A program made the translations under genes and the position numbers. DNA of 64,000 nt from a virus. This document shows, piece after piece, positions 1 through 64,000 of this stretch. The stretch lies in IMG/VR virus record IMGVR_UViG_3300030060_008003, positions 1 through 64,000 of that record. One strand, given 5' to 3'. Below the pieces are notes generated by a model. It searched no databases. It had not been told where the DNA came from and saw only the letters and a list, made by a program, of their open reading frames with translations. Within the stretch, counting starts at the first letter, position 1, and each line of letters starts with the position of its first letter.

Positions 1-19
1 AAATATTCTTTAAATGTCC

Positions 20-1228
20 TCATGACCCGGGTTTATCTTTTTGAAAGTTAGCTGAACTAAAATCTAATCTATTAACCAGCTTAACAGCATTACCATCTCT
101 ATCAACTGCTACATATCCCTCCGGAGATGTTACTCTCAACACACCTTCACCCTCATCAATGAAGTGCTTTGTGTTATATACAGCATTATTATACTTGTTA
201 ATGAAGATTTGCTTAGCTTGTGACAATAAACTACTAACTTTAAACAAATTAACTATGTCATCCTTTTGAGATTCAAATTGAGCCGTCTTTTGCTTAAGTG
301 TCTCTTCTAATTTTTGTTTCCCGCGTACAGATTTTCTTTTATCTATTTCTTTTTTAATCCTAGTAGTATACCACTCAATAAAGTTCCTATATGATTCTTC
401 AGGATCATTTAAAAACTTACCTTCTCTAATTTCTGTATTGATATAAGGATTGAGAAGGTCGGAAGGTAGGTCTTTATAATCTATTTTAATTGAATCAGCA
501 GTCTTAATTAAGTCTCTAACCTGTTTTACTTCATCTTTTGTTAAATTTACAATGCCAGTATCGTCTTTAAAGAAAGCATCATCAAACCAAACACCAGGCA
601 CTTTATTCAACCGGTTAACCTTAGCACCAAATGATGCAGGGCTGTCTAATCCATCGTATTCAGTGTGGAATATAATACCAAACACAGAGTTAGCTATCTG
701 TTTACCTAAATCCGAGTCAGCTTCTACTGCATACTTAATTGTATTTGGTTGAAAGGTATAATGTACCTCCCCGTCGATGTTCTCTTTCTTAACTGATGAA
801 GAGTCAAACATGAAATCACCTTGCATTATGTTTTTAATACCTAATTTAGGTAAATGCTTAAGAGCTTTTTTAAGCTTATCTGCTAAACCAGGAGAATGTC
901 CATGATTTATTTCAATATCTTGCTCGTTATAGTTAATTTTAGGATCTCTATTAAAGATAGACTTGGTACCAACAAAGAATTTACCGTTATCAGGGTGTTT
1001 TCCAACAAAGATAGCAGGTGCGCCATCCCATTTTACTGTAGTACCGATCTTTCTTTTACTCTTTCCTTGTAAATGACCTAATAAATTAACTAAAAAGCCC
1101 TTAGCTTGATCATAACCACCCTTACCTTTAGTAAGAATTAGCTCTTCTAAGTGTGTGAGATGTGTATTAGCTTTACCTTCTTCAAGGAGCTCTAAATAAC
1201 TTTCGTAATATAGTTTAAATTTTTTCAT
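20..1228 (-). CDS. DUF6267-like protein with RNA-ligase/nucleotidyltransferase-like motifs, putative internal virion protein
   Basis: Motifs TVKWDGAP (KxDG), QGDFMF, PEGYV, AVKLV. Start reassigned to ATG 1228 (MKKFKLYYESYLELLEE), just after the upstream stop. Confidence 0.6.
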   Translation of the reverse strand: MKKFKLYYESYLELLEEGKANTHLTHLEELILTKGKGGYDQAKGFLVNLLGHLQGKSKRKIGTTVKWDGAPAIFVGKHPDNGKFFVGTKSIFNRDPKINYNEQDIEINHGHSPGLADKLKKALKHLPKLGIKNIMQGDFMFDSSSVKKENIDGEVHYTFQPNTIKYAVEADSDLGKQIANSVFGIIFHTEYDGLDSPASFGAKVNRLNKVPGVWFDDAFFKDDTGIVNLTKDEVKQVRDLIKTADSIKIDYKDLPSDLLNPYINTEIREGKFLNDPEESYRNFIEWYTTRIKKEIDKRKSVRGKQKLEETLKQKTAQFESQKDDIVNLFKVSSLLSQAKQIFINKYNNAVYNTKHFIDEGEGVLRVTSPEGYVAVDRDGNAVKLVNRLDFSSANFQKDKPGS

Positions 1229-1232
1229 TTTA

Positions 1233-2582
1233 TTATATTGTGACCTGGTAAGCTGCTTTAAAGGCTCCCGATGTATTACTACCCGGGTAGAATATGTATA
1301 TTCCATCCCCCTCCGGTAAAAACCTGACTTTCCCGCTATTAATAGCATCTAGAATATTTTTGTAATCTTTTACATTTATATAATTAGCTAAGCTAAAAGT
1401 ACCTTCTTCCATTCTTGCAGGTCTATCCGGGTTAGGCACGCCTTTAATTTCTCCCTGCTTATATCCTTTTTGAAATACCGTCAAGAGAATATCAAATCCC
1501 TTTTTCGAAGCTTCATACGAATCCGGATCCCCTGGATTACCATCTCTTCCATACTCATAAAGCATAAGTCCACCAAAGTGTTGGATTCGTGTTTTCGCAT
1601 CTTTGCGCTCTGTTTTGGCATCTTGCTCTAAAAACATTTTTAACTGCTCTGTATTTTGAAACGTCTTAGTAACTAAATCAAAATTATACTCCATATTAAA
1701 ATCATCTATAGATAGATCCGACTTATTAGCTAGGTACTCAAATTTATCACGATCCTTCTTAAACCCACCCTTTCTACTACTAATAATTCTAGCTTTACCT
1801 GTTTTTACCTCTACATTTAACCCGTTAGGTAATTTTAAGTCACCAACATCACCTTTAAAGGCCTCTGTAAACAAACTCATCGCTAATTCACCATCTCCAA
1901 CACCCACTGTCCCTTCTTGAAAAGACTTAGAAAATATTTCATTATATACTTGCGATCTATCTTCTTCATTTTCTAAAAATGCTAATTGAGGCTTCATAAC
2001 GTCATATAAATTTACCTCCCCAAATGGTTCTTCAGTTATTGCCTCTGTTAAAACTTTTTTATTTTCTATATCCGTACCTAATTTAGCTAACAACTTATCA
2101 TCTAGGTCATACCGCTGTAATACCATCTTTACAAAGTTATATGTTTGCTCGTTATCAAACCCGGATTTTTTGACTAAGTCTCTTATGGCTGTAGCTGCTT
2201 CATTTGTTAATAACTCCCCTTGGTGAGTGTCTGCAATATAACCTATTCCTTTAGTTATTTTTTCAAAGCATTTCCGAGCTTCATCTTCGTTCTCTATTTC
2301 TCTACACTTCCTAAATGCAGCCTTAAGCTTTTCCGCTCCATCCCTTTCAGTAAATTCACCCTCTGCATCTAGCTCATCAATATCCTCTTCACTATTAATT
2401 TGCTTACCAATAAACGATAAATTAGCTCGTATAGGCTGCTCCCCACTAAGCTGTTTTCTTACACGTGCAAAGCCCGGCGCATCTCCTAAATTAAACTTTT
2501 CACCCAACACATGAAGGTGTCTACGCGGTGGAATCTTACCACGTACCTGCTTTTTATAAATGTCTTCTAATGACCACTGCAT
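1233..2582 (-). CDS. hypothetical protein with PD-(D/E)xK-like motif, putative internal virion protein
   Basis: 449 aa; VGDGELA...GDLKLPNGLNVEVKTG; part of late operon starting at 3350. Confidence 0.45.
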   Translation of the reverse strand: MQWSLEDIYKKQVRGKIPPRRHLHVLGEKFNLGDAPGFARVRKQLSGEQPIRANLSFIGKQINSEEDIDELDAEGEFTERDGAEKLKAAFRKCREIENEDEARKCFEKITKGIGYIADTHQGELLTNEAATAIRDLVKKSGFDNEQTYNFVKMVLQRYDLDDKLLAKLGTDIENKKVLTEAITEEPFGEVNLYDVMKPQLAFLENEEDRSQVYNEIFSKSFQEGTVGVGDGELAMSLFTEAFKGDVGDLKLPNGLNVEVKTGKARIISSRKGGFKKDRDKFEYLANKSDLSIDDFNMEYNFDLVTKTFQNTEQLKMFLEQDAKTERKDAKTRIQHFGGLMLYEYGRDGNPGDPDSYEASKKGFDILLTVFQKGYKQGEIKGVPNPDRPARMEEGTFSLANYINVKDYKNILDAINSGKVRFLPEGDGIYIFYPGSNTSGAFKAAYQVTI

Positions 2583-2583
2583 G

Positions 2584-2931
2584 TTATTGTGCGTCTAAGT
2601 CTTCAAGTTCTTGTTCAACCTCTTCATTTGAAAATTCGATCAATCTTTCAATCGTTTCAATGACCTTTCTAGGCTGTGTCCTACCAAATTCTTTATTCAC
2701 CTGTGCAGCAATGTTAATATCTTGCATAGCTGGTGCATATATAAAGGCATTAGTTAACAGATCAGCGACATATACCTCACCTTCAGGTGAAATACCAGTA
2801 GGCTCTGGGGGAATGTCCTCTGCATCAGTAGCATCAGCTTCAACATCAACGTCAACATCGACTTCTTCGATTTCGTCCTGCTCTGAATAAAGCTTTTTAT
2901 ACTGTTCAAATAATTGTAACGTCTTTTTCAT
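2584..2931 (-). CDS. acidic hypothetical protein (prohead core/internal protein-like)
   Basis: 115 aa, very acidic; N-terminus MKKTLQLFEQYKKLYSE resembles a propeptide. Confidence 0.45.
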   Translation of the reverse strand: MKKTLQLFEQYKKLYSEQDEIEEVDVDVDVEADATDAEDIPPEPTGISPEGEVYVADLLTNAFIYAPAMQDINIAAQVNKEFGRTQPRKVIETIERLIEFSNEEVEQELEDLDAQ

Positions 2932-2936
2932 GATTT

Positions 2937-3350
2937 TTATACTTTTGCGTCGTCTATTGCGTTAGATAACTTACCAGTTTGTTGTTTATATAGTTCTACA
3001 GCCTTTTTTGCAAGGTCAGATCTCATTTTTACAGCCTTTTTAGCTTCTTGCGGTGCTGTTCCCATTGCTCCTGCAATCTTACCCATTACACCACCCTTAG
3101 CTTGATTAGCTAACTTATTAACTTCCTTATCAACATCGTATGGATTTTTATTTCCCATGGTAACTTCTTGATCTTCTACCGGAATATCAGGGGCATACTC
3201 TCGCTTAAAGCTATCAAAAATATCGAAAGGGCTACTCACACCAAACATATCAAAAGAATCGACTATTTCACCGTTTACGTCTCTTAACTCCACAGTATAT
3301 TTATCTTCACCTGGTCGATTCTCTTCTACCAGTCTTAGAAACTTACTCAT
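2937..3350 (-). CDS. hypothetical late protein (internal head protein-like)
   Basis: MSKFLRLVEE N-terminus; TAAATA 5 nt upstream. Confidence 0.5.
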   Translation of the reverse strand: MSKFLRLVEENRPGEDKYTVELRDVNGEIVDSFDMFGVSSPFDIFDSFKREYAPDIPVEDQEVTMGNKNPYDVDKEVNKLANQAKGGVMGKIAGAMGTAPQEAKKAVKMRSDLAKKAVELYKQQTGKLSNAIDDAKV

Positions 3351-3358
3351 GTATATAT

Positions 3359-3853
3359 TTATGGAAGTAGTGAGAGTTTTATATTTATATTAGATAGAAA
3401 CTCACTTTCAATTTGCTGTAATTCGTATCGTCGAAGGAAAAGTCTAAACTTATAGAAAGAAACAGCTGATGTATCTTTCTTTTTAAACGAAATGTAGTCT
3501 CTTTCTTCTAAAAACGTATCAAAGCTATCTTCACTGTATGATATATTAGTAGGTAGTGCATTAAAAATACGCTTAACAAGTGTATGTTCAATTGTTTTAC
3601 CATCTGTCTTGTAGTAAAACCACTTCTTATTACTTGTTTTTGAACATACTCTTATAAGCTCTTTAATAATGAAGTGTATACCAAGCTTATTCTTTTCTTT
3701 TCGAGTTAATTTTAGCTCATGCTCGGTAATATAAAGAATATATTCATTGAAAGACTTATTAAGACATTTATTAAGGTTAATAAACTCAAAACCACGTACA
3801 GTATCATTTACGCCTTCCGATTCTGACGTTGATAATTCCATTGTAGTAGTCAT
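3359..3853 (-). CDS. hypothetical protein
   Basis: 164 aa ORF filling the gap; start uncertain (3841 possible). Confidence 0.55.
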   Translation of the reverse strand: MTTTMELSTSESEGVNDTVRGFEFINLNKCLNKSFNEYILYITEHELKLTRKEKNKLGIHFIIKELIRVCSKTSNKKWFYYKTDGKTIEHTLVKRIFNALPTNISYSEDSFDTFLEERDYISFKKKDTSAVSFYKFRLFLRRYELQQIESEFLSNINIKLSLLP

Positions 3854-4202
3854 CTCTTAGTAATACCTCTTCTTCAAATTGTAATCTAGTTTCATGATAA
3901 CTCAACTCCCACTTGGAGTCACACCATCTGAGGATTTCAAACTTAAAATTACCCTTTCCGAGTATTCTTATATGTTCGTTGAGTTCGTTTGATGAAGAAG
4001 TATAGGTCTTCCAGTCAGTTTCTATTTTTTCGTGTCGTTTATTCTTTCTACCCTTTAAAGGAGGACGCTTTCTTATTGACTGGCACTGTTTTTTACCAAT
4101 ATACTTCTTATCATTAGTAAGATTTGTTATCTTATAAATGAAACCATAAGGTAAATCTACATTTTCTTCAAGAATTCCTTCCCAGTGACCTAAATCTTTC
4201 AT
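3804..4202 (-). CDS. short GIY-YIG (Seg-like) endonuclease-domain protein
   Basis: YGFIYKITNLTNDKKYIGKK...YYN; ATG 4202 overlaps the upstream stop (ATGA). Confidence 0.8.
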   Translation of the reverse strand: MKDLGHWEGILEENVDLPYGFIYKITNLTNDKKYIGKKQCQSIRKRPPLKGRKNKRHEKIETDWKTYTSSSNELNEHIRILGKGNFKFEILRWCDSKWELSYHETRLQFEEEVLLRDDYYNGIINVRIGRRK

Positions 4203-4978
4203 AAATGATATCGCATAATACACTCTTGCGTAGGGTCATTAAATTTAGTATTAAAATGCATATATTCTAATGGTATATCTCTTGGCGATATAGATTGTTT
4301 TTTATTTGTAGCTAAAATAAACCCATCACCGAAAGCCCATCCAGGTGCCGGCTGAGGTACATCAAACACCACGTGGCCATTATTTTCTAATTCACTCAAC
4401 ACCCTTAAATGTTTGTCACCCCCATGTGTAGAAATAAAATAATAACCAATTTTATCATATAAATCTTCATCAATAATTTCCGTAATTAACTCTTCTTCCC
4501 CGCCCTGAATATCAATATGCAAAAAATTTAAATAATCTAACTTATTTTCTGTAAAAAGCTCACGCATTGTAATTTTCTTCGTGCTAATATTGTCTTCTGG
4601 AATTGTCTCATCTTCATGAGCCTCTTTATCGAACGCGCCTGTGTACCCGTGATATACTTTTACATTTTCACCTTTAAATCTATCCTCTAAGTCTTGAACT
4701 CTATGTAACATAGCATCAGTACACACATTAAAGCTTTTTTTGTTAAACAAAGAAACTACCTTACGAAAAATATGCGTATACTCACCGTCATCAGCACCCA
4801 ATTCAATCATACTAACAGTGCTATTTTTAGCGCACTCCTGTTCTATAAGATAAGAAAGCAACCTTACCTGAAGTACCTCGAATGCTTGAGTTAAATAATT
4901 AATGCCTCTCTGTTTACATTCTTCTTGAGTTAAAGCACCTGCGAAACTATTGTTGAGATATTTATCTACGACCGCCAT
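4199..4978 (-). CDS. FkbM-family SAM-dependent methyltransferase
   Basis: MIELGADDG SAM loop, LHIDIQGGE, FISTH; TAAATA 6 nt upstream. Confidence 0.7.
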   Translation of the reverse strand: MAVVDKYLNNSFAGALTQEECKQRGINYLTQAFEVLQVRLLSYLIEQECAKNSTVSMIELGADDGEYTHIFRKVVSLFNKKSFNVCTDAMLHRVQDLEDRFKGENVKVYHGYTGAFDKEAHEDETIPEDNISTKKITMRELFTENKLDYLNFLHIDIQGGEEELITEIIDEDLYDKIGYYFISTHGGDKHLRVLSELENNGHVVFDVPQPAPGWAFGDGFILATNKKQSISPRDIPLEYMHFNTKFNDPTQECIMRYHL

Positions 4979-4984
4979 ATGGCG

Positions 4985-4990
4985 TATTTA
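4985..4990 (-). promoter_or_regulatory. late promoter core (FkbM methyltransferase)
   Basis: TAAATA-6nt-ATG. Confidence 0.6.
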
Positions 4991-4991
4991 T

Positions 4992-5426
4992 CTACCATTT
5001 CTTACAACTCCAATAACCAGCAGAAAATTTATCCTTCTTTTGATCACACTTATGGCGCGCCCGGAACGACTTTCTACGTTTAGGATTGCTCTTTTTGATC
5101 TTCATATTTGGATCTCCAAAACGAACAATCTTTTCTTTACCATCTTTACAAGCTTTAACAACGAACTTCTTAGAACCACCTGATGTACGGCGAGGACTGT
5201 TACACTTCATACGATCCTTATCGACTTTCTCAGCGTCTTCAGCAGGAATCTCCTCATCATCCGGATCATTAGGGTTATTGTAAGTAGGATCAGACCTATA
5301 TTTTGGACCTCCACGGCCATCTGAATCAGCATCGCCTTTTCTCAACTGACCGGCAGAGTTATAATGCTTACCCTTTGGTGCTTCTTTAGCTTCTAAGATT
5401 TGCTTTACTAATTCGTCGAATTGCAT
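4992..5426 (-). CDS. small basic Cys-containing protein (DUF6321-like C-terminal module)
   Basis: KIVRFGDPNMKIKKSNPKRRKSFRARHKC...AGYWSCKKW; late promoter; MQFDELVKQILE N-terminus. Confidence 0.6.
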   Translation of the reverse strand: MQFDELVKQILEAKEAPKGKHYNSAGQLRKGDADSDGRGGPKYRSDPTYNNPNDPDDEEIPAEDAEKVDKDRMKCNSPRRTSGGSKKFVVKACKDGKEKIVRFGDPNMKIKKSNPKRRKSFRARHKCDQKKDKFSAGYWSCKKW

Positions 5427-5431
5427 AATAA

Positions 5432-5439
5432 TATTTATA
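5432..5439 (-). promoter_or_regulatory. T4-type late promoter
   Basis: Perfect TATAAATA-5nt-ATG. Confidence 0.75.
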
Positions 5440-5871
5440 CTAACAATGATAATTTAAATAGCGTTGTAGTGCTTTCGCGTAATGAGTACCTTTATCCTTC
5501 AACTTACTCTTCGCACCTCTCACCTTACTACAAGACAATTTACCTAATCTCTTTTTTAAGATACCAGGCTTAACAGGCTTATGCACATCTTCAGCGTTTT
5601 CACTCTTTTTCTTTTTTTTCTTCCAGTTAACACGCTTAGGTCCTTTTTTCTTATACATCTTACCCTTAATACTCTTACAAGCCGCTTTAGTTGGTCGACA
5701 AGCCGGGTAACTACCACCGGATTTTTTAGATTTACGACCACATGGGCCACCAGTCTTGCAATTTACCCACCCTTTAAACTTCTTACCAGTCTTAGGATCA
5801 GTTCCACCTCTCTTAAACCACTGTCGCAAAGAGTCACTAGCTTCAAGAACCTCTTTTTGTGACATGCTCAT
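5440..5871 (-). CDS. small Lys/Cys-rich protein with two basic modules
   Basis: LRQWFK...WVNCKTGGPCGRK...YPACRP, then an ENAE linker and a second module. Confidence 0.6.
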   Translation of the reverse strand: MSMSQKEVLEASDSLRQWFKRGGTDPKTGKKFKGWVNCKTGGPCGRKSKKSGGSYPACRPTKAACKSIKGKMYKKKGPKRVNWKKKKKKSENAEDVHKPVKPGILKKRLGKLSCSKVRGAKSKLKDKGTHYAKALQRYLNYHC

Positions 5872-6254
5872 TTCTTTTTCCAGATTTTTCCCTGTCTACA
5901 CCTTACGATTGCTCCAGATTTGTAAGCAGAAGTCTTTTTACCATAAGCGGAATCAGCCCTACGCTTACATCTATCAGCTTTCTTTTTCTTTTCTGCATCT
6001 TCCTCAGGAAACCCCTCTTCGTTCTCCTCTTTTCTTTTCTTTTTCTTCTTCTTACCTGCTGTACCTTTACGTGTTTGGACTGCTCCAAGAGCCTTGGGTA
6101 ATCTAGCATCACCTGGAGCATAAGTATCACCAGAACTTATATCTCCGGGTGGATTGTATGAAGATCCGCTACCAAGTGCACCTCCAGCACCAGCTGTCAT
6201 CTCTTCTTTTAGCATTCTTAAAAAGATACGTTCAAATTTGCCACTTGATTCCAT
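5868..6254 (-). CDS. small Lys-rich protein (DUF5872-like SAYKSG module)
   Basis: DRCKRRADSAYGKKTSAYKSGAIVRCR after EDAE; late promoter. Confidence 0.55.
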   Translation of the reverse strand: MESSGKFERIFLRMLKEEMTAGAGGALGSGSSYNPPGDISSGDTYAPGDARLPKALGAVQTRKGTAGKKKKKKRKEENEEGFPEEDAEKKKKADRCKRRADSAYGKKTSAYKSGAIVRCRQGKIWKKK

Positions 6255-6272
6255 TATAATTATATTTATAAT
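6245..6272 (+). promoter_or_regulatory. sigma70-like promoter (uvsY)
   Basis: TTGATT-N16-TATAAT-6nt-GTG. Confidence 0.7.
6263..6270 (-). promoter_or_regulatory. T4-type late promoter
   Basis: Perfect TATAAATA-8nt-ATG, overlapping the uvsY promoter. Confidence 0.75.
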
Positions 6273-6278
6273 AATAGA

Positions 6279-6674
6279 GTGGAATTGCTAAAAAAGTATA
6301 TGCAAGAAATTGGTGAAGATCTTGTACTAAACGATCTCAACCTTAAACAACAACAGCAAAGACTCCCAGCTCGTAAGCATTTTTGGGTTGGTAGACTTGT
6401 AGAAGCAAAGATTAAACGCAATAAACTGATTGCTCAGAAGAGTAAGCTTAAAAAGGACCTAGTTAAGAAGGTAATTGCTGATTCTCCTGTACGTATTAAT
6501 CAAGCTTCAGCAGAATCAGCTGCTGAAAGGTATGAATCTGTCGCAAAACTTAACGATAACATAAAAGAACAAGATACTATTATAGAATATCTTGAAAAGG
6601 TCGAAAAAATTCTTAGTAATATGCATTGGGAGATCAAAAATGTTATCGATATGAATAAAATGGAGCAATATTAA
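6279..6674 (+). CDS. uvsY: UvsY-like recombination mediator
   Basis: 131 aa, helical; IEYLEKVEKILSNMHWEIKNVID C-terminus; directly upstream of uvsW. Confidence 0.75.
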   Translation: MELLKKYMQEIGEDLVLNDLNLKQQQQRLPARKHFWVGRLVEAKIKRNKLIAQKSKLKKDLVKKVIADSPVRINQASAESAAERYESVAKLNDNIKEQDTIIEYLEKVEKILSNMHWEIKNVIDMNKMEQY

Positions 6675-8095
6675 TGATAACTTTTGATTATAACCCCTCT
6701 ACACGTAAGATGTTACTAAAAACAGAGGATCTAGATCTGTTTAACCGTGTAAGACATCATTTTAGTATTATAAATGATGCAGCGCGCTTTGGTAGACGGT
6801 ATGGTCGATATGCACCTCAAAGAAAGTATGCTATAACTCCTGCTGGTGCATGTGAAGTTGGTTTATATTGGGAGATCAAGAAGTTTTTAACTAAAGAAGA
6901 TACAGAAACTACCGATAAACTACAAAAAGTGTTAAAGGTAGGTAAAGATATAGAGCTTTATAAAGACTTTGCATTTGATTTAAGGGAATATCAAGAAGAT
7001 GTTATTAAAAAAGCCCTTAAACTCGGCACCGGTACTTGTGTTTTGGGTACTGGCGCCGGTAAAACCTTTACAACAGCAGCGTTAATTGAAAATTACTTTA
7101 GAGATAGTAAGGATAAAGATACATTTAAGTGTGTTGTATTAGTTCCAGACTTAGGACTAGTTACTCAAACGTATGATGAGTTCTTAAACTGTGGTACTAC
7201 CTTTAAAATAACTAAATGGACGGGTAAAATTAAGCCAGACCTAACTGCAAACGTTATTATTTGTAATATAGGTATTGTTCAGAGTAGGTTTGAACAAAAT
7301 GACTGGTTAAAGCACATTGATCTACTTATAGTTGATGAGTGTCATAAGATAAAATCGTCTAATAAGATTAGTAAGATAGTATCTAGAATAAGAACACCTA
7401 ATAAGTATGGCTTTACTGGTACTCTCCCGGAGAACAACTTAGATAAGTGGTCAATTATAGGTAAATTAGGACCAGTTATATACGAAAAGACGAGTTATGA
7501 ACTTAGAATAGAAGATTACCTCGCTAATGTTAACGTTAAGATCTTAAATTTAGATTATCGTATACCACCGCCATATAATAGTGATAATTACTACAGAGAA
7601 GAGCTAGATTACATATATGAAAGTCATTTTAGAAACGATTTTATTACTAAATTATGTTCTAAACTCGAAAATAACACCCTAATACTTGTTAATCATATTT
7701 CTCACGGGGTAAATCTATCCGAATACCTCACTCAATGTAAAGATAAGCAAATTTACTTTATTAGAGGTGAAGTTGAAGTAGAAACACGTGAGGATATAAA
7801 GAGGATAATGGAGAAAGATAATGACGTTATATGTGTAGCAATGAGTTCTATTTTTTCCACCGGGGTTAATATTAAGAATATACATAATATTATTTTTGCC
7901 TCTGGTGGTAAGTCATTTGTACGTACAGTACAATCCATTGGCCGTGGTTTGAGAAAGCACAACTTAAAATCTAAGCTTATTATATTTGATCTCTGCGATA
8001 GGCTAAGATATGGTATTAGACACTGTGAAAAGCGTAAAGAAATTTACGACATAGAGAAGATAAAGTATAGTGAAACTAATATTGTTGAAAAATAA
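6674..8095 (+). CDS. uvsW: UvsW SF2 DNA helicase
   Basis: LREYQ, GTGAGKT, DECH, GFTGT, FSTGVN, QSIGRGLR. Confidence 0.93.
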   Translation: MITFDYNPSTRKMLLKTEDLDLFNRVRHHFSIINDAARFGRRYGRYAPQRKYAITPAGACEVGLYWEIKKFLTKEDTETTDKLQKVLKVGKDIELYKDFAFDLREYQEDVIKKALKLGTGTCVLGTGAGKTFTTAALIENYFRDSKDKDTFKCVVLVPDLGLVTQTYDEFLNCGTTFKITKWTGKIKPDLTANVIICNIGIVQSRFEQNDWLKHIDLLIVDECHKIKSSNKISKIVSRIRTPNKYGFTGTLPENNLDKWSIIGKLGPVIYEKTSYELRIEDYLANVNVKILNLDYRIPPPYNSDNYYREELDYIYESHFRNDFITKLCSKLENNTLILVNHISHGVNLSEYLTQCKDKQIYFIRGEVEVETREDIKRIMEKDNDVICVAMSSIFSTGVNIKNIHNIIFASGGKSFVRTVQSIGRGLRKHNLKSKLIIFDLCDRLRYGIRHCEKRKEIYDIEKIKYSETNIVEK

Positions 8096-8112
8096 AATTT
8101 TTATACTATAAT
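8085..8112 (+). promoter_or_regulatory. sigma70-like promoter (55)
   Basis: TTGAAA-N16-TATAAT-7nt-ATG. Confidence 0.7.
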
Positions 8113-8119
8113 TTAACAG

Positions 8120-8566
8120 ATGGCCGAAAAAAAGAAAAAAGAAAAAAAACCATATTATATAGAGCCAAAGGTCTTTAAAGAATCACTACAAAAGTACTAC
8201 GATACAGATATTCTTACAGATGATTTGGCGGAAAACATTAAAAAAATAGCATACGGTTTAAGCTATAACGCATCTTTCATCAATTATACGTATAAAGACG
8301 ATATGATTGGTGATGCACTTATTAAAATGTATTCAGCATTAAAACATAAAAAGTTTAACTTTGAAAAAGCTACTAATCCTTTCTCATATTTTACTACTAT
8401 TGCATATCATGCATTTATTAATAGAATAAAAAAGGAAAAGAAACATCATGAAGCCGTTACAAAATATAGAGAGCGTGTATACGAAGATTATATGTCTAAT
8501 CCGGACAATACTCACGGACACGTGTATGTAAAACCACCCGACGAGGAAAATTCTTTTGAAGATTAA
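8120..8566 (+). CDS. 55: gp55 late-transcription sigma factor
   Basis: FINYTYKDDMIGDA, NPFSYFTTIAYHAFINRIKKEKK; synteny with 47/46. Confidence 0.9.
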   Translation: MAEKKKKEKKPYYIEPKVFKESLQKYYDTDILTDDLAENIKKIAYGLSYNASFINYTYKDDMIGDALIKMYSALKHKKFNFEKATNPFSYFTTIAYHAFINRIKKEKKHHEAVTKYRERVYEDYMSNPDNTHGHVYVKPPDEENSFED

Positions 8567-9605
8567 TAAGCCTAGAGTTGCTATTTTTTCAGATCTTCAC
8601 CTCGGCGTTCATACAAACAGTTCAGACTGGCATAATTATGCTGTAGAATGGGCTCATTGGTTTAAAGACGAGTGTAAGCGAAAAAATATCAAAGATATAA
8701 TCTTCTGCGGTGATTGGCACCATAACAGAAGTGAGATATCGGTTAATACGCTGCAAGTATCTGCAGATATACTAGATATATTATGTGACTTTAATATTAT
8801 AGCGATTACAGGTAACCATGATATCTACTATAAGCATAGAACTGATGTTAACTCGTTGTCCATTTTTAAGAAAAGACAAAATGTTACAATTTTAGATACT
8901 TTTGATACGATTGAAGCTTTTGATCGTACTATTACCCTTTGTCCTTGGAACACAAAAGTAAAAGACATACCAGAAAGTGATGTTATCTTCGGTCATTTTG
9001 AGATAGAAACTTTCAAGATGAACTCTTACAAAGTTTGTGAAGAAGGATTAAAGGTTAAAGATTTATTAAAGAAGAGTTCGTTAGTTATATCTGGTCACTT
9101 TCATACTAGACATGAAAAGAAGTTTGGTAAAGGAACAATACTGTATGTTGGTAACCCCTTTCAAATGGATTTTGGTGATGCTGGTAATGATAAAGGTTAT
9201 TATGTGTTAGATTTAGATACTTTAGAATATGAATTTACTCCTAATACTATTTCACCGTCTTATAAAAAGATAGCACTTAGTGAGTTAGTAAGAGAGGGTA
9301 ATATTACACATGAGGTAATAAACAATTTTGCCGGTAATATTACAAAGCTAAAAGTTGATATGAATATATCGCAAGCAGATATGGATATATTGATTAAAAA
9401 ATTAACGTTACTAAAACCCGAAGTGTTGACGGTAGATTATGATATAAACTTTAACAGACTTTTAGACGATACTGAAGATAAGGAAGATCTCTCAGGTATT
9501 GATATACCTCAAGCTATTGAAGAGTTTGTAAACTTGCTTGAAATTAAGAATAAAAAGGAGATAATAAAATACACTCTTGGCTTATATGAAAAAAGTAAAC
9601 TTTAA
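8556..9605 (+). CDS. 47: gp47 recombination endonuclease (Mre11/SbcD-like)
   Basis: SDLHLG, GDWHH, GNHD, GHFE, SGHFH. Confidence 0.92.
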   Translation: MKINKPRVAIFSDLHLGVHTNSSDWHNYAVEWAHWFKDECKRKNIKDIIFCGDWHHNRSEISVNTLQVSADILDILCDFNIIAITGNHDIYYKHRTDVNSLSIFKKRQNVTILDTFDTIEAFDRTITLCPWNTKVKDIPESDVIFGHFEIETFKMNSYKVCEEGLKVKDLLKKSSLVISGHFHTRHEKKFGKGTILYVGNPFQMDFGDAGNDKGYYVLDLDTLEYEFTPNTISPSYKKIALSELVREGNITHEVINNFAGNITKLKVDMNISQADMDILIKKLTLLKPEVLTVDYDINFNRLLDDTEDKEDLSGIDIPQAIEEFVNLLEIKNKKEIIKYTLGLYEKSKL

Positions 9606-11391
9606 AAAGCTTAGTATAGTAAATTTTTTATCTGTCGGTGAAGAACCTGTAACTGTTGAGTTTAGTAAGGGTCTTCATGTCATTACCGGTAAAAACAAAG
9701 ATAAGCCAGATCGTAGAAATGCTATTGGTAAGAGTACTATAGCAGATGCTTTATATTTTGCTATATTCGGTGAGACGTTACGTGAGCTTAAAAAAGATCT
9801 TATACCCAATAATTTAACAAACGGTAAGACTCATATTGAATTAGACTTTGAACTAGATTCACCTAAGGGTACTAATAGCTATAAAATTATTCGTACTTTA
9901 TCTCCCTCGAAGGTTTTAATTTTTAAGGATGGAGTTGACAGAACTCGTGACAGTATCAAAAATACAACTGCTTATATTAACAGTGTGTTAAGTGCTTCGC
10001 CATCTATATTTCAAAACTGCGTTATTATGACTGTAAACAATGCAGTTCCTTTTATGGCTAAAAATAAAATTGAAAAACGAAAGTTTATTGAGGATATTTT
10101 TGGTATGGAAATTTTCAGTACGATGTTAACGATGCTACGCACCGAATATAATGAAATTTCGAAAGAGCATGATACTCAGTTAACTAAGTTAGAAGAGATT
10201 GATAAAGCATATAAAAATTATGAAGATCAAAAACAAAGGATCCTTCAAACAAGAAAAGATAAAAGAGAAAAATATCTCGGTCGTCAAAAAGATAATACCG
10301 AAGAAAAAGAAAAGCTCGAAAACGAACTCAACGAAGTCGAAGAAGTAGATATTAGTAAGATACAAAATCAAATATCTTCTCTTGAAGAGGCTGTTTTAGA
10401 TCAAGATATAAGGATCGAAAGTAATTTAGAAGCTGTTGCTCGTAATAAAGCTTTAGCTGCAGAAAGAAAGGAAAGATATAAAAAGATGGGTACAGAAGAA
10501 GAAAAATGCCCAGTATGTCTTCGACCTATGGAAGAACACGATGCAGAGTTAATAGCTAAAGAGAAGGAAAACCTCAAAGAGTATATTCACGAGGCGATTG
10601 ACAATATTAAAAACTACTCTGATGGACTTAAGGAATTAAGAGTAAGAAAAGACAGGTTTGTAAGAGCTATAAGTCAGTGTCAAAACAAGATATCTGAAGC
10701 AAGGCTACAAGAACAAAATAAGAGGAATATTGAACAACGAATTGAGCAGTTGGATAAGTGGCAAGAAGAGTTAGAAGGTGACTTAGAGGCGATAGAGTCC
10801 ACAGAGACTGACTTTGATTCTCTTATTGTTGAAACTAAGAAGCGTGTTGATAAACTTCAAGGTAGAGTTGAAGAATATAGAGATGAATTAGCTAAGCTTG
10901 ATATTGTCAAGTATGTAGTTTCAGAGGAAGGTGTAAAATCTTATATTGTTAATAAGTTATTGGAACTTTTAAATAGTAAACTTCTACACTATCTTAAAAG
11001 ATTGGATTCAAACTCAATTTGTATTTTTAATGAATATTTTGAGGAAGAGATCCTTAATGAAAAAAATAAAGTATGTTCCTATTTTAACTTCTCAGGTGCT
11101 GAACGTAAATCAATTGACTTAGCATGCCTATTTACCTTTTCAGATATACGTAGACTGCAAGGAGGAGTACAGTATAATATTGCAATCTACGATGAGCTGT
11201 TTGACTCTTCGTTTGATGAAAAAGGTATCGAATTAATTACAAGCATACTGCAGGATAGAGTTGAAGAGCTTGATGAATGTTCAATAGTTATTTCACATCG
11301 TAAAGAGTCAATTAAAGCTGTAACTGGTGATGTAATATATCTTGAGAAGAAGAATGGTATTACTAAGAGGGTAGATTATACGGAACTTTAA
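9586..11391 (+). CDS. 46: gp46 recombination ATPase (Rad50/SbcC-like)
   Basis: NAIGKST, CPVC hook, FSGAE, YDELFD, ISH; ATG 9586 preferred. Confidence 0.93.
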   Translation: MKKVNFKKLSIVNFLSVGEEPVTVEFSKGLHVITGKNKDKPDRRNAIGKSTIADALYFAIFGETLRELKKDLIPNNLTNGKTHIELDFELDSPKGTNSYKIIRTLSPSKVLIFKDGVDRTRDSIKNTTAYINSVLSASPSIFQNCVIMTVNNAVPFMAKNKIEKRKFIEDIFGMEIFSTMLTMLRTEYNEISKEHDTQLTKLEEIDKAYKNYEDQKQRILQTRKDKREKYLGRQKDNTEEKEKLENELNEVEEVDISKIQNQISSLEEAVLDQDIRIESNLEAVARNKALAAERKERYKKMGTEEEKCPVCLRPMEEHDAELIAKEKENLKEYIHEAIDNIKNYSDGLKELRVRKDRFVRAISQCQNKISEARLQEQNKRNIEQRIEQLDKWQEELEGDLEAIESTETDFDSLIVETKKRVDKLQGRVEEYRDELAKLDIVKYVVSEEGVKSYIVNKLLELLNSKLLHYLKRLDSNSICIFNEYFEEEILNEKNKVCSYFNFSGAERKSIDLACLFTFSDIRRLQGGVQYNIAIYDELFDSSFDEKGIELITSILQDRVEELDECSIVISHRKESIKAVTGDVIYLEKKNGITKRVDYTEL

Positions 11392-11405
11392 ACTATATAA
11401 ATAAG

Positions 11406-12638
11406 ATGATTACTCCGTCTCCATATCCGCAACCAATGGTAGCACCGGTAGCTGCTCCAGTAGTAGGGCAACAAGCGCAAATGCCTGGCGTATCACTTAC
11501 TCCAAAAGCTCATACTCCAGCAGAAGCAGATTTACCTAGATATGTTAACTATCTTGCAGACTATTCCGGATGTGGACATTGGCGAATACTTTGGCCGGAA
11601 GCAACAATTAACGCGAGGGGTGATGGAATGTCACAATCTACCACTGCCATGGTTGCTGATCCAAAATGGTATCAAGGAGTAAAGACAGTAAAGGTACAAC
11701 GGCAAGCTTCTAGCCATCAGCTCGAGTTTATAAAATACCTAAAACAGATTCAGCAAGAATATGGCTTTAAAATAATATATGAAGTTGATGATGTTGTATT
11801 CAGAGAAGTTATACCTGACTATAATAAGTTTAAATTTGCATTTGATACAGATGAAATTCGACAAAACTGTGTTGATATAATTAATTTGGTTGATGAAGTT
11901 ACTGTAACTTGTGACTTTATGAGAAAGCTTTATCAGGAAAAAACCGGTCAGCAAAACATTACAGTTATTCCAAACTTTATACCACATGGCTGGATGGGAC
12001 AGCTTTTTAATCCAAGGGAAATAGAAAGAAATTACGATCAAAATAAAAGAAAGCCGCGTATACTTTATACAGGATCCGGGGCTCATTATGATGTAGATAA
12101 TAAAGTTGGTGGTAAAGATGATATGTCTGAAGTTCGTGATTTTATACGAAAAACAGTTGATAAATATCAATGGATTTTTGTAGGTGCATTTCCTCCACAA
12201 TTAGCAGATCTAGTACAACAGCAAAAGATTGAATTTTATCAATGGCAGACGTTACTGAGATATCCACATTTTATTAATAGTTTAAGAGCACAGTTAATGG
12301 TAGCACCACTACAGGTTAACGATTTTAATCGCGCTAAATCTGATATTAAATATATTGAAGGTTGCATATTAGGTATACCATGTCTTTGTCAAGACATGGA
12401 AACATATAGTAATGCTCCTGGTAACTTAAAATTTAGTTCAGTAGAGGAATTTGAAGATAAAATAGAGCGTATCTTAAGACCAAATAAGAAAAATAAATAC
12501 ATGCAAAATGTACATAAGCTCCGAGCTATAGGTGAAAAAAGAATTCTAGAGCTAGATGAAAATATAGGCGCGCATCTTGAAGCTCTAAATACTCCATATG
12601 GAAGTTCCGAAAGACGTTACCTAAGAGAGTGGAATTAG
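11406..12638 (+). CDS. GT-B fold glycosyltransferase
   Basis: SGCGHWRILWP, IIYEVDD, VIPN, YTGSGAH, APLQVNDFNRAKSDIKYIEG. Confidence 0.7.
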   Translation: MITPSPYPQPMVAPVAAPVVGQQAQMPGVSLTPKAHTPAEADLPRYVNYLADYSGCGHWRILWPEATINARGDGMSQSTTAMVADPKWYQGVKTVKVQRQASSHQLEFIKYLKQIQQEYGFKIIYEVDDVVFREVIPDYNKFKFAFDTDEIRQNCVDIINLVDEVTVTCDFMRKLYQEKTGQQNITVIPNFIPHGWMGQLFNPREIERNYDQNKRKPRILYTGSGAHYDVDNKVGGKDDMSEVRDFIRKTVDKYQWIFVGAFPPQLADLVQQQKIEFYQWQTLLRYPHFINSLRAQLMVAPLQVNDFNRAKSDIKYIEGCILGIPCLCQDMETYSNAPGNLKFSSVEEFEDKIERILRPNKKNKYMQNVHKLRAIGEKRILELDENIGAHLEALNTPYGSSERRYLREWN

Positions 12639-12664
12639 GAACTATACTATTATAATAGTAGTAG

Positions 12665-15241
12665 ATGTCATATCGTAATGTTGTTTATAACGGTAGAAAC
12701 CGTTGTGTAAATTTATTTACTTGGGATAAAGACGGTAAGCGTGTAATGCACGAATGCTCTTTTGAGCCTTATCTCTATGTTGAAAATGCTGCAGGTGATA
12801 AAACGTCTATTTACGGTACTAAAGTATCAAAGCGTAAGTTTAATACTAGTTTTGATCGTTCTAGATTTGTTCGTGATTCAAATATAAAGCGTGTGTTTGA
12901 GAACATGCCTCCTGCTCAGCAATTCTTGCTCGATTTGTACTGGCAGCAAAACGAAGAGCCGGAGTTTAGTACTAACCCGCTTAAGACGTGCTTACTTGAT
13001 ATTGAGACATATTCCCCGGATTCGTTTCCTAATCCTGAAGATCCGACTCACATAGTGAATGTTATAACCTGTTATGATAACTTTAGTAAGAAGTTTCATA
13101 CGTTTGGTATTAAACCGTATAACGGTAAAGGTGCTGATAATTTAAACTATGTTCATTGTAGAGATGAACGTGAAATGTTTATACGGTTTATTGAATATCT
13201 TGAAAGTGATTATCCGGATATTTTAAGTGGTTGGAACTCTGAGTTCTTTGATATACCTTATATCATTAATCGAATCGAACGTATACTAGGTCAAGATTAT
13301 GTTGATAGATTATCCCCTCTCGGTAGGGTTCATTTTAGAACTGTAAAGGGTAAGTTCGGGCGTGATCTAAAAAGATACTATATTGATGGTATTGCTTGTT
13401 TGGATTATCTTGATGTATATAGACGTTTTTGTTTAAAGCTTCGTGAGTCTTATAAGTTAGACGCAATTGGTGAAGTTGAACTCGGTCAACGAAAGATTGA
13501 TTACGGTGATACTAACCTTGCAACTTTATCTGATGAAGACTGGGATACATTTATTGACTACAACATTCAAGACGTTAACCTTTTAGTAAGACTAGAAGAA
13601 AAGCTTCAATATGTTCCTTTATTAAGAATGCTTTCATATGTTGGGTTAACGACTCTTGAAGGAGCAATGGGAACTATTCAAGTGATCAACGGTGCTCTTT
13701 GCATTAAAGCAAGGCGTCGAGGTGAGGTTATTGCTACATTTCTACGTAATGCTGATACCGGTAAAAACCCCGGTGCGTATGTCGCTGAACCTAAGCAAGG
13801 TTTTAAGAATCATGTCGTGTCATTTGATGCTAATTCTCTATATCCAAATGTGATGATATCTTTGAATACTTCACCAGAAACTAAAGTGGGTAGAGTAGAG
13901 AAGACTGCAGATGATAAGGTTATTATACAGCATGTAACAGGTAAAGTGTTTGAACTTGACAAGCCGGCTTTTGTGAAGTTCCTAAAAGATGAAGAGTGTG
14001 CACTGTCTAAAGCTGGGTTCCTTTTTACACAAAAGAAGAAAGGTATTATACCAGAGTTTCTAGAGCACTATTACAATCAACGTGTTAAAATTAAGAAAGA
14101 CCTCTTTAAAGCTAAGACAAAACTTAAGAAGCTTAAAAAAGATTCTGCAGAATATACTAGTGCAAAGTATGAAGTAGAGAGACTGAATACATCACAAATG
14201 GTTATTAAGATTCTTATTAATTCGTGTTATGGTTACATGGGTAATAAGAATGCTCCTATTGGTGATGATGATATTGCATCTTCTGTTACGCTTACCGGGC
14301 AAGCTGTCATTAAATATTCAAATGAGCTTATTAAGCAATTTATTAAAAAAGAGATTCCTGACATCTCTGATAATGAGCTTGAAGAGTGTATTGTATACAA
14401 TGATACGGACTCGTCGTATGTTTCTATTACTCCTCTTGTTAGCAAGGGTTTAAACTTTTTAGATGGAAATGATGTACATCAAGATACGCATGATAAGATT
14501 CAAGAGATTGAGGACTATCTAAATAGAGGGGTACAAGATTGGGCTAAAAAATCCTTACTGTCAAAAGATAGTAGGTTTGTATTTAAGCGAGAATGTATTG
14601 CTGATGTAGGAGTCTTTTTGCAGAAGAAGAGATATGTTATGCACATCCTAGATGATGAAGGTATCAAGGAAAATAAATTTAAGTATACTGGTGTTGAGGT
14701 AGTTCGAACTACTATGCCTAATGCTATTAAGCCCTACGCTAAAAAAATTATTGAGACTATGTTAAGTACTCAGTCTTTAACTGAAACTAATAAGATACTT
14801 AATGAAACGTATGATATATTTAAAGGTCTATCTCCCGAAGAGCTTGCGTTTGTTATGGGGGTAAAGGGCTACGAAAAGTACGCTGTAGATTGCAATGAAT
14901 TTAATACTGTGAAGAGTATGCCTATACATGTTAAGTCTGCATATTTTTATAACTTACTTTTAGGTAAACTTAATACGGGTAACAAGTATGAATCGCTAGG
15001 TTCGGGTGATAAAGTTCGTTATATGTATGTTGAGAAACCAAATAAATATGGGTTGGATAGTATTGGCTTTAAGTACGACTACCCCTCTGAGTTTAAAGAT
15101 ACATTTAAAATTGATTACGATAAAATGTTCGAAAAGATCTTGTTTCAAGGCATTGAAAGATTTTATGATTGTGTAGGTTGGAATATTCGTAAGCCAGCTG
15201 AGAATGTTACAGTAGAACTTTTTGACTTGTTTAGTAAATAA
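12665..15241 (+). CDS. 43: gp43 family B DNA polymerase
   Basis: Exo motifs DIET, GWNSEFFD, YNIQD; pol motifs FDANSLYP, KILINSCYG, YNDTDS, KKRY. Confidence 0.97.
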   Translation: MSYRNVVYNGRNRCVNLFTWDKDGKRVMHECSFEPYLYVENAAGDKTSIYGTKVSKRKFNTSFDRSRFVRDSNIKRVFENMPPAQQFLLDLYWQQNEEPEFSTNPLKTCLLDIETYSPDSFPNPEDPTHIVNVITCYDNFSKKFHTFGIKPYNGKGADNLNYVHCRDEREMFIRFIEYLESDYPDILSGWNSEFFDIPYIINRIERILGQDYVDRLSPLGRVHFRTVKGKFGRDLKRYYIDGIACLDYLDVYRRFCLKLRESYKLDAIGEVELGQRKIDYGDTNLATLSDEDWDTFIDYNIQDVNLLVRLEEKLQYVPLLRMLSYVGLTTLEGAMGTIQVINGALCIKARRRGEVIATFLRNADTGKNPGAYVAEPKQGFKNHVVSFDANSLYPNVMISLNTSPETKVGRVEKTADDKVIIQHVTGKVFELDKPAFVKFLKDEECALSKAGFLFTQKKKGIIPEFLEHYYNQRVKIKKDLFKAKTKLKKLKKDSAEYTSAKYEVERLNTSQMVIKILINSCYGYMGNKNAPIGDDDIASSVTLTGQAVIKYSNELIKQFIKKEIPDISDNELEECIVYNDTDSSYVSITPLVSKGLNFLDGNDVHQDTHDKIQEIEDYLNRGVQDWAKKSLLSKDSRFVFKRECIADVGVFLQKKRYVMHILDDEGIKENKFKYTGVEVVRTTMPNAIKPYAKKIIETMLSTQSLTETNKILNETYDIFKGLSPEELAFVMGVKGYEKYAVDCNEFNTVKSMPIHVKSAYFYNLLLGKLNTGNKYESLGSGDKVRYMYVEKPNKYGLDSIGFKYDYPSEFKDTFKIDYDKMFEKILFQGIERFYDCVGWNIRKPAENVTVELFDLFSK

Positions 15242-15248
15242 AATTATT

Positions 15249-15566
15249 ATGGCAGTACAACCAGGAGGGTATCTAGATAGACCACAAGACGACAACACGC
15301 ATAACGCACATCCGGCATGGAAAAGAGGTAAAATCGCCGGTATTTTAGAAACGTTAGCAATTTTAAAAGATGTAGTTACCGGTAGTGATGATGGTTCCGG
15401 AACTATTAACTCTCCAGAGATTGAAAAAATTAGGAGATCGGTTTTTCTTTTGAGGGATGCTTTATCGCACGCATCAGATAAATCTACATACCTTTCAAAG
15501 CAAGCAAAAGAAGCGCTTGATGAAGCAATTAAAGTAGCAGAAACGCTAAGATATCAAAAAGGTTAG
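15249..15566 (+). CDS. hypothetical protein
   Basis: ATG 15249 lies 8 nt after TAAATA. Confidence 0.6.
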   Translation: MAVQPGGYLDRPQDDNTHNAHPAWKRGKIAGILETLAILKDVVTGSDDGSGTINSPEIEKIRRSVFLLRDALSHASDKSTYLSKQAKEALDEAIKVAETLRYQKG

Positions 15567-15600
15567 TGGACTTTTACAGAATTTAATTTAATATAATATT

Positions 15601-15966
15601 ATGGCAGATAAGAAACCAACAATCAAAACTATTATTGATCACATTGGACGTACAGTTGTAGGCTCAGTTAGTAAAGAGGATACAAAAACTATTACGTTGT
15701 TTAACCCTGTGATTATTCACGTACAACCTGACCCTCAATCCGGTCAACTTCAAGTACAGTCCTTCCCATACATTTTTATGGAGTTTTTGAAAGATAAAGA
15801 TAAGAACAACTGGACGTTTACCAAGAGTGCTATTAGTACTTCTGATGTTGAGCTTGATGAAAGAATCATCACACAGTACGAAAACATCAATAACCCTCAA
15901 CCGCCCATTCAAGAGCAGCAGGCTCCAGAAGAAGAGCCAGAAGTGATTAAGCTTTTTGATGATTAA
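15601..15966 (+). CDS. hypothetical protein, possible Sm-like fold
   Basis: 121 aa beta-rich pattern (ITLFNPVIIHVQ...FPY); own promoter; next to hsp20/gp43. Confidence 0.55.
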   Translation: MADKKPTIKTIIDHIGRTVVGSVSKEDTKTITLFNPVIIHVQPDPQSGQLQVQSFPYIFMEFLKDKDKNNWTFTKSAISTSDVELDERIITQYENINNPQPPIQEQQAPEEEPEVIKLFDD

Positions 15967-16004
15967 TTAATAAAAATACATATTGTGTAATAAATAATTT
16001 TACT

Positions 16005-16415
16005 ATGAAACTAACTAAATACACACACAATCCAATTGCAGAAATCGAAAGAGCCTTTGATGGTTTTTTCAATCTGACACCGGTCTTCCACCAGCTGGAA
16101 GAAGTATATAAAACAGGAGATCAAGTTCGATTTTCTTCGGACGAGAACACACTTAGTGTACAGATCGATCTACCTGGAGTTACGAAAGATGATCTAGATC
16201 TTTCCACAGACACAGACCAGCGTGAGGTTTATATTAAAGCCAAGCGTAAGGTTAAAGCCCATGATGGCGAAAAAGAGCAAACCTATAATAGGTCGTTCTC
16301 AGTCGGGAGGGAGTTTGATCTTAATAAGATTAAGTTCTCTTATATCAACGGAGTCCTTGAGGTAGATGTACCTCGTAGGAAGAAAGAAGAATATATTAAA
16401 ACATATACAGTCTAA
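16005..16415 (+). CDS. hsp20: small heat shock protein (Hsp20)
   Basis: IDLPGVTKDDL, YNRSF, YINGVLEVDVP alpha-crystallin motifs. Confidence 0.9.
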   Translation: MKLTKYTHNPIAEIERAFDGFFNLTPVFHQLEEVYKTGDQVRFSSDENTLSVQIDLPGVTKDDLDLSTDTDQREVYIKAKRKVKAHDGEKEQTYNRSFSVGREFDLNKIKFSYINGVLEVDVPRRKKEEYIKTYTV

Positions 16416-16445
16416 AATTTATATGGGCTTAGCTAGCCCAAACCC

Positions 16446-16612
16446 GGGTGTGCCTGAATAAACATTTTAAGCAAGAGTGTTAAAGGGACTGCTGACTTAC
16501 ATGGAGGGTCGACTGACTATTAAGTGTATAATGCGGGGCGCGAGTAGGTAAAAAGATGAAACTGCATCTTGCCTAACCAAAAGTTGGAGGTAACCAGAAA
16601 ATCCTCTCACCC
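16446..16612 (+). ncRNA. structured ncRNA, manA-motif-like
   Basis: GC-richer intergenic region. Closing stem GGGTG/CACCC; stems AACATTTT/AGAGTGTT, TAGGTA/TGCCTA with AAGATG/CATCTT, and GGAGG/CCTCT. Ends resemble my recollection of phage manA RNAs. Followed by a terminator. Confidence 0.6.
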
Positions 16613-16620
16613 ACCTTTTT

Positions 16621-16646
16621 AAAAAGCCCCGAAAGGGGCTTTTTTT
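16621..16646 (+). terminator. rho-independent terminator, possibly bidirectional
   Basis: AAAAAGCCCC-GAAA-GGGGCTTTTTTT. Confidence 0.9.
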
Positions 16647-16662
16647 ATTAATAAATAATTTT

Positions 16663-16980
16663 GTGAACTTAATTATTATAGCTGATTTAACTACAAATGA
16701 AGGGTTATATTTTAGGTATTTAACAATGATGGCTGATGCAAACGTTGTTGTTGAGACAGCTAAACCATTGGTTGATTATCATTATAAAAATCTTAAGAGT
16801 CAAGGTCTATATGACTTTGTGGATGATATGGTTACACCGGAATGTGACGTAGAAGGTATACGTATTGATACAGAATTAAACTATCCAATGACAATACAAA
16901 CAGATAGAATAAAAGTAACTAATGTATTCCATCTATTGGAGCAAATTAAACAGTTGAAAAGCATATATAAGAAAATATAA
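16663..16980 (+). CDS. hypothetical protein
   Basis: GTG 5 nt after TAAATA; 105 aa. Confidence 0.6.
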   Translation: MNLIIIADLTTNEGLYFRYLTMMADANVVVETAKPLVDYHYKNLKSQGLYDFVDDMVTPECDVEGIRIDTELNYPMTIQTDRIKVTNVFHLLEQIKQLKSIYKKI

Positions 16981-16981
16981 T
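16954..16981 (+). promoter_or_regulatory. sigma70-like promoter (uvsX)
   Basis: TTGAAA-N16-TATAAT-7nt-ATG. Confidence 0.7.
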
Positions 16982-16988
16982 CTTATAT

Positions 16989-18104
16989 ATGGATAAAGAT
17001 ATTGCTAGCGCATTAGACGCTATAGATAAAGTAAACCCTTTTGCTACTTACCTCGATAATAATACTCTTAGTCATGTTGGAGAATGGATTGATACTGGAT
17101 CATATGTATTAAATGCGATTATCTCTGGTTCAATTAATGGTGGAATTCCTAAAGGTAGAGTAACTATGCTCGCTGGGGAATCTATGACTGGTAAGTCATT
17201 GTTTGTTCAAAAGATTTTAGCTAAAGCTCAAGAAGAAGGGCTTACTCCTGTTATTTTTGATACTGAAAATGCTATTGATCCAGATGGTGCAGCAAGACTT
17301 GGTTTAGATATTAGTAAAGTAAAATACGTACCTACTACTAGTATTGAACAAGCAAGAAACGCTCTATATAAATTTCTTACTTCTGTTAAAGAGAAAGGAC
17401 TTGAAGGTAAGTTCATCGTAGCTATTGATTCTCTTGCTAACTTACAATCTGAACTTGAACTTAGTCGTATGAGTAAAGATAGTACTTCTTCTGATATGGG
17501 TACTAAGGCTCGAGCTATGAAAACCTTGATGCAAACTTGTACCAACTTAGGTGCTATTACTCAGACTACAATCCTCTGTACTAACCATGTATATGACGAC
17601 CCTACTGCACTGTTTCCTTCTATTGAAAAGAACATGCCAGGTGGTAAGTCATGTGTATATCTACCCTCTGTAACTGTACAATTAGCGCGTAAGCCTATGA
17701 AATCAGATGGTGGTAAAACTGTTGATGGTGAATTGGCTGTAGGTCAGAAAAAATACTCTGGTATCATTATTAGAGCTTTAACACGTAAAAATAGATTTAT
17801 CAAACAATATCTAGAGGGTGAAATGTATCTTTCTTTCTCTACTGGTTTGGATAGATACTACGGACTAGTGGACTTAGCAGTTGGAGTAGGAGCAGTGATA
17901 CAAACTGGAGCTACCTATCAACTTGAAGATGGTAAAAAGTTAGGATATTATAAAAATTGGCGTAAAGATGAGAAACTCTGGGAAGAGACTATTTTACCTA
18001 AAGTAGAGGAAAGAATTAAAGACGAATGGTCGTATAGCAATAAAGAAGGTGAGGAAGCTCCTGATGAAATTGGATTAGAAGATTTATTAGATGGTGATAA
18101 ATAA
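16989..18104 (+). CDS. uvsX: UvsX RecA-like recombinase
   Basis: DTGSYVLNAIISG, GESMTGKS, DTENA, IDSL, MPGG. Confidence 0.95.
   Translation: MDKDIASALDAIDKVNPFATYLDNNTLSHVGEWIDTGSYVLNAIISGSINGGIPKGRVTMLAGESMTGKSLFVQKILAKAQEEGLTPVIFDTENAIDPDGAARLGLDISKVKYVPTTSIEQARNALYKFLTSVKEKGLEGKFIVAIDSLANLQSELELSRMSKDSTSSDMGTKARAMKTLMQTCTNLGAITQTTILCTNHVYDDPTALFPSIEKNMPGGKSCVYLPSVTVQLARKPMKSDGGKTVDGELAVGQKKYSGIIIRALTRKNRFIKQYLEGEMYLSFSTGLDRYYGLVDLAVGVGAVIQTGATYQLEDGKKLGYYKNWRKDEKLWEETILPKVEERIKDEWSYSNKEGEEAPDEIGLEDLLDGDK
18098..18103 (+). promoter_or_regulatory. late promoter core (TylF-like)
   Basis: TAAATA-5nt-ATG. Confidence 0.55.
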
Positions 18105-18108
18105 CGTA

Positions 18109-18795
18109 ATGAAAATTGGTCATAAATTTCGCGAGCAAATACTAAGCGATATACGTCATGAAGCTTTTAAAAAAGCCGTAAGGTTTATTAACTATGAGTT
18201 AGTACCTGGTGATATATGTGAGTTCGGATGTTATACAGGAAGAAGCTTAGCTAGTTTAGCGTACTCCCATCAACAATACTTTCAAGACGAAAATCAACAT
18301 AATAGAAAGAGTAGTATAGATAGAAATATATACGGGTTTGATAGTTTTGAAGGGTTACAAGATTCAGAAGGTCATCCAAGATGGGAAAAAGGCGTATTTA
18401 AGATTAATCATTCCTTTCACCCTCTTATCGGTTATGGAGAAGACGTTACCCCGAAAAAAGTAGTTAACTTCTTCTCGCATTATAATCTTCAAACCCCTAT
18501 TATTAAGGCTGGTTATTTTGAAGATATAGAAATTGATGATATCAACGAAATTGCTATTCTACATATAGACTGCGATCTATATACAAGTACAAAAACTGTA
18601 TTAAACTTAACTAGAGATAAATTAGTACCTGGTAGTATAATTTTATTTGATGATTGGTTTCATTTTAGAGGTGATAGAAACAAAGGCGAACGATTAGCAT
18701 TTAAAGAATTTTTGGAAGAAAATAAAAATATTAAAACAGAAGAATTTTTAAGATACGGTACCTTCTGTAAAGCTTTTATAATTAATGAAACGTAA
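18109..18795 (+). CDS. TylF/MycF-family O-methyltransferase
   Basis: GDICEFGCYTGRS, GFDSFEGL, LHIDCDLY, FDDW; ATG 18109 is 5 nt after TAAATA. Confidence 0.85.
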   Translation: MKIGHKFREQILSDIRHEAFKKAVRFINYELVPGDICEFGCYTGRSLASLAYSHQQYFQDENQHNRKSSIDRNIYGFDSFEGLQDSEGHPRWEKGVFKINHSFHPLIGYGEDVTPKKVVNFFSHYNLQTPIIKAGYFEDIEIDDINEIAILHIDCDLYTSTKTVLNLTRDKLVPGSIILFDDWFHFRGDRNKGERLAFKEFLEENKNIKTEEFLRYGTFCKAFIINET

Positions 18796-19543
18796 ACTAG
18801 TATTAACTCTTAGCGGTGGAATGGACTCGTCTGTGCTGTTGTATATGGCACAAGATCGAGGTTATGAAGAAATACATACTCTAACTTTTGATTATGGTCA
18901 GCGACATAAACGTGAATTAACGTGTGTTAATAAACAAATTAATAATTTTAACGAGCAGTTTTCCGGTTGGTTTAATTTAGAGGTAACTAATAAGGTCTTA
19001 GATGTAAAATACATTAGAGATATTGCTCCTACTTCATCTTTAACTAATGAAGATATTGATAATCCCAATATTAGTGAAATGGCCGGTGATGCACAACCTG
19101 TATCATATGTACCGTTTCGAAACTTAATGTTTTTATCTATCTGCTCTTCGTATGCTGAGAGTGTTGGTGCTGATACTGTTTGGTATGGTGCTGCTCAAGT
19201 AGATTCGCTAGCTGGTTATTGGGACGGTAGTGAAGAGTTTGTAGATGTAGTTAATAATGTAACTGATCTTAATAGAGAAAATAGGATTGTAATTGAAGCC
19301 CCGTTACTTGAAATGTCTAAAGCTGAAATTATTAAAGAGGGTGCTAGACTTGGTGTTAAGTTTAAAGATACTTGGACTTGTTATTCGGATAGAAAAGATA
19401 AACTAGCAGATGCTACTACGCCGTCGAGTAGTATGAGAGTAAAAGGGTTTGTGGATGCTGGTTTAAAAGACCCTATTGCTTACATCCAACAAGAAAAGTT
19501 GGATAAGCTATACGAAGAAAATAATTGTAAAGAGTGCGCTTAA
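18785..19543 (+). CDS. queC: QueC-like PP-loop ATP pyrophosphatase with degenerate Zn site
   Basis: SGGMDS, FDYGQRH, SSLT, YVPFRN, SKAEII, TWTCY; CxxCxxC replaced by DATTPSS. Confidence 0.75.
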   Translation: MKRKLVLTLSGGMDSSVLLYMAQDRGYEEIHTLTFDYGQRHKRELTCVNKQINNFNEQFSGWFNLEVTNKVLDVKYIRDIAPTSSLTNEDIDNPNISEMAGDAQPVSYVPFRNLMFLSICSSYAESVGADTVWYGAAQVDSLAGYWDGSEEFVDVVNNVTDLNRENRIVIEAPLLEMSKAEIIKEGARLGVKFKDTWTCYSDRKDKLADATTPSSSMRVKGFVDAGLKDPIAYIQQEKLDKLYEENNCKECA

Positions 19544-21150
19544 AGACCGTAACGTCTAAGCTCTTCTAACTGCCAAGATGTCTTTGGCTTATATTTTTCT
19601 TTAAAGGACTGATTCTTAGTCTCGGTCCTTTTATTACGCTTATCAGAAGCAGTTTGCTCAGTAAGATATACTGATGTATTGGTTTTATGTGACTCAAGCA
19701 TAGGTTGCATCCTTATAGCCTCATCACCACCTTCTTCATCTTCAATCATATTTTTAGCTAAGTCTTCTTTATCTTTAGTAACCATAGCTTTAAGAACTTC
19801 TTCATAATCGTCAGGCACATCTTCATCTGATTGTGGTCCGATATCAAAGTCATCAAACTCATTATCTTCACTAGCAGCATGCATAATAATTACTGTATCT
19901 TCATCTACTCCGTACTCTTTAGTACCATCACCCATATCATCCCACTCACCAGAGATACAATCTTTTACGTCAACACCAGCATGATTGCAAGCGTCTTCTA
20001 AAGAGTCAAATGTTTTATCTTTCATCATAATTTGACCATGTTGTCCTCCTACGGAGCCTACGGAAAATTTAATGTTAAACTCATCCTCTGCGCCTTCATA
20101 ATTACCTCTCATCTTAGCTAATACAGCACCAGCCACTCTTTCTCCAGCTGCTTTTGAGCCATACTTTTTACCAGCGCTTTTTGCTATTTTAGAAAAATTC
20201 TTTCCCGGTTTACCGATATCTTTTCCTGCTCTAGCCTTCTTAGCACTAAGATCTTCTGCATCTTCTACTTCAGTAATTCCTCCACCTTCTTCACCCATTG
20301 AATATTCATCCGGCTCTTCAGGACTATCAAAACCATATCCCATCTCCTCATAATCCTCATCAGGTGACATAACAACAACTACACTATCACTAATTCTATC
20401 AACGTCTCTCTTTAACGCTGCTTCAATTTTATCAATACCGTGTGCTGTAACAGCCTTAGCTAATGGAGTATCTGGATCAACCGAAAACTGAACTGTATTA
20501 CCACTAATATCTAACCCATCTTCATTAGCATACTTTGAAACAATATTACCAACATCTTCAACACGCTCTGCATCTCTGATTTTAATCTCAATAAACGTTG
20601 TTGGATCTTCTTTTGACATTTGTAAACTTTGAGCTAACTCAGATTCTGCAGCATCCATTTGACCTACAGCACCTTCAACAGCATCACCCATATCTTCACC
20701 TGCTTTAATGTCTTTAGCTAATTCCAAAGCAGCTTTTTGTGCTGCATATTTTTCTTCCCTACCTCTATCAGTTGTTGCTCTATTAATATAACGAGCGAGA
20801 TTATCTTCAACCTCTTTAGCTATCGCATCTTTATTTTGTTCGATAACATCCTCTTTTGCATCCAATAAGGCTAGAAGATTTTTCTTTTTGGCAGCAAACC
20901 CAGCTCCTCTCTTAGCAGCAGCTAATTCATCATCGCTTATAAGCTCTAAGTTATACAGTGCTGTTCTAATAAAGTTAATTGTATCCAGCGGAGCAGAACT
21001 GAACCCAGCTGATCTTAGATCTTTAGTAACACCACCAAAAGAAGGATGGTATTTAGCATAAGGTGATTTTTTAGCTTCCGTAAGGAACTCTGCCCTGTTG
21101 AATAAATCATTAAAGCCACTAAAATTATCGGTGAAATCGAAGGAACTCAT
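19540..21150 (-). CDS. acidic late protein, putative processed internal head polyprotein
   Basis: Late promoter; FLTE, MLE and YLTE sites; E-D-x-E linkers flank a basic module KKARAGKDIGKPGKNF. Confidence 0.55.
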   Translation of the reverse strand: MSSFDFTDNFSGFNDLFNRAEFLTEAKKSPYAKYHPSFGGVTKDLRSAGFSSAPLDTINFIRTALYNLELISDDELAAAKRGAGFAAKKKNLLALLDAKEDVIEQNKDAIAKEVEDNLARYINRATTDRGREEKYAAQKAALELAKDIKAGEDMGDAVEGAVGQMDAAESELAQSLQMSKEDPTTFIEIKIRDAERVEDVGNIVSKYANEDGLDISGNTVQFSVDPDTPLAKAVTAHGIDKIEAALKRDVDRISDSVVVVMSPDEDYEEMGYGFDSPEEPDEYSMGEEGGGITEVEDAEDLSAKKARAGKDIGKPGKNFSKIAKSAGKKYGSKAAGERVAGAVLAKMRGNYEGAEDEFNIKFSVGSVGGQHGQIMMKDKTFDSLEDACNHAGVDVKDCISGEWDDMGDGTKEYGVDEDTVIIMHAASEDNEFDDFDIGPQSDEDVPDDYEEVLKAMVTKDKEDLAKNMIEDEEGGDEAIRMQPMLESHKTNTSVYLTEQTASDKRNKRTETKNQSFKEKYKPKTSWQLEELRRYGL

Positions 21151-21156
21151 ATAATA

Positions 21157-21164
21157 TATTTATA
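21157..21164 (-). promoter_or_regulatory. T4-type late promoter
   Basis: Perfect TATAAATA-6nt-ATG. Confidence 0.75.
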
Positions 21165-21167
21165 CCC

Positions 21168-21620
21168 ATGAAGCTAAATTATAAGGATTTTAATAAAATG
21201 ACTGAAAAAGAACTGTGTAAACTGCCTGGTGTAGGGAGGACCACAGCTAAACGTATTGTAGGCTTTAGACCTTTTAGAAACAATGACGACCTGTTTAAGG
21301 TAAAGGGTCTAGGTAGAAAGACACTTAAGAATCTAGGAATCGAAAAAACTAAAAAGAAAAAGAAAAAATGGTTTACTATTGATGGTGTCGATTACCCGGA
21401 TTATAGTCTAGCCAAAGACAAGAGATATGGTAATATTGATTTGTTTTGGAGGATACCTAAGGAGCATAGACAATCTATCGGCGAACCAAGTGCCCATGTA
21501 TTACGAATGAGAAAAATTTGCGAAAGAATTAGAGCTGAGGGACCTGAAGGTACTATGAGTAGATATGTTGATAATTCACATATGTGGGAGCCAGGATTTA
21601 AGTTTGATTGGGAAGATTGA
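21168..21620 (+). CDS. helix-hairpin-helix (ComEA-like) DNA-binding protein
   Basis: ELCKLPGVGRTTAKRIV...PF...DLFKVKGLGRKTL. Confidence 0.8.
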   Translation: MKLNYKDFNKMTEKELCKLPGVGRTTAKRIVGFRPFRNNDDLFKVKGLGRKTLKNLGIEKTKKKKKKWFTIDGVDYPDYSLAKDKRYGNIDLFWRIPKEHRQSIGEPSAHVLRMRKICERIRAEGPEGTMSRYVDNSHMWEPGFKFDWED

Positions 21621-21644
21621 TTATTGCACAAAATATATTAACAT
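21617..21644 (+). promoter_or_regulatory. sigma70-like promoter (GATase-GT)
   Basis: TTGATT-N16-TAACAT-5nt-ATG. Confidence 0.6.
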
Positions 21645-21649
21645 AAATT

Positions 21650-22312
21650 ATGTGTGCAATTTTCGGATCGTTTGATAAGACTATGTTAGAGGTCTTATAC
21701 GACGCAAATAAGGAACGTGGTAATTTTGCTAGTAGTATTGTATGCTTGTCAGATGATGATCAGTATATTGCTAAATATGAAGGTGATATAAATTTTGATA
21801 AATTTAACTATGCTGGTAGAAAAGACATAGAATATCTTCTAGGGCATGTACAAGCTCCTACCTCAGCTAAAAGAACTTGGAATTATAATACATCACATCC
21901 GTTCGAATCTATGACTTGGTTAGTGAGTCATAATGGCGTTCTAACGAATGAAAAAAAGCTAAGAAGAAAGCATACAAGATTTTTAGAAAATCCTGTTGAT
22001 ACAGCTGTTATAGTTGAGTTACTTGAGAAATATTCACAAGTTAATAAAACACCTATCAATACTATTAAGCAAGTACTACCGATGCTTGAAGGTTCGTTTG
22101 CTTTAAGTGTTGTTAATTGTGATACGAACGATGTGTTTATTGCTAGAGTAGGATCTGTATTACATTACAATAACAAAGGTAACTACACTACAATGCCAGG
22201 AGCTGGTTATAAGGTTTTACCAGAAGGTGTAATAATGAAGTTAAATAAGAGAACAAAACGTTGGAATAAAGCTGGGACTTTTGAAGTTAAGTCTCCATTT
22301 ACATTTGTATGA
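21650..22312 (+). CDS. stand-alone class II (Ntn) glutamine amidotransferase
   Basis: N-terminal MCAIFG, RG, HPF, HNGVLTN, VDT, EGSFA. Confidence 0.85.
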   Translation: MCAIFGSFDKTMLEVLYDANKERGNFASSIVCLSDDDQYIAKYEGDINFDKFNYAGRKDIEYLLGHVQAPTSAKRTWNYNTSHPFESMTWLVSHNGVLTNEKKLRRKHTRFLENPVDTAVIVELLEKYSQVNKTPINTIKQVLPMLEGSFALSVVNCDTNDVFIARVGSVLHYNNKGNYTTMPGAGYKVLPEGVIMKLNKRTKRWNKAGTFEVKSPFTFV

Positions 22313-22968
22313 GCAACACATTTATATTTTCTGCTACAGCAGGTAAAAAAGAAGATTCAATGCTTTATAATACTTGTAAAGATGAAGGAATTGATATCTT
22401 CATTAAAGAGCATAATAAAGAATCGTTACAAAAAACATATAACAAAGCAATCGATTTTGCAATTAAGGAAAGAGTTGAAAATCTAGTTCTTGTTCATGAT
22501 GATGTAATATTAGAAGCTTTTTCAGAGAGAAGAATAGAAAAAAACTTTGAAAAATTTGATATAGTAGGTGTCGCCGGTTGTAATAAAGTAACTCTTAAAA
22601 AACCAGTATTGTGGCATTTACTTGGAGGAGGATTTGAAGGCGGGCATTTAATCGGTGCAGTTGCACATGGTACAGTAAATCAAAAACACATGGGTGGTTT
22701 TGGATTTTACCCTAACAGAGCTATTCTTATTGATGGAGTCTTTTTGGTTATAAAGAGAAAGGTATTTGAAAAAATACGATTTGATGAGTCGTGTCCATCT
22801 AAGTGGCATTTTTATGATTTAGATTATTCTATGCAATGTCACAAAGCTGGGTTTAAAGTTGGCGTTGGTGATTTTATTATAACACACAAATCTCCCGGTC
22901 TTACAGAGTTTACTGAAGAGTTTCAAAAAGGCGAAGACTGGTTTCTTGATAAGTGGAAAACTCAATAA
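22309..22968 (+). CDS. GT-A glycosyltransferase (Glyco_tranf_2_5-like)
   Basis: YNKAI, LVHDDV, GVAG, IDGVF, FDE, WHFYDLDYS, HKSPG. Confidence 0.8.
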   Translation: MSNTFIFSATAGKKEDSMLYNTCKDEGIDIFIKEHNKESLQKTYNKAIDFAIKERVENLVLVHDDVILEAFSERRIEKNFEKFDIVGVAGCNKVTLKKPVLWHLLGGGFEGGHLIGAVAHGTVNQKHMGGFGFYPNRAILIDGVFLVIKRKVFEKIRFDESCPSKWHFYDLDYSMQCHKAGFKVGVGDFIITHKSPGLTEFTEEFQKGEDWFLDKWKTQ

Positions 22969-22981
22969 TCTATTATACCAT
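22954..22981 (+). promoter_or_regulatory. sigma70-like promoter (41)
   Basis: TGGAAA-N16-TACCAT-6nt-GTG. Confidence 0.55.
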
Positions 22982-22987
22982 TAAATT

Positions 22988-24295
22988 GTGAGTAAATTAG
23001 ACTTAGATTATTTCGAAAATATTCTTATTTATAAGTCTCTTACTGATAGTGGTTATTTGGCTTCTATTGCTGATTTTGTTAAGCCAGAATACTTTAAAAA
23101 TAAATCGATTGCAAGTATCTTTAATATTATTAAAGAGTTTTCTGAAAATAGGAATAAACTTCCAACTGCTACTGAAATAAAATCTTATCTTGTTTCTGAC
23201 GAGCAGAAAGAGTCGTTTAAGGAACTTGTTAAGTCATTTTCCGATATTGATAATACTTTAGATAAAGACGAACTGTATGATAATACTGAACAGTTCCTAA
23301 AGGAAAAGGCTGTCTATCATACAATGCTAAATGTTGCTGAAGATGTATCAAGTGGTAAAGTAGATACGTCTGTTGTGTTGGATAAGTTTGAAAAGTCTTG
23401 TAATATTAACCTTGTAACCGATCTCGGTTTAGACTTTTACGGCGATGTTGATAAACTTATTGATGATCTTAACTCTGTAGAAAGATATGTTCCAAGTAAG
23501 TGGGAATGGCTAGATAATTGTTTAGGTGGAGGCTTTCTAGAAGCGGGTAAGGCTCTATATGTCTTTGCAGGTGAAACTAATATTGGTAAATCTATCTTTT
23601 TAGGTAATATTGCGAGTAATATAGCTGAAGAAGGTAAGAACGTTTTATTGGTTACTCTTGAGATGTCTGAGCTATTGTATGCTAGACGTATTTGTAGTAA
23701 CGTTACTAAGATTCCAATGAAAGAACTAGCTCAAAACTCTGCCAGCATTAAGCATGGTATGAGTAATGAAGATGGTAAAATTTTTATTAAAGAGTTTCCT
23801 CCTGCAACTATTACTGCTAATCAACTTAAAGCATTTGTTAAGAAGTTTGAAGAGCAGGGCATTAAGCTAGATGCTATTGTACTTGATTACCTTAATCTAA
23901 TGCACTCTACTGTGGGTAATAATTCATATGAACGTATAAAGCATGTAACAGAGCAAGTACGTGCTATGAGTTACTTGTTTAATTGTCCTATTATTTCAGC
24001 TACTCAATTGAATAGAGCTGGGTTTGATACAGATAATCCTGACTTAGCTACTATTTCTGAATCTATTGGTCTAGCTGCTACTGCTGATGCAATTATTTCT
24101 ATCTTTCAGAATGAAGAAGATAGAGGTATAGGTGTTATTAGACTTGGTATGATGAAAAATCGTTATGGTCCGAGAGGTAATACTCAAGCTATGAGGATTG
24201 ATTACTCTACTCTAACTATTGAACAAGCAGATGATATTGAGATAGGGGAAGATATGGATGATACCCTTAACGTGCTGGCTGGACTTGCACAATAA
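22988..24295 (+). CDS. 41: gp41 replicative helicase (DnaB-like)
   Basis: GETNIGKS, VTLEMSE, IKEFP, LDYLNL, SATQLNR, SESIG, KNRYG. Confidence 0.95.
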   Translation: MSKLDLDYFENILIYKSLTDSGYLASIADFVKPEYFKNKSIASIFNIIKEFSENRNKLPTATEIKSYLVSDEQKESFKELVKSFSDIDNTLDKDELYDNTEQFLKEKAVYHTMLNVAEDVSSGKVDTSVVLDKFEKSCNINLVTDLGLDFYGDVDKLIDDLNSVERYVPSKWEWLDNCLGGGFLEAGKALYVFAGETNIGKSIFLGNIASNIAEEGKNVLLVTLEMSELLYARRICSNVTKIPMKELAQNSASIKHGMSNEDGKIFIKEFPPATITANQLKAFVKKFEEQGIKLDAIVLDYLNLMHSTVGNNSYERIKHVTEQVRAMSYLFNCPIISATQLNRAGFDTDNPDLATISESIGLAATADAIISIFQNEEDRGIGVIRLGMMKNRYGPRGNTQAMRIDYSTLTIEQADDIEIGEDMDDTLNVLAGLAQ

Positions 24296-24319
24296 GGAAC
24301 TTTTAGTAAATACTAGAAA

Positions 24320-25195
24320 GTGAATATCCAAGTATGGACAGATACAGATTTACATGGCGCAGGTTCTGCTCTTGTATTAAAGTGGTTATATAAAGATGCT
24401 AAAATATTTAGCATTAATGACGTTTCTGAGTATACTTTTACCGGTAAGTTTAAAGGTGCACAGGAATCCTTAGATCATTATGATAGGGTTTACATTATTG
24501 ACCTAGATTTAACACCCGAGCAAATTAAGTTAGCTGATAAACCAAATGTAGTAGTAGTTGATGCGCATAAAAATCACGCTAAACATAAAGAACTTTATAG
24601 TAAAGCAAAAACTATACTTGATGATAGTTATTATTCTTGCGTAGATCTAATCTTGGATAAATTTAATAAGCATTTACAGCATTTAACAGATAAACAAAAA
24701 GAGTTGTTAGAGTATATTAGTACATATGACTGGTATAATACAAAACATAAAGAGTCGTTAAAGTTAAATGCTATATACTATAATCTAAATTCTCCTAAAA
24801 CCGAAAAATTTATAGCGGCGTTTATAGATGGATATAGAGAATTTACTATACATGAAAAGAATGCTATAAAGTTATATTTTAAAAAGTTTAAAGACCAAAT
24901 TGATACGGGTGAAGTCTTTACAGGTATGATAAAAGACTATAGTGTCGTCGCTACATTTGCAAACTATGCAATTAATGAACTTGCGCACTTCTTATTAAAG
25001 AAGTATAACACAGATATAAGCATTATTGTAAACACACAAGCTAAGACTGTATCATTTAGACGTTCAAAAGAGAGTAACATAGATGTAAGTATATTAGCTA
25101 CAAAACTATGCGGTGGTGGAGGACATGCAGCGGCAGCTGGCGGTAAGTTGACTGAACAATTCGCGAATTTAACCAAAACATTTGTACCGTGTTAA
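24320..25195 (+). CDS. DHH/DHHA1-family phosphoesterase with variant motifs
   Basis: DTDLHG, IIDL, VDAH in place of DHH, SFR, GGGGHAAAAG. Confidence 0.75.
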   Translation: MNIQVWTDTDLHGAGSALVLKWLYKDAKIFSINDVSEYTFTGKFKGAQESLDHYDRVYIIDLDLTPEQIKLADKPNVVVVDAHKNHAKHKELYSKAKTILDDSYYSCVDLILDKFNKHLQHLTDKQKELLEYISTYDWYNTKHKESLKLNAIYYNLNSPKTEKFIAAFIDGYREFTIHEKNAIKLYFKKFKDQIDTGEVFTGMIKDYSVVATFANYAINELAHFLLKKYNTDISIIVNTQAKTVSFRRSKESNIDVSILATKLCGGGGHAAAAGGKLTEQFANLTKTFVPC

Positions 25196-25488
25196 CAACA
25201 TCAAATATATCACCAAATCCCTCCAAAACTTTAATAAAGGATGAAACGGAGCATCTACTACTTTGCTTTTGCACGTTTTGTTCAATGTTAAAAGGCAAAA
25301 AACTATCCTTGCAAAATATTTTTATATTAGTACTGCAAGAAGAGAGATTAAGAAATATTCTAAAGGAACTATTAACAATAGAAACAAATTTTGATATAGT
25401 AAAACTGTTTATTGACTTCGAGCCAGCAATTACAAAGTCGAAGTATATTACTAAGTTCCTTAATTCGAATTCAAATATACAGTTGTAA
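25189..25488 (+). CDS. hypothetical protein
   Basis: 99 aa ORF overlapping the DHH stop. Confidence 0.6.
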   Translation: MLTTSNISPNPSKTLIKDETEHLLLCFCTFCSMLKGKKLSLQNIFILVLQEERLRNILKELLTIETNFDIVKLFIDFEPAITKSKYITKFLNSNSNIQL

Positions 25489-25495
25489 AAAACTG

Positions 25496-25523
25496 TTGAT
25501 ATCCTTTTCGTAGGTCATATAAT
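25496..25523 (+). promoter_or_regulatory. sigma70-like promoter (32)
   Basis: TTGATA-N16-TATAAT-6nt-ATG. Confidence 0.7.
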
Positions 25524-25529
25524 AATGAC

Positions 25530-26366
25530 ATGAGTACTTTTAATACTTCAATGTTTCAATCAATTAAAGACGCGTTAGCGAGCTCCGATAGTAAGGGTTC
25601 TGCTACATTTAACGAAATTATGCCTACTAAAGTAGGTAATACTTATACGGTAAGACTTTTGCCTTATGCAAAAGATCCTAGTAAGACATTCTTTCATTAT
25701 TACAATCATGGATGGAATTCTTTCGCTACTGGCCAATATGTTCAGACGCTTAGCCCACAGACGTTCGGTGAAAGAGATCCGATTGCTGAGGAGAGGTTTA
25801 AGGTTCTTAGAACAGGTAGTGAAGAAGAGAAAGAAAAGATGCAAGCTATTCGTCGTTTGGAAAAGTGGCTTGTTAACGTATATGTTATCGATGATCCTGC
25901 TAATCCGGATAATAACGGTAAAGTAAAAATTCTTCGATACGGTAAGCAGCTTCAAAAAATTATTACTGAAGCTATTGAAGGTGAAGATGCTGAAGAGTTT
26001 GGTCCTCGTATCTTTGATCTAGGTAGTGAAGGTGTTAACTTTAAGATCAAGGTAGAGCAGCAAGGAGACTTTCCTACATATGTCTCATCGAGATTTACTA
26101 CTGCTGGTAAGATTGATATTTCTGATGATAAGCAGAAAGAAATCTACGAAAGTGCATTTGATCTTACTGACGTGTTTACTCAAAAGTCTTACGATGAACT
26201 CAAAGATATGCTTAACGAGCATTATTATTGTAAGACTGAAGATGAAGTACCTGCTACTTCAGCTCCAGAACCTGCTCCAACACCAGCTGAGCCTGAGCCA
26301 GTAGTAGCAGCTGCTACCAATGATAGTGTTGAAGAGGATATTGATGACCTATTGAAGGATCTTTAA
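25530..26366 (+). CDS. 32: gp32-like single-stranded DNA-binding protein
   Basis: VRLLP, NVYVIDDPANPDNNGKVKILRYGK, FD..G.NFKIK, acidic tail DIDDLLKDL. Confidence 0.88.
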   Translation: MSTFNTSMFQSIKDALASSDSKGSATFNEIMPTKVGNTYTVRLLPYAKDPSKTFFHYYNHGWNSFATGQYVQTLSPQTFGERDPIAEERFKVLRTGSEEEKEKMQAIRRLEKWLVNVYVIDDPANPDNNGKVKILRYGKQLQKIITEAIEGEDAEEFGPRIFDLGSEGVNFKIKVEQQGDFPTYVSSRFTTAGKIDISDDKQKEIYESAFDLTDVFTQKSYDELKDMLNEHYYCKTEDEVPATSAPEPAPTPAEPEPVVAAATNDSVEEDIDDLLKDL

Positions 26367-26367
26367 T

Positions 26368-26844
26368 ATGGACACCCAAGGAATGACACCAGAAGAGAAA
26401 GCTGTAGTAATGCAGTTTATGGGCCAAACATACGGTCAATTACATCAACAAGATCAAAATATTGTTGGGAATGCTGGTAATTTAAAACCAAAATCCCACG
26501 AGATGAAACAAGTATTTGAACAAACTGCTCATATGCCTGTTGTGCAAAAAATTCCACAAGCTCCGCCATCACAGCCTCAAGCTGCACCGGTGCAACCCGT
26601 ACAGCAAATCACACCAGAACAAGCAGCTGTTGAGTTACAACAAGCCCCACCGGTTGTAGAACCAGTAAAACAACTTAATAACGAGCCAGTTCATAATCCA
26701 AATCAAATGGAATTAGATCTATCTGAACCCACTGTCACGGATAAGTTACTTGATCTCTTAAAAGAGCAAAATTTGCTATTGAAAGAAATTAGCTTAAAAT
26801 TAGATAATGGAAAAAAGACAACTAAAGGTCGCAAACAAAGCTGA
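26368..26844 (+). CDS. Gln/Pro-rich hypothetical protein
   Basis: 158 aa with a low-complexity centre. Confidence 0.6.
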   Translation: MDTQGMTPEEKAVVMQFMGQTYGQLHQQDQNIVGNAGNLKPKSHEMKQVFEQTAHMPVVQKIPQAPPSQPQAAPVQPVQQITPEQAAVELQQAPPVVEPVKQLNNEPVHNPNQMELDLSEPTVTDKLLDLLKEQNLLLKEISLKLDNGKKTTKGRKQS

Positions 26845-27532
26845 ATTTCTAAAGTTATTAGACGCTATTTCAAAAATAAATGATAGTGGCGTTATTCTTG
26901 ATTTACAAGAAGATAAAATAACTAGCTTGGTATCGAGTATCGATAGTACTTTAATCCTGTGCTCTGAATATAAAACTAAGCTTGGTTTTAATAGCTCATT
27001 AAACGTACCCGATGTTAAGAAGTTGCGCAATGTCTTAGATACTATTGAAGATACAGATGTATCCTTAGATATTAATTCGAATAATCTCGAGTATAAGGGG
27101 GATAGTGTTAAATTTAAGTATCATTTATTTGAAGAAGGCTTTATAACTAGACCTAATATTAATTTAGAAAAAATTAATTCATTTAAATTTGATGTGGTTT
27201 TTAAACTTAATAAAAATACCTTACAACGACTGTTTAAGGGTAGTACTTTTGCATCAGAAACTAATAAGATATATTTTTATACTGAAAACGGTAATTTAAT
27301 GGCAGAGCTTACAGATCGAGCTCGACATAATACTGATAACTTTACTCTAAGTTTAGGTAAGGTGGATATAGAGTTAAAGCCTATACCGGTTAATTTAGAT
27401 AATATTAGATTACTCTCTATTATAAACGAAGAGTTTAATGTTAAAGTAAATACTGAATACGGTGTTGTTGTATTTGATATTGAAGATAAGGATATTAAAT
27501 TAAAATATATTATATCAGCCCTAACTCAATGA
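26807..27532 (+). CDS. 45: gp45-like sliding clamp
   Basis: 241 aa with a two-domain alternating beta/alpha pattern, ending LKYIISAL; replication cluster context. Confidence 0.65.
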   Translation: MEKRQLKVANKAEFLKLLDAISKINDSGVILDLQEDKITSLVSSIDSTLILCSEYKTKLGFNSSLNVPDVKKLRNVLDTIEDTDVSLDINSNNLEYKGDSVKFKYHLFEEGFITRPNINLEKINSFKFDVVFKLNKNTLQRLFKGSTFASETNKIYFYTENGNLMAELTDRARHNTDNFTLSLGKVDIELKPIPVNLDNIRLLSIINEEFNVKVNTEYGVVVFDIEDKDIKLKYIISALTQ

Positions 27533-27867
27533 TAATGCAACAAAAAAAGAATAAGCTTAAAACTGCAGGTTATTTTATTAAGAGATTAAAAGATAACGAC
27601 TTCGTAACGTTACGAATATTTGACAAATATAGTGAATCAGATCCACGAAAGTGGACTGTTTTGGTCGACCCGGGAGGAGCTTCTGTTTTTGTTACATGTT
27701 TTGAGAATACTCCATTTAAGGGAGAATATCTGTTTAACTTTAATGATGGAAATCAAATATTCAATAATAATTTTAGCTTAAAAACTGATTCTATTGAGGT
27801 TGTTGTAAGTAAGTTATTAAAATCGGGAGTGCAGCAAAAGGATAAGAATGATTTTTTGAATAAATAA
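27529..27867 (+). CDS. hypothetical protein
   Basis: 112 aa, translationally coupled to the upstream gene. Confidence 0.6.
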   Translation: MIMQQKKNKLKTAGYFIKRLKDNDFVTLRIFDKYSESDPRKWTVLVDPGGASVFVTCFENTPFKGEYLFNFNDGNQIFNNNFSLKTDSIEVVVSKLLKSGVQQKDKNDFLNK

Positions 27868-27871
27868 TTAT

Positions 27872-28216
27872 ATGAGTGATGATCAACCAGAAAAAGATTC
27901 CGAAGATTTTGAGGATCCGGTTGAAAATGATGAGGAATTAAGAGAATTGGTTGAAAAAGCTCTTAAGCAAAGTTTAGTTGAGAAAAAAACATTTAAGAGA
28001 AGACAAGATTTAGCGCACAGACTAAGCAACATTATTAGCGAATATTTAGATTGTTATATTTTATTAGGTTATGATTTTCAAGGGCAATATTTAGACATTA
28101 AAGCGTCTAAAACACCACAACAACAAGAAGCATTACATTCGTTTTTATTAAAATACTTTGCATCTGAAATGCATCATATAAAAGGTCATGGGTTCGGTCC
28201 AGATGAAATATCGTAA
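27872..28216 (+). CDS. hypothetical protein
   Basis: 114 aa; TAAATA 5 nt upstream. Confidence 0.6.
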   Translation: MSDDQPEKDSEDFEDPVENDEELRELVEKALKQSLVEKKTFKRRQDLAHRLSNIISEYLDCYILLGYDFQGQYLDIKASKTPQQQEALHSFLLKYFASEMHHIKGHGFGPDEIS

Positions 28217-28544
28217 AAGAGATATATACGCAGTTGAGACGGGAGACTACGTAGGTAAAATGTTTGCAGTGGTAAAATTAAAAAAAGACACTATTGGCTG
28301 TCTTATTTTACCACAAATGGAAAACGTTGATGTTCCGATAGAATCATTTGATAACGGAAGGAACAATGATATAATTAAATTAGTAGAGAAGCTTCCTAAA
28401 GACGTGTATTCTGTTATAGAGGCTCAATATAATAAAAATGAAAACTCTAATAATAGACGGGAACAATTTAATACACCGAACATATCATACAGCGAAAATC
28501 CAGTCGAAGAAGACGAAGAATCACACGGATTACCAAGTAAGTAA
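28203..28544 (+). CDS. hypothetical protein
   Basis: ATG 28203 preferred; 3' end overlaps rnh by 107 nt. Confidence 0.5.
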   Translation: MKYRKRDIYAVETGDYVGKMFAVVKLKKDTIGCLILPQMENVDVPIESFDNGRNNDIIKLVEKLPKDVYSVIEAQYNKNENSNNRREQFNTPNISYSENPVEEDEESHGLPSK

Positions 28545-29322
28545 CTTCCATATTTACTTTACGCTTAACGCTGTTAGCTCCTACGTGAAGCAGTTTGTTC
28601 CTGATACTACAATATTTGTATGGGATGAAAAGCAAGACTATAAACCCAATATACGAAAGAGTATCCTTAAGGAATATAAGGGTAATCGATCTAAAGATTC
28701 TTCACCTCATCAAAATAACGAGGTAATTAAGTCCATACTCTACTCAATGGGTATCAATTCTATCTTTCCTCGCGAACTAGAGGCAGATGATATTGTTGCA
28801 TACATTTGTAGAGAGCACGAAGGTTCAAAAGTAATTATCTCAGTAGATAGAGACTTTCTGCAGTTAGTTAGTTCCGAGTGTACCTTATACGATCCGATAC
28901 GTAAGAGATTCTTTGAAGATAGTAATTTTGAAGAGCAGACAGGATATAAGGATGTTGAGCAATGGTTTACTGCAAAATGTTTAACAGGTGATAAGTCGGA
29001 TAATGTACCAGGTATACCTCGCTTTGGTAAAGCTTCAGTTAAAAAATATTTTGAAGATCCTGGATTTATGCTAGATGATTCTCAACGCGAAATATTCAAA
29101 CGAAACGTAGATATATTTTGTTTAGATAAGTATGAGTCTCTACCTGATGAAGCACAATACTATAAAGATCAATTAGCTGTTAAAGTTGATCCTTCATATA
29201 AGGTATTTCTTGAATATTGTGAGGAATATTCCTTTAAGAGAATTCTAGATAAAAAAGAAGATTGGCATAATTTGTTTTTCATGAAAAGCTTATATAATAA
29301 GTTAAATGATATCGCTTCCTGA
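28438..29322 (+). CDS. rnh: RNase H / 5'-3' flap exonuclease
   Basis: IIDGNN, WD, YKGNR, EADD, SVDRDFLQ, GDKSDNVPGI. Confidence 0.92.
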   Translation: MKTLIIDGNNLIHRTYHTAKIQSKKTKNHTDYQVSNFHIYFTLNAVSSYVKQFVPDTTIFVWDEKQDYKPNIRKSILKEYKGNRSKDSSPHQNNEVIKSILYSMGINSIFPRELEADDIVAYICREHEGSKVIISVDRDFLQLVSSECTLYDPIRKRFFEDSNFEEQTGYKDVEQWFTAKCLTGDKSDNVPGIPRFGKASVKKYFEDPGFMLDDSQREIFKRNVDIFCLDKYESLPDEAQYYKDQLAVKVDPSYKVFLEYCEEYSFKRILDKKEDWHNLFFMKSLYNKLNDIAS

Positions 29323-30367
29323 AGATTTTGTTATACTAAAATTCTTTGAGCTAGGTTTTTATCCTAAGTATAACAAATTTAATAACGTCTACCAATGCAG
29401 CTGCCCTATCTGCAGAGAAGGTAAGTCGTTAGGTAAAAAAAGACGATGTTATTATATACCTAAAAATGAGAATATATTTTGTCATAACTGTGGATGGTCT
29501 GGTAAACCGTTAAGATGGATAAAAGAGGTATCAGGTACTACAGATAAAGATATAATTAAAGAATTAAAAGATCATGTTCCGGACGCTGCAGATATTATTG
29601 AAAGAAGTGAAGATACTAAACCAAACTTTAAAGTCGCTACCTTACCTAAGGATAGTATTAATTTGTCTGATGAGCTTCAGCTTAACTTTTATAATAGTAG
29701 TAACGTTGTTACAGCTGTTAGACATCTAATTAAAGAGCGGCGATTAGATACAGCGATAAATAAACCTTCATCGTTATATGTATCATTAACTGATATGGTA
29801 CATAAAAATAGACTCGTTATACCCTTCTTTAACGAGCATGATGAAATTGAGTTCTATCAAACAAGGACGGTTCTAAACAAAGATAATAAAGTTAAACCGA
29901 AATACTTAGGAAAGGTAAATGCTGAAAAAACTCTCTTTAATATTGATCGTGTAAGTAATGATCATGACTGCGTTTATATATTTGAAGGACCGATTAATGC
30001 TTTTTTTACGAAAAATTCAATTGCTGTAGCAGGTATTACTGAACGTGGTAAATCATTTACACAGCGACAAGAGGAGCAGTTAAATACAACGCTTAAATGG
30101 TATGATAAGACGTGGATACTTGATTCACAGTGGGTTGATCAAGCATCCTTAGTAAAGTCTGAAGTACTACTCAAACAAGGGGAGAGAGTGTTTATATGGC
30201 CGGAAAAGTTTGGCAAGAGATTTAAAGACTTTAATGATATTGCTATTGCTTGTAAGATAGATGAAATAAAGTGGAGCTTTATAGAAAAAAATACCTTCGA
30301 CGGAATCGAAGGTATTGTGAGATTATCTGAGATTAAAAAGTACCGTAATCAAACGTATTTAAATTGA
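29306..30367 (+). CDS. 61: gp61 DNA primase
   Basis: CPIC...CHNCG Zn finger, RLVIPF, PKYL, FEGPINA, KDFND. Confidence 0.92.
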   Translation: MISLPEDFVILKFFELGFYPKYNKFNNVYQCSCPICREGKSLGKKRRCYYIPKNENIFCHNCGWSGKPLRWIKEVSGTTDKDIIKELKDHVPDAADIIERSEDTKPNFKVATLPKDSINLSDELQLNFYNSSNVVTAVRHLIKERRLDTAINKPSSLYVSLTDMVHKNRLVIPFFNEHDEIEFYQTRTVLNKDNKVKPKYLGKVNAEKTLFNIDRVSNDHDCVYIFEGPINAFFTKNSIAVAGITERGKSFTQRQEEQLNTTLKWYDKTWILDSQWVDQASLVKSEVLLKQGERVFIWPEKFGKRFKDFNDIAIACKIDEIKWSFIEKNTFDGIEGIVRLSEIKKYRNQTYLN

Positions 30368-30786
30368 GCATTTCCAGTTTGAGCGATATAACCCTTAAAG
30401 GACTCATTTAGAGCAGCAAGCTCTGTAGCAACTCTAGCAATTTTACGTTGCTCGGAAGCTTTCATACGGTCAAAGATTGTATCGGGTTCGGCATTAGCTA
30501 ATAAAGTTTGAATAGAGTCTGGAGAAGAGCCGTTTAAGTACTCTAGAAACTGCTCAATTTCACCAACCCAACCTTCAAGCTTAGTTCTCATAGCCGCGTT
30601 GCGCTCACTAACAGCTTGTGCAGCCTTTACATTTGGATCTTCATCAACAGCAACTTCATCAACTTCAACATCTACGTCAAAATCACCAGCTTCAGTATTA
30701 TCCTCTAACTCCGCTTCAAAAGCTGCTCTCTCCTCTTCAGCTTGCTCGTTAAGAGATTTTAAAAAACGTTTCTCAAATTTGGTCAT
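30349..30786 (-). CDS. late hypothetical protein, internal head/scaffold-like
   Basis: MTKFEKRFLKSLNE propeptide-like start, acidic, late promoter. Confidence 0.55.
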   Translation of the reverse strand: MTKFEKRFLKSLNEQAEEERAAFEAELEDNTEAGDFDVDVEVDEVAVDEDPNVKAAQAVSERNAAMRTKLEGWVGEIEQFLEYLNGSSPDSIQTLLANAEPDTIFDRMKASEQRKIARVATELAALNESFKGYIAQTGNAQFKYV

Positions 30787-30791
30787 AAAAT

Positions 30792-30813
30792 TATTTAGTC
30801 TCTAGCATAAATA
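30792..30813. promoter_or_regulatory. back-to-back late promoters
   Basis: TAAATA on - (30792-97) and + (30808-13), each 5 nt from an ATG. Confidence 0.7.
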
Positions 30814-30818
30814 ATTAC

Positions 30819-31145
30819 ATGGATGGACCAGAATTTCCTTACAGTGTAGGCCCAGAAGATAAGCCTATCAACTTTCATATGAATGCTTCAGATCAAATGG
30901 GTATGTATAAGGATAATGAAAAACACCAAAAAGCTCCACCTATTTTACCGTATCACTTACAGCAAATGAATCAGCTCCTAGGAGACACGTTTACAAATTT
31001 AGTTGAAGTAAGAAATATGTTAGCCGCGGCAAAATCTAATGAAAATATTGCTGGTGGTGTTATTGATCAAATTAACAATAAAATTGATCAAATTAACGAA
31101 CTACTACTTGATATTCCGGAGGATATGGCTAAAATAGCTATATGA
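30819..31145 (+). CDS. late hypothetical protein
   Basis: TAAATA 5 nt upstream; coiled-coil-like C-terminus. Confidence 0.6.
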   Translation: MDGPEFPYSVGPEDKPINFHMNASDQMGMYKDNEKHQKAPPILPYHLQQMNQLLGDTFTNLVEVRNMLAAAKSNENIAGGVIDQINNKIDQINELLLDIPEDMAKIAI

Positions 31146-31597
31146 CTATCTTAAGGTCGCTTTTTATTACCATATTAGTATCTCTTGCTATTGGTTTTGG
31201 ATTACGTAATATATTTGGATTTTGGGAGACTGCAGTTCTCGTATTTGTTTGCCAGTTTTTAATTGCTTTTATTGTTTCATCTCTAAAGATTAACAGAGTA
31301 GATAATCTTACTGCAGAGTTTGAAGGAGAATTACAACAACTTCTTGATCTCAATGAAGCGACAATTGTATGCCCATGTAATAATAATACCTTTCAGCAAA
31401 ATGTATTTATTAATATGGATAATACATTTACTTGTGACAAATGTAATAACACATATAGAATAGATGTTAACTTAGTACCGACACTCCTAACAGAAACTAT
31501 TGATGTTAATAAGACATTTACTGATTTAGCTAAAGAAATAAAAGAAAGCGATGATATAAAAATAACATCTGACTATAAGCCAGGAACGGAACTATAA
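31142..31597 (+). CDS. membrane protein with two N-terminal TM helices and a Cys ribbon
   Basis: Hydrophobic residues 4-47; CPC...CDKC. Confidence 0.6.
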   Translation: MTILRSLFITILVSLAIGFGLRNIFGFWETAVLVFVCQFLIAFIVSSLKINRVDNLTAEFEGELQQLLDLNEATIVCPCNNNTFQQNVFINMDNTFTCDKCNNTYRIDVNLVPTLLTETIDVNKTFTDLAKEIKESDDIKITSDYKPGTEL

Positions 31598-31607
31598 TAT
31601 AATTATA
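31588..31607 (+). promoter_or_regulatory. GGAACT-class promoter, copy 1
   Basis: GGAACTATAATATAATTATA, identical to 57375-57394. Confidence 0.6.
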
Positions 31608-31609
31608 TT

Positions 31610-31843
31610 ATGAATAAACATGAATTTAAACTGAAAGACGGTACAACGAAGACGATGGACTTTGATGAACTAGTTCGTTGGGCTTGTCTAATTGAAGCGC
31701 TTGAAGTAGTAGGTGGTAGAGAAGATATCGATATTGAAAGTAATAACTGGATTAAGCCTCTCGCTTTTCAAAAGTATATTGATGAAAGATTTCATTCAAT
31801 GAAGCATGATCTCAAGGTAGAAGCTACTTTAGGTAACTTATAA
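31610..31843 (+). CDS. hypothetical protein
   Basis: 77 aa; GGAACT-ATAA-TATAAT promoter-like motif upstream. Confidence 0.6.
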   Translation: MNKHEFKLKDGTTKTMDFDELVRWACLIEALEVVGGREDIDIESNNWIKPLAFQKYIDERFHSMKHDLKVEATLGNL

Positions 31844-32665
31844 ACCTAATTCTTCTTTTACAGTTTGGATATATTCTGCTGATACTTTGTCTTTAAATCT
31901 TTTGATTATTTCATTAGTATCTTTTCCAATTTCTTGGAATCCAATCATATAATTACGGAATCTATCTTCTTTAGTTGGGCGATAAGGAACACCAGTGGGT
32001 CTACCAAAGCGATGTAACCATCGAAGAAATGGTAAACAAACAGCCTTTCGCCCAGCTAATCTATATTTTTCATGAATATAGCCTTCTTCACCACCAAACC
32101 CTCTAAACTTTTTATTAAAGCCTAACCAGCTATCTTTTCTACATGTAAATAAACCTAAACCTTGTGCTGGTATTTCAAATGGTTTATTATTAGGATCTTT
32201 ACCTCGTTTATCTGTATCCCAAACACCCCACATATCACTGCCCCACTTATCGAGATTAAAGTGGGTGCTTACGTTCTTCATATCATCGTATATTAACGGT
32301 CCCTGTAAAAGGTTTTGATGATCTTTACCCGCGTCGTAAAAATCTAAAAGCTTTTTTAAGCTGCCAGGATCTAATAATACATGACAATCTAATACTAATA
32401 CGTATTCAGTGTTAGCTAAACCAAATATTTTATCTCTTAAAGAGGTTGCTGAAAAACCATCAAACTCAACATATGTTACAGGCTCTTTAAGCCAGTCGAC
32501 AAACTTACGGATCTCTCTTCCTTGTGCTGATTTAGGATTATTGTTAATGATAACAAATTCTAACCTATCTAATACCTCTTTATGGTGTAATCTTAAGGAT
32601 TGAATTGTAAAATAGAGACCTTCATAGTCATCGTAAACGCAAGTTCCAATAGTTAGTTTTCCCAC
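31838..32665 (-). CDS. GT-A glycosyltransferase with ppGalNAc-T-like motifs
   Basis: VLDCHV (DxH), GLGLF, FGGEEG, WLHRFGR. Confidence 0.75.
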   Translation of the reverse strand: MGKLTIGTCVYDDYEGLYFTIQSLRLHHKEVLDRLEFVIINNNPKSAQGREIRKFVDWLKEPVTYVEFDGFSATSLRDKIFGLANTEYVLVLDCHVLLDPGSLKKLLDFYDAGKDHQNLLQGPLIYDDMKNVSTHFNLDKWGSDMWGVWDTDKRGKDPNNKPFEIPAQGLGLFTCRKDSWLGFNKKFRGFGGEEGYIHEKYRLAGRKAVCLPFLRWLHRFGRPTGVPYRPTKEDRFRNYMIGFQEIGKDTNEIIKRFKDKVSAEYIQTVKEELGL

Positions 32666-32676
32666 ACTAATAATTA

Positions 32677-35600
32677 CTAAAACTGCAAGTTATTGCAATC
32701 TTCATCCTCCGGACAAATAGTTGTAGTCACCGTTAATACAGGAGGAACTGTCGTTGTCGTAGTAGTTGTCGTTGTCGTAGTAGTCGTAGTTGTAAGCTCG
32801 TCCATTATGAACGGTGTTTGTAACGGTAAAATAGGAGCCGGATATATAAATGTCGGTGGTTCCGGTGGTTCTGGCGGTTCCGGTGGTTCCGGTGGTTCGG
32901 GAGGCAGAGTAACTACTGGGTCACGAGGGTCCGGAGGACCGCCAAAGTCATTCGGTGTAACAATATGTGGTGGAATAGTCGTACACGGAGGTGGAGGAGT
33001 AGTATATACTGGCGGCGTCGTATACGGGGGAGTAGTGTACGGAGGTGTAGTGTATGGGGGTGTCGTATACGGAGGAGTAGTTTTATAAGGTGGTTCAGTT
33101 GTAGGATCTTCATATATCCTAAAATCACTACCACTTCCGTCAGTTGGATCAGAAAATATTAATCCAGGTAAATCAATTGTTATATCAATCGGGCTACCGT
33201 TTAATGAACCATCTGATTCGTCATCTGGCTCAGGGTAAGGATTATAGCATATACCCTCTTCATTACGCCTCCAGCCATCAGGGCAAACATCCACACATTC
33301 TCCGTTAACTCTTTCCTTACCTTCAGGACACGGTGGTGGGGTTACTGGAGGCGTTGTATCATCCGGTGGAGGAGTCGTACCATCATCCGGTGGAGGAGTC
33401 GTACCATCATCCGGTGGAGGAGTTGTATAACCACCACCTGGATCAGGTGTAGTGTCTGTACCGTCCCCTGCACCCTTTAAAAGTTCTTCATCAATATCAA
33501 CTGTGTTAGGTGTATAATCACCACCGTACACACCCATCGTTTCACCTGCTAGTCTAGTTATTGCATTGTTTATAAGCTCCTGTATTGCAAGTGTACCGTA
33601 GAAAGGACCACCGCTAGTAGTAAAATGAGTTTCAATTAGAATCGGTGTATTATTTGTATATATAAAAGTAGGGGAACTACTATCGCCTTTTTGTAATGGT
33701 TCATTGATGTAATTATCAGACTCTCGATATTCTTCGTCAACTTGATCGTGTGGTGGAAATGTAATATTAACACCATTATTAGATCCCCCTCCATATTTTA
33801 CAATAAGCGCTTTTCTTTCTTGATCCGTGCGTACAAAATGACCACCTTTTAGAATTTCTGAATATTCAGTCAAACTCTTAGGTTGAGGTAGTGAGTAAAT
33901 TGTTACATTATCAACCGGTTCATTGAGTAAACCAACAGTTACATCATACTTATCAGAACCTCCGACTTCCCGATCTAGATTTTGCGTTAAAACTATCCTT
34001 CTAGTAATTCTATTTCCATTTTTATCTACAAAAACTACTTCACCGCCAAATGGATCATTAGGACCATATAAAACAGGCCAATGTTTTGATATGACGACAT
34101 GCTGCGGGGTTATTAATGTAGCTGCCTTTCTCCATGGAGGTGGTCTATCATTTTGATTTTGTGGTGACCATGTTTCTGCACCAGCCTCATTAACTCCGGA
34201 AAAATCTACTTTTGACAGCCCATTACCAAAGTTAATAGGCATTGCATCTAAAAGAACCTTATTTATATTCTTAGCTGTTTGTGATGGCTCTCGCGCAGCT
34301 AGCTGCGACTCTATAGTCTCTGGGTCTTCAAATACTAAATCCGGATTATCGTCTAAAAACTTTTGGATAATACCGAGATCATCGTCTAGAAAACGCATCT
34401 GTATAAGCTTAGCATCCGCCGGCAGATTACTATCTCTGATTTCTACGTACTTTGCGTATGTTTCCTCAGCCAGTTCAACTATTTTTGTCCAGGTTAATAA
34501 CTCTAATTGACTAATTAGCCTTCGTTCACGAGCCTCGAAGCGTTTAGCAGCAATTTCTTCAATTCTAGCCGCTCGATCTATACCTTGTTGTCTTTGAGAT
34601 TCTAATTCTAGCTCAGCCTGCGATGTTCGATCCTCTTCTTCTTGTCTTTTCGCTTCAGCACGAGCTTCTGCTTCCTTTACTTTATCATCACTAACTTGCT
34701 GAATAGCTTGTTGTCGAGCTTGAGCTGCATTAAATAAAAACTGATTTATTAATACTGTTGTTGTACCTAACGAATTAATTTGATCAATATACTCTTGCTT
34801 TCTATAATAAGGTATAACATCCTCGCCTAATGAACTTATCGCCCGGTCTTTTATTGCATTAAGTCTTTCGAGCCTTTCTGCTACAACTCGCGCAGCAGCA
34901 TCTGCTGAAGCCTTATCAGCAGCGCGCTGCGCTGCATCCACCGCCCCTTTAAGTGATTCTATTTTTGCAAGTATGCTAACAAAAGCTGCCGCAAGGTTAA
35001 GAGCTGTAATTTTACTAGCATTTGTCCTCTGTGTAATTTGCCAGACAGCTGCTTGACTCCCAACTTGGCCTGTTTTATATGTTTCCTCTGCAAAAACAGC
35101 TGCAGCGTCTATAGCTTGTGATGCGCTTACAATATTATTATAAACATCTGTTATCGCAGTATTTGATAATACATTAAAATTATTAGCTGTAGTTAACCAT
35201 TGGTTAACACTCATCAAAGCCATAGCAACCTTTCCATTTGCTAAGTTCGCTGAGTCTCTGGCTCTTTCAGCCATGTCATTTAGATTTGTAACTCGATCTA
35301 CAAAACTTTGCGGAAATTCATTAGGCCTTCTTTGATTTTGTGCTCTTAATGACAAGCCAAGTGTTCCGGGTGAGTAACCGCGACCTCCGGAGGCGTTCGT
35401 ACCTGCTCCAATTGTATTCTCAGCAGCAGTAACTGATTCTTCAGCTAACACAGCTGCCGCTGCTAACGGATCGCGTATTGTATCAACAATATCACTCTTA
35501 CTAATCGTAACAGTTTCCGTCTCTGGAGCTGATTCGAGGTCTTCAGTAAGGCCACTTAACCCACTGTCACCAGGATAAGTTACCGTTGGGGTAGTTCCTC

Positions 35601-36306
35601 CCCCTGGTGGAGGTGTAACTTCATCAGGCGGTTGTGTAACACCCGTGTTTTCAACAATAGAAGGACGTGATGGTTCTGATTCCAAAACATCCGTAATAAT
35701 CTCTACTTCCCTTACAGTTACCCCCTCGCTCTGTGTATTATTAAAAAGGCCAGATATTAAATCTTGACTCTCTTGATTTAATCCTTCACTCTCTCGAGCC
35801 GGTGGTGGAGTAACACCAGGTGTCGATGGATCGTAATTAGGGTTAGGTATGTTTAAAGTTTGAGATTTAACATATGGCCTACCATCTACAATTTGCTGAA
35901 GAGATACAGTAACATCCATGCTACCGTCTTTAGCAACTTCATCAGCACCTAAAGTTAATCTTGCAGCATTTATAGTTATCTGCGCAGTACCAGCCGATAC
36001 TGCTGAATCACCATCTTCAAGTTCTGTCTTATTGTTAAAATCTTCAACAAAATATTCTACTTCCCCATCAAACCCTTTACTCAATGAAACGTAATCAACA
36101 TTAATGACCCCAGTGGTGTTATCAAATGAGCCCTCAACGCCACCAGCGCCGAGTTGCGGATAAGATATAACAGTTACAAAAACGTCTTGTATCTGTACAT
36201 CTGGATCTCCTAAATGCACAGAAGCCGGCGCCGGGGTTCCAGACGACAACCCCATTGGATCAGGAGTTGTTTGATATTGAGAAAAATCTGGAGCCGGTGT
36301 TTCCAT
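32677..36306 (-). CDS. large putative virion protein: coiled coil, trypsin-like serine protease, Cys-rich unit and mucin-like Pro/Thr tail
   Basis: ATLITPQHVVISKH, DVTVGLL, GDSSSP; CPEGKERVNGECVDVCPDG; PPPDDGTT, YTTPP, PPE and poly-Thr repeats. Confidence 0.7.
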   Translation of the reverse strand: METPAPDFSQYQTTPDPMGLSSGTPAPASVHLGDPDVQIQDVFVTVISYPQLGAGGVEGSFDNTTGVINVDYVSLSKGFDGEVEYFVEDFNNKTELEDGDSAVSAGTAQITINAARLTLGADEVAKDGSMDVTVSLQQIVDGRPYVKSQTLNIPNPNYDPSTPGVTPPPARESEGLNQESQDLISGLFNNTQSEGVTVREVEIITDVLESEPSRPSIVENTGVTQPPDEVTPPPGGGTTPTVTYPGDSGLSGLTEDLESAPETETVTISKSDIVDTIRDPLAAAAVLAEESVTAAENTIGAGTNASGGRGYSPGTLGLSLRAQNQRRPNEFPQSFVDRVTNLNDMAERARDSANLANGKVAMALMSVNQWLTTANNFNVLSNTAITDVYNNIVSASQAIDAAAVFAEETYKTGQVGSQAAVWQITQRTNASKITALNLAAAFVSILAKIESLKGAVDAAQRAADKASADAAARVVAERLERLNAIKDRAISSLGEDVIPYYRKQEYIDQINSLGTTTVLINQFLFNAAQARQQAIQQVSDDKVKEAEARAEAKRQEEEDRTSQAELELESQRQQGIDRAARIEEIAAKRFEARERRLISQLELLTWTKIVELAEETYAKYVEIRDSNLPADAKLIQMRFLDDDLGIIQKFLDDNPDLVFEDPETIESQLAAREPSQTAKNINKVLLDAMPINFGNGLSKVDFSGVNEAGAETWSPQNQNDRPPPWRKAATLITPQHVVISKHWPVLYGPNDPFGGEVVFVDKNGNRITRRIVLTQNLDREVGGSDKYDVTVGLLNEPVDNVTIYSLPQPKSLTEYSEILKGGHFVRTDQERKALIVKYGGGSNNGVNITFPPHDQVDEEYRESDNYINEPLQKGDSSSPTFIYTNNTPILIETHFTTSGGPFYGTLAIQELINNAITRLAGETMGVYGGDYTPNTVDIDEELLKGAGDGTDTTPDPGGGYTTPPPDDGTTPPPDDGTTPPPDDTTPPVTPPPCPEGKERVNGECVDVCPDGWRRNEEGICYNPYPEPDDESDGSLNGSPIDITIDLPGLIFSDPTDGSGSDFRIYEDPTTEPPYKTTPPYTTPPYTTPPYTTPPYTTPPVYTTPPPPCTTIPPHIVTPNDFGGPPDPRDPVVTLPPEPPEPPEPPEPPEPPTFIYPAPILPLQTPFIMDELTTTTTTTTTTTTTTTVPPVLTVTTTICPEDEDCNNLQF
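32748..33090 (-). repeat. coding tandem repeats: poly-Thr, (PPE)n, (YTTPP)n
   Basis: Degenerate 3/18-bp, 9-bp and 15-bp in-frame units. Confidence 0.85.
33358..33428 (-). repeat. 24-bp coding tandem repeat, about 3 copies (TTPPPDDG)
   Basis: ATCCGGTGGAGGAGTCGTACCATC at 33361, 33385 and partially at 33409. Confidence 0.9.
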
Positions 36307-37232
36307 TATGCAGTAATATTAGTGACAGTTGTAAATGGATTATTAGGTACAGTACTCAGACTCGGAGTTCGAATAGTTTCAGTAAGTACCTCACTTCCTT
36401 CGTATCCTTCAACATGAAAATTTCTTAAAAAGAAATCTTTTGCGCTCAATTGATAAGCTGCGGCAGTTGATGCATAATTTGCTGAAATTGGAGTAGTAAA
36501 GGCAAATCCACAATAAATGTTTTCTATATTAGAAAGAGTACTATATCTTGTACCGAGGCTAATTGCCGTTAGTAAGGTGTAAGTTGTTGTATCACTCTCA
36601 CGTGAATCAATAAATAGCGTTCGTCCAAGATTAACATATCTAAATCTTAAAGTCCTGTATGTGTCTGTAGATATAGTACTAAACGTAGTAGATATAGAAG
36701 AAAGATGATTATTAACAATTACGTTATGTAAAAAGTCTCGCGTTATAATTGATTCTCTTAATACTTTATTTGGTTGTACCCCGGGTCGATCATCTCTACC
36801 TGTTAACGCGTATTTACCAGTAGAATCAAACGCTACTTTAACTAACATACCACTAAGTACAGCCCCTTCGAGTAAAACTGTAGAATCGCCTTCTGTTTTC
36901 AAAGGTTCAGAAGAGGATAAAACACCTGCTTTGGTATACCCTTCCGTCAGCAGTGCATTTGCTGATAATATAAATTCTGGGTCTTGATCACCAATATATT
37001 GCCCGGGTAGACAAGATAAAGGTCTAGGTAAATTAGTTAAAAACGTTGAAAAACCTAATTCGTAATTATGAGATTTAGCTGTTGCACCAAAACTAGTACT
37101 CGGTAGCTTGTATTGAAAAGACCACGTAATATCATAATTTGAATTAAAAGATTTACCAACTTCGACGAAGGTATAATATCTTGCCTCCGCGGGTAATGAT
37201 ATATCTGTTGGAAATCCTGCTAATGCTGCCAT
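36306..37232 (-). CDS. late structural protein, beta-rich (possibly lectin-like)
   Basis: 308 aa, Ser/Thr-rich; late promoter; coupled to the 1209-aa gene. Confidence 0.55.
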   Translation of the reverse strand: MAALAGFPTDISLPAEARYYTFVEVGKSFNSNYDITWSFQYKLPSTSFGATAKSHNYELGFSTFLTNLPRPLSCLPGQYIGDQDPEFILSANALLTEGYTKAGVLSSSEPLKTEGDSTVLLEGAVLSGMLVKVAFDSTGKYALTGRDDRPGVQPNKVLRESIITRDFLHNVIVNNHLSSISTTFSTISTDTYRTLRFRYVNLGRTLFIDSRESDTTTYTLLTAISLGTRYSTLSNIENIYCGFAFTTPISANYASTAAAYQLSAKDFFLRNFHVEGYEGSEVLTETIRTPSLSTVPNNPFTTVTNITA

Positions 37233-37248
37233 ATATATATTTAATTAC

Positions 37249-37461
37249 TCATTCCTTTATAAAAGTACAGGTTAGAGATTTTGTTTTTTTGATTTGTGTT
37301 TTAAACACTAACATGTAACCTAACTTTGATAACTCTAAATGTACCGTTTTAAAGTGTTCGAATGGTATATTGACAAGGATACTTTCAAACTCGTTATCAT
37401 ATATAACGTAGTCGGAAAATTCTTCACAGAGTGCATTAGCTCTGCAAACACTTGTATTCAT
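37249..37461 (-). CDS. small hypothetical protein
   Basis: 70 aa; TAAATA 5 nt upstream. Confidence 0.6.
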   Translation of the reverse strand: MNTSVCRANALCEEFSDYVIYDNEFESILVNIPFEHFKTVHLELSKLGYMLVFKTQIKKTKSLTCTFIKE

Positions 37462-37469
37462 ACAAGTAT

Positions 37470-37637
37470 TTATTCATCATCAAAGACTTGAAGAATTTTA
37501 TCTATCTTTTCAATTAAAATATTCGTATCAGCATGTAGCTGACTTTCACTATATTTAAAGCTAGTGTTATTAGATAAAATTTCTTTTAGAGTTACAAAAT
37601 CTTCAAAATTAAGACCTTCAACTATAACTTCTTCCAT
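37470..37637 (-). CDS. 55-aa hypothetical protein missing from the ORF track
   Basis: MEEVIVEGLNFEDFVTLKEILSNNTSFKYSESQLHADTNILIEKIDKILQVFDDE fills the gap exactly. Confidence 0.6.
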   Translation of the reverse strand: MEEVIVEGLNFEDFVTLKEILSNNTSFKYSESQLHADTNILIEKIDKILQVFDDE

Positions 37638-37669
37638 ATTGTAGTTATATTCTCTACGCTATAAAGCAA

Positions 37670-39331
37670 CTAGTTCCACTCAAACACAACAACACCAGTT
37701 GCAACAGGAGCACTTGCGGGCCCATCAGCATGTGACCCTCCACCCCCGCCATATGCAGGCGAGTGTCCATAAAATCCAGCTCCACCAACATCTTCTTCAT
37801 CTCCACCATCGTCTGTATCGATAAATCCAACCCCACCTAAAATCTTTAATGTACCTGTCGGTAAATATACACTTTCAGCAATTGTTGGAGACGCAGCGTC
37901 TATTAAACCAAACGCGCCACCTGGCGCTGTAACTATTGGATTATTACCATCTGCTTTAGGTTCATATATGTAACTAGTTTGTCCGCTAGTGTTTCCAACC
38001 GGAGCTGCTCCAACAACAACGGGGAATTCTTTTCCAGGAGCCGCTGAAAGATACCCGATAGCTGTAGCGCCAGCATTACCCGATGTCTTATCACCGGGAG
38101 ATCCTGACCCGGTTACATAAAACTTAACATAAGATACACCACCTGGCATTTTAAAGGTATGTTCTATACCTGGTGTGTCAAAAACCTGTATACCTGGCTG
38201 TGGTCTTGTTATTTTTACCGTACCACTAAGCGGATTAAAAGACGTATCTGTTACATTTTGTGTAACACCTGATCCAGATGTTATAGTAGCAGAAAGATTT
38301 TTACCAATTGTATATGCTGGACTAGTTACACCACCAAAAGCTTTGATAATAAAATTCATACCAACAGCAGAAAGTGTTGTCTTTCGAGCTGATAAACCTG
38401 CTCCACGTGCTGGAAATTGACCACCGAGACTATTTGTTGTTGAATCAAAGCCGTGTATAAATGTAGAACTTAAATTTGGAACATTGAAAGTATTATCTGC
38501 AAAATTACGCCCATATTGTCCATTAAGAGCAGTAAGAAGCTCAGAATATGTTACAGCATTAACAGCTTGCCCGTTACAGTTCAACCAACCATGCGGTGCA
38601 CTAGTTAATGGACCGGCATATGTCTGAATAGAACCAACAGGAATTAAAGCTGCTGTGGTTGGTGCAACAGCTGTAAGGACTTCTTTTGGTACTTTCCAAG
38701 TAAGTTGAGATCCACCGCCGCTATCTATTGCATCATAAGCTAGGAAATCTTCTTGTTGCGGTGACCCAGCTGGAAAAGTATAATTAACTGCACCTACGCG
38801 TAATTTAGATGGTAGTGTAAGATAATCAGTTAAACCAGTGCTATTTTGTGTAATTTTATCGATACTAATTGTAGCACTTAATGCTAGTTTTTCAGAACCA
38901 TCAATAGTTAATGAGTTGCCTATTGCATTTAAAGAAAAATTACCTGCAGATAATGTTCCAACTGATATTCTATTATTAGCATCAATAGTTATTGTTTTAT
39001 TATATGCGCTTAAGTAAGTTGCAACAGTTACCCAATCCGCCCCTACGCTTCCTGTACCTTTAGTTAAAACTTTAAAACATCTGTTATCTGTATCATACGC
39101 ATAATCACCACTAGCCACAGGCGCGAGCGATGTTAAGTCCGCTGCCTCACCTGCCCATTTGTTACCAACTATAACACCACCTACTGTTGTACCATCACCA
39201 ATATACAACCTTTTTGTATCAGTGGCATACCCTAGTTCTCCAGTTTCTAATGTTATTTGCTGTCGATCATGATTTGTCCCTCTTCTAACAAGAAGTTTTA
39301 ATAATGTGTTTTCTAAAATTTGTATGGACAT
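37670..39331 (-). CDS. tail fibre protein with collar domain
   Basis: VRRGT...GELGYATDTKRLYIGDG N-domain; IPVGSI...GWLNCNG...YSEL...FNVPNL collar; Gly-rich C-terminus. Confidence 0.8.
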   Translation of the reverse strand: MSIQILENTLLKLLVRRGTNHDRQQITLETGELGYATDTKRLYIGDGTTVGGVIVGNKWAGEAADLTSLAPVASGDYAYDTDNRCFKVLTKGTGSVGADWVTVATYLSAYNKTITIDANNRISVGTLSAGNFSLNAIGNSLTIDGSEKLALSATISIDKITQNSTGLTDYLTLPSKLRVGAVNYTFPAGSPQQEDFLAYDAIDSGGGSQLTWKVPKEVLTAVAPTTAALIPVGSIQTYAGPLTSAPHGWLNCNGQAVNAVTYSELLTALNGQYGRNFADNTFNVPNLSSTFIHGFDSTTNSLGGQFPARGAGLSARKTTLSAVGMNFIIKAFGGVTSPAYTIGKNLSATITSGSGVTQNVTDTSFNPLSGTVKITRPQPGIQVFDTPGIEHTFKMPGGVSYVKFYVTGSGSPGDKTSGNAGATAIGYLSAAPGKEFPVVVGAAPVGNTSGQTSYIYEPKADGNNPIVTAPGGAFGLIDAASPTIAESVYLPTGTLKILGGVGFIDTDDGGDEEDVGGAGFYGHSPAYGGGGGSHADGPASAPVATGVVVFEWN

Positions 39332-39343
39332 ATGTTAAAATAT

Positions 39344-40906
39344 TTAGTAGCTATAAACCGGTATTGCAAATCTATCAAATGTTTCATTACTAGCACTATT
39401 ACGTACATTACCAGATAACGCCATAGTAATAAATCCTGCTGAACTTAAACTAAGCACTTGACCGCCTGAGTTAAGGCCGTTACATACTTGCTGTGCATAT
39501 TTACCTAAAAATCCTTGACTTACTTGATTTGGCGCGCCATTGAAGATATTTAAAACAGGATCTTCAGCATACTTAATAATAAAGTTAACACCAAATGCGC
39601 TAAGAGTATTGTAAGGAGGCTTTTTATCAGGTCCGGAGACAGCACCATCTGTAGCACTCAAGAATAATGTTCTTGTACTCGCAGTAATGGCTCCTTCAGA
39701 GCCATATAGCATAACATCGCCACCGGTTAAACTCGGTACTCTAAAGAGAGACATTCCCGTGCCGCCATATACAGTGCCTATTTTATCAAAAAGCTGTCTA
39801 TACTCTGTATTAGTAGTTGCATCATATGCATGACCATCACATAATAGATAACCTGCAGGAGGGCTGCTAAACGCTTGCGCATGCGGTAAAATAGAACCAA
39901 TAGGTACACCATCACCAGCTCCAGCGCCTGATAAGCCAGTAGCTGTTACAACATCAAATATAGAGCTTTGTACGTCTGTAACTAAACCTTTTTCTACATT
40001 TACATAAGGCAGCTCTTGAAATGCTGAAGTAGATCCATTTAATGATACAACCCCGTTATCATTTATTAAGAGTTCACCGTCTACAGATTGCAATGTTGTT
40101 TCGAGTCTATTAGATGCCGTGTTTACGGTTAATCCACCACCCAATCTACCCTCTGTAGTGGATGTTCCATCACCCGGTCCAGCCCATGTAGATATAGGAA
40201 ATGATAATGATCCGACACTCTTAAGTTCTAATTTATTATTAGCATCAAACTTAAATTGATCCTCATTAACACTAAGAGCTAGCTCTTCACCGTTACCTCC
40301 CTTTAAACCGCTTGCTGATGGAAATAAAGCTTTTATTTCTCGTTTTGTTATAGAGTTTTGCTTTGGGGTTAATCGACCTGTAGTGCCGGTTGCACTAGAT
40401 AATTCTATATAGTCTGTATTAAATGCTACACTTGCTTCTCCAGCCGTAGTGTTTGATGATAATAAACCAGCTCCAAAAAATGTTGTACCTATATTTTGTG
40501 AATCTAAACCTTGTTTTTTAACAGAAAGCTTATTATTACTATCAAACTCGATAGATGTATCATTAGGTACACTACCAATATATGCCCACCCTGATAAAGC
40601 ATTAGTATATGCTTTACCAGTTGAACTAGCCCCAGTTAAAATATACAAGCGACTATCTGCATACCCTATATCACCGACTTGAAGATGAGGAGATTCGCCA
40701 GCAGCTGGTCCTAAACTAGCAACTGTTGCAAAAGGACCTACTGCTTTATTACCAGCAACAGTCCCGCCGTAAGTTGCTCCATCACCAACAAATAATCTCT
40801 TAGAATCAAGAGTGTAACCAACCTCCCCTTGATCTAATACAATGTCCTGGCGCTGACTATCAGTACCTCTTCTAACTTTTAATTTTACTATAGTAATATT
40901 TGCCAT
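39344..40906 (-). CDS. tail fibre protein with collar domain (paralog of 37670-39331)
   Basis: VRRGT...GEVGYTLDSKRLFVGDG; VPIGSI...GYLLCDG...FRVPSL; VNFIIKY. Confidence 0.8.
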   Translation of the reverse strand: MANITIVKLKVRRGTDSQRQDIVLDQGEVGYTLDSKRLFVGDGATYGGTVAGNKAVGPFATVASLGPAAGESPHLQVGDIGYADSRLYILTGASSTGKAYTNALSGWAYIGSVPNDTSIEFDSNNKLSVKKQGLDSQNIGTTFFGAGLLSSNTTAGEASVAFNTDYIELSSATGTTGRLTPKQNSITKREIKALFPSASGLKGGNGEELALSVNEDQFKFDANNKLELKSVGSLSFPISTWAGPGDGTSTTEGRLGGGLTVNTASNRLETTLQSVDGELLINDNGVVSLNGSTSAFQELPYVNVEKGLVTDVQSSIFDVVTATGLSGAGAGDGVPIGSILPHAQAFSSPPAGYLLCDGHAYDATTNTEYRQLFDKIGTVYGGTGMSLFRVPSLTGGDVMLYGSEGAITASTRTLFLSATDGAVSGPDKKPPYNTLSAFGVNFIIKYAEDPVLNIFNGAPNQVSQGFLGKYAQQVCNGLNSGGQVLSLSSAGFITMALSGNVRNSASNETFDRFAIPVYSY

Positions 40907-40912
40907 GATTTT

Positions 40913-41992
40913 TTATGCTATTCTTCTCCATACATATGCACCGTATGATGGAGGAATGTTATTATGTTTTTTACCTTCACCTACAGACGTAGATTGTCTA
41001 ATGCTCTCAGATCCTTCATTAAAATTAACTTGCTGATTATCTCTTGTTACAACACTTGCACGGTTAGCATTATTAGCTAGCTCTCCAGCTTGTGCTGACC
41101 CTACATCTACAGCTCCTTTCTCAATACACCAGGCATATGCATTAAAGTCCCACTGCGATCCATTACCTAAAGGCGATTTACTCGCTACAAATCGCGTTTC
41201 ACCATTCCATAGTCCGATTACTTCTTTATATTGAAACTGTGTATTATTTAGATATCTACTTCTTGTATCCGGGTCATAGTTTGCAGCAGAACCTAATTGA
41301 AAGTTAAGATCAAGAGATCTTCTTACAATATCTTGTGGATCATTATTATTTGCTGTTCTGTTTCCAAACTGATTATTCCAATTCCACCCACTCGCTGCTC
41401 CTAACGCGTTTCTTGACCGTTGCTGCTCTTGCCATGCTTGTGTTGAATTCGTTACACCTACCCCTGTTGCAACAAAGGGCTGGCCATTAGCAACACTTGT
41501 ACCGGTAGATACAAATACGTCATTAGAACCAACATTAGTTGTATGTGTATGAGCTGGCATGTTACCAACATTAAGCTCTGTCATATATTCACCTGCTCTG
41601 TTACCAGACTCAGGAGGTAAGCCATCTTCACAAAATTTTCTATAATCGGTGTTTTTATCTGTATGACCACCAACACCCACTAAAAACCTTCCTTCTGCAG
41701 CTATCTCCCAAGTAGTTCCAGCTATTCTTGTTTGAGGGTTTATATTATCAAGAGTTAATTGGAGACAACCAACAGGGAAAAACGCATCTAACCATTCTGT
41801 TGGTTCAGATAAAGGTCCTTTAGGGTATATATAATTATTAATTATAACTCTATCACCGCTTAGTGCCAATCCAGTAGAGTTGCCGGCACCATCAAAAACT
41901 TTATTTAAAGTATCCCCTAACTCCGCACCACTTAAATGAAGCAAAGAAGTGTAAAAATCAGATATAAATTGATCTGTTAAACTTTCTGGCAT
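40913..41992 (-). CDS. baseplate/short fibre protein (gp10 C-terminal-like)
   Basis: FPVG...NP...GTTW...GRFLVGVG...MPAHTH...HNNIPPSYGAYVWRRIA. Confidence 0.7.
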   Translation of the reverse strand: MPESLTDQFISDFYTSLLHLSGAELGDTLNKVFDGAGNSTGLALSGDRVIINNYIYPKGPLSEPTEWLDAFFPVGCLQLTLDNINPQTRIAGTTWEIAAEGRFLVGVGGHTDKNTDYRKFCEDGLPPESGNRAGEYMTELNVGNMPAHTHTTNVGSNDVFVSTGTSVANGQPFVATGVGVTNSTQAWQEQQRSRNALGAASGWNWNNQFGNRTANNNDPQDIVRRSLDLNFQLGSAANYDPDTRSRYLNNTQFQYKEVIGLWNGETRFVASKSPLGNGSQWDFNAYAWCIEKGAVDVGSAQAGELANNANRASVVTRDNQQVNFNEGSESIRQSTSVGEGKKHNNIPPSYGAYVWRRIA

Positions 41993-42024
41993 ACTACTAT
42001 TATTTATGTCACAATTTGAAAATA

Positions 42025-44814
42025 CTATCTAATGTTGACATTTCCTTGAGTTTCACCATATACTAAACCACCTATTATATTAACAGTACCAGCCGTAGCT
42101 TTTACTGTAAGTCCACCATTTCCAGGTTTTCTTGGATTAGTAGAAGCCCATGACTGGCCTCCAGCTGCTCCCCAGCCACCGCCACCTGCACTAACATATT
42201 CAGTCCATCGCGCCGCCCAAAGATCTTGCCCACCTATTCTACGAACTGGTGCAATCTCATATACACCAGGTTGATTAGTACTACCACCACGTACTAAAGC
42301 AGATCTATGGTTATAACCATCCCAACCGGTTGGTGATAGATATGAAAATCCATTATAATCTAAAGTTATTGTAGTACCAAACTCTGTATGAGATCCCCTA
42401 CCTGGTTTATTTACACCAGCTACAATATAAGGAAGTCCAGGTGTACTATTATTAACCTGATCTGCTCTCCAGTGAGGACCTACTGCCCAGCTTCGACCAG
42501 CACCAAAACCTCTTGCTTGTCTTAACGTATAACCAGAGTTCCAACCACGGTATGGTTGACTTCTATTATAAGCTGTTACATATGTTTCAATTACTTTATC
42601 TCTTGATCTACCTGGCCTAGGTATTACCTGTACATTAACTGATCCGTTATTACGCGGTGCTGTATTACTCCACTCCGGGCCATCAGTTTTTAAGTTACCA
42701 TCAGCATCTATAGCACCGAAACGTGCTCCAGGAATACCACCTGTCCCGCCACCATAAGCAGTAGCTGTTAGTATACGGCCACCTCCACCACCAGTCCCTT
42801 GATCATCGTAGCCTTTTCTTCTTCTTCCATGAGCACCGCTCCCTCCGGCTTGTCCACCTACACCTGGTAATGCAGGCCACAATGGTCCCCAGCCAATTGT
42901 TACAATATCACCTCTAGATTTAAATAATTGTAATGAATACTGACTAGTAAACTTATTATACCACCGACCGTTACTGCCAAGTTCACCAGGCGCGCCACCT
43001 GCTCCCCCAGCAGCAGTAGTTTTCCATAAATCATTCCTTGCACCTCTTACTGTAGATATATCTACTAGACCGCCATCTCCATCACCGAAATCCCACCCGG
43101 GGTATTGAAATATTGTAGACGTACCGCCCCAACCACCACCGGCACCACCACCGCCTCCTGATTCCCCTTCTAGAGAAGCAGAACCACCTCCACCTCCACC
43201 ACCGATACCACCAGCAGTATTATCGATAGTAATTTCAGAGTTTCCAATAACATGTATAGCATCTCCACCATCTTGCGCGTCAGAATAAAAACTACCGCCG
43301 TTACCGCCTCTACCCATAATAAATCCCTTGTTTATTAAGGTTAAACCACCAGGAAAATCATCTATGACCATTGCAGGAACTTTATCATTATTTGGATCAT
43401 CAGAGTAAATGTAAACGCCATTATCAATAATAATTCGACAAGCAGCTTGCCCGTTCCATCCATTATCTACTGCCCATTGATTTAAATTAAATACGTTATT
43501 TTTAGTTGATATTTGATTACGATCAATGATAAACTCAAATGGTAAGTTTTCTCTTGGTCGTTCAGCTGGTGGTATATTATCAACAGAATCAAGAGGTACA
43601 CGTCTCCAGAAATATACTGGGTAATTAGGTGGTATATTATTATGTCCTATACACTGACCTGTTGTTGTAGATTCAACAACTCTCGAACCTGGAACTAATC
43701 CATAATATAAATTTTCACCAAAACGTGCTTGCTCCGGTAATTCGTTTAACTCTATCAACCTATTAACACCCGCTAACGCTTTTTGTGCTTCTTTTACCCC
43801 GAGAACACCGATGATAAAATCACGTGCTTTAAGTAAATCTGCATCCGTAAACCTACCTGGATGCACTCTACTCTGTGTACGAGGATCAAATATAGGTCTA
43901 GCAATAAAATACTCTGTACCTTGAAATGTCCATCTCACACCAATTGGTCTTGGACTATTGCCAATAAATTTACCTGTTGTATTTAACATACCACCCCAAC
44001 CAGGACCACCAGCAGATGGTTGCGCCCAGCCTCTCAGTGATTGATTTGAATATTGTGGATCAAAATCTGCATCAGTATATGTTCTACCCTGCTCATGACG
44101 AGCTTTAATTAAATAATCACGGTAATTTAATTGATCGTTGTATTCGGTATTATTTTGAAATGCTACAATAGCATCACTATCTAGATAACGCTCATCCTCA
44201 CCAGTTAATTGTTTCGGGTTAATAGTATCTCCGAAGTAATGTATAAAACCAACATTTGTACCTTCACCTTGTTTACCAGCTGGAACTATCTCTGTCCTAG
44301 TATTAGTTGTGTGGGTATGGTTTGGTAGATCTTCTAATAATATAGGGGCTCTATACTCACCAGCTATATCACCCTGTTGAAGATTATTACCATTTCTTTG
44401 TCTACTACCGCCCGCTGTAAAAGTAAAAGTATCGTTATTTTTATCTGTATACGTTCCAGCACCAACTGCAAATAGCCCTTCTGATTGTAAAATCCATCTT
44501 GTACCCATTATTCTAGATCCTGGGTTTACAAAATCTGTTGTCATTATTATAACATTAATAGGGAAAAAAGCATCTAACCATTCTTTTTGATATGACCATC
44601 CTATAGGCTCCACAAAGCTATTAATTATAAATCTGTTGTCAGCTGAACTTAGAGATATACCGGTTACATTTCCCACCCCGTCGTACACTTTTGCTACCCC
44701 AGCTGGGTGTTCTCCAGCATCACGTCTATCCCAAGAAGCAATACTACCACCGCTTATATGTAATAAAGATGTGTATTGATCTGATATACGTTGTTGTGAA
44801 AGGCTTTCTGGCAT
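42025..44814 (-). CDS. gp10-like fibre protein fused to a gp38-like Gly-rich adhesin
   Basis: N-half paralogous to 40913-41992; C-half has INKGFIMGRGGNGG, GGDAI, GGGGGGGS, GGGGWG. Confidence 0.7.
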   Translation of the reverse strand: MPESLSQQRISDQYTSLLHISGGSIASWDRRDAGEHPAGVAKVYDGVGNVTGISLSSADNRFIINSFVEPIGWSYQKEWLDAFFPINVIIMTTDFVNPGSRIMGTRWILQSEGLFAVGAGTYTDKNNDTFTFTAGGSRQRNGNNLQQGDIAGEYRAPILLEDLPNHTHTTNTRTEIVPAGKQGEGTNVGFIHYFGDTINPKQLTGEDERYLDSDAIVAFQNNTEYNDQLNYRDYLIKARHEQGRTYTDADFDPQYSNQSLRGWAQPSAGGPGWGGMLNTTGKFIGNSPRPIGVRWTFQGTEYFIARPIFDPRTQSRVHPGRFTDADLLKARDFIIGVLGVKEAQKALAGVNRLIELNELPEQARFGENLYYGLVPGSRVVESTTTGQCIGHNNIPPNYPVYFWRRVPLDSVDNIPPAERPRENLPFEFIIDRNQISTKNNVFNLNQWAVDNGWNGQAACRIIIDNGVYIYSDDPNNDKVPAMVIDDFPGGLTLINKGFIMGRGGNGGSFYSDAQDGGDAIHVIGNSEITIDNTAGGIGGGGGGGSASLEGESGGGGGAGGGWGGTSTIFQYPGWDFGDGDGGLVDISTVRGARNDLWKTTAAGGAGGAPGELGSNGRWYNKFTSQYSLQLFKSRGDIVTIGWGPLWPALPGVGGQAGGSGAHGRRRKGYDDQGTGGGGGRILTATAYGGGTGGIPGARFGAIDADGNLKTDGPEWSNTAPRNNGSVNVQVIPRPGRSRDKVIETYVTAYNRSQPYRGWNSGYTLRQARGFGAGRSWAVGPHWRADQVNNSTPGLPYIVAGVNKPGRGSHTEFGTTITLDYNGFSYLSPTGWDGYNHRSALVRGGSTNQPGVYEIAPVRRIGGQDLWAARWTEYVSAGGGGWGAAGGQSWASTNPRKPGNGGLTVKATAGTVNIIGGLVYGETQGNVNIR

Positions 44815-44828
44815 TATGTATATTTATT

Positions 44829-46799
44829 TTAGTAATTAGGAGTACCACTATCAGTACTACCTGGATTTATTTCATCAAATTCTACCCCACCAATAACTAT
44901 GTCACCAAAAAAGTCTTCTTCCGGACCTTCTAATAGTTCTGATTTATCTATTATACTATTTAAAACTTGTTGCTGTAATTCAAAAAGTTGGTTAATAACC
45001 CGTGAAACAACATTATAATCAACTGCTTCATTTTCATGGAATTCAATATCTCTAAAATTAATATCTAATCCTTTGTAAGTTATATAATCTCTTAGTATAG
45101 GTATACCGGATGCTACTGTTGCTGCTGGTATGAGGCTGAGACTTAAAAAGATGTTTACTGTGTCTTTAATAATATTTTGTATTTCGCTATTTAATGTGCT
45201 TCCTAAACTCGACTCACAGCTCGTAATTTTTTCATATAAATTTTTAAGATCTAATGGTACGAAGTTTTGATACAATAGATTACTTTCTTTAAACAGATAT
45301 ATACGACCGATATTATGTAAAAGGAAAAATAAATCTGTTTCATTTTTAGTTACTATATAGTTTATATAGTTAAAGTAGTTTGATTTAAGTATATTAGAAT
45401 TAAACTTCTTTTCAATTAAATTAAAACGTTCCCCAGTATTATTAAAGTACATATCAGGTAGATATTGTAAATTTTCTGGATCTGCAAAGCCAGAAACTTC
45501 TTGTGGATTTGATATAAATCTTGTTGTTATAAAACCTCTATCATTTATTATAAAAACGTTTGAATCGTTTTGCGAGAAAAATATTTCAATATCATCTTCT
45601 TCAACTGCAGTAAATTTATATGTCGGTCTATGTCTAAAAACGTATTTTGGATTTAAACTCGAACTTAAATTAGTTATTTTTTCAGCGTCTAATTGATATA
45701 GGTAAAATACACCTTGACCACTAGTATCTTTTTCACTAACTTCTGGCGACACCTGTCCCGGCTCGGTTAAAATTAAAATAGAATCATCTGAGTCTCTTAT
45801 ATCGAAAGAAACTATATCTTCATCTTCTTCAGCTGTAATCGTTGCAATTAATTTATTCGAGTATTTGTTTCTAACAGAAATAGCTATTGTATCAATTCCT
45901 TCCTCTTCATTTATTTCACGGTATCTATAACCCAATAAATTGTTTCCTATTTTAACTGTTTTATCGATTACATCTTCACGTAGAGTTATTTTATCTACAA
46001 GCTTTAACTTTCCGCAAGGGTTAATAAAACTATTGTCGTATAAGTTAAGATCTACTTCTACTGAGCCAGCTGATAAACTGTATAATATATCTGCTGAATT
46101 ATCATACGTAAATCTAGTACCACCTTTGAATAAGGTTTCACCAGTATCCTCGTCAGGTGTAATAGGTACTAAGTTACTGTTTTTAACAAAGCTACCTGAG
46201 AAAGTGTGTGAAGTCGTCGGCGTTGTCGTAAAATAAAAATATGTCTCATCATTATAAACAAATAAAGTACTATCGATAGTGTTATCTAGTACATTAACAC
46301 CTTGTACCTTATCGATAAAACTAAATGGATCGATTTGAATAGGAAATTGATTATCTTTAGCTAGTTTTGTATCATCATTACGCGTATCATTTTTACCACT
46401 CGATAATCCTAAAAAGTACGCATTTCCATTTTTTGCAGAGTTTTTGAAGTTAAGCAAATCATTACGCGATGTTATATTTAATGCATATAGATTAAGGTTA
46501 TTTTGATTTAGAAGACCTAAATTTGTATCAATAAAAGATTGATCAATAACACTTCTTGGAGATATAGTAGGTCTTGTTAGTATGTTAGACTCTACTGTTG
46601 GTGTTGTTGTTCTATCGAACTCTAACTTATGTAAAATACTATTTGCAAAAAAAGTATCAGTAGATTGTAAGATTCGTGAAGATTCAGTAAGAGACTTTCC
46701 GGTATAAGCTACACCATCTCTTACGTTAACAAATCCCGTATACGGCGCGCCACTTAAAGTAAAACTACCAGCAGCAGCATATTTAAAGTATTCAATCAT
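44829..46799 (-). CDS. putative baseplate/virion structural protein
   Basis: 656 aa in the baseplate operon; no recognised motif. Confidence 0.5.
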   Translation of the reverse strand: MIEYFKYAAAGSFTLSGAPYTGFVNVRDGVAYTGKSLTESSRILQSTDTFFANSILHKLEFDRTTTPTVESNILTRPTISPRSVIDQSFIDTNLGLLNQNNLNLYALNITSRNDLLNFKNSAKNGNAYFLGLSSGKNDTRNDDTKLAKDNQFPIQIDPFSFIDKVQGVNVLDNTIDSTLFVYNDETYFYFTTTPTTSHTFSGSFVKNSNLVPITPDEDTGETLFKGGTRFTYDNSADILYSLSAGSVEVDLNLYDNSFINPCGKLKLVDKITLREDVIDKTVKIGNNLLGYRYREINEEEGIDTIAISVRNKYSNKLIATITAEEDEDIVSFDIRDSDDSILILTEPGQVSPEVSEKDTSGQGVFYLYQLDAEKITNLSSSLNPKYVFRHRPTYKFTAVEEDDIEIFFSQNDSNVFIINDRGFITTRFISNPQEVSGFADPENLQYLPDMYFNNTGERFNLIEKKFNSNILKSNYFNYINYIVTKNETDLFFLLHNIGRIYLFKESNLLYQNFVPLDLKNLYEKITSCESSLGSTLNSEIQNIIKDTVNIFLSLSLIPAATVASGIPILRDYITYKGLDINFRDIEFHENEAVDYNVVSRVINQLFELQQQVLNSIIDKSELLEGPEEDFFGDIVIGGVEFDEINPGSTDSGTPNY

Positions 46800-49174
46800 T
46801 TTTTGTAGTCTATAAATTTAATATCGTTAATGTTCGTCGTTTTTGGAATAGAGTTTTTAATATTTGTCAAAACAATATTTTTAACTTCATCACGAATATT
46901 ACTATCTGTTATATTTAAATTTTTAATATTAATATCCACCTCATTACTCTTATGTTTGAGGTTTGTGTTTATTGAGTTTACAAGTTGTATATTATCTGTT
47001 AAATTTCTCTGACCGCATGGTAGAGATATAGTTATGTCTTGTATATTATTAAGATTGGAACTAAACAAGAAAGCTATTCGTTCATTCTCATTAAGAGGTT
47101 CGAGAGAAAGATATAAATTATCAATAGCTATTCTATCCTCTGGATCACTAGCAGCATTACGTAATATTTCAATACTTTGCTGTACATTATCTTCATCTGT
47201 ATAATATATAAAGATGTCGCCAAAAAGAAGTCGCTTAGTGTACATTTGAAAAGCGTTAATTTCAAATGTATACAACTCAATTGAATTTAGATATAATTTA
47301 AACTCACCTAATACAGCATCAAAGGATAAGAAAACATTATTTTGTTCAAATAAATCAATACTAAATTCATACTCATACGTTGTTTGGGCTATTCTAGCTG
47401 ATAAACTTAAACCTTCAGTACTATTATCAAATAACTTATAGCTAAACTTACAAGTTTTTCCATTTTTCTTAAAACAAATACCACCGTCAATCGCATTATA
47501 CTCTGACTCTATATAAAAATCATTTGTATCATTTTGTATTGTAAATCCTAATCCAAAGCCACCATTTTCATTTATAGTAGAAAAATAATTATTAATCTTT
47601 CTATCCACAACCGAAGTTTCGCAGAAATTTGTCGGAGATTTTCTAGTAAAATTTTGTTTTGCAATTCTTACATATTTGTATCTTTTTGACGGTTCAAAAA
47701 CTAAATCACTCTTTTTATCAAAATAATATTTTTCAGTTACTGATGTTTTGAGACTTGAATTAGTCATAATTAAATTTTCAACAGCTTGATCATAAGTTAT
47801 ATTAAATGAACCAACACCACCCAGGGCCTCTTCTTTTGAAACGAGATCTGGGTAAAAATACCTATCAACCCACGTTCCGCGTTTACCTATACCACCGGAT
47901 AACCATGTGCAAAGGTAGGTGACATTTTCACCTTTAACAGAATTATCATCTAAACTATATACTCTATCTGATAAATCTGGTGCAGTAAACGAAAAAGAAC
48001 CGCAATCTGCAAACTTAGTATCATTAATGTTTATTTTATCAAAAGGCTGCAGGGACGATGGAGTTGTAAAATGTGTTGTACCTGATCTGATAATTATATC
48101 ATAGTTATTATAAACATAGTTTAAGGCTAATGTTTCATTTTCCTCACTATCTATATCTGCAAAAATACTAGTGTAGTTTCTTAAATTTTGCGCAAATGTG
48201 GTTGTCTCAGAAGTTGATAAAAGGTTATTTGATGATGTAAACGAGTCTTGTGTATTTACTATATTTTTTAGCGTTAAAAAATTAAAAATTTGTTTATCAT
48301 TATTACTCGAACTGTAGAGTAAGTAGTTAGAAGGTAAATTAAAATCACTTGTTGTATTTTTAATCTTTCCAGAATTATCGTATGTTATGTATGATGTATT
48401 ATACGGCGACGGTATAGTTAAATTTAGCTCTTGATCGAGTCTTATACTAAAAGCAGTAACAGCAAACTCATTATATTGATTTATGGGATTGAGTCTCGTA
48501 GCAACAACCTTATCCCCGTTACTAGTTAATGCATACACAGTTTTTGTCCCAGATTTAATTTTTGTAGAATATAAATTAATGTAACTTATTGATGTATACT
48601 TACATAAATTATAATTTAAATTAAACCCAGATAGTGGTAATTGACTTTCTGAAACAAATAACACTTCACGTGTATCTGTAAACTCACTATCGTTGTCATT
48701 TTCTACAACAAGAAAGTATCGAATATTATTTACCCTAGTTGCAACTCTACAATTAAAATCATCTATTAATTCAATTTCAAAAACACTACCCTCACTAGGA
48801 TTAATCGTTGCCGTTCCGTAGTTTTCTGCTGCGTAAATATTATTTTCTATTTTAAACGTACTTAAAGAAGCTTGCTTAAAGGAACAAAATGCATTAGCAC
48901 TGAATCCAAAATTTAATGTTGAAGTGTATCTTTTTGGTTTTACTTTTGGCGCATTATATGTTGTAACGCTATCTAATAAAACGTTATTAGTAAGGTAAAA
49001 GTTAGTGTAGTTTAAATTTTTAAAGCTTTGTGAGCTAGAGAGGGCCTGTATAAAATTTATCTTAAAGCCTCCATTAAATGTCCGTGGGAATTGATCTAAT
49101 TCAATATTCATCGGACAAAAGCTAGCCTCTGCTGAGCTAAGTGCACTTAGACTAGATTTTACTAAAGATCCCAT
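46796..49174 (-). CDS. putative baseplate/virion structural protein
   Basis: About 792 aa; ATG 49174 is 6 nt after TAAATA. Confidence 0.5.
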   Translation of the reverse strand: MGSLVKSSLSALSSAEASFCPMNIELDQFPRTFNGGFKINFIQALSSSQSFKNLNYTNFYLTNNVLLDSVTTYNAPKVKPKRYTSTLNFGFSANAFCSFKQASLSTFKIENNIYAAENYGTATINPSEGSVFEIELIDDFNCRVATRVNNIRYFLVVENDNDSEFTDTREVLFVSESQLPLSGFNLNYNLCKYTSISYINLYSTKIKSGTKTVYALTSNGDKVVATRLNPINQYNEFAVTAFSIRLDQELNLTIPSPYNTSYITYDNSGKIKNTTSDFNLPSNYLLYSSSNNDKQIFNFLTLKNIVNTQDSFTSSNNLLSTSETTTFAQNLRNYTSIFADIDSEENETLALNYVYNNYDIIIRSGTTHFTTPSSLQPFDKININDTKFADCGSFSFTAPDLSDRVYSLDDNSVKGENVTYLCTWLSGGIGKRGTWVDRYFYPDLVSKEEALGGVGSFNITYDQAVENLIMTNSSLKTSVTEKYYFDKKSDLVFEPSKRYKYVRIAKQNFTRKSPTNFCETSVVDRKINNYFSTINENGGFGLGFTIQNDTNDFYIESEYNAIDGGICFKKNGKTCKFSYKLFDNSTEGLSLSARIAQTTYEYEFSIDLFEQNNVFLSFDAVLGEFKLYLNSIELYTFEINAFQMYTKRLLFGDIFIYYTDEDNVQQSIEILRNAASDPEDRIAIDNLYLSLEPLNENERIAFLFSSNLNNIQDITISLPCGQRNLTDNIQLVNSINTNLKHKSNEVDINIKNLNITDSNIRDEVKNIVLTNIKNSIPKTTNINDIKFIDYKK

Positions 49175-49183
49175 TAACAATAT

Positions 49184-49720
49184 TTATGCTGTGTCTTCTT
49201 TATAAGATTCGTTATCCAATTGAACGATATAATTATCTTTTTTAGTAAGAAATGTAAATCTAGAGCTATTATAGCTTTTGTTTAAGAGATCCAGCCCTAC
49301 TAAGTCAATATCTTCAACAGTTTGATAATAACCGCCCGTTCGTATATTTATAGGTGCGCTTAATTGCGTTGTTTCACCTGTAACATACCCCACATTAATT
49401 TTTAATACTACAGACTTGTTAAGCGCGTAATTAGACGGCTCGTATATATGATTATATAGATCTGATAGATATTTTGGTGCAATACCTCTATTTACTTCAG
49501 GATATATTGAATCCTTTAAATAGTCGCGAAAAATAGTAACATCAGGCTCTAGTACAGGTGTACCGTCGCCCCAATCAATTGCTAGATAGTTTGGAAATGT
49601 ACCGGTAAATATATCTACCAAATTTATATTAAAGTTAGTAACATCAAAAAGATCGATAGTATCGTAAAGTATAGAGCCACCAACTTCTGTTGTAGATATA
49701 GAGAAAGTAAATGTATTCAT
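49184..49720 (-). CDS. PKD-like structural protein
   Basis: IDWGDGT...HIY. Confidence 0.55.
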   Translation of the reverse strand: MNTFTFSISTTEVGGSILYDTIDLFDVTNFNINLVDIFTGTFPNYLAIDWGDGTPVLEPDVTIFRDYLKDSIYPEVNRGIAPKYLSDLYNHIYEPSNYALNKSVVLKINVGYVTGETTQLSAPINIRTGGYYQTVEDIDLVGLDLLNKSYNSSRFTFLTKKDNYIVQLDNESYKEDTA

Positions 49721-52710
49721 AGTATTAAAGCTGCTCCGGATAAGGGTGAGGGTGTAACGTTAGTTGTTGTTAAGGTAGGTACAATAGATGATAGTACAAA
49801 ATTGATATTATTTAAATTGCGTATATTTTTTGCTGATTGTGTAAAGTTAAAAGTAAATCTACTATTATTACAAACATATGCCTCTGTATTTAAAAACTTA
49901 ACGTCATCAACATACTCAAAGAGATAATTTAATAAGACCGGTCCTTTATTTTGATCCTTTAAAACTACAGCAAGATTAAATTGATTATTATCACTGCTAT
50001 ACGTCAGTTGAGGGCGGCTACACTCAATGTATACTGAATCATCAGCCGTTAATGCAAAGTACGCTGCTGATGAAAGGACAGGGTTACCGGTTGTTGGATA
50101 TATTTGTTCACTCTTATCGTTTGCGTAATTATATTTGTAGATCTCTGGGTAAAAATTATCACCTTTATAACCTACTTGTTGCCTCGCCATCCGACAGTAG
50201 AAAACATCATCCTGTACCTTTAGCCTATTACTAGCCTTATCAAAGAAATTTGTATTTATTGTTAATGAATTTGTAAAAGTATTTGGCGTTTTAAATGTTT
50301 CATTATCGTAATTAGTTCTCTCAATAACTACGTAACTACTAGTTTCGATAAATAATGTACTATAGAAGATATCGAAATTAACAACAGCCGTGGATAATTC
50401 ATTACAAACAGCTTTGTTATACTTTGTAGAGATATAAGGTAACCACTCTGTAAGCTCCTTTACTGCTGGTTTATTTGGCGCTTGATTTACATTTTTAATG
50501 TATATCTTACCTAAGTGCTCCCTTTTATCAAAAAATCTTGATGTCGCAGACGTAACGTCAGCTATAGACGTTTTCGCGAAAACGTCTGTTTCATAATCAA
50601 ATTTTTCTCTATTTTGCGAATAGTTAAATATAATTTTATCTGTAAATAAACCACCGTCGTAATTTTTAACATCATTCCCAGAGTTGCCAGATCCGCCTGA
50701 TAGTCGAACATTATAACTAAAATTACCTACAAGGCTTTTAGTAAATGCATCAGTTGGATCGCATAATGCTGTAAAGATAGTTTTACCAGGGAAGGAGGTA
50801 GGGTAAGGAGGATTTGTATTGAACAAACCAATACCTGCTTCTGTTAATTCAGAAAAATAAAATTGATCTGTACTAGCAGCGTAGGAGCTTAAATCAGAGA
50901 TATTTGAAACGCCTATATCTGTTGCACTTGTTGGGTCTACGAGAGCTTCTGTATCTGAAAAAGCAAAATATGCGCCTTCTTTTACATCAGCATCAATAGT
51001 AAATCCTGCAGGTCTTTTATAGTCGACTTCTAAGTAATTAGATGGCTCTTTTAACCCTTGATAGGGATTAAAATATCTGTAAAATATATTGTAAGCAGAA
51101 GTTGGAAAACTAGTCCAACTACCCGGTGTATCGGGTATTAAGCCAGGTGTAGATCGGCCAGTAAACCCATTTGTAAAGGTAGAAAGACCAGATCTTATAG
51201 TCTCAGCAAATGTAGCAGAATCTGATATTTTATATGAAAATTTATAACCTTCACCGTATAGGTCATCGAAAAATTGATAACCGTTCATTAACAAGCTCTT
51301 AACTTGCTTACGCGTTTCAACTGTTACATTATTTCGATAGTAATTTGAATCTTTTACCAACCCAAATATATTACCGAATAGATCTTTCTTACTATCAAAA
51401 ATATAGCCTTCATCAAACAGATAAGATAGATCAGTATTTAAATTTCTATCCTGACCCATTTCAGAATTATAACCTATAAAAGCAGTACTATCTCTATCTG
51501 TGTTAGGTTGATTAACTGCAATACCCTTACTGGCATTATTAATGGCACGTGACGTATCGATAATAAATGTAAGAACATTTTCTGTATTTGTAAATAAATT
51601 AGGATCTGGAAAAATATATAATTGATTTGGTGGATATTTTTTTCTCGTGAAAAACTGTAATCGTTTACCTTCAATAACTACAATTGCAGAATTTTGTGGT
51701 CTAAAAAATCCTAGATCTCGCTCGCTAACTATATCATTAGAAAAAATTGATGCTGTAGATGGAAAATCTTGATTTAAGAAATTAGCATATGGCTTTTGTG
51801 CTTTAAACAACATTTTTATATTGTTGTTTTCGTCAAGTTCAGGGTTACCCTCCCCATCTGTTGCAATATAATAGAAGTCAGCTCCCATGAACTTTTCTGT
51901 AAGCTTCCTTTTATTGCTAAATAAAGAATCTTCTTTTACATTAAAATTTAAAGTTTGTTGAGCTTCTTTAAGCTCAATTAGATCACTAGCAACATTAGCA
52001 AAGACCTGTTGTATAAGCGACTCATCATTTAATAAAAATATATTATCTCGTGGTAACTGCGAAGGATCATACCCTTGAAAAGTTTCACCGTAAGATGATG
52101 CATCAGGAGTTTTATTAAAGTACTGTGCGAAGTTATCAAAGTACTCTGTCATCGATATTGATAAATGTTCTTTAATTTTATCTATATCATAATCCTTAGC
52201 AGATGTACTACGGTTTTCTAGAAATTCTAAAATAAGATCTATAGCAGCTTGCTCTGCACCTAATGTACTACCTTTTACTTTTGCTTTTGTAGTTGCATAA
52301 TGTAGTTTTTGTCTTTTACTTTTGTAGTACGATATAATACTTCGTATCTTCTTACTGTAAAAAGACATTGCTACTTCTAAATCATGAGGATCAGAAAAAT
52401 CTAATTGTGTGAGAAATCTTTGCTCTGCGTTAGTAGAAAAATTTAAAGTAATATCTTTTAAAAAGTCACGATAACGTTCAATTATTATACCTTTATTATC
52501 ACTATCTTGACCTTCAATTATAACGTTCCACCTACTAATGTATGTATTATAAAAACTGGTTAATGTATCCGGATCGTATTGCTCAGTTACAGTTTCTATA
52601 AACTGAACAAAAGAAAATGGAGTAAATCTATCTAATGCATCATCACGATTAACATTAGGATTAGTTATAGATAAATCTACTTCAGGGTAGCCTGTAACAA
52701 TAGTATCCAT
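49717..52710 (-). CDS. large putative baseplate protein
   Basis: 997 aa; late promoter; baseplate context. Confidence 0.5.
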   Translation of the reverse strand: MDTIVTGYPEVDLSITNPNVNRDDALDRFTPFSFVQFIETVTEQYDPDTLTSFYNTYISRWNVIIEGQDSDNKGIIIERYRDFLKDITLNFSTNAEQRFLTQLDFSDPHDLEVAMSFYSKKIRSIISYYKSKRQKLHYATTKAKVKGSTLGAEQAAIDLILEFLENRSTSAKDYDIDKIKEHLSISMTEYFDNFAQYFNKTPDASSYGETFQGYDPSQLPRDNIFLLNDESLIQQVFANVASDLIELKEAQQTLNFNVKEDSLFSNKRKLTEKFMGADFYYIATDGEGNPELDENNNIKMLFKAQKPYANFLNQDFPSTASIFSNDIVSERDLGFFRPQNSAIVVIEGKRLQFFTRKKYPPNQLYIFPDPNLFTNTENVLTFIIDTSRAINNASKGIAVNQPNTDRDSTAFIGYNSEMGQDRNLNTDLSYLFDEGYIFDSKKDLFGNIFGLVKDSNYYRNNVTVETRKQVKSLLMNGYQFFDDLYGEGYKFSYKISDSATFAETIRSGLSTFTNGFTGRSTPGLIPDTPGSWTSFPTSAYNIFYRYFNPYQGLKEPSNYLEVDYKRPAGFTIDADVKEGAYFAFSDTEALVDPTSATDIGVSNISDLSSYAASTDQFYFSELTEAGIGLFNTNPPYPTSFPGKTIFTALCDPTDAFTKSLVGNFSYNVRLSGGSGNSGNDVKNYDGGLFTDKIIFNYSQNREKFDYETDVFAKTSIADVTSATSRFFDKREHLGKIYIKNVNQAPNKPAVKELTEWLPYISTKYNKAVCNELSTAVVNFDIFYSTLFIETSSYVVIERTNYDNETFKTPNTFTNSLTINTNFFDKASNRLKVQDDVFYCRMARQQVGYKGDNFYPEIYKYNYANDKSEQIYPTTGNPVLSSAAYFALTADDSVYIECSRPQLTYSSDNNQFNLAVVLKDQNKGPVLLNYLFEYVDDVKFLNTEAYVCNNSRFTFNFTQSAKNIRNLNNINFVLSSIVPTLTTTNVTPSPLSGAALIL

Positions 52711-52725
52711 TAAACATATTTATCT

Positions 52726-55008
52726 CTAGAACAGAGATAGACTACTAAATAAGGAGTTTCGAATCATAACATCAAATACATTGTTATCACCCTCTAGTGC
52801 ACTAAGTGGTGTATTGTAATCGAGTGTTGTTAAGCCATTTTTATAATCAATCAACCCTCCTTCTATAGTATTATCAAACCCAGCAGATAGACTGTAAAAT
52901 TTATAAAATTTATCTACTTCTGTTGTATCATACGACGCTGGTAATACTAAAGGCCACCCCCAATACGAGCCACTACTCGTTATAGCAGATCCTGTAGGTA
53001 CGGTCGTACTAAGATCACTCAACATATACGTATTAGTATTACGTGAACGTGAATATGCCGCACCAAACTCACCAGACCCACCACTAAGCGCACATAACGG
53101 TTGATACGTATTTAACCTTGTATACGTTTCACTAAATTTTTCATAAGCGACTATATCAGTCCCGGCAGAAACTTCATACGTTAATGTATCTAACAACCCA
53201 TTTAAATTTTTACCATATGTGACTTTTGTTGTATGCCCTTGAGGGTCATAATTTTCATCAAATTTATTTTGCGTACCTCTAAATTTATTATAATTAACAC
53301 TCAAAACGCTCATCAACCTATCTACCATTTCTGGTTGTTGTGCTAAAGCTCTATCAAAAACCAAACCATCATCATCTGTTAAACTAGCTAAATTAATGAG
53401 AGAGTTTATATCGCAATAATCTATGTCATTAGTATTTGATGTAAAATTTTGAATCTTAGACCATAGCTTTTTACCCAAAACAGTATAATCACTACTTACA
53501 CTACCAAAGATAGTTCCTATAAAATCAGTAAATAATATATCTTTATCTAATAAAATTTCTTGGAATCTCAAATCTTTTATTGTTTGTTCAAAATCAAAAT
53601 TTTCATTTTGTTTGTACGCTTCATAATAATTTTTAGGGTAACAAGTAAATGGAGCAAAACCAGTTACAGTATTTTTTAATGTTGGGCTTGTGGCAGTGTC
53701 TTCATATAGGCATTTTGCGCTTAAAGTTAAGACTGATGGTTTGCCAGAAAGCGTCGCTAGAGTTTTGTCATTAAATGTTAATAATCCCCTATACCAAAAT
53801 CTTGTATCAAAAGCAGATAAAGGCGCAGCACTTAAACTCTGTATATCGTAATGAGTTGTAGACACAACAACACCACTGACACCAGGTATAACTTCTGGCG
53901 ATGTCCCGGATAATAATTCAAATGTAGGTGTTGTGTTACTTGACAAAGACTTCATTGTAAAGTAGCCTGTGTTCTTTGGTGATAAAATAAATGGGATACC
54001 TAATCCTTTAAATTGAATCGGTGAAACTTCAAAAGTTTCAACACTATCACCTTCACCGGGTATACCATTTGACGTAATTGCTATACTACTAATAGTTTGC
54101 GAAGAAACTGTTCCGACTAAAGAGGAGAGAGTAATAGTAAAGTTATTTGAATAATCGTTATTTTTAAATCCTGATGTAGTATCTGAAAAAATATTATCTC
54201 TATCTTTAAAGAGAGATATGTTAACAGGCCTATAGGGTTGTTTTTGTCTGTCAGTTTTAAAATAAAATATATCTTTACCAGAACTACCAGCGTGAAAGCT
54301 TGAAATATGTGAACTAGTAGTGTTAACTATAGAGAAGGCTGTCGGACCTTTACCTGATGTGTGATTGTTTCCGCTTAAACGTACATATATGTTTGTAGAT
54401 GATAAAGACATTTTCTTTATCTCTTCATATTCAAATCCCGATAACGTGTCAATGTAGTTTTTCTTATAAAATGAGTGAAATGCTCTAAGATTATTAAATT
54501 TATTTGGCTTTATATTAAAAAAGTTAGGTACATCGCATCCTGATACAGAAAAGTAGATATCTTGAAAATCTTGATAAAAGGGTGTTTGAGAATTAATTGT
54601 TACCGGGTTTGAAAATTCACCTGCTGATAATTCTAATATATTTGATTTAGTCGGTCCCGCTGTTACAGAAAAGGTATTAGTAATGTAATCGTGTATTGTT
54701 ATATTAGTACTGTATGACGCTAGTATACTATTATTATCACAGTCGCGTAAAACCATTCGAACGTTGTATACACCTGGATATTGATATGCATGGGTACTTG
54801 TTAATGTGTTACCGTAGGTACCATCACCAAAGTCAAAGGTTGCTTTAAGAGTGTTATATTGTGTAGTTACAGCTTCACCACCTAAAGAGCTAGGTATACG
54901 CGCTTTAAATGTAAGAGGGGTAAAGGGTAAATTGTATGAAGATAATTTAGCTTCACGCTTAAAATCTTCTACATCAAAGGTTGCATAATTAACTTGTATA
55001 TTACTCAT
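52726..55008 (-). CDS. PKD-domain baseplate wedge-associated protein
   Basis: FDFGDGT...HAYQYPGVYNVRM; directly after gp6 (gp7 position). Confidence 0.55.
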   Translation of the reverse strand: MSNIQVNYATFDVEDFKREAKLSSYNLPFTPLTFKARIPSSLGGEAVTTQYNTLKATFDFGDGTYGNTLTSTHAYQYPGVYNVRMVLRDCDNNSILASYSTNITIHDYITNTFSVTAGPTKSNILELSAGEFSNPVTINSQTPFYQDFQDIYFSVSGCDVPNFFNIKPNKFNNLRAFHSFYKKNYIDTLSGFEYEEIKKMSLSSTNIYVRLSGNNHTSGKGPTAFSIVNTTSSHISSFHAGSSGKDIFYFKTDRQKQPYRPVNISLFKDRDNIFSDTTSGFKNNDYSNNFTITLSSLVGTVSSQTISSIAITSNGIPGEGDSVETFEVSPIQFKGLGIPFILSPKNTGYFTMKSLSSNTTPTFELLSGTSPEVIPGVSGVVVSTTHYDIQSLSAAPLSAFDTRFWYRGLLTFNDKTLATLSGKPSVLTLSAKCLYEDTATSPTLKNTVTGFAPFTCYPKNYYEAYKQNENFDFEQTIKDLRFQEILLDKDILFTDFIGTIFGSVSSDYTVLGKKLWSKIQNFTSNTNDIDYCDINSLINLASLTDDDGLVFDRALAQQPEMVDRLMSVLSVNYNKFRGTQNKFDENYDPQGHTTKVTYGKNLNGLLDTLTYEVSAGTDIVAYEKFSETYTRLNTYQPLCALSGGSGEFGAAYSRSRNTNTYMLSDLSTTVPTGSAITSSGSYWGWPLVLPASYDTTEVDKFYKFYSLSAGFDNTIEGGLIDYKNGLTTLDYNTPLSALEGDNNVFDVMIRNSLFSSLSLF

Positions 55009-56845
55009 CTGTTATAACAATGCGATCAGCTACAGATAGTGGCGAATATAAATATGGAAACTTAAAAAACGGTAACGTCTTATCTTGATTCACTAATTCT
55101 ATATCACTTTCTGGGTACTGTGGATTGAATGATAAAAATGATACACCACCGGTAAATATTTCACCCGTTGTTTCATTTCTAGTTTCGATACGTTTTATTC
55201 CCTCTAAAGAAAGAATGTCATTAGCAAGATTTATTAATTTTAAATTACCACCTAACACATTATCATCAGGATTAAAAAACTTTTTAATTAAACTACCAAT
55301 TCTTGTCTTTAGAGTTGTTTTATTTATTTTATTATTAGTTTCTCTTACAGCATATAGTTTTGTTTGGTCGAGTATATCTAATGTTAAATCTGCTGCGTCT
55401 CCTATACCTAGTCCAAAAGCCATGTATATAGGATCTCGTGGTACGACAGTATTTGATAACATTTTTCTATCTTGTGTTTGAGTAACAATATAATTTTTAA
55501 ACGAATTACTCAAAAAAGGTGGATAAGATTTATCTTCTGCTATTTTAAATTTAGGTACAACAAAAACATTTATATTATTAAAGTCACAAGAATCAGCAAA
55601 GTTAACTTGATTAATTATTACTCTGTTAACCTTATTTGGATCAACGCATATATCATAAAAATATTGTATATACTCATTAATATAGCTATCATTACTAACC
55701 ACTTTTGTACTAGCGATAACGTTGGCTAGGTTTTTTTGTAAAAATGATTGATAGTCTCCTTCTGTAACTAATCTTAATTGTGAAGAAAACATTTTTGGAG
55801 CATTTTGTCTGATTTGCTCTACTGTTTCTTCTGTAGAAAGTGCAGAAGAATTAAGTGGGTTATTAAATGTAATTTTCGGACTATTAGTAATATTTAAAAA
55901 GGTAGTTTCAGTTTTATTTGGGTATAAGTCTTGAAATAGTTCACGCTGCCTAGTAGAGTCGTAAACAAACAGTTTATTACCGTTGATAATATTCTTACTA
56001 ATAACACCAGCAGTATTATCAGATAGTATATAGTTTACTGATACTATATCTCCTCCATCGAGCTTCTTACCGAACACGCCGCTACCAAACTTTATTTCAT
56101 AGTGTCCATATTCATTTAATCTCAACTCACAAACCCTATCAACAGATTTTGTGAGATATAAACTCTCCACAATCTCATACTCATAATATGTGTTATTACT
56201 TAATTCTTTAACATATACGCTTAATGTACCGTCAGCAATAAATTTATCACTATTACTATCAACAATGTTATCAACTACAACAGGTAGAATTTCAAACTCT
56301 TCACCTTGAGCAGTGTAGTCAGGGTATTCTTTTATTGTACCTTGGTATAATATAGTTTCATCATTTACACTCTGTAGCGTCTCTACCCCGTTAGTTGATT
56401 TATTGAAAGATATATCTTTGTTAAAATTATACTGCACCCCATCAGCTAAAAAGTAAGAATATTTACGAATAGTATAGTTACCAATTGGTAAAGAAGCCGC
56501 AGCCACAGCATTTATTGGAACAATTGAAGTTTGCTTTCCAGCTGGCTTATAACCTATCAGCTTAACAATTTTATTCATGTTTTCATACAAAGTAGCTTGA
56601 TCGAAATTGACTTCTGCTGCTGTGTTGTTTAAGTAAAATAAGAGAACATGATATGAATAAGCGATTATATCAATAACCGCTGCCAGGTTACTACCTTCAT
56701 AGTTTTGATCTGTAAATTTTTGATTTTCATCTAATCGATTAATAATGTAGTCTTTTAAACTTACAGCATCAAACGCAACATACGCGTCCTGCGGAAGATT
56801 AAAATCTAAAAACTTGTTTGATGTCTCGTTTGTGTTAGTTGGCAT
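55001..56845 (-). CDS. 6: gp6 baseplate wedge subunit
   Basis: FTDQNYEGSNL..IIDIIAY, LIGYKP, IKFGSGVFGK, IRQNAP...QLRLVTEGDY. Confidence 0.9.
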   Translation of the reverse strand: MPTNTNETSNKFLDFNLPQDAYVAFDAVSLKDYIINRLDENQKFTDQNYEGSNLAAVIDIIAYSYHVLLFYLNNTAAEVNFDQATLYENMNKIVKLIGYKPAGKQTSIVPINAVAAASLPIGNYTIRKYSYFLADGVQYNFNKDISFNKSTNGVETLQSVNDETILYQGTIKEYPDYTAQGEEFEILPVVVDNIVDSNSDKFIADGTLSVYVKELSNNTYYEYEIVESLYLTKSVDRVCELRLNEYGHYEIKFGSGVFGKKLDGGDIVSVNYILSDNTAGVISKNIINGNKLFVYDSTRQRELFQDLYPNKTETTFLNITNSPKITFNNPLNSSALSTEETVEQIRQNAPKMFSSQLRLVTEGDYQSFLQKNLANVIASTKVVSNDSYINEYIQYFYDICVDPNKVNRVIINQVNFADSCDFNNINVFVVPKFKIAEDKSYPPFLSNSFKNYIVTQTQDRKMLSNTVVPRDPIYMAFGLGIGDAADLTLDILDQTKLYAVRETNNKINKTTLKTRIGSLIKKFFNPDDNVLGGNLKLINLANDILSLEGIKRIETRNETTGEIFTGGVSFLSFNPQYPESDIELVNQDKTLPFFKFPYLYSPLSVADRIVITDE

Positions 56846-56847
56846 GG

Positions 56848-57336
56848 TTATAATACGTAATATCCGTTACTATTTAATAATGATTTGAGAGTTATCCCAT
56901 AAGCATCTAATGAGGGAATGTTTATTTGCATTTCAATATAATATTCTTGTGCGTCTGTAATAGCATCTACATTAACATTTTCAAGTTGTATACGTGGCTC
57001 TTGTGAAGGTAGTAAGGTATCAATATCATATTTAATTTTATAAGCAGTAGAGCTATTAACCGGGTCAAATAGGTATCTTCTTAAATCTAAACCAAATTCT
57101 GGATTTAGGATTTTTTGACCCGGCGAAGTTAAAAATATATTAATAAGACTATTTTTAATAGCTTGTAAATCATATGATCCTTGAACATCTTTTAAAATTA
57201 CATCTTTCTTAAGCTGTTTATTATAGTATACTTCAGGCACGAGGTCTAAAAAGAGATCTTTGTAAAGATAGCCTCCCTCTAAGGCTGCTTCCCCACCTTT
57301 GTCTATTGTTACGTCCTTTATCTTAATTAAAGCCAT
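56848..57336 (-). CDS. 25: gp25 baseplate wedge subunit
   Basis: AIKNSLINIFLTSPGQKILNPEFGLDLRRYLFDP...EPRI. Confidence 0.92.
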   Translation of the reverse strand: MALIKIKDVTIDKGGEAALEGGYLYKDLFLDLVPEVYYNKQLKKDVILKDVQGSYDLQAIKNSLINIFLTSPGQKILNPEFGLDLRRYLFDPVNSSTAYKIKYDIDTLLPSQEPRIQLENVNVDAITDAQEYYIEMQINIPSLDAYGITLKSLLNSNGYYVL

Positions 57337-57342
57337 TTATAA

Positions 57343-57348
57343 TATTTA
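57343..57348 (-). promoter_or_regulatory. late promoter core (25-6 operon)
   Basis: TAAATA-6nt-ATG. Confidence 0.65.
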
Positions 57349-57374
57349 ATACCTCAGTGGTAAATCGAGATTAA

Positions 57375-57394
57375 GGAACTATAATATAATTATA
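57375..57394 (+). promoter_or_regulatory. GGAACT-class promoter, copy 2
   Basis: Identical 20-mer, starting 22 nt before ATG as in copy 1. Confidence 0.6.
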
Positions 57395-57396
57395 AT

Positions 57397-57663
57397 ATGC
57401 GTGTTAAAGGAAAGACCGAAGTAGATGTAGAAATAACTGTGTCAGAACTAGTATCTGCTCTTAAAGAAGAAATTTATGCAGCCTTAAATCTTCCTAAACC
57501 GAGAGAAGGGCGGGTGTATATTAAAGACGGTCGATTTGTTCATGAAAAGTCTGTATATACAACACACTCTTTCGAAATTGAAGAAGATCTAGGTCTTGCT
57601 ATAGAAGACGATACTGATGTGTTTACAGCGTTTCATACTATAGCAGAATTTCTTAGAGATTAA
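57397..57663 (+). CDS. hypothetical protein
   Basis: 88 aa; GGAACT-ATAA-TATAAT upstream. Confidence 0.6.
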   Translation: MRVKGKTEVDVEITVSELVSALKEEIYAALNLPKPREGRVYIKDGRFVHEKSVYTTHSFEIEEDLGLAIEDDTDVFTAFHTIAEFLRD

Positions 57664-57710
57664 GTTCCGTAATACCGTGTGATTATTTGCAGGTCTGCAT
57701 AAATAATATT

Positions 57711-58271
57711 ATGGCAGATAAAAAGTTTGTTAACTTGCATGAATCTTATATGAGAAGATACGAGCGTGGTGGTTTCCTCGTTGGTGATGTTTTTGAGTTT
57801 AATGATGACTATGAATCAACTGATTGTTATAAAGAACTTCCAAAAGCTACAAAAGATCTTTTAACTAAAATGAAAGATTCCGGTCTTCATATTAGAGTTA
57901 CCGGTATTAAAGATACAGCACCTACTCGTTACCCTGCTAGTTCGCAACAGTCTTCCTTAGATGTAAATTTAAATCTCGCTCTAGATGAGGGCGGCGGGAG
58001 ATACTCACATTATGTTACTGTGCCCGGTTTGCTGGGACACGCTGTGCAATACGCTCCAAACCTTCTACCTATTCCGGATGCTTTAAAGAGAAAAAGCGAT
58101 GTTAATATTAAGCCTGAAGAAGCAGAAGAGACGACAGCCCCACAGGCCCCGGAGAACCCAGTAAGAGCATTACCAAAACAGAATACAGTAATTCCAAGTG
58201 ACCCAGCTACACCTTCCCCGGCTGCTACATCGTATACGAATCAGTATCTTGCTGACTTAAAAAAAGCTTAA
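57711..58271 (+). CDS. late hypothetical protein
   Basis: ATG 57711 is 5 nt after TAAATA; MADKKFVNLHE start. Confidence 0.6.
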   Translation: MADKKFVNLHESYMRRYERGGFLVGDVFEFNDDYESTDCYKELPKATKDLLTKMKDSGLHIRVTGIKDTAPTRYPASSQQSSLDVNLNLALDEGGGRYSHYVTVPGLLGHAVQYAPNLLPIPDALKRKSDVNIKPEEAEETTAPQAPENPVRALPKQNTVIPSDPATPSPAATSYTNQYLADLKKA

Positions 58272-59188
58272 ACCCTTTCTAGGTTAACTAAACAAGCAAA
58301 GGCGTTAATCTCTTTATCTACTACAAACGCACTTTTATAGAGATGATCTGCAATAATAGCAATCATCTCTTTCTTTTTGATATCATCAATATTAGCAGAG
58401 TAGATAAAATTTAGATAGTTACTTAATAAAGTATCATAATCACCTTGAAATCTGTCTTCGTTTTCAATTAGATATCTTCTTGCTTCTAAACATTGCTTAG
58501 AAGCTATTTTTTTGAAAACGGCTTCGAGCAGCTCGTTATCACTAACAACGCTAGTAATACACAACTCTGAATCAATGACGTTCTTCTGTAGCTCGTTGAT
58601 CGTTTTCCGTAAATCGGGGAAGTGACGCTTGACAAGTTGGACAAACTTCTTCTTTTGCTCTTCCGGTACTTTAACATTTTCATCTTTAAGAATATTATAA
58701 CATCTTTTAACTGCTAATTCAACAACAGGTTTAATAGTCAGTGATTGACATCTTGATTGTAGAGCTGGTATAATTTTATGTTTGTAATTTGCAGTAAGGA
58801 TAAACCGACAGTACTTAGCATACGTCTCCATAGTATTACGCAAAGCAGCTTGCGCCTGTGAAGTGAGACCATCAGCCTCATCTAGAATAACGACCTTAAC
58901 TCCACCATCAAAAGACTTAGTTTGTGCAAAATTAGTGATATTATGTCGAATAGTATCAATACCAGACTCATCAGAAGCATTAATATAAAGGTAATTACAT
59001 CCGAGAATATCGTTAACAATAACTCTAGCAAGGGTGGTCTTACCAGTACCAGGATTACCAACAAAAAGAAGATTAGGTATTTCATTCGTATATTCTTCGA
59101 CAACGCGTAATGTCTCATTATCTAAAATAACATCACTCAGCGTTTGCGGTCGATATTTTTCAACCCAAATTTTATCAAAATCAATCAT
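58268..59188 (-). CDS. 44: gp44 clamp loader ATPase subunit
   Basis: WVEKYRP, GNPGTGKT, INASD, LDEAD, SRC, FPDLRK. Confidence 0.93.
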   Translation of the reverse strand: MIDFDKIWVEKYRPQTLSDVILDNETLRVVEEYTNEIPNLLFVGNPGTGKTTLARVIVNDILGCNYLYINASDESGIDTIRHNITNFAQTKSFDGGVKVVILDEADGLTSQAQAALRNTMETYAKYCRFILTANYKHKIIPALQSRCQSLTIKPVVELAVKRCYNILKDENVKVPEEQKKKFVQLVKRHFPDLRKTINELQKNVIDSELCITSVVSDNELLEAVFKKIASKQCLEARRYLIENEDRFQGDYDTLLSNYLNFIYSANIDDIKKKEMIAIIADHLYKSAFVVDKEINAFACLVNLERV

Positions 59189-59190
59189 AA

Positions 59191-59613
59191 TTACTTACCA
59201 GATGAACCAAAGCCTTTTTCACCTCGAAGAGACTGTTCAATCTCACCTTCAATAACTTCAACATCATGATTATTATAAACTACAAACTGCGCAATTCTAT
59301 CACCAGCTTTGATTTCATAATCTTTATCAGTTAAGTTATACAGCTTGATTCCAGCGCTACCTCTGTAACCACTATCAATAATACCTGGATGAGGTAAAAT
59401 ACCATGCTTAAATCCTAAACCTGATCTACCTTCTATTCTCACCCAATAGCCTGGTTGAATATAAGCAAACTTTAGCCCCACGTCAATAACCGCGGACCCT
59501 TTTGCAGGAATAGTCTTATCCTCTACACACGTAACATCCAGTCCCGTGTCGTCCTTATGGTTTTTAGAAGGTAGAACTGCATTCTCAGTAATCTTCTTAA
59601 ATTTCAATATCAT
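59191..59613 (-). CDS. dut: trimeric dUTPase
   Basis: GLD, GRSG, GIIDSGYRG, RIAQ, RGEKGFGSSG. Confidence 0.95.
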   Translation of the reverse strand: MILKFKKITENAVLPSKNHKDDTGLDVTCVEDKTIPAKGSAVIDVGLKFAYIQPGYWVRIEGRSGLGFKHGILPHPGIIDSGYRGSAGIKLYNLTDKDYEIKAGDRIAQFVVYNNHDVEVIEGEIEQSLRGEKGFGSSGK

Positions 59614-59619
59614 ATACTT

Positions 59620-59647
59620 ATGATAAGATATATTGTAAAAAATTCAA
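59620..59647 (-). promoter_or_regulatory. sigma70-like promoter (dut-44)
   Basis: TTGAAT-N16-TATCAT-6nt-ATG. Confidence 0.65.
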
Positions 59648-59669
59648 GTATAGATTAAATATACGTGTA

Positions 59670-60113
59670 ATGGCTGAAGAAGAGCTAGATGAAGCAGTTA
59701 ACGATATTATTGCTCAAATAAAAGGTAATAACAATACTGTACGTGAAAAAAAGCAAGATGTAACTATCGATAAAGATAATCTTGAAGAGTTTATTATGAA
59801 GTCTTCCGGTAAACTGGTTGCTAAATCACTTGAAATTGTTGATAACGTTAATGATTACATTTCATCGGCTCCAGAAAATAGAGATGTTGCTGCATTAGCA
59901 GAAGTTATAAAAGCAACAGCCGGTTCAATTGATACACTTCAAAAACTTCATAGTTCAAATGAGAGAAATGAAACACAAAAAGAAGTAAAACGTATGGATG
60001 TCGAATCGAAGGAGAGATTAAACATTGCTGATAATCAAACTAAAATGCTATTATCTAGAGACGATATAATGAAAGCTTTAGTTGAAAAGGATGATGACGT
60101 TATTGATGTTTAA
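59670..60113 (+). CDS. 16: gp16-like terminase small subunit
   Basis: Helical; NRDVAALAEVIK...IDTLQKLH...SRDDIMKAL resembles the gp16 pattern; late promoter. Confidence 0.55.
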   Translation: MAEEELDEAVNDIIAQIKGNNNTVREKKQDVTIDKDNLEEFIMKSSGKLVAKSLEIVDNVNDYISSAPENRDVAALAEVIKATAGSIDTLQKLHSSNERNETQKEVKRMDVESKERLNIADNQTKMLLSRDDIMKALVEKDDDVIDV

Positions 60114-61435
60114 AACTTAAGGTTATCGCAATTATCCTCGCTCGCACAAATATCTTTTTCTTTAGTTTGAGTTAGATAGTCTTCAAACTCTTTCATTGTT
60201 GGGAATGGCATCCATACTGTCTCACCTGTACTTGTCGGGTGAGAGTGCGAACCAGACAGAGCACCGTTAGTTAATTCAAGCGTCTTATTTGAAGCACTTT
60301 GTGGACTTGTAAAAGTTGTAACGTTTAACACGCCTGGAAAAGTACCAAGTCTATTGATAGCTGTTTGCTCAGGTGTAAATTGAGTTCCTCCTATGTTTGG
60401 ATTTTCGCGAGGTCTACCACCACCACTTCTAGCAGCACCTTGACCAGCTACAGTATATAAATCAAAAGAACCACTACTGGTGGAGAGTGTAAGTCCGAAG
60501 TTTGGTACCGATGGTCCGCAGCAACAGCTGCAACATACTTCAACACACTCTTCATCAATATATTCATTTCCTTGCTCATCAAAAACCTTCTTTAAAATTA
60601 AAAATGACTTACATACTTGCCCGTTCTCTGTTTTTGAGATATTTTGCTCAGGGTCAAAAAAGTTTATATTTCTCTTATATTCGAATAATCTAAATGCATC
60701 TAACCCCAGGTAGTCCTCAATTATTCCAATAATAGTGTTAGCAATACTGCGTAAGATATTACTAAAATTGATATCCTTTAACATAAGGTTACCTACAGCA
60801 ATTGTTGATGCCGTATACCTACCTAGATATTCTGTGTTAACGCGTTCAGCAGGGCGTTTATCGATATACGGGAGCGTGTTATCACTATAAACAGCACTCT
60901 CTGTATTGTATTGAATAACTTGCGCGCAAGTTCTTTGACAGTTACTAAGATTTCTGCGAATAAATGCTGGAGTCTTTTTAACTAGATTTAATGATATGTC
61001 GTTTGATTCGCCATAATAAATTGCTGTACCGGCATTTTGCTGAGCTGTATTCGCAAGACACCCTAATATATCGGGCGATGGAAAAAAGCAGTTCTGTACT
61101 CTTCCTCTACCTCTATAAGGATTTTGCGCATATATAGCTACTTGGTTAGTAAACGGACCATTATATAGTTGTCTTATATAATATAGAGCAGCTTGTTCAT
61201 CTATTTCAGGGTTACCCTTTATGAGGTCGTCAACAAAAACCTGTAGTTGGTTAAATCCTAGCTGATATACCTTTTTAAACGACTCACAAAGCTCTTTGTC
61301 TTTATTTGTAAATGTATAACCTAATATTGGACCTTTACTTTGATCCTTACAATCTGTCTCTATAACAGATACAAACTGATCTTTAGTTAATTCTAAAGCT
61401 CTTAACGTTTCTACACTTTTATTACATATCGCCAT
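60110..61435 (-). CDS. Cys-rich hypothetical protein in the hub operon
   Basis: 441 aa; ECVEVCCSCCCGP; C-terminus ICASEDNCDNLKF. Confidence 0.55.
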   Translation of the reverse strand: MAICNKSVETLRALELTKDQFVSVIETDCKDQSKGPILGYTFTNKDKELCESFKKVYQLGFNQLQVFVDDLIKGNPEIDEQAALYYIRQLYNGPFTNQVAIYAQNPYRGRGRVQNCFFPSPDILGCLANTAQQNAGTAIYYGESNDISLNLVKKTPAFIRRNLSNCQRTCAQVIQYNTESAVYSDNTLPYIDKRPAERVNTEYLGRYTASTIAVGNLMLKDINFSNILRSIANTIIGIIEDYLGLDAFRLFEYKRNINFFDPEQNISKTENGQVCKSFLILKKVFDEQGNEYIDEECVEVCCSCCCGPSVPNFGLTLSTSSGSFDLYTVAGQGAARSGGGRPRENPNIGGTQFTPEQTAINRLGTFPGVLNVTTFTSPQSASNKTLELTNGALSGSHSHPTSTGETVWMPFPTMKEFEDYLTQTKEKDICASEDNCDNLKF

Positions 61436-62824
61436 TTAACTTACATCTTTAACTTTCATTCCAGGTCCCGTACATGTCTTGATACACGACATTACGTTAT
61501 AGTACTTATCCTTATTGAATAGATGTCTCACTTTAGTAACAAACCATCTACCTAATAACTTTTTATCTACAATCTCTTCTTCTTTATTTCTTTTAAATAC
61601 ATCTATAAACTTACCAGGCTTTCTCGCCGTATCACCAATATTATCGATAGCTAGTTGAAGATTAAAAAATGTTAAGTTAGATACCATTTGAGCTTTAGCA
61701 ATATGCTTAACATGCTCTTTCTTGTATGGTAGAATAAAGGGTTTAAATATCTCACTTTTTGACTGGTTTAAAGGTAAGAAGGGCTCAGGCTTACCACCGA
61801 CATATTTAAAAACATCAACAAATGATTTTGTCCATGCTTCCTTCACGTCTTTAATTGTCATTAGCTTTTTAACTTCTATCCCTAACTCTCTATCAGTTGT
61901 AGCAATAGAATAATTAGTAAAAAATTCATTACTGTATGTTACCATAGGTGTAGTAAAGTTTGTACTCTTTAACGCGTTAGTGTATTCATTAGTAGGAATC
62001 TTTTCGTCAATTGGGTTATCTGGTGAATCACCAATATTTTGCATATTAGTTAAGTCACCTACACCAAAAGTCTCCTGCGTTAATTTAGAGTTTTCACCAA
62101 ATATTTTACTAATAGGTCGTAATTGATATTTTTTCTTTACTCTATCAAATGTAAGAAAGCCCTGACATGATAGATCACCATCAATAAAGTAATATATTCT
62201 AAGTAAATATTTTATTAAATCAGAATATCTAAATGATATAGGTGGTATAATATACTCTGGAAAATTATCTATAACCATATCACCTGGCTCCCAGTTTTCT
62301 TCATCAATGCAACCTGGCCCAATAACCTCTTCCAAAATTTCTTGAATTATATCACCAATAGCGACAGCAGGGCCTCCTCTACCACCGCCACCATACCTCT
62401 TTCCATAGGGAATTTTTTCATTTAACTTAAAATAATTTTCTTCTATTAACGTATATGTCTTAAAATTATTTGATCGGTCTGTTTTTGAGACACTATTGCT
62501 TTCATTAGCTATAACAAAGTCATATTCTAGTTTTATTTCATCTTTTGGTCTTGTATCTAAGTTATTAAAAAGTGTAATTTTAAACTTATCTCTACCATCA
62601 CCTCTTGTGAATACCGTGTTTTCAATAAAATCAAATGGGTTGTTAACAGTCACGCTTGCACTAGCAAACGGCTCAAAAAAGTTTTCTTCTAGCTCAAATG
62701 TAACAACTGCAGATTTTGTAAAGTTGATTTCAGCCGGACCACTCCCAGCACCCGGTCCAGTGAGATTAAACTTACAGAAAAACTCACTACCGTTAATTGG
62801 ATAGATGTCTTTACCTGGCTTCAT
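61436..62824 (-). CDS. baseplate hub protein (gp27-like)
   Basis: C-terminal GDTARKPGKFIDV...LLGRWFVTKVRHLF; follows gp53. Confidence 0.6.
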   Translation of the reverse strand: MKPGKDIYPINGSEFFCKFNLTGPGAGSGPAEINFTKSAVVTFELEENFFEPFASASVTVNNPFDFIENTVFTRGDGRDKFKITLFNNLDTRPKDEIKLEYDFVIANESNSVSKTDRSNNFKTYTLIEENYFKLNEKIPYGKRYGGGGRGGPAVAIGDIIQEILEEVIGPGCIDEENWEPGDMVIDNFPEYIIPPISFRYSDLIKYLLRIYYFIDGDLSCQGFLTFDRVKKKYQLRPISKIFGENSKLTQETFGVGDLTNMQNIGDSPDNPIDEKIPTNEYTNALKSTNFTTPMVTYSNEFFTNYSIATTDRELGIEVKKLMTIKDVKEAWTKSFVDVFKYVGGKPEPFLPLNQSKSEIFKPFILPYKKEHVKHIAKAQMVSNLTFFNLQLAIDNIGDTARKPGKFIDVFKRNKEEEIVDKKLLGRWFVTKVRHLFNKDKYYNVMSCIKTCTGPGMKVKDVS

Positions 62825-63231
62825 TAGAAGTGTCTGTTACTAAAGGCAGTTGTCTCGGTAATCTGTTGATAGATTAAACCCCTTTCATTTTTCTTAATAT
62901 ACTTTAGCTGCATGCCTCCTTCAGCGTAAAATAAATTATTAAGAAGAGGCTTGTTTAGTAAATATATAATCCACCAACTATCAATATCACCGTATATATT
63001 ATGCGACGTAGTAGTTAAAGGTTCACGTGATTTAACTATATAAGTTTCAAGTAATTCAGGATCTATATTATTAGGAAATTCTATCTTATTGAGAATATTA
63101 TAAAAATAAAACTGCTTATTACTCTTCCCTTCTGTGTATATACGAAATATTCTCTCGTAACGAGTTAATGGAAGCCTATCAAGCGCTTCGATATCGTTTT
63201 GGTATTTTCCTGTTGTGCCTGTTAAACTCAT
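62824..63231 (-). CDS. 53: gp53-like baseplate wedge (LysM-like)
   Basis: TTTSHNIYGDIDSWWIIYLLN; ATG 63231 preferred. Confidence 0.7.
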   Translation of the reverse strand: MSLTGTTGKYQNDIEALDRLPLTRYERIFRIYTEGKSNKQFYFYNILNKIEFPNNIDPELLETYIVKSREPLTTTSHNIYGDIDSWWIIYLLNKPLLNNLFYAEGGMQLKYIKKNERGLIYQQITETTAFSNRHF

Positions 63232-63232
63232 T

Positions 63233-64000
63233 TTATTCATTTGTTGTTGCTTGCCCTGTTGATCTTCTAGCAGCATTCAACTGAGCATCCGCTGCATCCG
63301 CCGCTAAATTAGTGGCCAGCTGGGCAAATTGGCTAAATGAGCCCCCCGTTCTCGCAGCCTGTGTTCTCAGTAGCCCGAGAGCTTCTGCACGTTTATATTC
63401 ATATTCTGCTGGATTCTGTCCTGGTGTCTTCACCATCTTCATAAAGTTAGCTGGCTCGATTGTGAGCGATGTAAAGGTTAGATTTACTATATAGGCTTCC
63501 GGGACAATAGATCCACCTATTCTTCTTCTTTGACCTTGCATTGAAATACTAAAGTTATCTAATGAAGCCCATTCTATATATCTCAAACCAGGTACTTCAA
63601 TATGATAGATTGCTGGGAAGGTCATACCGAGAGGGCCTTCACGTGTAGGTCTGTTTATCATAGTAAATTCCTTTATAAACTCAGCATTTTTAACTATCGC
63701 GTCATCATTAAGAGTATTAGATAAAGCAAAAGATAATTGTAACCCTTGATCAGTATTACCATACTGATAAAATTTAGGTGTTTCAATATAACTACCAGGG
63801 TCACCGATTGTTTTCGTACCTGCCATGCTACCTTGCATTGTCCTAGCCCCTGCGCCGATCTGATCTATTATTCCTTTAAAGCCTTCCGCACTAGCGCCGC
63901 CTCCGCCGCTTTCACCCATAGACTTTACGCCATCTACTAAGCTGCTGGTAACCGATAGCAGACCCTTACCTAACGCTACACCGCCACCAATAAGCTTTTC
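63233..64000 (-). CDS. tail tube cap/initiator-like protein (gp48/gp54-like), 5'-truncated
   Basis: Frame stays open to 64000; FPAIYHIEVPG...VPEAYIVNLTFTSL; upstream of gp53. Confidence 0.5.
   Translation of the reverse strand, partial: EKLIGGGVALGKGLLSVTSSLVDGVKSMGESGGGGASAEGFKGIIDQIGAGARTMQGSMAGTKTIGDPGSYIETPKFYQYGNTDQGLQLSFALSNTLNDDAIVKNAEFIKEFTMINRPTREGPLGMTFPAIYHIEVPGLRYIEWASLDNFSISMQGQRRRIGGSIVPEAYIVNLTFTSLTIEPANFMKMVKTPGQNPAEYEYKRAEALGLLRTQAARTGGSFSQFAQLATNLAADAADAQLNAARRSTGQATTNE

What the first reader, a model, noticed from the sequence alone, without database searches (positions are those of the whole stretch)
18785..22968. QueC-like enzyme without Zn site, plus stand-alone GATase and GT between uvsX and 41: candidate novel DNA/glycan modification
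Seen: the QueC-like protein keeps SGGMDS, YGQRH and VPFRN, but has GYWDG for the usual GYPDC and TCY...DATTPSSSMR for SCY...CxxCxxCxxR. An Ntn GATase and a GT-A follow after a two-gene interruption. No folE, queD, queE or dpdA is in the window. Known: Gat-QueC pairs occur in 7-deazaguanine (G+) pathways, QueC homologues occur in Qat and CBASS defence systems, and T4 DNA-modification genes lie around uvsX/41/43. Inference: a split ATP-dependent amidotransferase acting on a non-canonical substrate, possibly followed by glycosylation.
Basis: partly seen in the sequence, partly recalled or inferred. Interest (0 to 1): 0.72.

Follow-up and report, generated by a model that had tools for sequence, protein, structure and literature searches.

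The report
Phage QueC step of deazaguanine DNA
The odd QueC-like gene and its separate glutamine-splitting helper are one step of an already known phage system that replaces guanine in DNA with a 7-deazaguanine. The rest of the pathway only looked absent because the contig is cut off a few kilobases short.

Summary
A QueC-family protein (18785-19543) keeps its catalytic motifs but has GYWDG and only one of the four zinc cysteines. A class II amidotransferase (21650-22312) and a GT-A glycosyltransferase (22309-22968) follow.

The interpretation (non-canonical substrate, no deazaguanine pathway) is mostly not supported:
- The 91.5 kb contig is about 43% complete and ends 4.6-6 kb short of queD and queE, as seen in its nearest relative.
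- One 93%-complete relative (G011) has the same zinc-poor QueC, Gat and GT. It also has FolE, QueD, QueE, QueF, a DpdN-type formyltransferase and a DpdA3 transglycosylase.
- The zinc-site loss is derived within the family and is under purifying selection (dN/dS about 0.1). It coincides with a new Cys-bearing C-terminal tail.
- GYWD goes with having a Gat partner.

Best reading: a two-subunit, glutamine-dependent preQ0 synthase feeding DpdA3-type DNA modification. The glycosyltransferase is tightly coupled to Gat, but its target is unknown.

The scan has already found this module on other genomes, and follow-ups there reached the same reading. This is a new variant of a known kind.

The parts
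18785..19543 (+). QueC-family PP-loop ATPase (preQ0 synthase). The canonical Zn site is reduced to one Cys (C199), and the protein ends in a new C-terminal C-x-x-C-A tail (C247, C250).
   Evidence: Pfam QueC 9.8e-54. TIGR00364 score above the equivalog cut-off. PDB 2PG3 at 1.8e-25 and 3BL5 at 2.7e-23. The AF2 model (pLDDT 85) is closest to 2PG3/3BL5. Motif table, tail, dN/dS about 0.1.
21650..22312 (+). Stand-alone class II (Ntn) glutamine amidotransferase with N-terminal Cys2. Inferred to be the ammonia-supplying subunit for QueC.
   Evidence: GATase_6 4.4e-10 and GATase_7. It hits phrog_12378, the Ntn protein next to QueC in Vibrio phages, and phrog_10428, a long family (476-position profile) whose two halves match this GATase and this QueC separately. 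Syntenic with QueC in all relatives. The MC(A/G)I(F/Y) start is conserved.
22309..22968 (+). Small GT-A glycosyltransferase, translationally coupled to the GATase (4-nt overlap). Its acceptor is unknown.
   Evidence: Glyco_tranf_2_5 1.1e-11. Invariant HDD at 63-65. AF2 pLDDT 91; best folds are the UDP-binding majastridin 2NXV/2QGI and STIV A197. The GAT-GT gap is 10 nt or less in 66 of 67 loci. No homologue in cultured phages.
18091..18795 (+). TylF-type methyltransferase overlapping the queC start by 11 nt. An accessory gene found only in the closest relatives.
   Evidence: Pfam TylF 2e-17. Detected only in L001-L005.
21168..21620 (+). HhH (ComEA-like) DNA-binding protein between QueC and Gat. 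Conserved in the crown group only; role unknown.
   Evidence: HHH_3 1.1e-11. Present in relatives with QueC identity of about 72% or more, absent in deeper ones and in G011.
19540..21150 (-). Acidic 536-aa protein on the opposite strand. It is an insertion that splits the ancestral QueC-Gat-GT operon and is not part of the pathway.
   Evidence: No Pfam or PHROG hit. Poorly conserved at 28-99% identity. Absent where QueC, Gat and GT are directly adjacent (L071, L072, L077, L078).
16989..18104 (+). uvsX recombinase, the left anchor of the island.
   Evidence: Synteny across 80 loci. tblastn matches RecA-like genes of T4-like cyanophages.
22988..24295 (+). gp41-type replicative helicase, the right anchor of the island.
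   Evidence: Synteny.

Best explanation
QueC (18785-19543) and the stand-alone class II amidotransferase (21650-22312) together form a glutamine-dependent preQ0 synthase. QueC adenylates 7-carboxy-7-deazaguanine. Ammonia released from glutamine by the Gat subunit converts it to the amide, and a second ATP-dependent step gives the nitrile preQ0. This is one arm of a 7-deazaguanine DNA-modification system scattered over four loci in an abundant, uncultured marine T4-like phage family: (FolE)-QueD-QueE; QueC-Gat; DpdN-kinase-like-QueF; and DpdA3. QueF would reduce preQ0 to preQ1. The DpdN-type formyltransferase would give formyl-preQ1. [quoted passage not shown] The missing CxxCxxC zinc knuckle is a derived structural change in this clade, not a change of job. 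Shown here: homology, synteny, co-occurrence in one near-complete genome, and purifying selection. Inferred: the Gat-QueC partnership, the chemistry, the identity of the final base, and that this truncated contig's own genome carries the other loci.
For: - Pathway in relatives. QueD and QueE are in all six large relatives, G001-G006. QueE hits phrog_2076 at 2.7e-43 and QueD hits phrog_2389 at 2e-35. In the nearest relative, G006 (QueC 99% identical), they lie 4.6-6 kb past the contig's base 1. FolE was found in three of the ten relatives searched, G003-G005, and later in G011. QueF is in G001 and G002.
- DpdA3. The 263-aa protein of G001/G002 is 47.5% identical (1e-75) to the annotated DNA guanine transglycosylase of immuto_2-6A. 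It is 45.7% identical to its homologue in Campylobacter phage CP220 and 27% to that of Cellulophaga phage phiST. These are the DpdA3 phages of PMC10516641.
- Other shared parts. The G001 formyltransferase is 44.8% identical to DpdN YP_010114479 and QueF is 46.7% identical. The gene order formyltransferase, kinase-like, QueF is the same.
- One genome with everything. G011 (196.9 kb, 93% complete) holds FolE, QueD, QueE, a Zn-poor QueC with the same motifs as the window, Gat, GT, QueF, DpdN and DpdA3.
- Local linkage. QueD sits directly upstream of QueC in L054.
- Zn site. The reduced forms make one derived clade (100/100 support) nested among 4-Cys marine forms. dN/dS is 0.08-0.11 overall and 0.05-0.13 in the former Zn region. 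The immuto_2-6A QueC lacks all four Zn cysteines, and that phage's DNA is fully fdPreQ1 (PMC10516641).
- Gat partner. QueC followed by an Ntn GATase occurs in the deazaguanine clusters of ValKK3, 2.275.O and pf16. YWD goes with a Gat partner and YPDC with none.
Against: - The window's own contig holds none of the other genes, so the link rests on relatives with 76-99% identical QueC.
- No biochemical data exist for a split Gat plus QueC, and none for a Zn-less QueC. In QatC, mutating the four Zn cysteines abolishes function (PMC13639016).
- DpdA3 activity could not be reconstituted in E. coli by the authors who named it (PMC10516641).
- The phage 9g Gat-QueC fusion is linked to G+ rather than preQ0, so the product of this pair could differ.
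- The conserved coupling of Gat to a glycosyltransferase is not explained by this model.
Confidence: 0.78

Rival explanations
1. The pair works like fused Gat-QueC of phage 9g and archaea. Besides, or instead of, making preQ0, it amidates preQ0 to the archaeosine base G+, and the DNA carries dG+.
For: The window's GATase and QueC each hit one half of the long family phrog_10428. Gat-QueC with DpdA gives dG+ in E. coli (PMC6884629).
Against: The genomes also carry QueF and a DpdN-type formyltransferase, which use preQ0 and preQ1. ValKK3-type phages that have the same split pair also carry QueF, and their close relative VH7D inserts preQ1 through its DpdA2 (PMC10516641). The QueC here is the only one found in G011, so it must at least make preQ0.
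Confidence: 0.1
2. The Zn-poor QueC-like enzyme has changed substrate. With Gat and the GT, it builds a non-deazaguanine product such as an amidated or glycosylated sugar or glycan, unrelated to the Que genes elsewhere.
For: Gat-GT coupling is ancestral and nearly universal. In relatives the island collects sugar enzymes: TylF methyltransferase, cytidylyltransferase, carbamoyltransferase and epimerases. QueC-family enzymes can use other nucleophiles (Cap9/QatC).
Against: The QueC scores above the curated equivalog cut-off. Its fold and sequence are much closer to QueC than to Cap9. It is the only QueC found in a 93%-complete genome that has QueD, QueE and QueF and so needs one. The 4-Cys and Zn-poor forms occupy the same slot. 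QueD is adjacent to it in L054.
Confidence: 0.07
3. The phage makes preQ0 or preQ1 to raise queuosine in host tRNA (translation tuning), not to modify DNA.
For: This is an older proposal for phage que genes. Restriction systems are reported to be rare in SAR11, the likely host group (PMC7029224).
Against: A close DpdA3 homologue and a DpdN homologue are present. No Tgt was found.
Confidence: 0.05

Closest known systems
[quoted passage not shown] 2023, PMC10516641)
   Same: It has FolE, QueD, QueE, QueC, QueF, DpdN, a kinase-like gene and DpdA3. DpdA3 is 47.5% identical, DpdN 44.8%, QueF 46.7% and FolE 60.7%. The gene order DpdN, kinase-like, QueF is the same. Its QueC also lacks the Zn cysteines.
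   Different: The immuto genes are clustered, whereas here they sit in four loci. Immuto has no Gat and no homologue of this GT. Its QueC keeps YPDC and is only 33% identical.
QueC plus adjacent Ntn amidotransferase in DpdA2 phages (Vibrio phage ValKK3 and its close relatives such as VH7D, Pseudomonas phage pf16) and in Vibrio phage 2.275.O
   Same: QueC is immediately followed by a roughly 200-aa class II GATase. The YWD motif replaces YPDC. QueF and FolE are in the same cluster.
   Different: Those QueCs keep all four Zn cysteines. ValKK3 and pf16 carry a DpdA2-family protein (phrog_10773), which is absent here; no transglycosylase was looked for in 2.275.O. There is no coupled GT.
Fused Gat-QueC (Enterobacteria phage 9g, Crenarchaeota)
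   Same: The same two domains: class II GATase plus QueC.
   Different: Here they are two genes, separated in this window by two inserted genes. The fusion is tied to G+/dG+ with DpdA1, whereas this family has QueF, DpdN and DpdA3.
QatC / Cap9 defence-system QueC homologues
   Same: QueC fold and PP-loop.
   Different: Sequence is far more distant (4.4e-05 against 1.8e-25). Those proteins keep the Zn site, have QatB or CD-NTase partners, and conjugate the base to protein. No such partners are present here.

Membership tests
QueC (7-cyano-7-deazaguanine synthase, PF06508 / TIGR00364) | PP-loop SGGxDS and a score above the curated equivalog cut-off | tested here: met
   SGGMDS is present. TIGR00364 scores 157.7 bits against a cut-off of 150.3. 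Pfam QueC 9.8e-54.
QueC (7-cyano-7-deazaguanine synthase, PF06508 / TIGR00364) | C-terminal Cys4 zinc site (C ... CxxCxxC) | tested here: not met
   Only the TCY cysteine is kept. I treat this site as conserved rather than defining. The QueC of immuto_2-6A, a phage with proven fdPreQ1 DNA, lacks all four cysteines, and basal members of this same orthologous group keep them.
QueC (7-cyano-7-deazaguanine synthase, PF06508 / TIGR00364) | QueC fold | tested here: met
   The AF2 model has pLDDT 85. The best PDB matches are 2PG3 and 3BL5 with target-normalised TM-scores of 0.71-0.81.
QueC (7-cyano-7-deazaguanine synthase, PF06508 / TIGR00364) | Co-occurrence with QueD and QueE, which supply the substrate CDG | tested here: met
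   Met in relatives G001-G006 and G011. The window's own contig ends before that locus.
QueC (7-cyano-7-deazaguanine synthase, PF06508 / TIGR00364) | Converts CDG to preQ0 with ATP and ammonia | not testable with these tools
   Needs an enzyme assay or complementation.
Gat-QueC (fusion) | Class II GATase domain fused to QueC in one polypeptide | tested here: not met
   They are two separate genes 2.1 kb apart. They are adjacent but still separate in L071, L072, L077 and L078.
Gat-QueC (fusion) | N-terminal catalytic Cys of the Ntn GATase | tested here: met
   The MCAIFG start is conserved across relatives.
DpdA3-type 7-deazaguanine DNA modification system | DpdA3 transglycosylase encoded by the phage | tested here: met
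   Present in G001, G002 and G011: 47.5% identity to immuto_2-6A DpdA and 45.7% to CP220. The corresponding region is not on the window's contig.
DpdA3-type 7-deazaguanine DNA modification system | QueF and a DpdN formyltransferase (fdPreQ1 branch) | tested here: met
   in relatives only.
DpdA3-type 7-deazaguanine DNA modification system | 7-deazaguanine present in virion DNA | not testable with these tools
   Needs LC-MS/MS of nucleosides.
QatC / Cap9 (defence QueC-like) | QatB or CD-NTase partner and a closer match to Cap9/QatC than to QueC | tested here: not met
   Cap9 scores 4.4e-05 against 1.8e-25 for QueC. The neighbours are phage replication genes.
GT-A glycosyltransferase (PF13712) | GT-A fold with a DxD metal and nucleotide-sugar motif | tested here: met
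   Invariant H63-D64-D65. AF2 pLDDT 91. Foldseek hits to UDP-bound majastridin, STIV A197 and ppGalNAc-T enzymes.

The most novel reading that the evidence does not exclude
The ancestral, translationally coupled QueC-Gat-GT operon makes something beyond fdPreQ1. The GT-A would add a sugar to a 7-deazaguanine, as free base, nucleotide or in DNA, giving a glycosylated deazaguanine not yet described. In parallel, the Zn-poor QueC would have rebuilt a metal or disulfide site from C199 and the new C-terminal C-x-x-C tail.
Probability: 0.1. Interest if true: 0.75.

Novelty: new variant of a known kind. Interest (0 to 1): 0.35.

Why it matters
It assigns a very abundant marine T4-like phage group to the DpdA3 class. 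In the cultured phages tested, that class replaces guanine in DNA completely. The group carries CsgF/CsgG curli genes like pelagimyophages, and its QueC, DpdA3 and GT families each have over a thousand database relatives. If this assignment holds, much oceanic viral DNA may be guanine-free, which matters for sequencing bias, restriction and CRISPR escape, and nitrogen budgets.

It also gives two testable enzymology points. First, a natural QueC lineage shed the CxxCxxC zinc knuckle that is essential in QatC and gained a Cys-bearing tail. Second, a separate glutaminase subunit tracks with a P-to-W change next to the active site.

As a discovery it is modest. The system is already described, and the scan has reached the same reading on sister genomes.

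Tried and rejected
- Pfam TGT, DUF6610 (DpdA4), PF23859 (bacterial DpdA) and phrog_10773 (DpdA2) found no transglycosylase in up to 11 contigs. phmmer with the ValKK3 and pf16 DpdA2 proteins also found nothing. The DpdA3 surfaced only as a weak DUF6610 hit (0.0038; 20 of 24 family members). It was settled by tblastn against cultured phages.
- hhalign of the DpdA3 alignment against a two-sequence DpdA2 alignment was uninformative because both were shallow.
- An HMM search of PDB with the DpdA3 profile gave only chance hits.
- A megablast of the locus against cultured phages gave nothing. UvsX is at most about 32% identical to cultured phages, so no host could be assigned by similarity.
- I considered a nucleotide-level, toyocamycin-like route because of GMP reductase and dGTP diphosphohydrolase genes in the island and PRTases in G001 and G002. 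I set it aside once DpdA3 was found.
- I tried to find relatives with the GT but without QueC. Only close relatives were returned, and all have QueC and Gat, so the bystander question for the GT stays open.
- I could not read the AF2 coordinates, so the C199-C247-C250 distances were not measured.
- BSTP12_048, annotated as Gat/QueC, turned out to be a plain 223-aa QueC, so no true fusion was compared.


Full report
**What is there**

The window is the first 64 kb of a 91.5 kb IMG/VR viral contig that CheckV rates 43% complete. It comes from a T4-like myovirus with about 34% GC. Between uvsX (16989-18104) and the gp41 helicase (22988-24295) lie six genes:
- a TylF-type methyltransferase (18091-18795);
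- a QueC-family protein (18785-19543; Pfam QueC 9.8e-54);
- an acidic 536-aa ORF on the opposite strand (19540-21150);
- a 150-aa HhH protein (21168-21620);
- a class II Ntn amidotransferase that starts MCAIFG (21650-22312);
- a small GT-A glycosyltransferase that overlaps the amidotransferase by 4 nt (22309-22968).

**Check of the observation**

I aligned the QueC to the solved QueCs 2PG3 and 3BL5. It keeps SGGMDS, YGQRH and VPFRN. It has GYWDG where they have GYPDC, and it retains only the TCY cysteine of the C...CxxCxxC zinc site.

The protein still scores above NCBI's equivalog cut-off for QueC (157.7 against 150.3 bits). Its AlphaFold model (pLDDT 85) is closest to 2PG3 and 3BL5, ahead of Cap9.

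**Why the pathway looked absent**

No TGT, FolE, PTPS or radical-SAM gene is on the contig. I then fetched 80 related viral loci.
- The order uvsX, QueC, variable genes, Gat, GT, gp41 holds from 99% down to 48% QueC identity. In L071, L072, L077 and L078 the three genes are directly adjacent. So the acidic ORF and the HhH gene are insertions into an older QueC-Gat-GT operon.
- Larger relatives carry QueD (five of five searched), a QueE-like radical-SAM protein (phrog_2076, 2.7e-43), and FolE in three of the ten searched (G003-G005).
- Base 1 of the window's contig aligns at 94% nucleotide identity to the nearest relative, G006 (QueC 99% identical). QueD and QueE lie 4.6 and 6.0 kb beyond that point.
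- In L054 a 140-aa QueD sits directly upstream of QueC.

**The rest of the system**

G001 (81% complete) and G002 (72% complete) carry a bimodular QueF. It sits in an operon of DUF3307, formyltransferase, an AAA_28 kinase-like gene and QueF.

About 8 kb away is a 263-aa protein with a weak DUF6610 hit (20 of 24 family members). Its ESM Atlas neighbours are named queuine tRNA-ribosyltransferase or DpdA. A tblastn search against cultured phages settled its identity:
- 45.7% to Campylobacter phage CP220;
- 27% to Cellulophaga phage phiST.

These are exactly the DpdA3 phages of Cui, Hutinet et al. 2023 (PMC10516641). In those phages guanine is completely replaced, by fdPreQ1 in immuto_2-6A.

The G001 formyltransferase is 44.8% identical to DpdN YP_010114479, and QueF is 46.7% identical. 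The order DpdN, kinase-like, QueF is shared.

One 196.9 kb relative, G011 (93% complete), holds everything at once: FolE, QueD, QueE, QueC, Gat, GT, QueF, DpdN and DpdA3. Its QueC has the same zinc-poor motifs as the window and ends in CKKCA. DpdA2 and DpdA4 are absent.

**The zinc site**

Cultured-phage QueCs served as outgroup in a maximum-likelihood tree.
- The basal marine branches keep all four cysteines.
- All reduced forms fall in one derived clade with 100/100 support. Eight sequences have two cysteines and 44 have one.
- Within that clade, dN/dS is 0.08-0.11 for unsaturated pairs, and 0.05-0.13 in the former zinc region. The protein is therefore under purifying selection.
- Nearly every reduced form gained a C-terminal tail with a conserved cysteine. 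34 of the 52 end in C-x-x-C-A. None of the 4-Cys forms has a cysteine in its tail. This suggests compensation, possibly a rebuilt metal or disulfide site. I could not measure distances in the model.
- The QueC of immuto_2-6A, a phage whose DNA is fully fdPreQ1, lacks all four cysteines. So a zinc-less QueC is compatible with a working pathway, even though the site is essential in QatC (PMC13639016).

**GYWDG and the Gat partner**

QueCs that have an adjacent Ntn amidotransferase carry Y-W-D. These are the marine family, ValKK3, 2.275.O and pf16. QueCs without such a partner carry (Y/F)-P-D-C. These are immuto_2-6A, CP220, BSTP12, B. subtilis and Erwinia. The sample is small, but the deviation tracks the partner and not a new substrate.

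The window's Gat hits phrog_12378, the Vibrio-phage Ntn protein next to QueC. Gat and QueC each hit one half of the long family phrog_10428 (476-position profile). I infer that Gat supplies ammonia from glutamine to QueC. That would be sensible for phages of nitrogen-poor ocean hosts. This partnership is inferred, not shown.

**The glycosyltransferase**

The GT is a genuine GT-A. It has an invariant HDD motif and an AF2 model with pLDDT 91. Its nearest folds are the UDP-binding majastridin and the STIV A197 transferase.
- It has no homologue in cultured phages and none in immuto_2-6A or CP220.
- It is coupled to Gat (gap of 10 nt or less) in 66 of 67 loci. It co-occurs with QueC and Gat in all 26 loci that have enough upstream DNA.
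- In relatives, the island also collects other tailoring or sugar genes: a DpdN-like formyltransferase or a GNAT, a dATP/dGTP diphosphohydrolase, GMP reductase, cytidylyltransferase, carbamoyltransferase and epimerases.

Nothing links the GT chemically to the base. The close relatives examined cannot separate shared function from shared ancestry. Earlier follow-ups of this scan on sister genomes called it a bystander. I could not test their key observation, a relative that keeps the GT without the system.

**Lineage**

G001 and G011 carry CsgF/CsgG curli genes. That trait has been reported for pelagimyophages (PMC7029224), so SAR11 or a similar host is plausible but not shown. UvsX is only about 32% identical to cultured phages.

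**Verdict**

The idea of a split amidotransferase is supported. The ideas of a non-canonical substrate and of no deazaguanine pathway are not. This is a new variant of the known DpdA3/DpdN deazaguanine DNA-modification system. It is distinguished by a zinc-site-remodelled QueC, a separate Gat subunit, dispersal over four loci, and a tightly coupled GT of unknown target. The scan has already noted the same module and the same QueC variant on other genomes. I reached this reading before consulting those notes, and it agrees with them.

Noticed in passing
window 19523-19543 (QueC residues 247-252); relatives: Nearly every Zn-site-reduced QueC gained a C-terminal tail with a conserved Cys. 34 of the 52 end in C-x-x-C-A. 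The 4-Cys forms have no Cys in the tail. This may be a relocated metal or disulfide site.
   Followed up: partly
window 19217-19231 (GYWDG); L092, L093, L111, L124, L125, L212: Y-W-D occurs in QueCs that have an adjacent Ntn amidotransferase, and (Y/F)-P-D-C in those without one. That is four lineages against five. The motif may mark the Gat interface or an ammonia path.
   Followed up: partly
[quoted passage not shown]: The QueC of this cultured phage, whose DNA is fully fdPreQ1, has none of the four zinc cysteines (TSY ... SASSVER). The paper passages I read do not mention this.
   Followed up: partly
L100:18192-18785 (G001), L103:3606-4328 (G005), L123:15472-15996 (immuto_2-6A): An AAA_28 / thymidylate-kinase-like protein sits between DpdN and QueF in both the marine family and immuto_2-6A (32% identity). 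A paralogue lies next to QueE. It is a conserved member of the system with no assigned role.
   Followed up: partly
L073:1217-2179, L079:1860-2891: In two deep-branching relatives, a GMP reductase / IMPDH-family gene lies between QueC and Gat. This recalls ToyE of toyocamycin biosynthesis (a recollection, not tested here).
   Followed up: no
L051:12500-12961; L057:5899-6420 and 6436-6774: Between Gat and GT, some relatives carry a GNAT acetyltransferase and others a DpdN-like formyltransferase (41.5% identical to DpdN). In the loci checked that carry one, it is followed by a dATP/dGTP diphosphohydrolase domain protein.
   Followed up: partly
L065:8374-9975; L065 and L069 downstream of Gat: Another subgroup has a NodU-type carbamoyltransferase between uvsX and QueC. 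In place of the GT it has further genes, some of which look by sequence like NAD-dependent sugar epimerases. The uvsX-gp41 gap is a hot spot for tailoring genes.
   Followed up: no
G011 (L202:3-359 and L211, contig 188263-189063): The 196.9 kb contig starts with the first 119 codons of a second, divergent DpdA3 copy. This suggests wrap-around assembly of a circularly permuted genome from mixed strains, with a true size near 189 kb.
   Followed up: no
L101:391-1720 (G001), also G011: CsgF and CsgG curli-secretion genes, as reported for pelagimyophages. They lie between the QueF operon and DpdA3.
   Followed up: partly
L212:1501-2172 (Bacillus phage BSTP12_048): This gene is annotated as glutamine amidotransferase / QueC, but it is a plain 223-aa QueC with YPDC and a full Zn site. 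The public annotation is misleading.
   Followed up: yes
window 20-1348 (minus strand): The first gene of the contig is a DUF6267 protein (4.9e-98). It is conserved at this position in all large relatives.
   Followed up: no

Follow-up and report, generated by a model that had tools for sequence, protein, structure and literature searches.

Does an uncultured marine T4-like phage encode, side by side, an enzyme for mucin-type protein O-glycosylation and the protein that this enzyme modifies? The question is raised by two adjoining genes in the 64,000-nt window analysed here, which is part of a contig of 91.5 kb in full. One encodes a glycosyltransferase (GT), and directly upstream on the same strand lies a much longer ORF that ends in threonine- and proline-rich (PT-rich) repeats. 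To our knowledge, mucin-type O-glycosylation, in which a polypeptide GalNAc-transferase acts on Thr/Ser-Pro repeats, is regarded as eukaryotic, and the only phages that we know to have been documented as glycosylating their own virions are a few mycobacteriophages. Full-text searches of the literature turned up no account of a GT27-like enzyme in phages that has poly-Thr partners.

We propose that the two genes form an enzyme-substrate module for mucin-type-like protein O-glycosylation and put the probability of this reading at roughly 70%, in the absence of biochemical, proteomic or RNA data. The idea of an enzyme-substrate pair, put forward in an initial annotation of this DNA, is supported by the fold of the enzyme and the conserved adjacency; location on the virion, modification of the tail and the sugar itself are inferred.

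Gene pair at the end of a tail-fibre operon

The two genes form the end of a tail-fibre operon (Gp10_C, two Collar/Mtd_N fibres), with a conserved gene order of fibre520, fibre553, a 308-aa protein, the slot of the 1209-aa protein, and the GT (Table 1). Coordinates of the ORFs bear out the initial annotation in placing the GT exactly 11 nt past the 1209-aa gene on one strand, and a gap of 10–13 nt likewise separates the GT from its upstream gene in relatives. No cultured phage has a DNA polymerase more than 32% identical to that of this phage, so there is no cultured model for it.

Table 1. Features of the gene pair, in window coordinates.
Feature	Residues	Position	Strand	Basis or remark
Multidomain protein, proposed glycosylation substrate	1209 aa	32677..36306	-	distal end of tail-fibre operon
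N-terminal domain	1-170	35797..36306	-	kept in slot proteins of closer relatives
Ala-rich region (17% Ala)	281-660	34327..35466	-	composition; presumably helical or coiled-coil
Chymotrypsin-fold (S1) serine-protease-like domain	~696-936	33499..34221	-	alignment, VIA
Ser876 motif GDSSSP of S1-like domain		33670-33687	-
Mucin-like Thr/Pro tail	~959-1209	32680..33432	-	proposed acceptor sites; architecture kept in relatives
TTPPPDD repeats x3 in tail	959-992
Cys-rich small element CPEGKERVNGECVDVCPDGWRRNEEGIC	993-1020	33247..33330	-	between PT repeats
YTTPP repeats x5 in tail	1072-1108
PPE repeats x5 in tail	1134-1151
IYPAPILPL motif in tail		32821-32847	-	conserved
T15 run	1172-1186	32749-32793	-
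Extreme C-terminal Cys tag CPEDEDCNNLQF		32680..32715	-	pattern C-x(1-10)-C-x-x-L-x-[FYW]-COOH
Intergenic junction TAATTATTA		32666..32676	-	11 nt, from TAG stop to GTG start; genes tightly coupled
GT-A glycosyltransferase, soluble	275 aa	31838..32665	-	GTG start; Pfam PF00535, fold, invariant motifs; proposed polypeptide Thr O-glycosyltransferase
VLDCHV, with DxH = D93/H95	93-95 (DCH)	32381-32389 (DxH)	-
GLGLF	169-173	32147-32161	-
FGGEEG	190-195	32081-32098	-
WLHRFGR	216-222	32000-32020	-	H218 = C-terminal His

Predicted structure and family of the glycosyltransferase

In predicted structure, the GT is closest to the GT27 polypeptide GalNAc-transferases (ppGalNAc-Ts). Its AlphaFold (AF2) model has a pLDDT of 95.3, and the top ~48 Foldseek matches in the PDB were all GT27 ppGalNAc-Ts, with E values from 1e-13 to 1e-11. 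The VIA structure search, which is independent of Foldseek and covered 48,161 representatives, placed GalNAc-T1 (Z 21.5; ~255 of 275 residues, ~3.2 Å) and TgGalNAc-T3 (Z 20.7) ahead of K4CP (Z 17.9), RmlT (17.1) and TarS (16.9), with SunS (12.1) and GtrB (11.8) farther away. GT27 ranked above every GT2, GT7 or other GT-A structure by both methods. The initial annotation had left open whether the enzyme was GT27-like or an ordinary GT2 and would have been refuted by a grouping with polysaccharide or DNA GTs; the fold ranking favours GT27 and contains no such grouping. The VIA and Foldseek matches listed include no GT60 entry, and second-tier matches in BFVD were phage proteins named 'Glycosyltransferase, GlcNAc'. 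Fold ranking and context together ruled out a GtrB-type lipid-carrier GT, a SunS-type glycocin GT and a DNA glycosyltransferase as the closest analogue. We note that a shared fold leaves the acceptor undetermined, with K4CP (polysaccharide) and TarS (teichoic acid) only 3.5–4.5 Z units behind.

All four sequence motifs that had suggested a ppGalNAc-T (VLDCHV, GLGLF, FGGEEG and WLHRFGR) were located, and D93, H95, G191-G192-E193-E194, W216, H218, R219 and F220 are invariant across 32 homologs with 45–89% identity. As judged from sequence, the enzyme carries the GT27 ligand signature of DxH plus a C-terminal His. In a profile alignment with GalNAc-T7, PAQGLGLF/FGGEEGYI/LPFLRWLH of the phage enzyme pairs with PAMAGGLF/WGGENFEI/VPCSRVGH, and H218 aligns to the His of VGHIY; relative to the GT27 motif WGGENF, FGGEEG retains G-G-E, with Trp replaced by Phe and Asn by Glu. 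Replacement of DxD by DxH is restricted to two families of polypeptide Ser/Thr O-GTs, GT27 and GT60, which fall in one clade with GT7 and chondroitin-synthase GT2s (PMC7185993), and this clade agrees with the fold ranking of the phage GT.

Sequence comparisons were less specific. PF00535 (Glycos_transf_2) matched the GT with 37.4 bits (cutoff 23.3; E 3e-9) and was matched by all 32 family members examined; this entry represents the generic GT-A nucleotide-binding half, common to GT2 and GT27. No significant sequence similarity to GT27 was found, the profile reaching E 0.29 to GalNAc-T7 among PDB sequences, in the C-terminal half only, and its N-terminal half scored better against the TarP/TarS wall-teichoic-acid GTs (E 7e-5). 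Pfam Glyco_transf_7C gave only a weak match, in 8 of the 32 members (best E 0.049), and PF11397 (GT60) matched none of them, even at E <= 10. Searches of INPHARED phages by tblastn, of PHROGs and NCBIfam, and of the PDB with the single sequence returned nothing for the GT. It has no detectable TM segment (maximum KD19 1.43) and neither a lectin domain nor a type-II membrane anchor, the protein ending at residue 275 right after the catalytic domain. With these absences and its weak sequence similarity, the phage GT cannot strictly be counted as belonging to GT27. That it is an alpha-GalNAc-transferase to Ser/Thr is suggested only by indirect hints, namely a GalE fusion in Bradyrhizobium (see below) and the poly-Thr neighbours.

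Architecture of the 1209-aa protein

The tail of the upstream protein is mucin-like in composition, with 20% Thr and 26% Pro over residues 961–1209; its final ~250 residues include 50 Thr, 65 Pro and 7 Cys. The Thr/Pro repeats and poly-Thr run described at first inspection do close the protein, and the repeats are tandem in the DNA as well. Only this one ORF in the whole 91.5-kb contig has a Thr/Pro window of such kind.

Elsewhere in the protein, residues ~3–170 showed 46–63% BLAST identity in five related loci (L006, L009, L010, L014 and L015). Structural modelling indicates that the 1209-aa protein contains a two-barrel chymotrypsin-fold protease-like domain, for which there are no activity data. 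In an alignment, His736 (nt 34099-34101), Asp788 and Ser876 of this domain are invariant and stand in His-Asp-Ser order. All of the top 50 VIA matches were S1 proteases (Z 11–12.8), from an AF2 model of moderate quality (pLDDT 59.5), and the segment scored 0.98 with Atlas serine-protease clusters. Searches of Pfam, PHROGs and NCBIfam with the 1209-aa protein had no hits, and phmmer with the protease-like segment found nothing significant among PDB sequences.

The Cys tag at the extreme C-terminus is common to the slot proteins of the GT clade. It was present in 43 of 1400 real ORFs, compared with 1 of 28000 shuffled ORFs. Its role is unknown, and it could be a GT docking signal or an assembly or anchor motif. 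The window also encodes a second tagged protein (60110-61435), which has no poly-Thr run.

Conservation of the pairing in phages and bacteria

In 35 of 46 assessable IMG/VR GT clusters (55–99% identity), the gene immediately before the GT is a poly-Thr ORF with the terminal Cys tag. Adjacency in related phages, whose absence would have spoken against the enzyme-substrate idea, is thus conserved, and it recurs in distant phages and bacteria. The tag-ending upstream proteins range from 104 to 2431 aa and are often non-homologous outside the tail; at several loci, two or three tag genes stand in tandem with the GT behind the last one. Among the other 11 clusters, a PT-rich neighbour with a variant ending occurs in three, and a fourth contains a poly-Thr ORF 4.4 kb away from the GT. 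In the DNA examined, ~7 close clusters and most phage relatives at 41–50% identity had no PT-rich ORF, so the GT can persist without an adjacent substrate gene. Several phage lineages at 41–50% GT identity have PT-rich ORFs (0.77–0.97 P+T) directly upstream, and across phages the density of such ORFs was 16x higher less than 0.5 kb from the GT than more than 3 kb away. The GTs associated with the tag essentially belong to a single clade, so the 35 clusters cannot be counted as independent events. We note that the reverse scan for the tag was confined to one narrow variant, C-x3-CNKLG[FY]-TAA, in a single freshwater lineage, and gives no general frequency of tags without a GT.

Bacterial GT domains ~50% identical to the phage enzyme also have PT-rich neighbours. 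A PT-rich ORF was found within 3 kb of the GT at 41 of 80 bacterial loci, in many phyla, and directly upstream on the same strand at 20 of the 80; about half of the loci had no PT ORF within 3 kb. Density of PT-rich ORFs was 4.5% near the GT versus 0.1% far from it. These bacterial ORFs are small and carry a conserved leader, RRxLLK...WxKPVVxSVxxPAHA. The Cys tag is absent from bacteria and distant phages, where the PT neighbour is still kept. In bacteria, the GT domain occurs in fusion with an HprK-related-kinase-like N-domain and with PqqD, which has a peptide-binding RRE fold. One Bradyrhizobium protein joins it to a complete GalE UDP-hexose 4-epimerase (318 bits, above cutoff).

Alternative functions

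The GT could act on polypeptides or peptides and yet have another client, be it a small peptide or other proteins of the phage or its host, rather than the adjacent Thr/Pro tail, with the Cys tag marking proteins for a separate process, e.g., assembly or docking. Such a separation of tag and enzyme would fit the second tagged protein with no poly-Thr run, the tag paralogues as far as 4.5 kb from the GT, one locus that has 5 kb of room and no GT, and the RiPP-like character of the bacterial relatives (leader peptide, RRE-type domains). We nevertheless consider it unlikely, as Thr-rich composition itself, and nothing else, is what stays conserved beside the GT in phages and bacteria alike, and bacteria and distant phages keep the PT neighbour without the tag.

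Improbable too is an ordinary GT2 that builds a polysaccharide, a teichoic-acid-like polymer or a lipid-linked glycan, for example in host-surface remodelling, beside a PT-rich gene that is merely an inherited operon neighbour and whose tail is an unmodified flexible linker. It would account for PF00535 as the sole Pfam assignment, for the TarP/TarS scores of the N-terminal half and for K4CP, RmlT and TarS as next in the structural ranking, and it could accommodate both the single clade behind the tag adjacency and the relatives with no PT neighbour at all. However, the GT has no membrane segment, and GtrB, DPM and cellulose-synthase-type enzymes fall far down the ranking. DxH together with the C-terminal His has been reported for polypeptide GTs only (PMC7185993). 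PT adjacency also occurs in unrelated bacterial phyla and distant phages, next to PT proteins that are not homologous, and the fusion partners of the GT domain, PqqD and HprK-like, are peptide-handling. A DNA-modifying GT akin to the T4 glucosyltransferases can be practically dismissed: the genome is T4-like and its replication module has other GT and QueC-like genes, but this GT gene is translationally coupled inside a late tail-fibre operon, no DNA GT appears in the VIA ranking, and the family is common in bacteria beside small secreted-type Thr-rich proteins.

Fold, motifs, conserved adjacency and domain fusions are observed, and they stand behind the enzyme-substrate module that we prefer. 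Weak sequence similarity to GT27, the 11 of 46 clusters without a tag ORF directly upstream and the one-clade origin count against it.

Proposed mechanism and implications

Under the enzyme-substrate module, the GT would be translated late in infection off the same message as the 1209-aa protein and would work as a soluble cytoplasmic GT-A enzyme. By analogy with GT27/GT60, Asp93 and His95 (DxH) and His218 (C-His) are predicted to bind a divalent metal and a UDP-sugar. The enzyme would move sugar to Thr hydroxyls in the Thr/Pro repeats and T15 run; this sugar would probably belong to the Gal/GalNAc 4-epimer series, as a hexose or HexNAc. What results may be a glycan stalk, stiff, hydrated and resistant to proteases, at the C-terminus of a tail-region appendage; the appendage would also bear the chymotrypsin-fold domain. 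Transfer to Thr is inferred, as are the identity of the sugar, the virion location and the biological role. Since the enzyme family adjoins poly-Thr proteins in many phages and bacteria, this phage very probably coats the Thr/Pro tail of the 1209-aa protein with sugar (no sugar has been measured).

A wider reading is possible, but taken as a whole it falls somewhat short of even odds. It holds that the locus belongs to a widespread, undescribed mucin-type system of phages and prokaryotes, in which the DxH/C-His clade, the nearest prokaryotic kin of GT27/GT60, serves poly-Thr/Pro polypeptides. Bacterial clients would be small leader-bearing (Tat-like) Thr-rich proteins handled by the HprK-like/PqqD fusion enzymes, and those of aquatic T4-like phages would be modular tail-region proteins with a C-terminal cassette of poly-Thr and Cys tag. 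The outcome would be a true mucin-like glycan brush displayed on phage particles, and the GT family may be the prokaryotic root of eukaryotic mucin-type glycosylation.

If the enzyme-substrate module holds, abundant marine phages would decorate their own particles with glycans, with bearing on adsorption, on sticking to marine gels or mucus, on resistance to grazing and proteases, and on how 'hypothetical' PT-rich phage proteins are interpreted. The bacterial counterpart would be small secreted Thr-rich glycoproteins or peptides, and work on how GT27/GT60 arose would gain in this family a prokaryotic out-group. A soluble, minimal GT27-like enzyme of 275 aa would be genetically coupled to a mucin-like substrate, and this compact, lectin-free enzyme with its tag would be directly testable in E. 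coli.

Comparison with known systems

GT27 ppGalNAc-Ts (mouse GalNAc-T1, 8v9q; human GalNAc-T2, 2ffu/4d0z; Toxoplasma GalNAc-T3, 8uhv) are the best structural match over the whole catalytic domain, with ~255 residues superposed at ~3.1–3.2 Å and only ~14–17% identity. They share with the phage GT the DxH metal motif and the C-terminal His, with the G-G-E part of the Gal/GalNAc-T-type motif GGE(N/E) between the two. In nature they glycosylate Thr/Ser that neighbours Pro in mucin-like repeats, and the tail of the 1209-aa protein has this composition. Unlike the cytosolic 275-aa phage GT, they have a ricin-type lectin domain and a type-II anchor and work in the Golgi lumen, and they are eukaryotic, whereas the family of the phage GT occurs in phages and bacteria.

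GT60 enzymes (PF11397), the polypeptide alpha-GlcNAc-transferases of protists and prokaryotes, likewise have DxH for DxD. They belong to the GT-A clade of GT27, use polypeptide Ser/Thr (or Hyp) acceptors, and some members are soluble and cytoplasmic (PMC7185993). The phage GT family differs in that PF11397 is unmatched in its 32 members.

Virion glycosylation in the mycobacteriophages Che8 and Rita was reportedly described by Freeman et al. in 2023. As far as the available text of two papers goes, GTs of these phages covalently glycosylate the phages' own structural proteins and so provide a glycan shield (PMC11256854, PMC12582341), much as proposed here. In the same portions of text, it is major capsid (and tail tube) proteins of siphoviruses that are modified, by GTs whose genes are located close to the right end of the genome instead of beside the substrate gene, and neither a poly-Thr/Pro mucin-like module nor a Cys tag is described.

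Glycocin S/O-glycosyltransferases (SunS, GT2) resemble the proposed system in pairing a GT-A enzyme with a client peptide encoded adjacent to it, and RiPP tailoring resembles the bacterial GT relatives in its PqqD and HprK-related domains and small leader-plus-core ORFs. SunS is structurally distant from the phage GT, and a glycocin client is a short antimicrobial peptide, whereas the phage client would be a structural-type protein of 1209 aa with dozens of potential sites.

Gene order and the proposed substrate

The window is part of a contig of 91.5 kb (GC ~0.34) that comes from an uncultured marine T4-like myovirus, whose DNA polymerase shares no more than 32% identity with that of any cultured phage. 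The upstream minus-strand operon encodes baseplate proteins of the Gp10_C type along with two tail fibres of the Collar/Mtd_N type. On this strand the two fibres (520 and 553 aa) are followed by a 70-aa ORF, a 308-aa protein, a 1209-aa protein, and the glycosyltransferase (GT). The initial annotation had proposed the last two as a mucin-like substrate and its enzyme. The four GT motifs that it quoted were all found in the GT sequence, and the Thr/Pro repeats that it described are present at the 1209-aa C-terminus, where the last ~250 residues contain 50 Thr, 65 Pro, and 7 Cys; these repeats are also tandem in the DNA.

We favor, with a probability of about 70%, the interpretation that a soluble GT O-glycosylates threonines in this tail, noting that neither transfer nor virion display has been shown, nor which sugar is used, with which anomeric outcome, or what the C-terminal tag described below does. 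The enzyme would be co-translated late and would use a metal held by D93, H95, and H218 plus a UDP-sugar, which may belong to the Gal/GalNAc series, to modify tail Thr and produce a mucin-like stalk.

From the position of its gene at the fibre operon's distal end, we infer that the 1209-aa protein is likely a virion appendage. Besides the tail, it contains an N-terminal domain common to close relatives, an Ala-rich region, and a chymotrypsin-fold domain. Pfam did not detect the latter domain, which was assigned to serine-protease clusters in the atlas (0.98). In VIA, a structure search separate from Foldseek, all 50 of its top matches were S1 proteases (Z 11–12.8), though the model had a pLDDT of only 59.5. 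The domain is shared with the 2058–2431-aa proteins encoded at the same position in other phages (L024, L025). Elsewhere, the replication module contains more sugar- or modification-type genes (18091–22968), which could serve glycan elaboration or DNA modification; no link to the tail module has been tested.

Features discussed in the text, with coordinates in the window
Feature	Coordinates	Strand	Remarks
GT, 275 aa	31838-32665	minus	starts 11 nt after 1209-aa gene
1209-aa protein	32677-36306	minus	ends 11 nt before GT
Chymotrypsin-fold domain, residues ~696-936	33499-34221	minus	invariant His736, Asp788, Ser876
TylF-type O-methyltransferase	18091-18795		replication module
QueC homolog	18785-19543		replication module
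GATase	21650-22312		replication module
Glyco_tranf_2_5 GT-A	22309-22968		replication module
441-aa protein	60110-61435	minus	baseplate-hub region; ends in tag ICASEDNCDNLKF

Conserved adjacency in related phages

We checked the predicted adjacency of GT and Pro/Thr-rich (PT-rich) protein in 80 IMG/VR loci with GT identities of 55%–99%. The gene directly upstream of the GT was nearly always Thr/Pro-rich, with a gap of 10–13 nt. Proteins in this slot ranged from 104 to 2431 aa and outside the tail were often non-homologous to the 1209-aa protein. They have in common a C-terminal cassette consisting, in order, of a CxPC/CC element, a Pro-rich stretch, a short motif (IYPAPILPL in close relatives, ...P-L-[TSN]-x-x-I in distant ones), a poly-Thr run, and a terminal tag, C-x(1-10)-C-x-x-L-x-[FYW]-COOH. 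After dereplication at 90% GT identity, a tag-ending ORF lay directly upstream of the GT in 35 of 46 assessable clusters.

Of the 11 exceptions, three keep a PT-rich neighbour whose ending is a variant, and a fourth has a poly-Thr ORF at 4.4 kb. In two loci (L032 and L034), the PT gene alone is missing from an otherwise syntenic order of two fibres, 308-aa protein, slot, and GT. The tag was found in 43 of 1400 real ORFs versus 1 of 28,000 shuffled ORFs, and all 43 were beside the GT or in tandem upstream. We consider it unlikely that the enzyme is a polypeptide GT with a different client.

The 35 tag clusters are not 35 independent events. In a FastTree phylogeny of 190 GT domains, tag-associated enzymes fell in one supported clade (58 rows, 47 with the tag), so the adjacency goes back to essentially one origin and was kept while N-terminal parts were swapped. 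The only "bacterial" row in this clade, a 3.6-kb Flavobacterium sp. MAG contig (L157, 63% identity), probably derives from a phage and was placed in the MAG by binning. The slot protein diverges much faster than its neighbours (72% identity in L001 versus 99% for the GT), and fast divergence is typical of host-interaction proteins. Several loci (L039, L075, and L059; also L041, L045, L049, L050, L067, and L068) contain two to three tandem genes with differing N-terminal domains, each with the poly-Thr and Cys-tag cassette, and the GT after the last, which suggests one enzyme for several clients.

Fold and family of the glycosyltransferase

Pfam matched the GT only to PF00535 (E 3e-9), and no match was found in PHROGs, NCBIfam, PDB sequences, or INPHARED phages. 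The family is large, with 1747 word-index matches, many from Tara samples, and 1685 matches among 50%-identity representatives. Across an alignment of 32 members, D93, H95, G191-G192-E193-E194, W216, H218, R219, and F220 were invariant.

The initial annotation had noted a likeness to GT27 that motifs alone could not separate from an ordinary GT2. With a very confident AlphaFold model (pLDDT 95.3, pTM 0.92), the top ~48 Foldseek PDB matches were GT27 polypeptide GalNAc-transferases (E 1e-13 to 1e-11). In VIA (48,161 representatives, Foldseek-independent), GalNAc-T1 scored Z 21.5 over 255 residues at 3.2 A and Toxoplasma GalNAc-T3 scored 20.7, followed by chondroitin polymerase K4CP (17.9), RmlT (17.1), and TarS (16.9), with SunS (12.1) and GtrB (11.8) far lower. 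An ordinary polysaccharide or lipid GT2 draws some support from a profile search of PDB sequences, in which the N-terminal half, the generic nucleotide-binding half, matched TarP/TarS. The C-terminal half aligned with GalNAc-T7 motif for motif (PAQGLGLF to PAMAGGLF, FGGEEGYI to WGGENFEI, and LPFLRWLH to VPCSRVGH), at only E 0.29. We consider a GT2 of that kind improbable. A DNA GT, despite the possible DNA-modification genes in the replication module, can be virtually dismissed on the fold ranking and gene context.

Among GT-A enzymes, DxH instead of DxD is known only from GT27 and GT60, both polypeptide Ser/Thr O-glycosyltransferases; in GT27 enzymes the C-terminal His also coordinates the metal, and GT27, GT60, GT7, and chondroitin-synthase GT2s form one clade (PMC7185993), a pattern that our fold ranking repeats. 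The phage GT differs from GT27 enzymes, its closest fold, in having no lectin domain, and it has no hydrophobic segment. It likewise differs from GT60 in giving no match to the Pfam model PF11397. Judged by sequence, it is a member of neither family. From the GT27-like fold and motifs, we infer that it acts in the manner of a minimal cytosolic GT27/GT60-type catalytic domain.

Distant phages and bacteria

Most phage relatives at 41%–50% GT identity had no PT neighbour. Several distant lineages (L094, L106/107/110, L112, L119, and L126) had an extremely PT-rich ORF directly upstream (0.77–0.97 P+T in 30 residues), without the tag. We also sampled 80 bacterial loci from many phyla, in which the GT domain, at ~50% identity, forms part of proteins of 271–1311 aa. 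A PT-rich ORF was within 3 kb in 41 of the 80, and directly upstream on the same strand in 20. PT-rich ORF density at ≤0.5 kb versus >3 kb from the GT in the same loci was 16-fold higher in distant phages and ~45-fold higher in bacteria. A Nisaea MAG encodes a 1989-aa poly-Thr protein directly before a stand-alone 287-aa GT.

Small bacterial PT-rich ORFs had a conserved leader, RRxLLK...LPxxWxKPVVxSVxxPAHA, followed by a poly-Thr/Pro core. Two score as Tat signals, and apart from weak Tat-signal matches no Pfam or NCBIfam family was found. Leader ORFs of 74–200 aa with an almost pure Thr/Pro core were seen upstream of the GT-fusion gene in L159, L160, L174, L178, L205, L207, L222, and others. 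They adjoin fusions of the DxH GT with an HprK-related-kinase-A-like N-domain (77–101 bits, under the 200-bit cutoff), a pairing seen in Alpha-, Gamma-, and Deltaproteobacteria, Acidobacteriota, Bacteroidota, and Actinomycetota. Other fusion partners were PqqD, TPR repeats, and GT25. In Bradyrhizobium diazoefficiens (L173:4405-6888), the DxH GT domain is preceded in the same protein by a full GalE (UDP-glucose 4-epimerase; 318 bits, exceeding the NCBIfam cutoff), a Rosetta-stone hint that suggests UDP-Gal or a UDP-GalNAc-type sugar as the putative donor. As predictions from domain architecture, the fusion partners point to peptide substrates and a UDP-hexose 4-epimer donor.

We found no description of this pairing in the literature. 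Phage virion glycosylation is so far documented only in mycobacteriophages (work cited in PMC11256854 and PMC12582341), where the gene layout is unlike the GT/PT-protein pair.

The tag beyond the GT neighbourhood

In a scan for one tag variant, 20 of 21 matches were genuine poly-Thr tag proteins. Half were directly followed by a GT, and the remainder were paralogues lying upstream within multi-copy clusters; one locus showed no GT although 5 kb of downstream sequence was available. Within the window, the 441-aa protein of the baseplate-hub region has the tag and no poly-Thr run. It had no Pfam match, and none of the 80 GT loci encodes a homolog; a short ...E-C-V-x-V-C element is common to it and the 1209-aa protein (E 0.1). 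The GT could have a second client in this protein, or its tag could be a sign that the motif serves in assembly or docking.

What the first reader, a model, noticed from the sequence alone, without database searches (positions are those of the whole stretch)
36306..55008. LS[A/G/S] tripeptide strongly enriched in tail/baseplate proteins: possible glycosylation sequon
Hand counts of LS[AGS]: about 15 in the 760-aa PKD protein (6 LSA, 5 LSG, 4 LSS), 9 in the 553-aa fibre (7 LSA), 8 in the 520-aa fibre, 5 in the 308-aa protein and 6 in the ~792-aa protein. By contrast there are 0 in gp6 (614 aa, despite about 9 LS dipeptides), 1 in gp43 (858 aa) and 1 in gp46 (604 aa). The motif recurs in unrelated folds and non-repeat contexts. 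Inference: a Ser-acceptor recognition motif for a phage-encoded modifier, analogous to the Bacteroidetes D-(S/T)-(A/I/L/V/M/T) O-glycosylation motif.
Basis: partly seen in the sequence, partly recalled or inferred. Interest (0 to 1): 0.8.

Follow-up and report, generated by a model that had tools for sequence, protein, structure and literature searches.

The report
Leu-Ser-small tag on phage tail proteins
The outward-facing neck, sheath, baseplate and fibre proteins of an abundant, uncultured group of marine T4-like phages carry the tripeptide Leu-Ser-(Ala/Gly/Ser) about five times more often than chance, which looks like a tag that some enzyme reads (most plausibly to attach sugars), although no modification has been shown.

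Summary
The tail block 36306-55008 holds 56 LS[AGS] against 10.0 expected, and 11.9±3.1 even when shuffled within 10-residue windows. In an unbiased scan of all 8000 tripeptides, LSA, LSG and LSS rank 2, 5 and 7.

- **Motif:** only Leu, only Ser and only Ala/Gly/Ser are enriched. There is no flanking context, codon usage is ordinary, and repeats or paralogy explain almost no sites.
- **Spread:** the excess holds across the whole uncultured marine clade. It is absent from T4, a cyanophage, Pelagibacter phage HTVC008M and unrelated PKD-repeat giants.
- **Conservation:** Leu and Ser are conserved islands in variable surroundings. Across distant homologues sites turn over while density stays about 5x.
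- **Location:** sites sit on neck, outer sheath, peripheral baseplate and fibre proteins, in every secondary-structure class. Replication enzymes are at expectation.

The sequon reading is plausible but unproven. No enzyme is linked to the motif: the tail-adjacent GT2 is dispensable for it, and the clade-wide Glyco_tranf_2_5 gene gives only one phylogenetic contrast. Burial of the sites could not be computed.

Earlier notes of this scan report analogous tripeptide tags (DGY, SGS and others) on other phages' DNA.

The parts
52726..55008 (-). 760-aa baseplate-peripheral protein just downstream of gp6. It has an N-terminal PKD domain, about five tandem Ig-like sandwiches (residues 1-457), a helical core (458-600) and a C-terminal beta domain. 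It carries 15 LS[AGS] sites, none of them in the helical core.
   Evidence: 15 observed against 1.66 expected. PKD domain. AlphaFold model at pLDDT 80.8, with fold matches to S-layer, integrin and Hoc-type Ig-like strings; orthologues keep 7-19 sites.
49717..52710 (-). 997-aa tail/baseplate protein with no known family and 5 sites.
   Evidence: 5 observed against 1.17 expected (shuffle P = 0.0085); orthologues mostly keep 4-9 sites, but only 1 in the G003 lineage.
49184..49720 (-). 178-aa protein of the tail block with 1 site. It is not individually significant.
46796..49180 (-). 794-aa tail/baseplate protein with no known family and 6 sites. Two sites lie in the first 16 residues, so they depend on the choice of start codon.
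   Evidence: 6 observed against 1.3 expected; orthologues keep 3-7 sites.
44829..46799 (-). 656-aa tail protein with 4 sites.
   Evidence: 4 observed against 0.93 expected.
42025..44814 (-). 929-aa protein with gp10_C-like and gp38-like regions and only 1 site. It is the one large protein in the block that is not enriched.
   Evidence: 1 observed against 0.83 expected. Pfam matches.
40913..41992 (-). 359-aa protein with a gp10 C-terminal-domain match and 2 sites.
39344..40906 (-). 520-aa fibre with Mtd_N and tail-collar domains and 8 sites.
   Evidence: 8 observed against 1.59 expected.
37670..39331 (-). 553-aa fibre with Mtd_N and tail-collar domains, a paralogue of the 520-aa fibre. It carries 9 sites, and all 9 of its LS dipeptides are followed by A, G or S.
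   Evidence: 9 observed against 1.03 expected.
36306..37232 (-). 308-aa protein at the distal end of the fibre genes with 5 sites.
   Evidence: 5 observed against 0.82 expected; orthologues in G001 carry 6 sites.
55001..56845 (-). gp6-like inner baseplate wedge protein, an internal contrast. It has 9 LS dipeptides and 0 LS[AGS].
   Evidence: 0-2 sites in all relatives.
22309..22968 (+). Glyco_tranf_2_5 glycosyltransferase whose start overlaps the stop of an Ntn glutamine amidotransferase gene (21650-22312). It is the only glycosyltransferase found in every clade genome examined, which makes it a candidate reader of the motif by inference only.
   Evidence: Pfam match; present in 5 of 5 genomes; 254 viral contigs, and the 80 listed are all at least 61% identical; absent from cultured phages, including the three controls.
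31838..32665 (-). GT2 glycosyltransferase just downstream of the Thr/Pro-rich 1209-aa protein. It is an accessory gene and is not required for the enrichment.
   Evidence: Pfam match; present in G002 and G004, absent from G001 and G003, both of which keep the enrichment.

Best explanation
L-S-[A/G/S] is a short linear recognition tag. It has been selected on the solvent-facing parts of the tail apparatus of this marine T4-like clade: neck proteins, outer sheath domains, peripheral baseplate proteins and fibres.

The most likely mechanism has three steps.
1. A cytoplasmic enzyme reads Leu at -1 and a small residue at +1, then modifies the central serine hydroxyl before or during assembly.
2. 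The enzyme is most plausibly a phage-encoded glycosyltransferase. The clade-specific Glyco_tranf_2_5 is the best candidate, and lineage-specific GT2 enzymes may extend the glycan.
3. The released virion therefore carries a coat of O-linked groups on its tail exterior, for shielding, solubility or adhesion.

Shown here: the statistical excess, the residue specificity, the conservation pattern, the clade restriction and the restriction to exterior parts. Inferred: that the serine is modified at all, that the modification is a glycan, and which enzyme does it.
For: **Size and robustness of the excess**
- 56 observed against 10.0 expected in the tail block. Local shuffles give 11.9±3.1.
- LSA, LSG and LSS rank 2, 5 and 7 of 8000 tripeptides.
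- LSA ranks 1 or 2 in three further near-complete genomes.

**Sequon-like anatomy**
- Specificity is strict for L, S and A/G/S.
- There is no flanking preference and no shared flanks between sites.
- Codon usage at motif sites is ordinary.

**Selection on the motif itself**
- In orthologues below 65% identity, motif Leu is conserved at 0.89 and Ser at 0.82. Other Leu and Ser stand at 0.63 and 0.53.
- Flanks are conserved at only 0.32-0.63, against a protein mean of 0.55. The third residue wobbles within A/G/S.
- Across 113 representatives, each under 50% identical to the others, there are 920 sites against 174 expected.
- In 69 full-length members, 475 instances are spread over 128 alignment columns. 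Only 4 columns are shared by at least 30% of members.

**Exterior location**
- All 8 sheath sites lie in the insertion region 120-421. Across 120 sheath orthologues the insertion region has 548 sites against 128 expected, and the core has 2.
- gp13-, gp14- and gp15-like neck proteins and a 4204-aa fibre are also enriched.
- Portal, terminase, tube, gp6 and protease have 0-1 sites.
- The replication module is at 0.73-1.33x in five genomes.

**Not a property of the folds**
- T4: 10 against 11.4 expected in the structural region, and 5 against 4.2 in the fibres.
- Cyanophage S-MbCM100: 14 against 15.0.
- HTVC008M: 4 against 6.9.
- PKD-repeat giants: about 1.0x.
- Sites occupy strand, coil and helix.

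**Glycosyltransferases are present**
- Glyco_tranf_2_5 is core to the clade and absent from the controls.
- Every genome also carries GT2-family genes.
Against: - No chemical evidence of any modification exists.
- No enzyme is tied to the motif. The tail-adjacent GT2 is absent from G001 and from G003 (93% complete), which keep the enrichment.
- Glyco_tranf_2_5 sits with a QueC-family protein and an amidotransferase among replication genes, so it may serve nucleic-acid modification instead. No TGT/DpdA was found, however.
- The co-occurrence of Glyco_tranf_2_5 with the motif is a single phylogenetic contrast.
- Cytoplasmic enzymes show no avoidance of the motif, which a promiscuous cytoplasmic modifier might be expected to impose.
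- Where Leu is replaced in orthologues, the substitutes are mostly I, V or Y. This suggests a partly buried hydrophobic position.
- 13 of 15 sites lie within about two residues of a secondary-structure boundary, against 61% of all positions (P = 0.03). Some structural bias therefore exists.
- The major capsid protein, also exposed, has only 2 sites.
- Some sheath variants of 794-800 aa have none above expectation.
Confidence: 0.42

Rival explanations
1. The serine is modified, but not with a sugar. A host or phage enzyme reads the same L-S-small tag and adds another group, such as phosphate, an acyl group, ADP-ribose or a phospho-headgroup.
For: All the motif statistics argue only for a read serine, not for a particular chemistry. 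The preference for Ser over Thr is strict (1.08x for T), whereas many O-glycosyltransferases accept both. No glycosyltransferase could be linked to the motif.
Against: No kinase, acyltransferase or ADP-ribosyltransferase turned up among the roughly 55 proteins scanned. The scan was incomplete. By contrast, glycosyltransferases are present in every clade genome.
Confidence: 0.15
2. No enzyme reads the motif. L-S-small is a structural or folding preference of the lineage-specific beta-sandwich surface modules of this clade. Leu would close a strand, Ser would cap it and a small residue would start the turn, and purifying selection on folding would keep the pattern.
For: 13 of 15 sites in the model lie near a strand/loop or helix/loop boundary, against 61% of all positions (P = 0.03). 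Leu is replaced mostly by I, V or Y in orthologues. The 760-aa protein is largely tandem Ig-like domains. Cytoplasmic proteins do not avoid the motif.
Against: - Sites occur in strands, coil and helices in background proportions.
- There is no i±2 periodicity in hydrophobicity or conservation.
- I, V and T are not enriched in G000, although a strand-end rule should accept them.
- Ig-like and PKD folds elsewhere show no excess: PKD giants about 1.0x, T4 Hoc 0, T4 fibres 5 against 4.2.
- Positions turn over while density stays constant.
- Unrelated architectures are enriched: collar fibres, beta-roll, sheath inserts and neck proteins.
Confidence: 0.2
3. The tag is a non-covalent docking motif. 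It would be bound by an assembly chaperone, by a decoration protein that coats the tail, or by an environmental or host-surface ligand.
For: The motif is restricted to tail and neck parts that assemble by a pathway separate from the head. The capsid protein has only 2 sites, and portal and tube have none. The conserved-island pattern is typical of short linear interaction motifs.
Against: Three residues with no flanking context carry very little binding energy or specificity for a non-covalent partner. The 5-19 copies per protein lie in varied structural contexts, which is unlike known chaperone or docking sites. No candidate partner was identified.
Confidence: 0.1
4. The enrichment is an artefact of composition, of repeats or paralogy, or of choosing the motif after the fact.
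For: Mild local clustering of L, S, A and G exists. Permuted orders reach 1.3-1.9x genome-wide. Two site pairs come from paralogy or repeats.
Against: - The unbiased 8000-tripeptide scan ranks LSA second, at P = 2e-11.
- Shuffles within 10-residue windows give 11.9 against 56 observed.
- The result replicates in four further genomes and in 113 distant homologues.
- Flank similarity equals that of random windows.
- Four kinds of control sequence are negative.
Confidence: 0.02

Closest known systems
Mycobacteriophage virion glycosylation by phage-encoded glycosyltransferases (Freeman et al. 2023, Cell Host Microbe). I know it here only through its citation in PMC12619734; the paper itself was not held.
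   Same: Phage-encoded glycosyltransferases are proposed to decorate the phage's own virion proteins in the cytoplasm, giving a surface coat.
   Different: In the mycobacteriophages, glycans sit on C-terminal regions of the capsid and tail-tube subunits, as summarised in PMC12619734. Here the candidate sites are a dispersed tripeptide on neck, outer sheath, baseplate and fibre proteins. The tube has none and the capsid protein only two. The mycobacteriophage modification is shown chemically; this one is not.
[quoted passage not shown]
   Same: It is a three-residue O-sequon with the acceptor in the middle and Ala allowed at +1. It recurs in many unrelated proteins without wider context.
   Different: Here position -1 is Leu, not Asp (D-S-[AGS] is 0.94x). 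Thr is not accepted. Position +1 takes only small residues, and I, L, V and M are not enriched. The Bacteroidetes system acts on exported proteins outside the cytoplasm, whereas phage virion proteins fold in the cytoplasm.
Cytoplasmic multi-site glycosylation of bacterial adhesins: HMW1C-type N-glycosylation at N-X-S/T, and autotransporter heptosyltransferases Aah/TibC acting on Ser of beta-helix repeats (from my own knowledge)
   Same: A cytoplasmic glycosyltransferase decorates large, beta-rich, surface-exposed proteins at many sites, before export or assembly.
   Different: The acceptor rules and enzyme families differ. No Glyco_transf_9 (Aah/TibC-type) gene above cut-off was found in five clade genomes. 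GT41 was not searched.
Analogous lineage-specific tripeptide tags noted earlier by this scan on other phages (DGY, SGS, [AP]SG, [ST][GAS]S). These are unpublished AI notes.
   Same: An ordered tripeptide with a hydroxyl residue is enriched several-fold on outward-facing tail proteins only, across a whole clade, in phages that encode glycosyltransferases.
   Different: The motif here is different and requires a hydrophobic Leu. It belongs to a different phage group (T4-like, about 150-200 kb, marine). Some of those notes report motif loss together with loss of a sugar-gene cassette, and no such loss event was found here. Those notes are leads, not evidence.

Membership tests
Bacteroidetes-type O-glycosylation sequon D-(S/T)-(A/I/L/V/M/T) | Asp immediately before the acceptor residue | tested here: not met
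   D-S-[AGS] is 24 observed against 25.4 expected in G000, and 0.58x in 113 family members. Leu is the only enriched residue at -1.
Bacteroidetes-type O-glycosylation sequon D-(S/T)-(A/I/L/V/M/T) | Both Ser and Thr serve as acceptor | tested here: not met
   L-T-[AGS] is 1.08x in G000 and 1.73x in the family, against 5.3x for Ser.
Bacteroidetes-type O-glycosylation sequon D-(S/T)-(A/I/L/V/M/T) | Ala or an aliphatic residue, Met or Thr at +1 | tested here: inconclusive
   Ala is the strongest +1 residue (3.9x). However, Gly and Ser are also enriched, while I, L, V and M are not.
Bacteroidetes-type O-glycosylation sequon D-(S/T)-(A/I/L/V/M/T) | Substrates are exported proteins glycosylated outside the cytoplasm | not testable with these tools
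   The host is unknown. Phage virion proteins are made and assembled in the cytoplasm (established knowledge).
Phage virion glycosylation by phage-encoded glycosyltransferases (mycobacteriophage type) | The phage encodes glycosyltransferases | tested here: met
   GT2 at 31838-32665 and Glyco_tranf_2_5 at 22309-22968. GT2-family genes occur in all five clade genomes.
Phage virion glycosylation by phage-encoded glycosyltransferases (mycobacteriophage type) | Glycans on C-terminal regions of the capsid and tail-tube subunits | tested here: not met
   Candidate sites are dispersed. The tube homologue has 0 sites and the major capsid homologue has 2 against about 0.6 expected.
Phage virion glycosylation by phage-encoded glycosyltransferases (mycobacteriophage type) | Chemically demonstrated glycan on virion proteins | not testable with these tools
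   This needs mass spectrometry or glycan staining. No cultured representative of the clade exists in the phage collection.
Phage virion glycosylation by phage-encoded glycosyltransferases (mycobacteriophage type) | The modification depends on a specific phage glycosyltransferase, so the two should co-vary | tested here: inconclusive
   The tail-adjacent GT2 is absent from G001 and G003, which keep the motif. Glyco_tranf_2_5 is present in 5 of 5 clade genomes and absent from 3 of 3 control phages. That is one evolutionary contrast.
Autotransporter-type Ser heptosylation (Aah/TibC, Glyco_transf_9-like) | A Glyco_transf_9-family heptosyltransferase is encoded | tested here: not met
   No match above the cut-off in five genomes.

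The most novel reading that the evidence does not exclude
An abundant, uncultured clade of marine T4-like phages runs a sequon-directed serine-modification system, most likely O-glycosylation, that coats the whole exterior of the tail. L-S-[A/G/S] would be the first defined O-sequon of a bacterial virus. Together with the different tripeptide tags that this scan noted on other phage lineages, it would point to a widespread, undescribed habit of tailed phages: each lineage marks its outer virion proteins with its own short tag, read by its own enzymes.
Probability: 0.35. Interest if true: 0.85.

Novelty: new variant of a known kind. Interest (0 to 1): 0.68.

Why it matters
If the tag is a modification site, these very common ocean phages carry a chemically decorated tail that genome annotation does not reveal. 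Such a coat could affect adsorption, host range, resistance to proteases and particles, and decay rates in the sea.

The result would also give a simple, sequence-readable marker: ordered tripeptide excess on exterior virion proteins. That marker could be used to find virion-modification systems in uncultured phages and to predict which protein surfaces face outward.

The hypothesis can be tested directly. A motif-rich fragment can be co-expressed with a handful of candidate phage enzymes and weighed.

If no enzyme reads the motif, a five-fold, clade-wide tripeptide excess that is conserved yet mobile still needs an explanation.

Tried and rejected
- **DNA-level motif: rejected.** Leu and Ser codons at motif sites match those elsewhere, and both serine codon families are used.
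- **Composition or local composition: rejected**.
- **Repeats, paralogy or shuffled modules: rejected** for all but two site pairs.
- **Generic property of T4-like tail proteins or of PKD/Ig folds: rejected** by T4, S-MbCM100, HTVC008M and the PKD giants.
- **Lipobox-like reading (L-[AS]-[GA]-C): rejected.** Cys at +3 relative to Leu did not pass the P<0.01 enrichment screen.
- **Helix N-cap reading: rejected.** Thr and Asp are not enriched at position 2, and the proteins are beta-rich.
- **First AlphaFold run:** with 29 close orthologues it failed (pLDDT 38.9). The run with 85 diverse sequences succeeded.
- **Search for lineages that lost the motif:** the least enriched family members could not be traced to long contigs.
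  - P0158 was found in neither viral nor metagenome contigs.
  - P0271 was found only on a 4.9-kb contig.
  - P0273 led to G006, which still shows 2.6x enrichment in its tail block.
- **Solved structures:** sequence searches for both glycosyltransferases found nothing.
- **Literature:** searches found no description of a phage sequon.

Full report
**What the window is.** The window is the first 64 kb of a 91.5-kb viral contig, estimated 43% complete. It belongs to an uncultured marine T4-like phage. Its DNA polymerase is only about 32% identical to those of cyanophages. Its sheath core is about 38% identical to those of cyanophages and Pelagibacter phage HTVC008M. The 760-aa protein has no tblastn match in any cultured phage. 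The clade is large: 262 IMG/VR contigs encode a gp6 relative, and the 80 listed are 62-98% identical. The finding covers the minus-strand tail block downstream of gp6. That block holds unassigned baseplate proteins, gp10_C-like proteins and two fibres with Mtd_N and collar domains.

Every hand count is exact. The block 36306-55008 has 56 LS[AGS] against 10.0 expected from within-protein shuffles. Shuffling only within 10-residue windows still gives 11.9±3.1, with a maximum of 22 in 1000 shuffles. The five other orderings of the same residues occur 13-28 times.

The motif was chosen after the fact, so I ran an unbiased scan of all 8000 tripeptides over the whole contig. LSA is 36 observed against 9.2 expected, at P = 2e-11. 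LSA, LSG and LSS rank 2, 5 and 7, and the only others in the top seven are low-complexity triplets.

Specificity is sharp:
- Position 1 takes only Leu. I, V, M and F are 0.9-1.2x.
- Position 2 takes only Ser. Thr is 1.08x.
- Position 3 takes Ala (3.9x), Gly (2.7x) or Ser (2.5x).

No residue preference appears from -8 to +10, and hydrophobicity shows no alternation. Codons at motif Leu and Ser match those of other Leu and Ser in the same proteins in four genomes, with P between 0.03 and 0.9. Both serine codon families are used. The selection therefore acts on the protein.

**It is not repeats or paralogy.** The flanks of 91 sites share 1.32 of 20 identities on average, against 1.29 for random windows from the same proteins. 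Only two pairs are homologous: one between the two paralogous fibres and one inside the beta-roll repeats of the 798-aa protein.

**It extends beyond the stated coordinates.** Three further proteins on the same contig are enriched:
- the sheath, with 8 sites against 1.57 expected;
- a gp14-like neck protein, with 3 against 0.4;
- a 798-aa beta-roll protein, with 8 against 1.05.

All eight sheath sites lie at residues 120-421, inside the large insertion that replaces the outer domains. The conserved core has none. Across 120 sheath orthologues the insert holds 548 sites against 128 expected and the core holds 2. These sequences are related, so the figures are descriptive only.

In three near-complete relatives (171, 155 and 197 kb) LSA again ranks 1 or 2 of 8000, and the same orthologous proteins are enriched. 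So are gp13- and gp15-like neck proteins and a 4204-aa fibre-like giant with 34 sites against 8.8 expected.

Proteins that are not enriched:
- Portal, terminase, tube, gp6 and the prohead protease have 0-1 sites.
- The major capsid protein has 2 against about 0.6 expected.
- The replication module sits at 0.73-1.33x in five genomes.

**Controls.**
- T4 structural region: 10 against 11.4 expected. T4 long fibres: 5 against 4.2.
- Cyanophage S-MbCM100, including a 6064-aa structural protein: 14 against 15.0.
- HTVC008M outer tail and neck: 4 against 6.9.
- Unrelated PKD-repeat giants that match only the PKD domain of the 760-aa protein: about 1.0x.

The excess is therefore specific to this lineage. 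It is not a property of T4-type tails, fibres or Ig-like folds.

**Evolutionary pattern.**
- Orthologues of the 760-aa protein keep 12-19 sites down to about 50% protein identity, and 7-9 in the most distant sub-clade.
- In orthologues below 65% identity, motif Leu is conserved at 0.89 and Ser at 0.82. Other Leu and Ser in the protein stand at 0.63 and 0.53.
- The flanking positions are conserved at only 0.32-0.63, against a protein mean of 0.55. This is a conserved island in variable surroundings.
- The third residue swaps freely among A, G and S at one and the same column.
- A profile search of 1.84 billion representatives found 113 family members, each under 50% identical to the others. Together they carry 920 sites against 174 expected, or 5.3x; LSA alone is 8.2x.
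- In an alignment of 69 full-length members (median 33% identity to the window's protein), 475 instances spread over 128 columns. Only four columns are shared by at least 30% of members.
- Alignment error inflates this scatter. Even so, density is plainly maintained while positions move.
- A more distant relative, G006 (gp6 35% identical), still has about 2.6x in its tail block.

**Structural context.** The first AlphaFold run, with 29 close orthologues, failed at pLDDT 38.9. A run with 85 diverse sequences gave pLDDT 80.8 and pTM 0.69. The 760-aa protein consists of:
- about five tandem Ig-like sandwiches (residues 1-457), whose fold matches S-layer proteins, integrin legs and Hoc;
- a helical, highly conserved core (458-600);
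- a C-terminal beta domain.

Twelve sites lie in the sandwiches, three in the C-terminal domain and none in the helical core. The motif serines are in strand (7), coil (5) and helix (3), close to the distribution of all serines. Thirteen of 15 sites lie within about two residues of a secondary-structure boundary, against 61% of all positions (P = 0.03).

There is thus no single structural element behind the motif, only a mild bias toward the ends of elements. Solvent exposure could not be computed because no coordinates are returned.

**Candidate enzymes.** The contig encodes the following:
- a GT2 (31838-32665) next to a Thr/Pro-rich 1209-aa protein;
- a TylF-like O-methyltransferase (18091-18795);
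- a QueC-family protein, an Ntn amidotransferase and a Glyco_tranf_2_5 glycosyltransferase (22309-22968).

The GT2 and its Thr/Pro-rich neighbour form a variable cassette. It is present in G002 and G004 and absent from G001 and from the 93%-complete G003, both of which keep the enrichment. The Thr/Pro-rich protein is its more natural substrate.

Glyco_tranf_2_5 is single-copy in all five clade genomes. It occurs on 254 viral contigs, and the 80 listed are all 61-97% identical. It is absent from every cultured phage by tblastn and from T4, S-MbCM100 and HTVC008M by profile search. This fits the motif's distribution, but it is a single contrast. Its neighbours also suggest a possible nucleic-acid role, although no TGT/DpdA gene exists in any of the five genomes.

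Every clade genome carries further GT2-family genes. G003 also has an MptE/Maf-like gene.

**Interpretation.** The following features together are what a sequon looks like:
- a bare, ordered tripeptide centred on a hydroxyl residue;
- strict residue rules and no flanking context;
- conservation as an island in variable sequence;
- positional turnover at constant density;
- restriction to exterior tail parts;
- restriction to one clade that has its own glycosyltransferases.

I put serine modification of some kind at a little over one half, and O-glycosylation by a phage enzyme at about 0.4. The main rival is a lineage-specific structural preference at the ends of strands. It is weakened by the variety of contexts, by the exclusion of Ile, Val and Thr, by the negative fold controls and by the turnover. 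It is not excluded. Nothing here shows that any serine is modified.

**Known systems and novelty.** Full-text searches found no description of a phage sequon. The closest published case is mycobacteriophage virion glycosylation, which differs in targets and in site logic. The Bacteroidetes motif is only a formal analogue. Earlier AI notes of this scan describe other tripeptide tags (DGY, SGS and more) on outer virion proteins of unrelated phages. Another window of this same genome carried the same LS[A/G] note. These notes are leads, not support.

**Tool limits.** This blocked the search for lineages that have lost the motif.

Noticed in passing
window 31838-36306; G001 55322-59317 (L100); G002 46949-52999 (L109); G003 98615-108897 (L092-L093): The distal end of the tail block is a variable cassette. 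In three genomes it holds Thr/Pro-rich giants that end in a shared I/L-C-x(4-5)-C-x-(N/T)-L-x-(F/Y) tail. GT2 genes sit beside them only in G000, G002 and G004. G003 instead carries four Pro/Gly-rich large proteins, three with similar N-terminal regions, two of which also share the same C-terminus.
   Followed up: partly
window 18785-19543, 21650-22312, 22309-22968: A QueC-family protein (above the TIGR00364 cut-off), an Ntn glutamine amidotransferase and a Glyco_tranf_2_5 glycosyltransferase are core to all five clade genomes. No TGT/DpdA gene exists in any of them, including the 93%-complete G003. The trio is therefore not a standard 7-deazaguanine DNA-modification set.
   Followed up: partly
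G006 37224-39949 (L118): In the distant relative G006 the gp43 DNA polymerase is encoded as two adjacent ORFs of 533 and 360 aa. Both match the single 858-aa gene of the window.
   Followed up: no
contig 69294-72152 (L084:6294-9152) and sheath orthologues P0001-P0120: The sheath is 952 aa, with an insertion of about 600 aa between its conserved N- and C-terminal parts. Relatives swap this insertion for shorter, unrelated ones (770-830 aa forms that cover only 68% of the query). The 794-800-aa forms carry no LS[AGS] excess.
   Followed up: partly
window 18091-18795: A TylF-family (macrocin-type sugar) O-methyltransferase is present in this contig only. It is absent from G001, G002 and G003.
   Followed up: no
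G003 157081-157566 (L095): An MptE/Maf-like gene (PF01973, 61 bits) occurs only in G003. This family includes flagellin-glycosylation accessory factors.
   Followed up: no
window 37233-37669: Relatives carry a conserved 70-72-aa ORF just upstream of the orthologue of the 308-aa protein (G001 54226-54438, G002 45852-46064, G003 96575-96793, G006 18624-18836). In this window the same position is a 437-nt gap with no ORF of 70 aa or more called. The ORF may be a small fibre-assembly factor.
   Followed up: no
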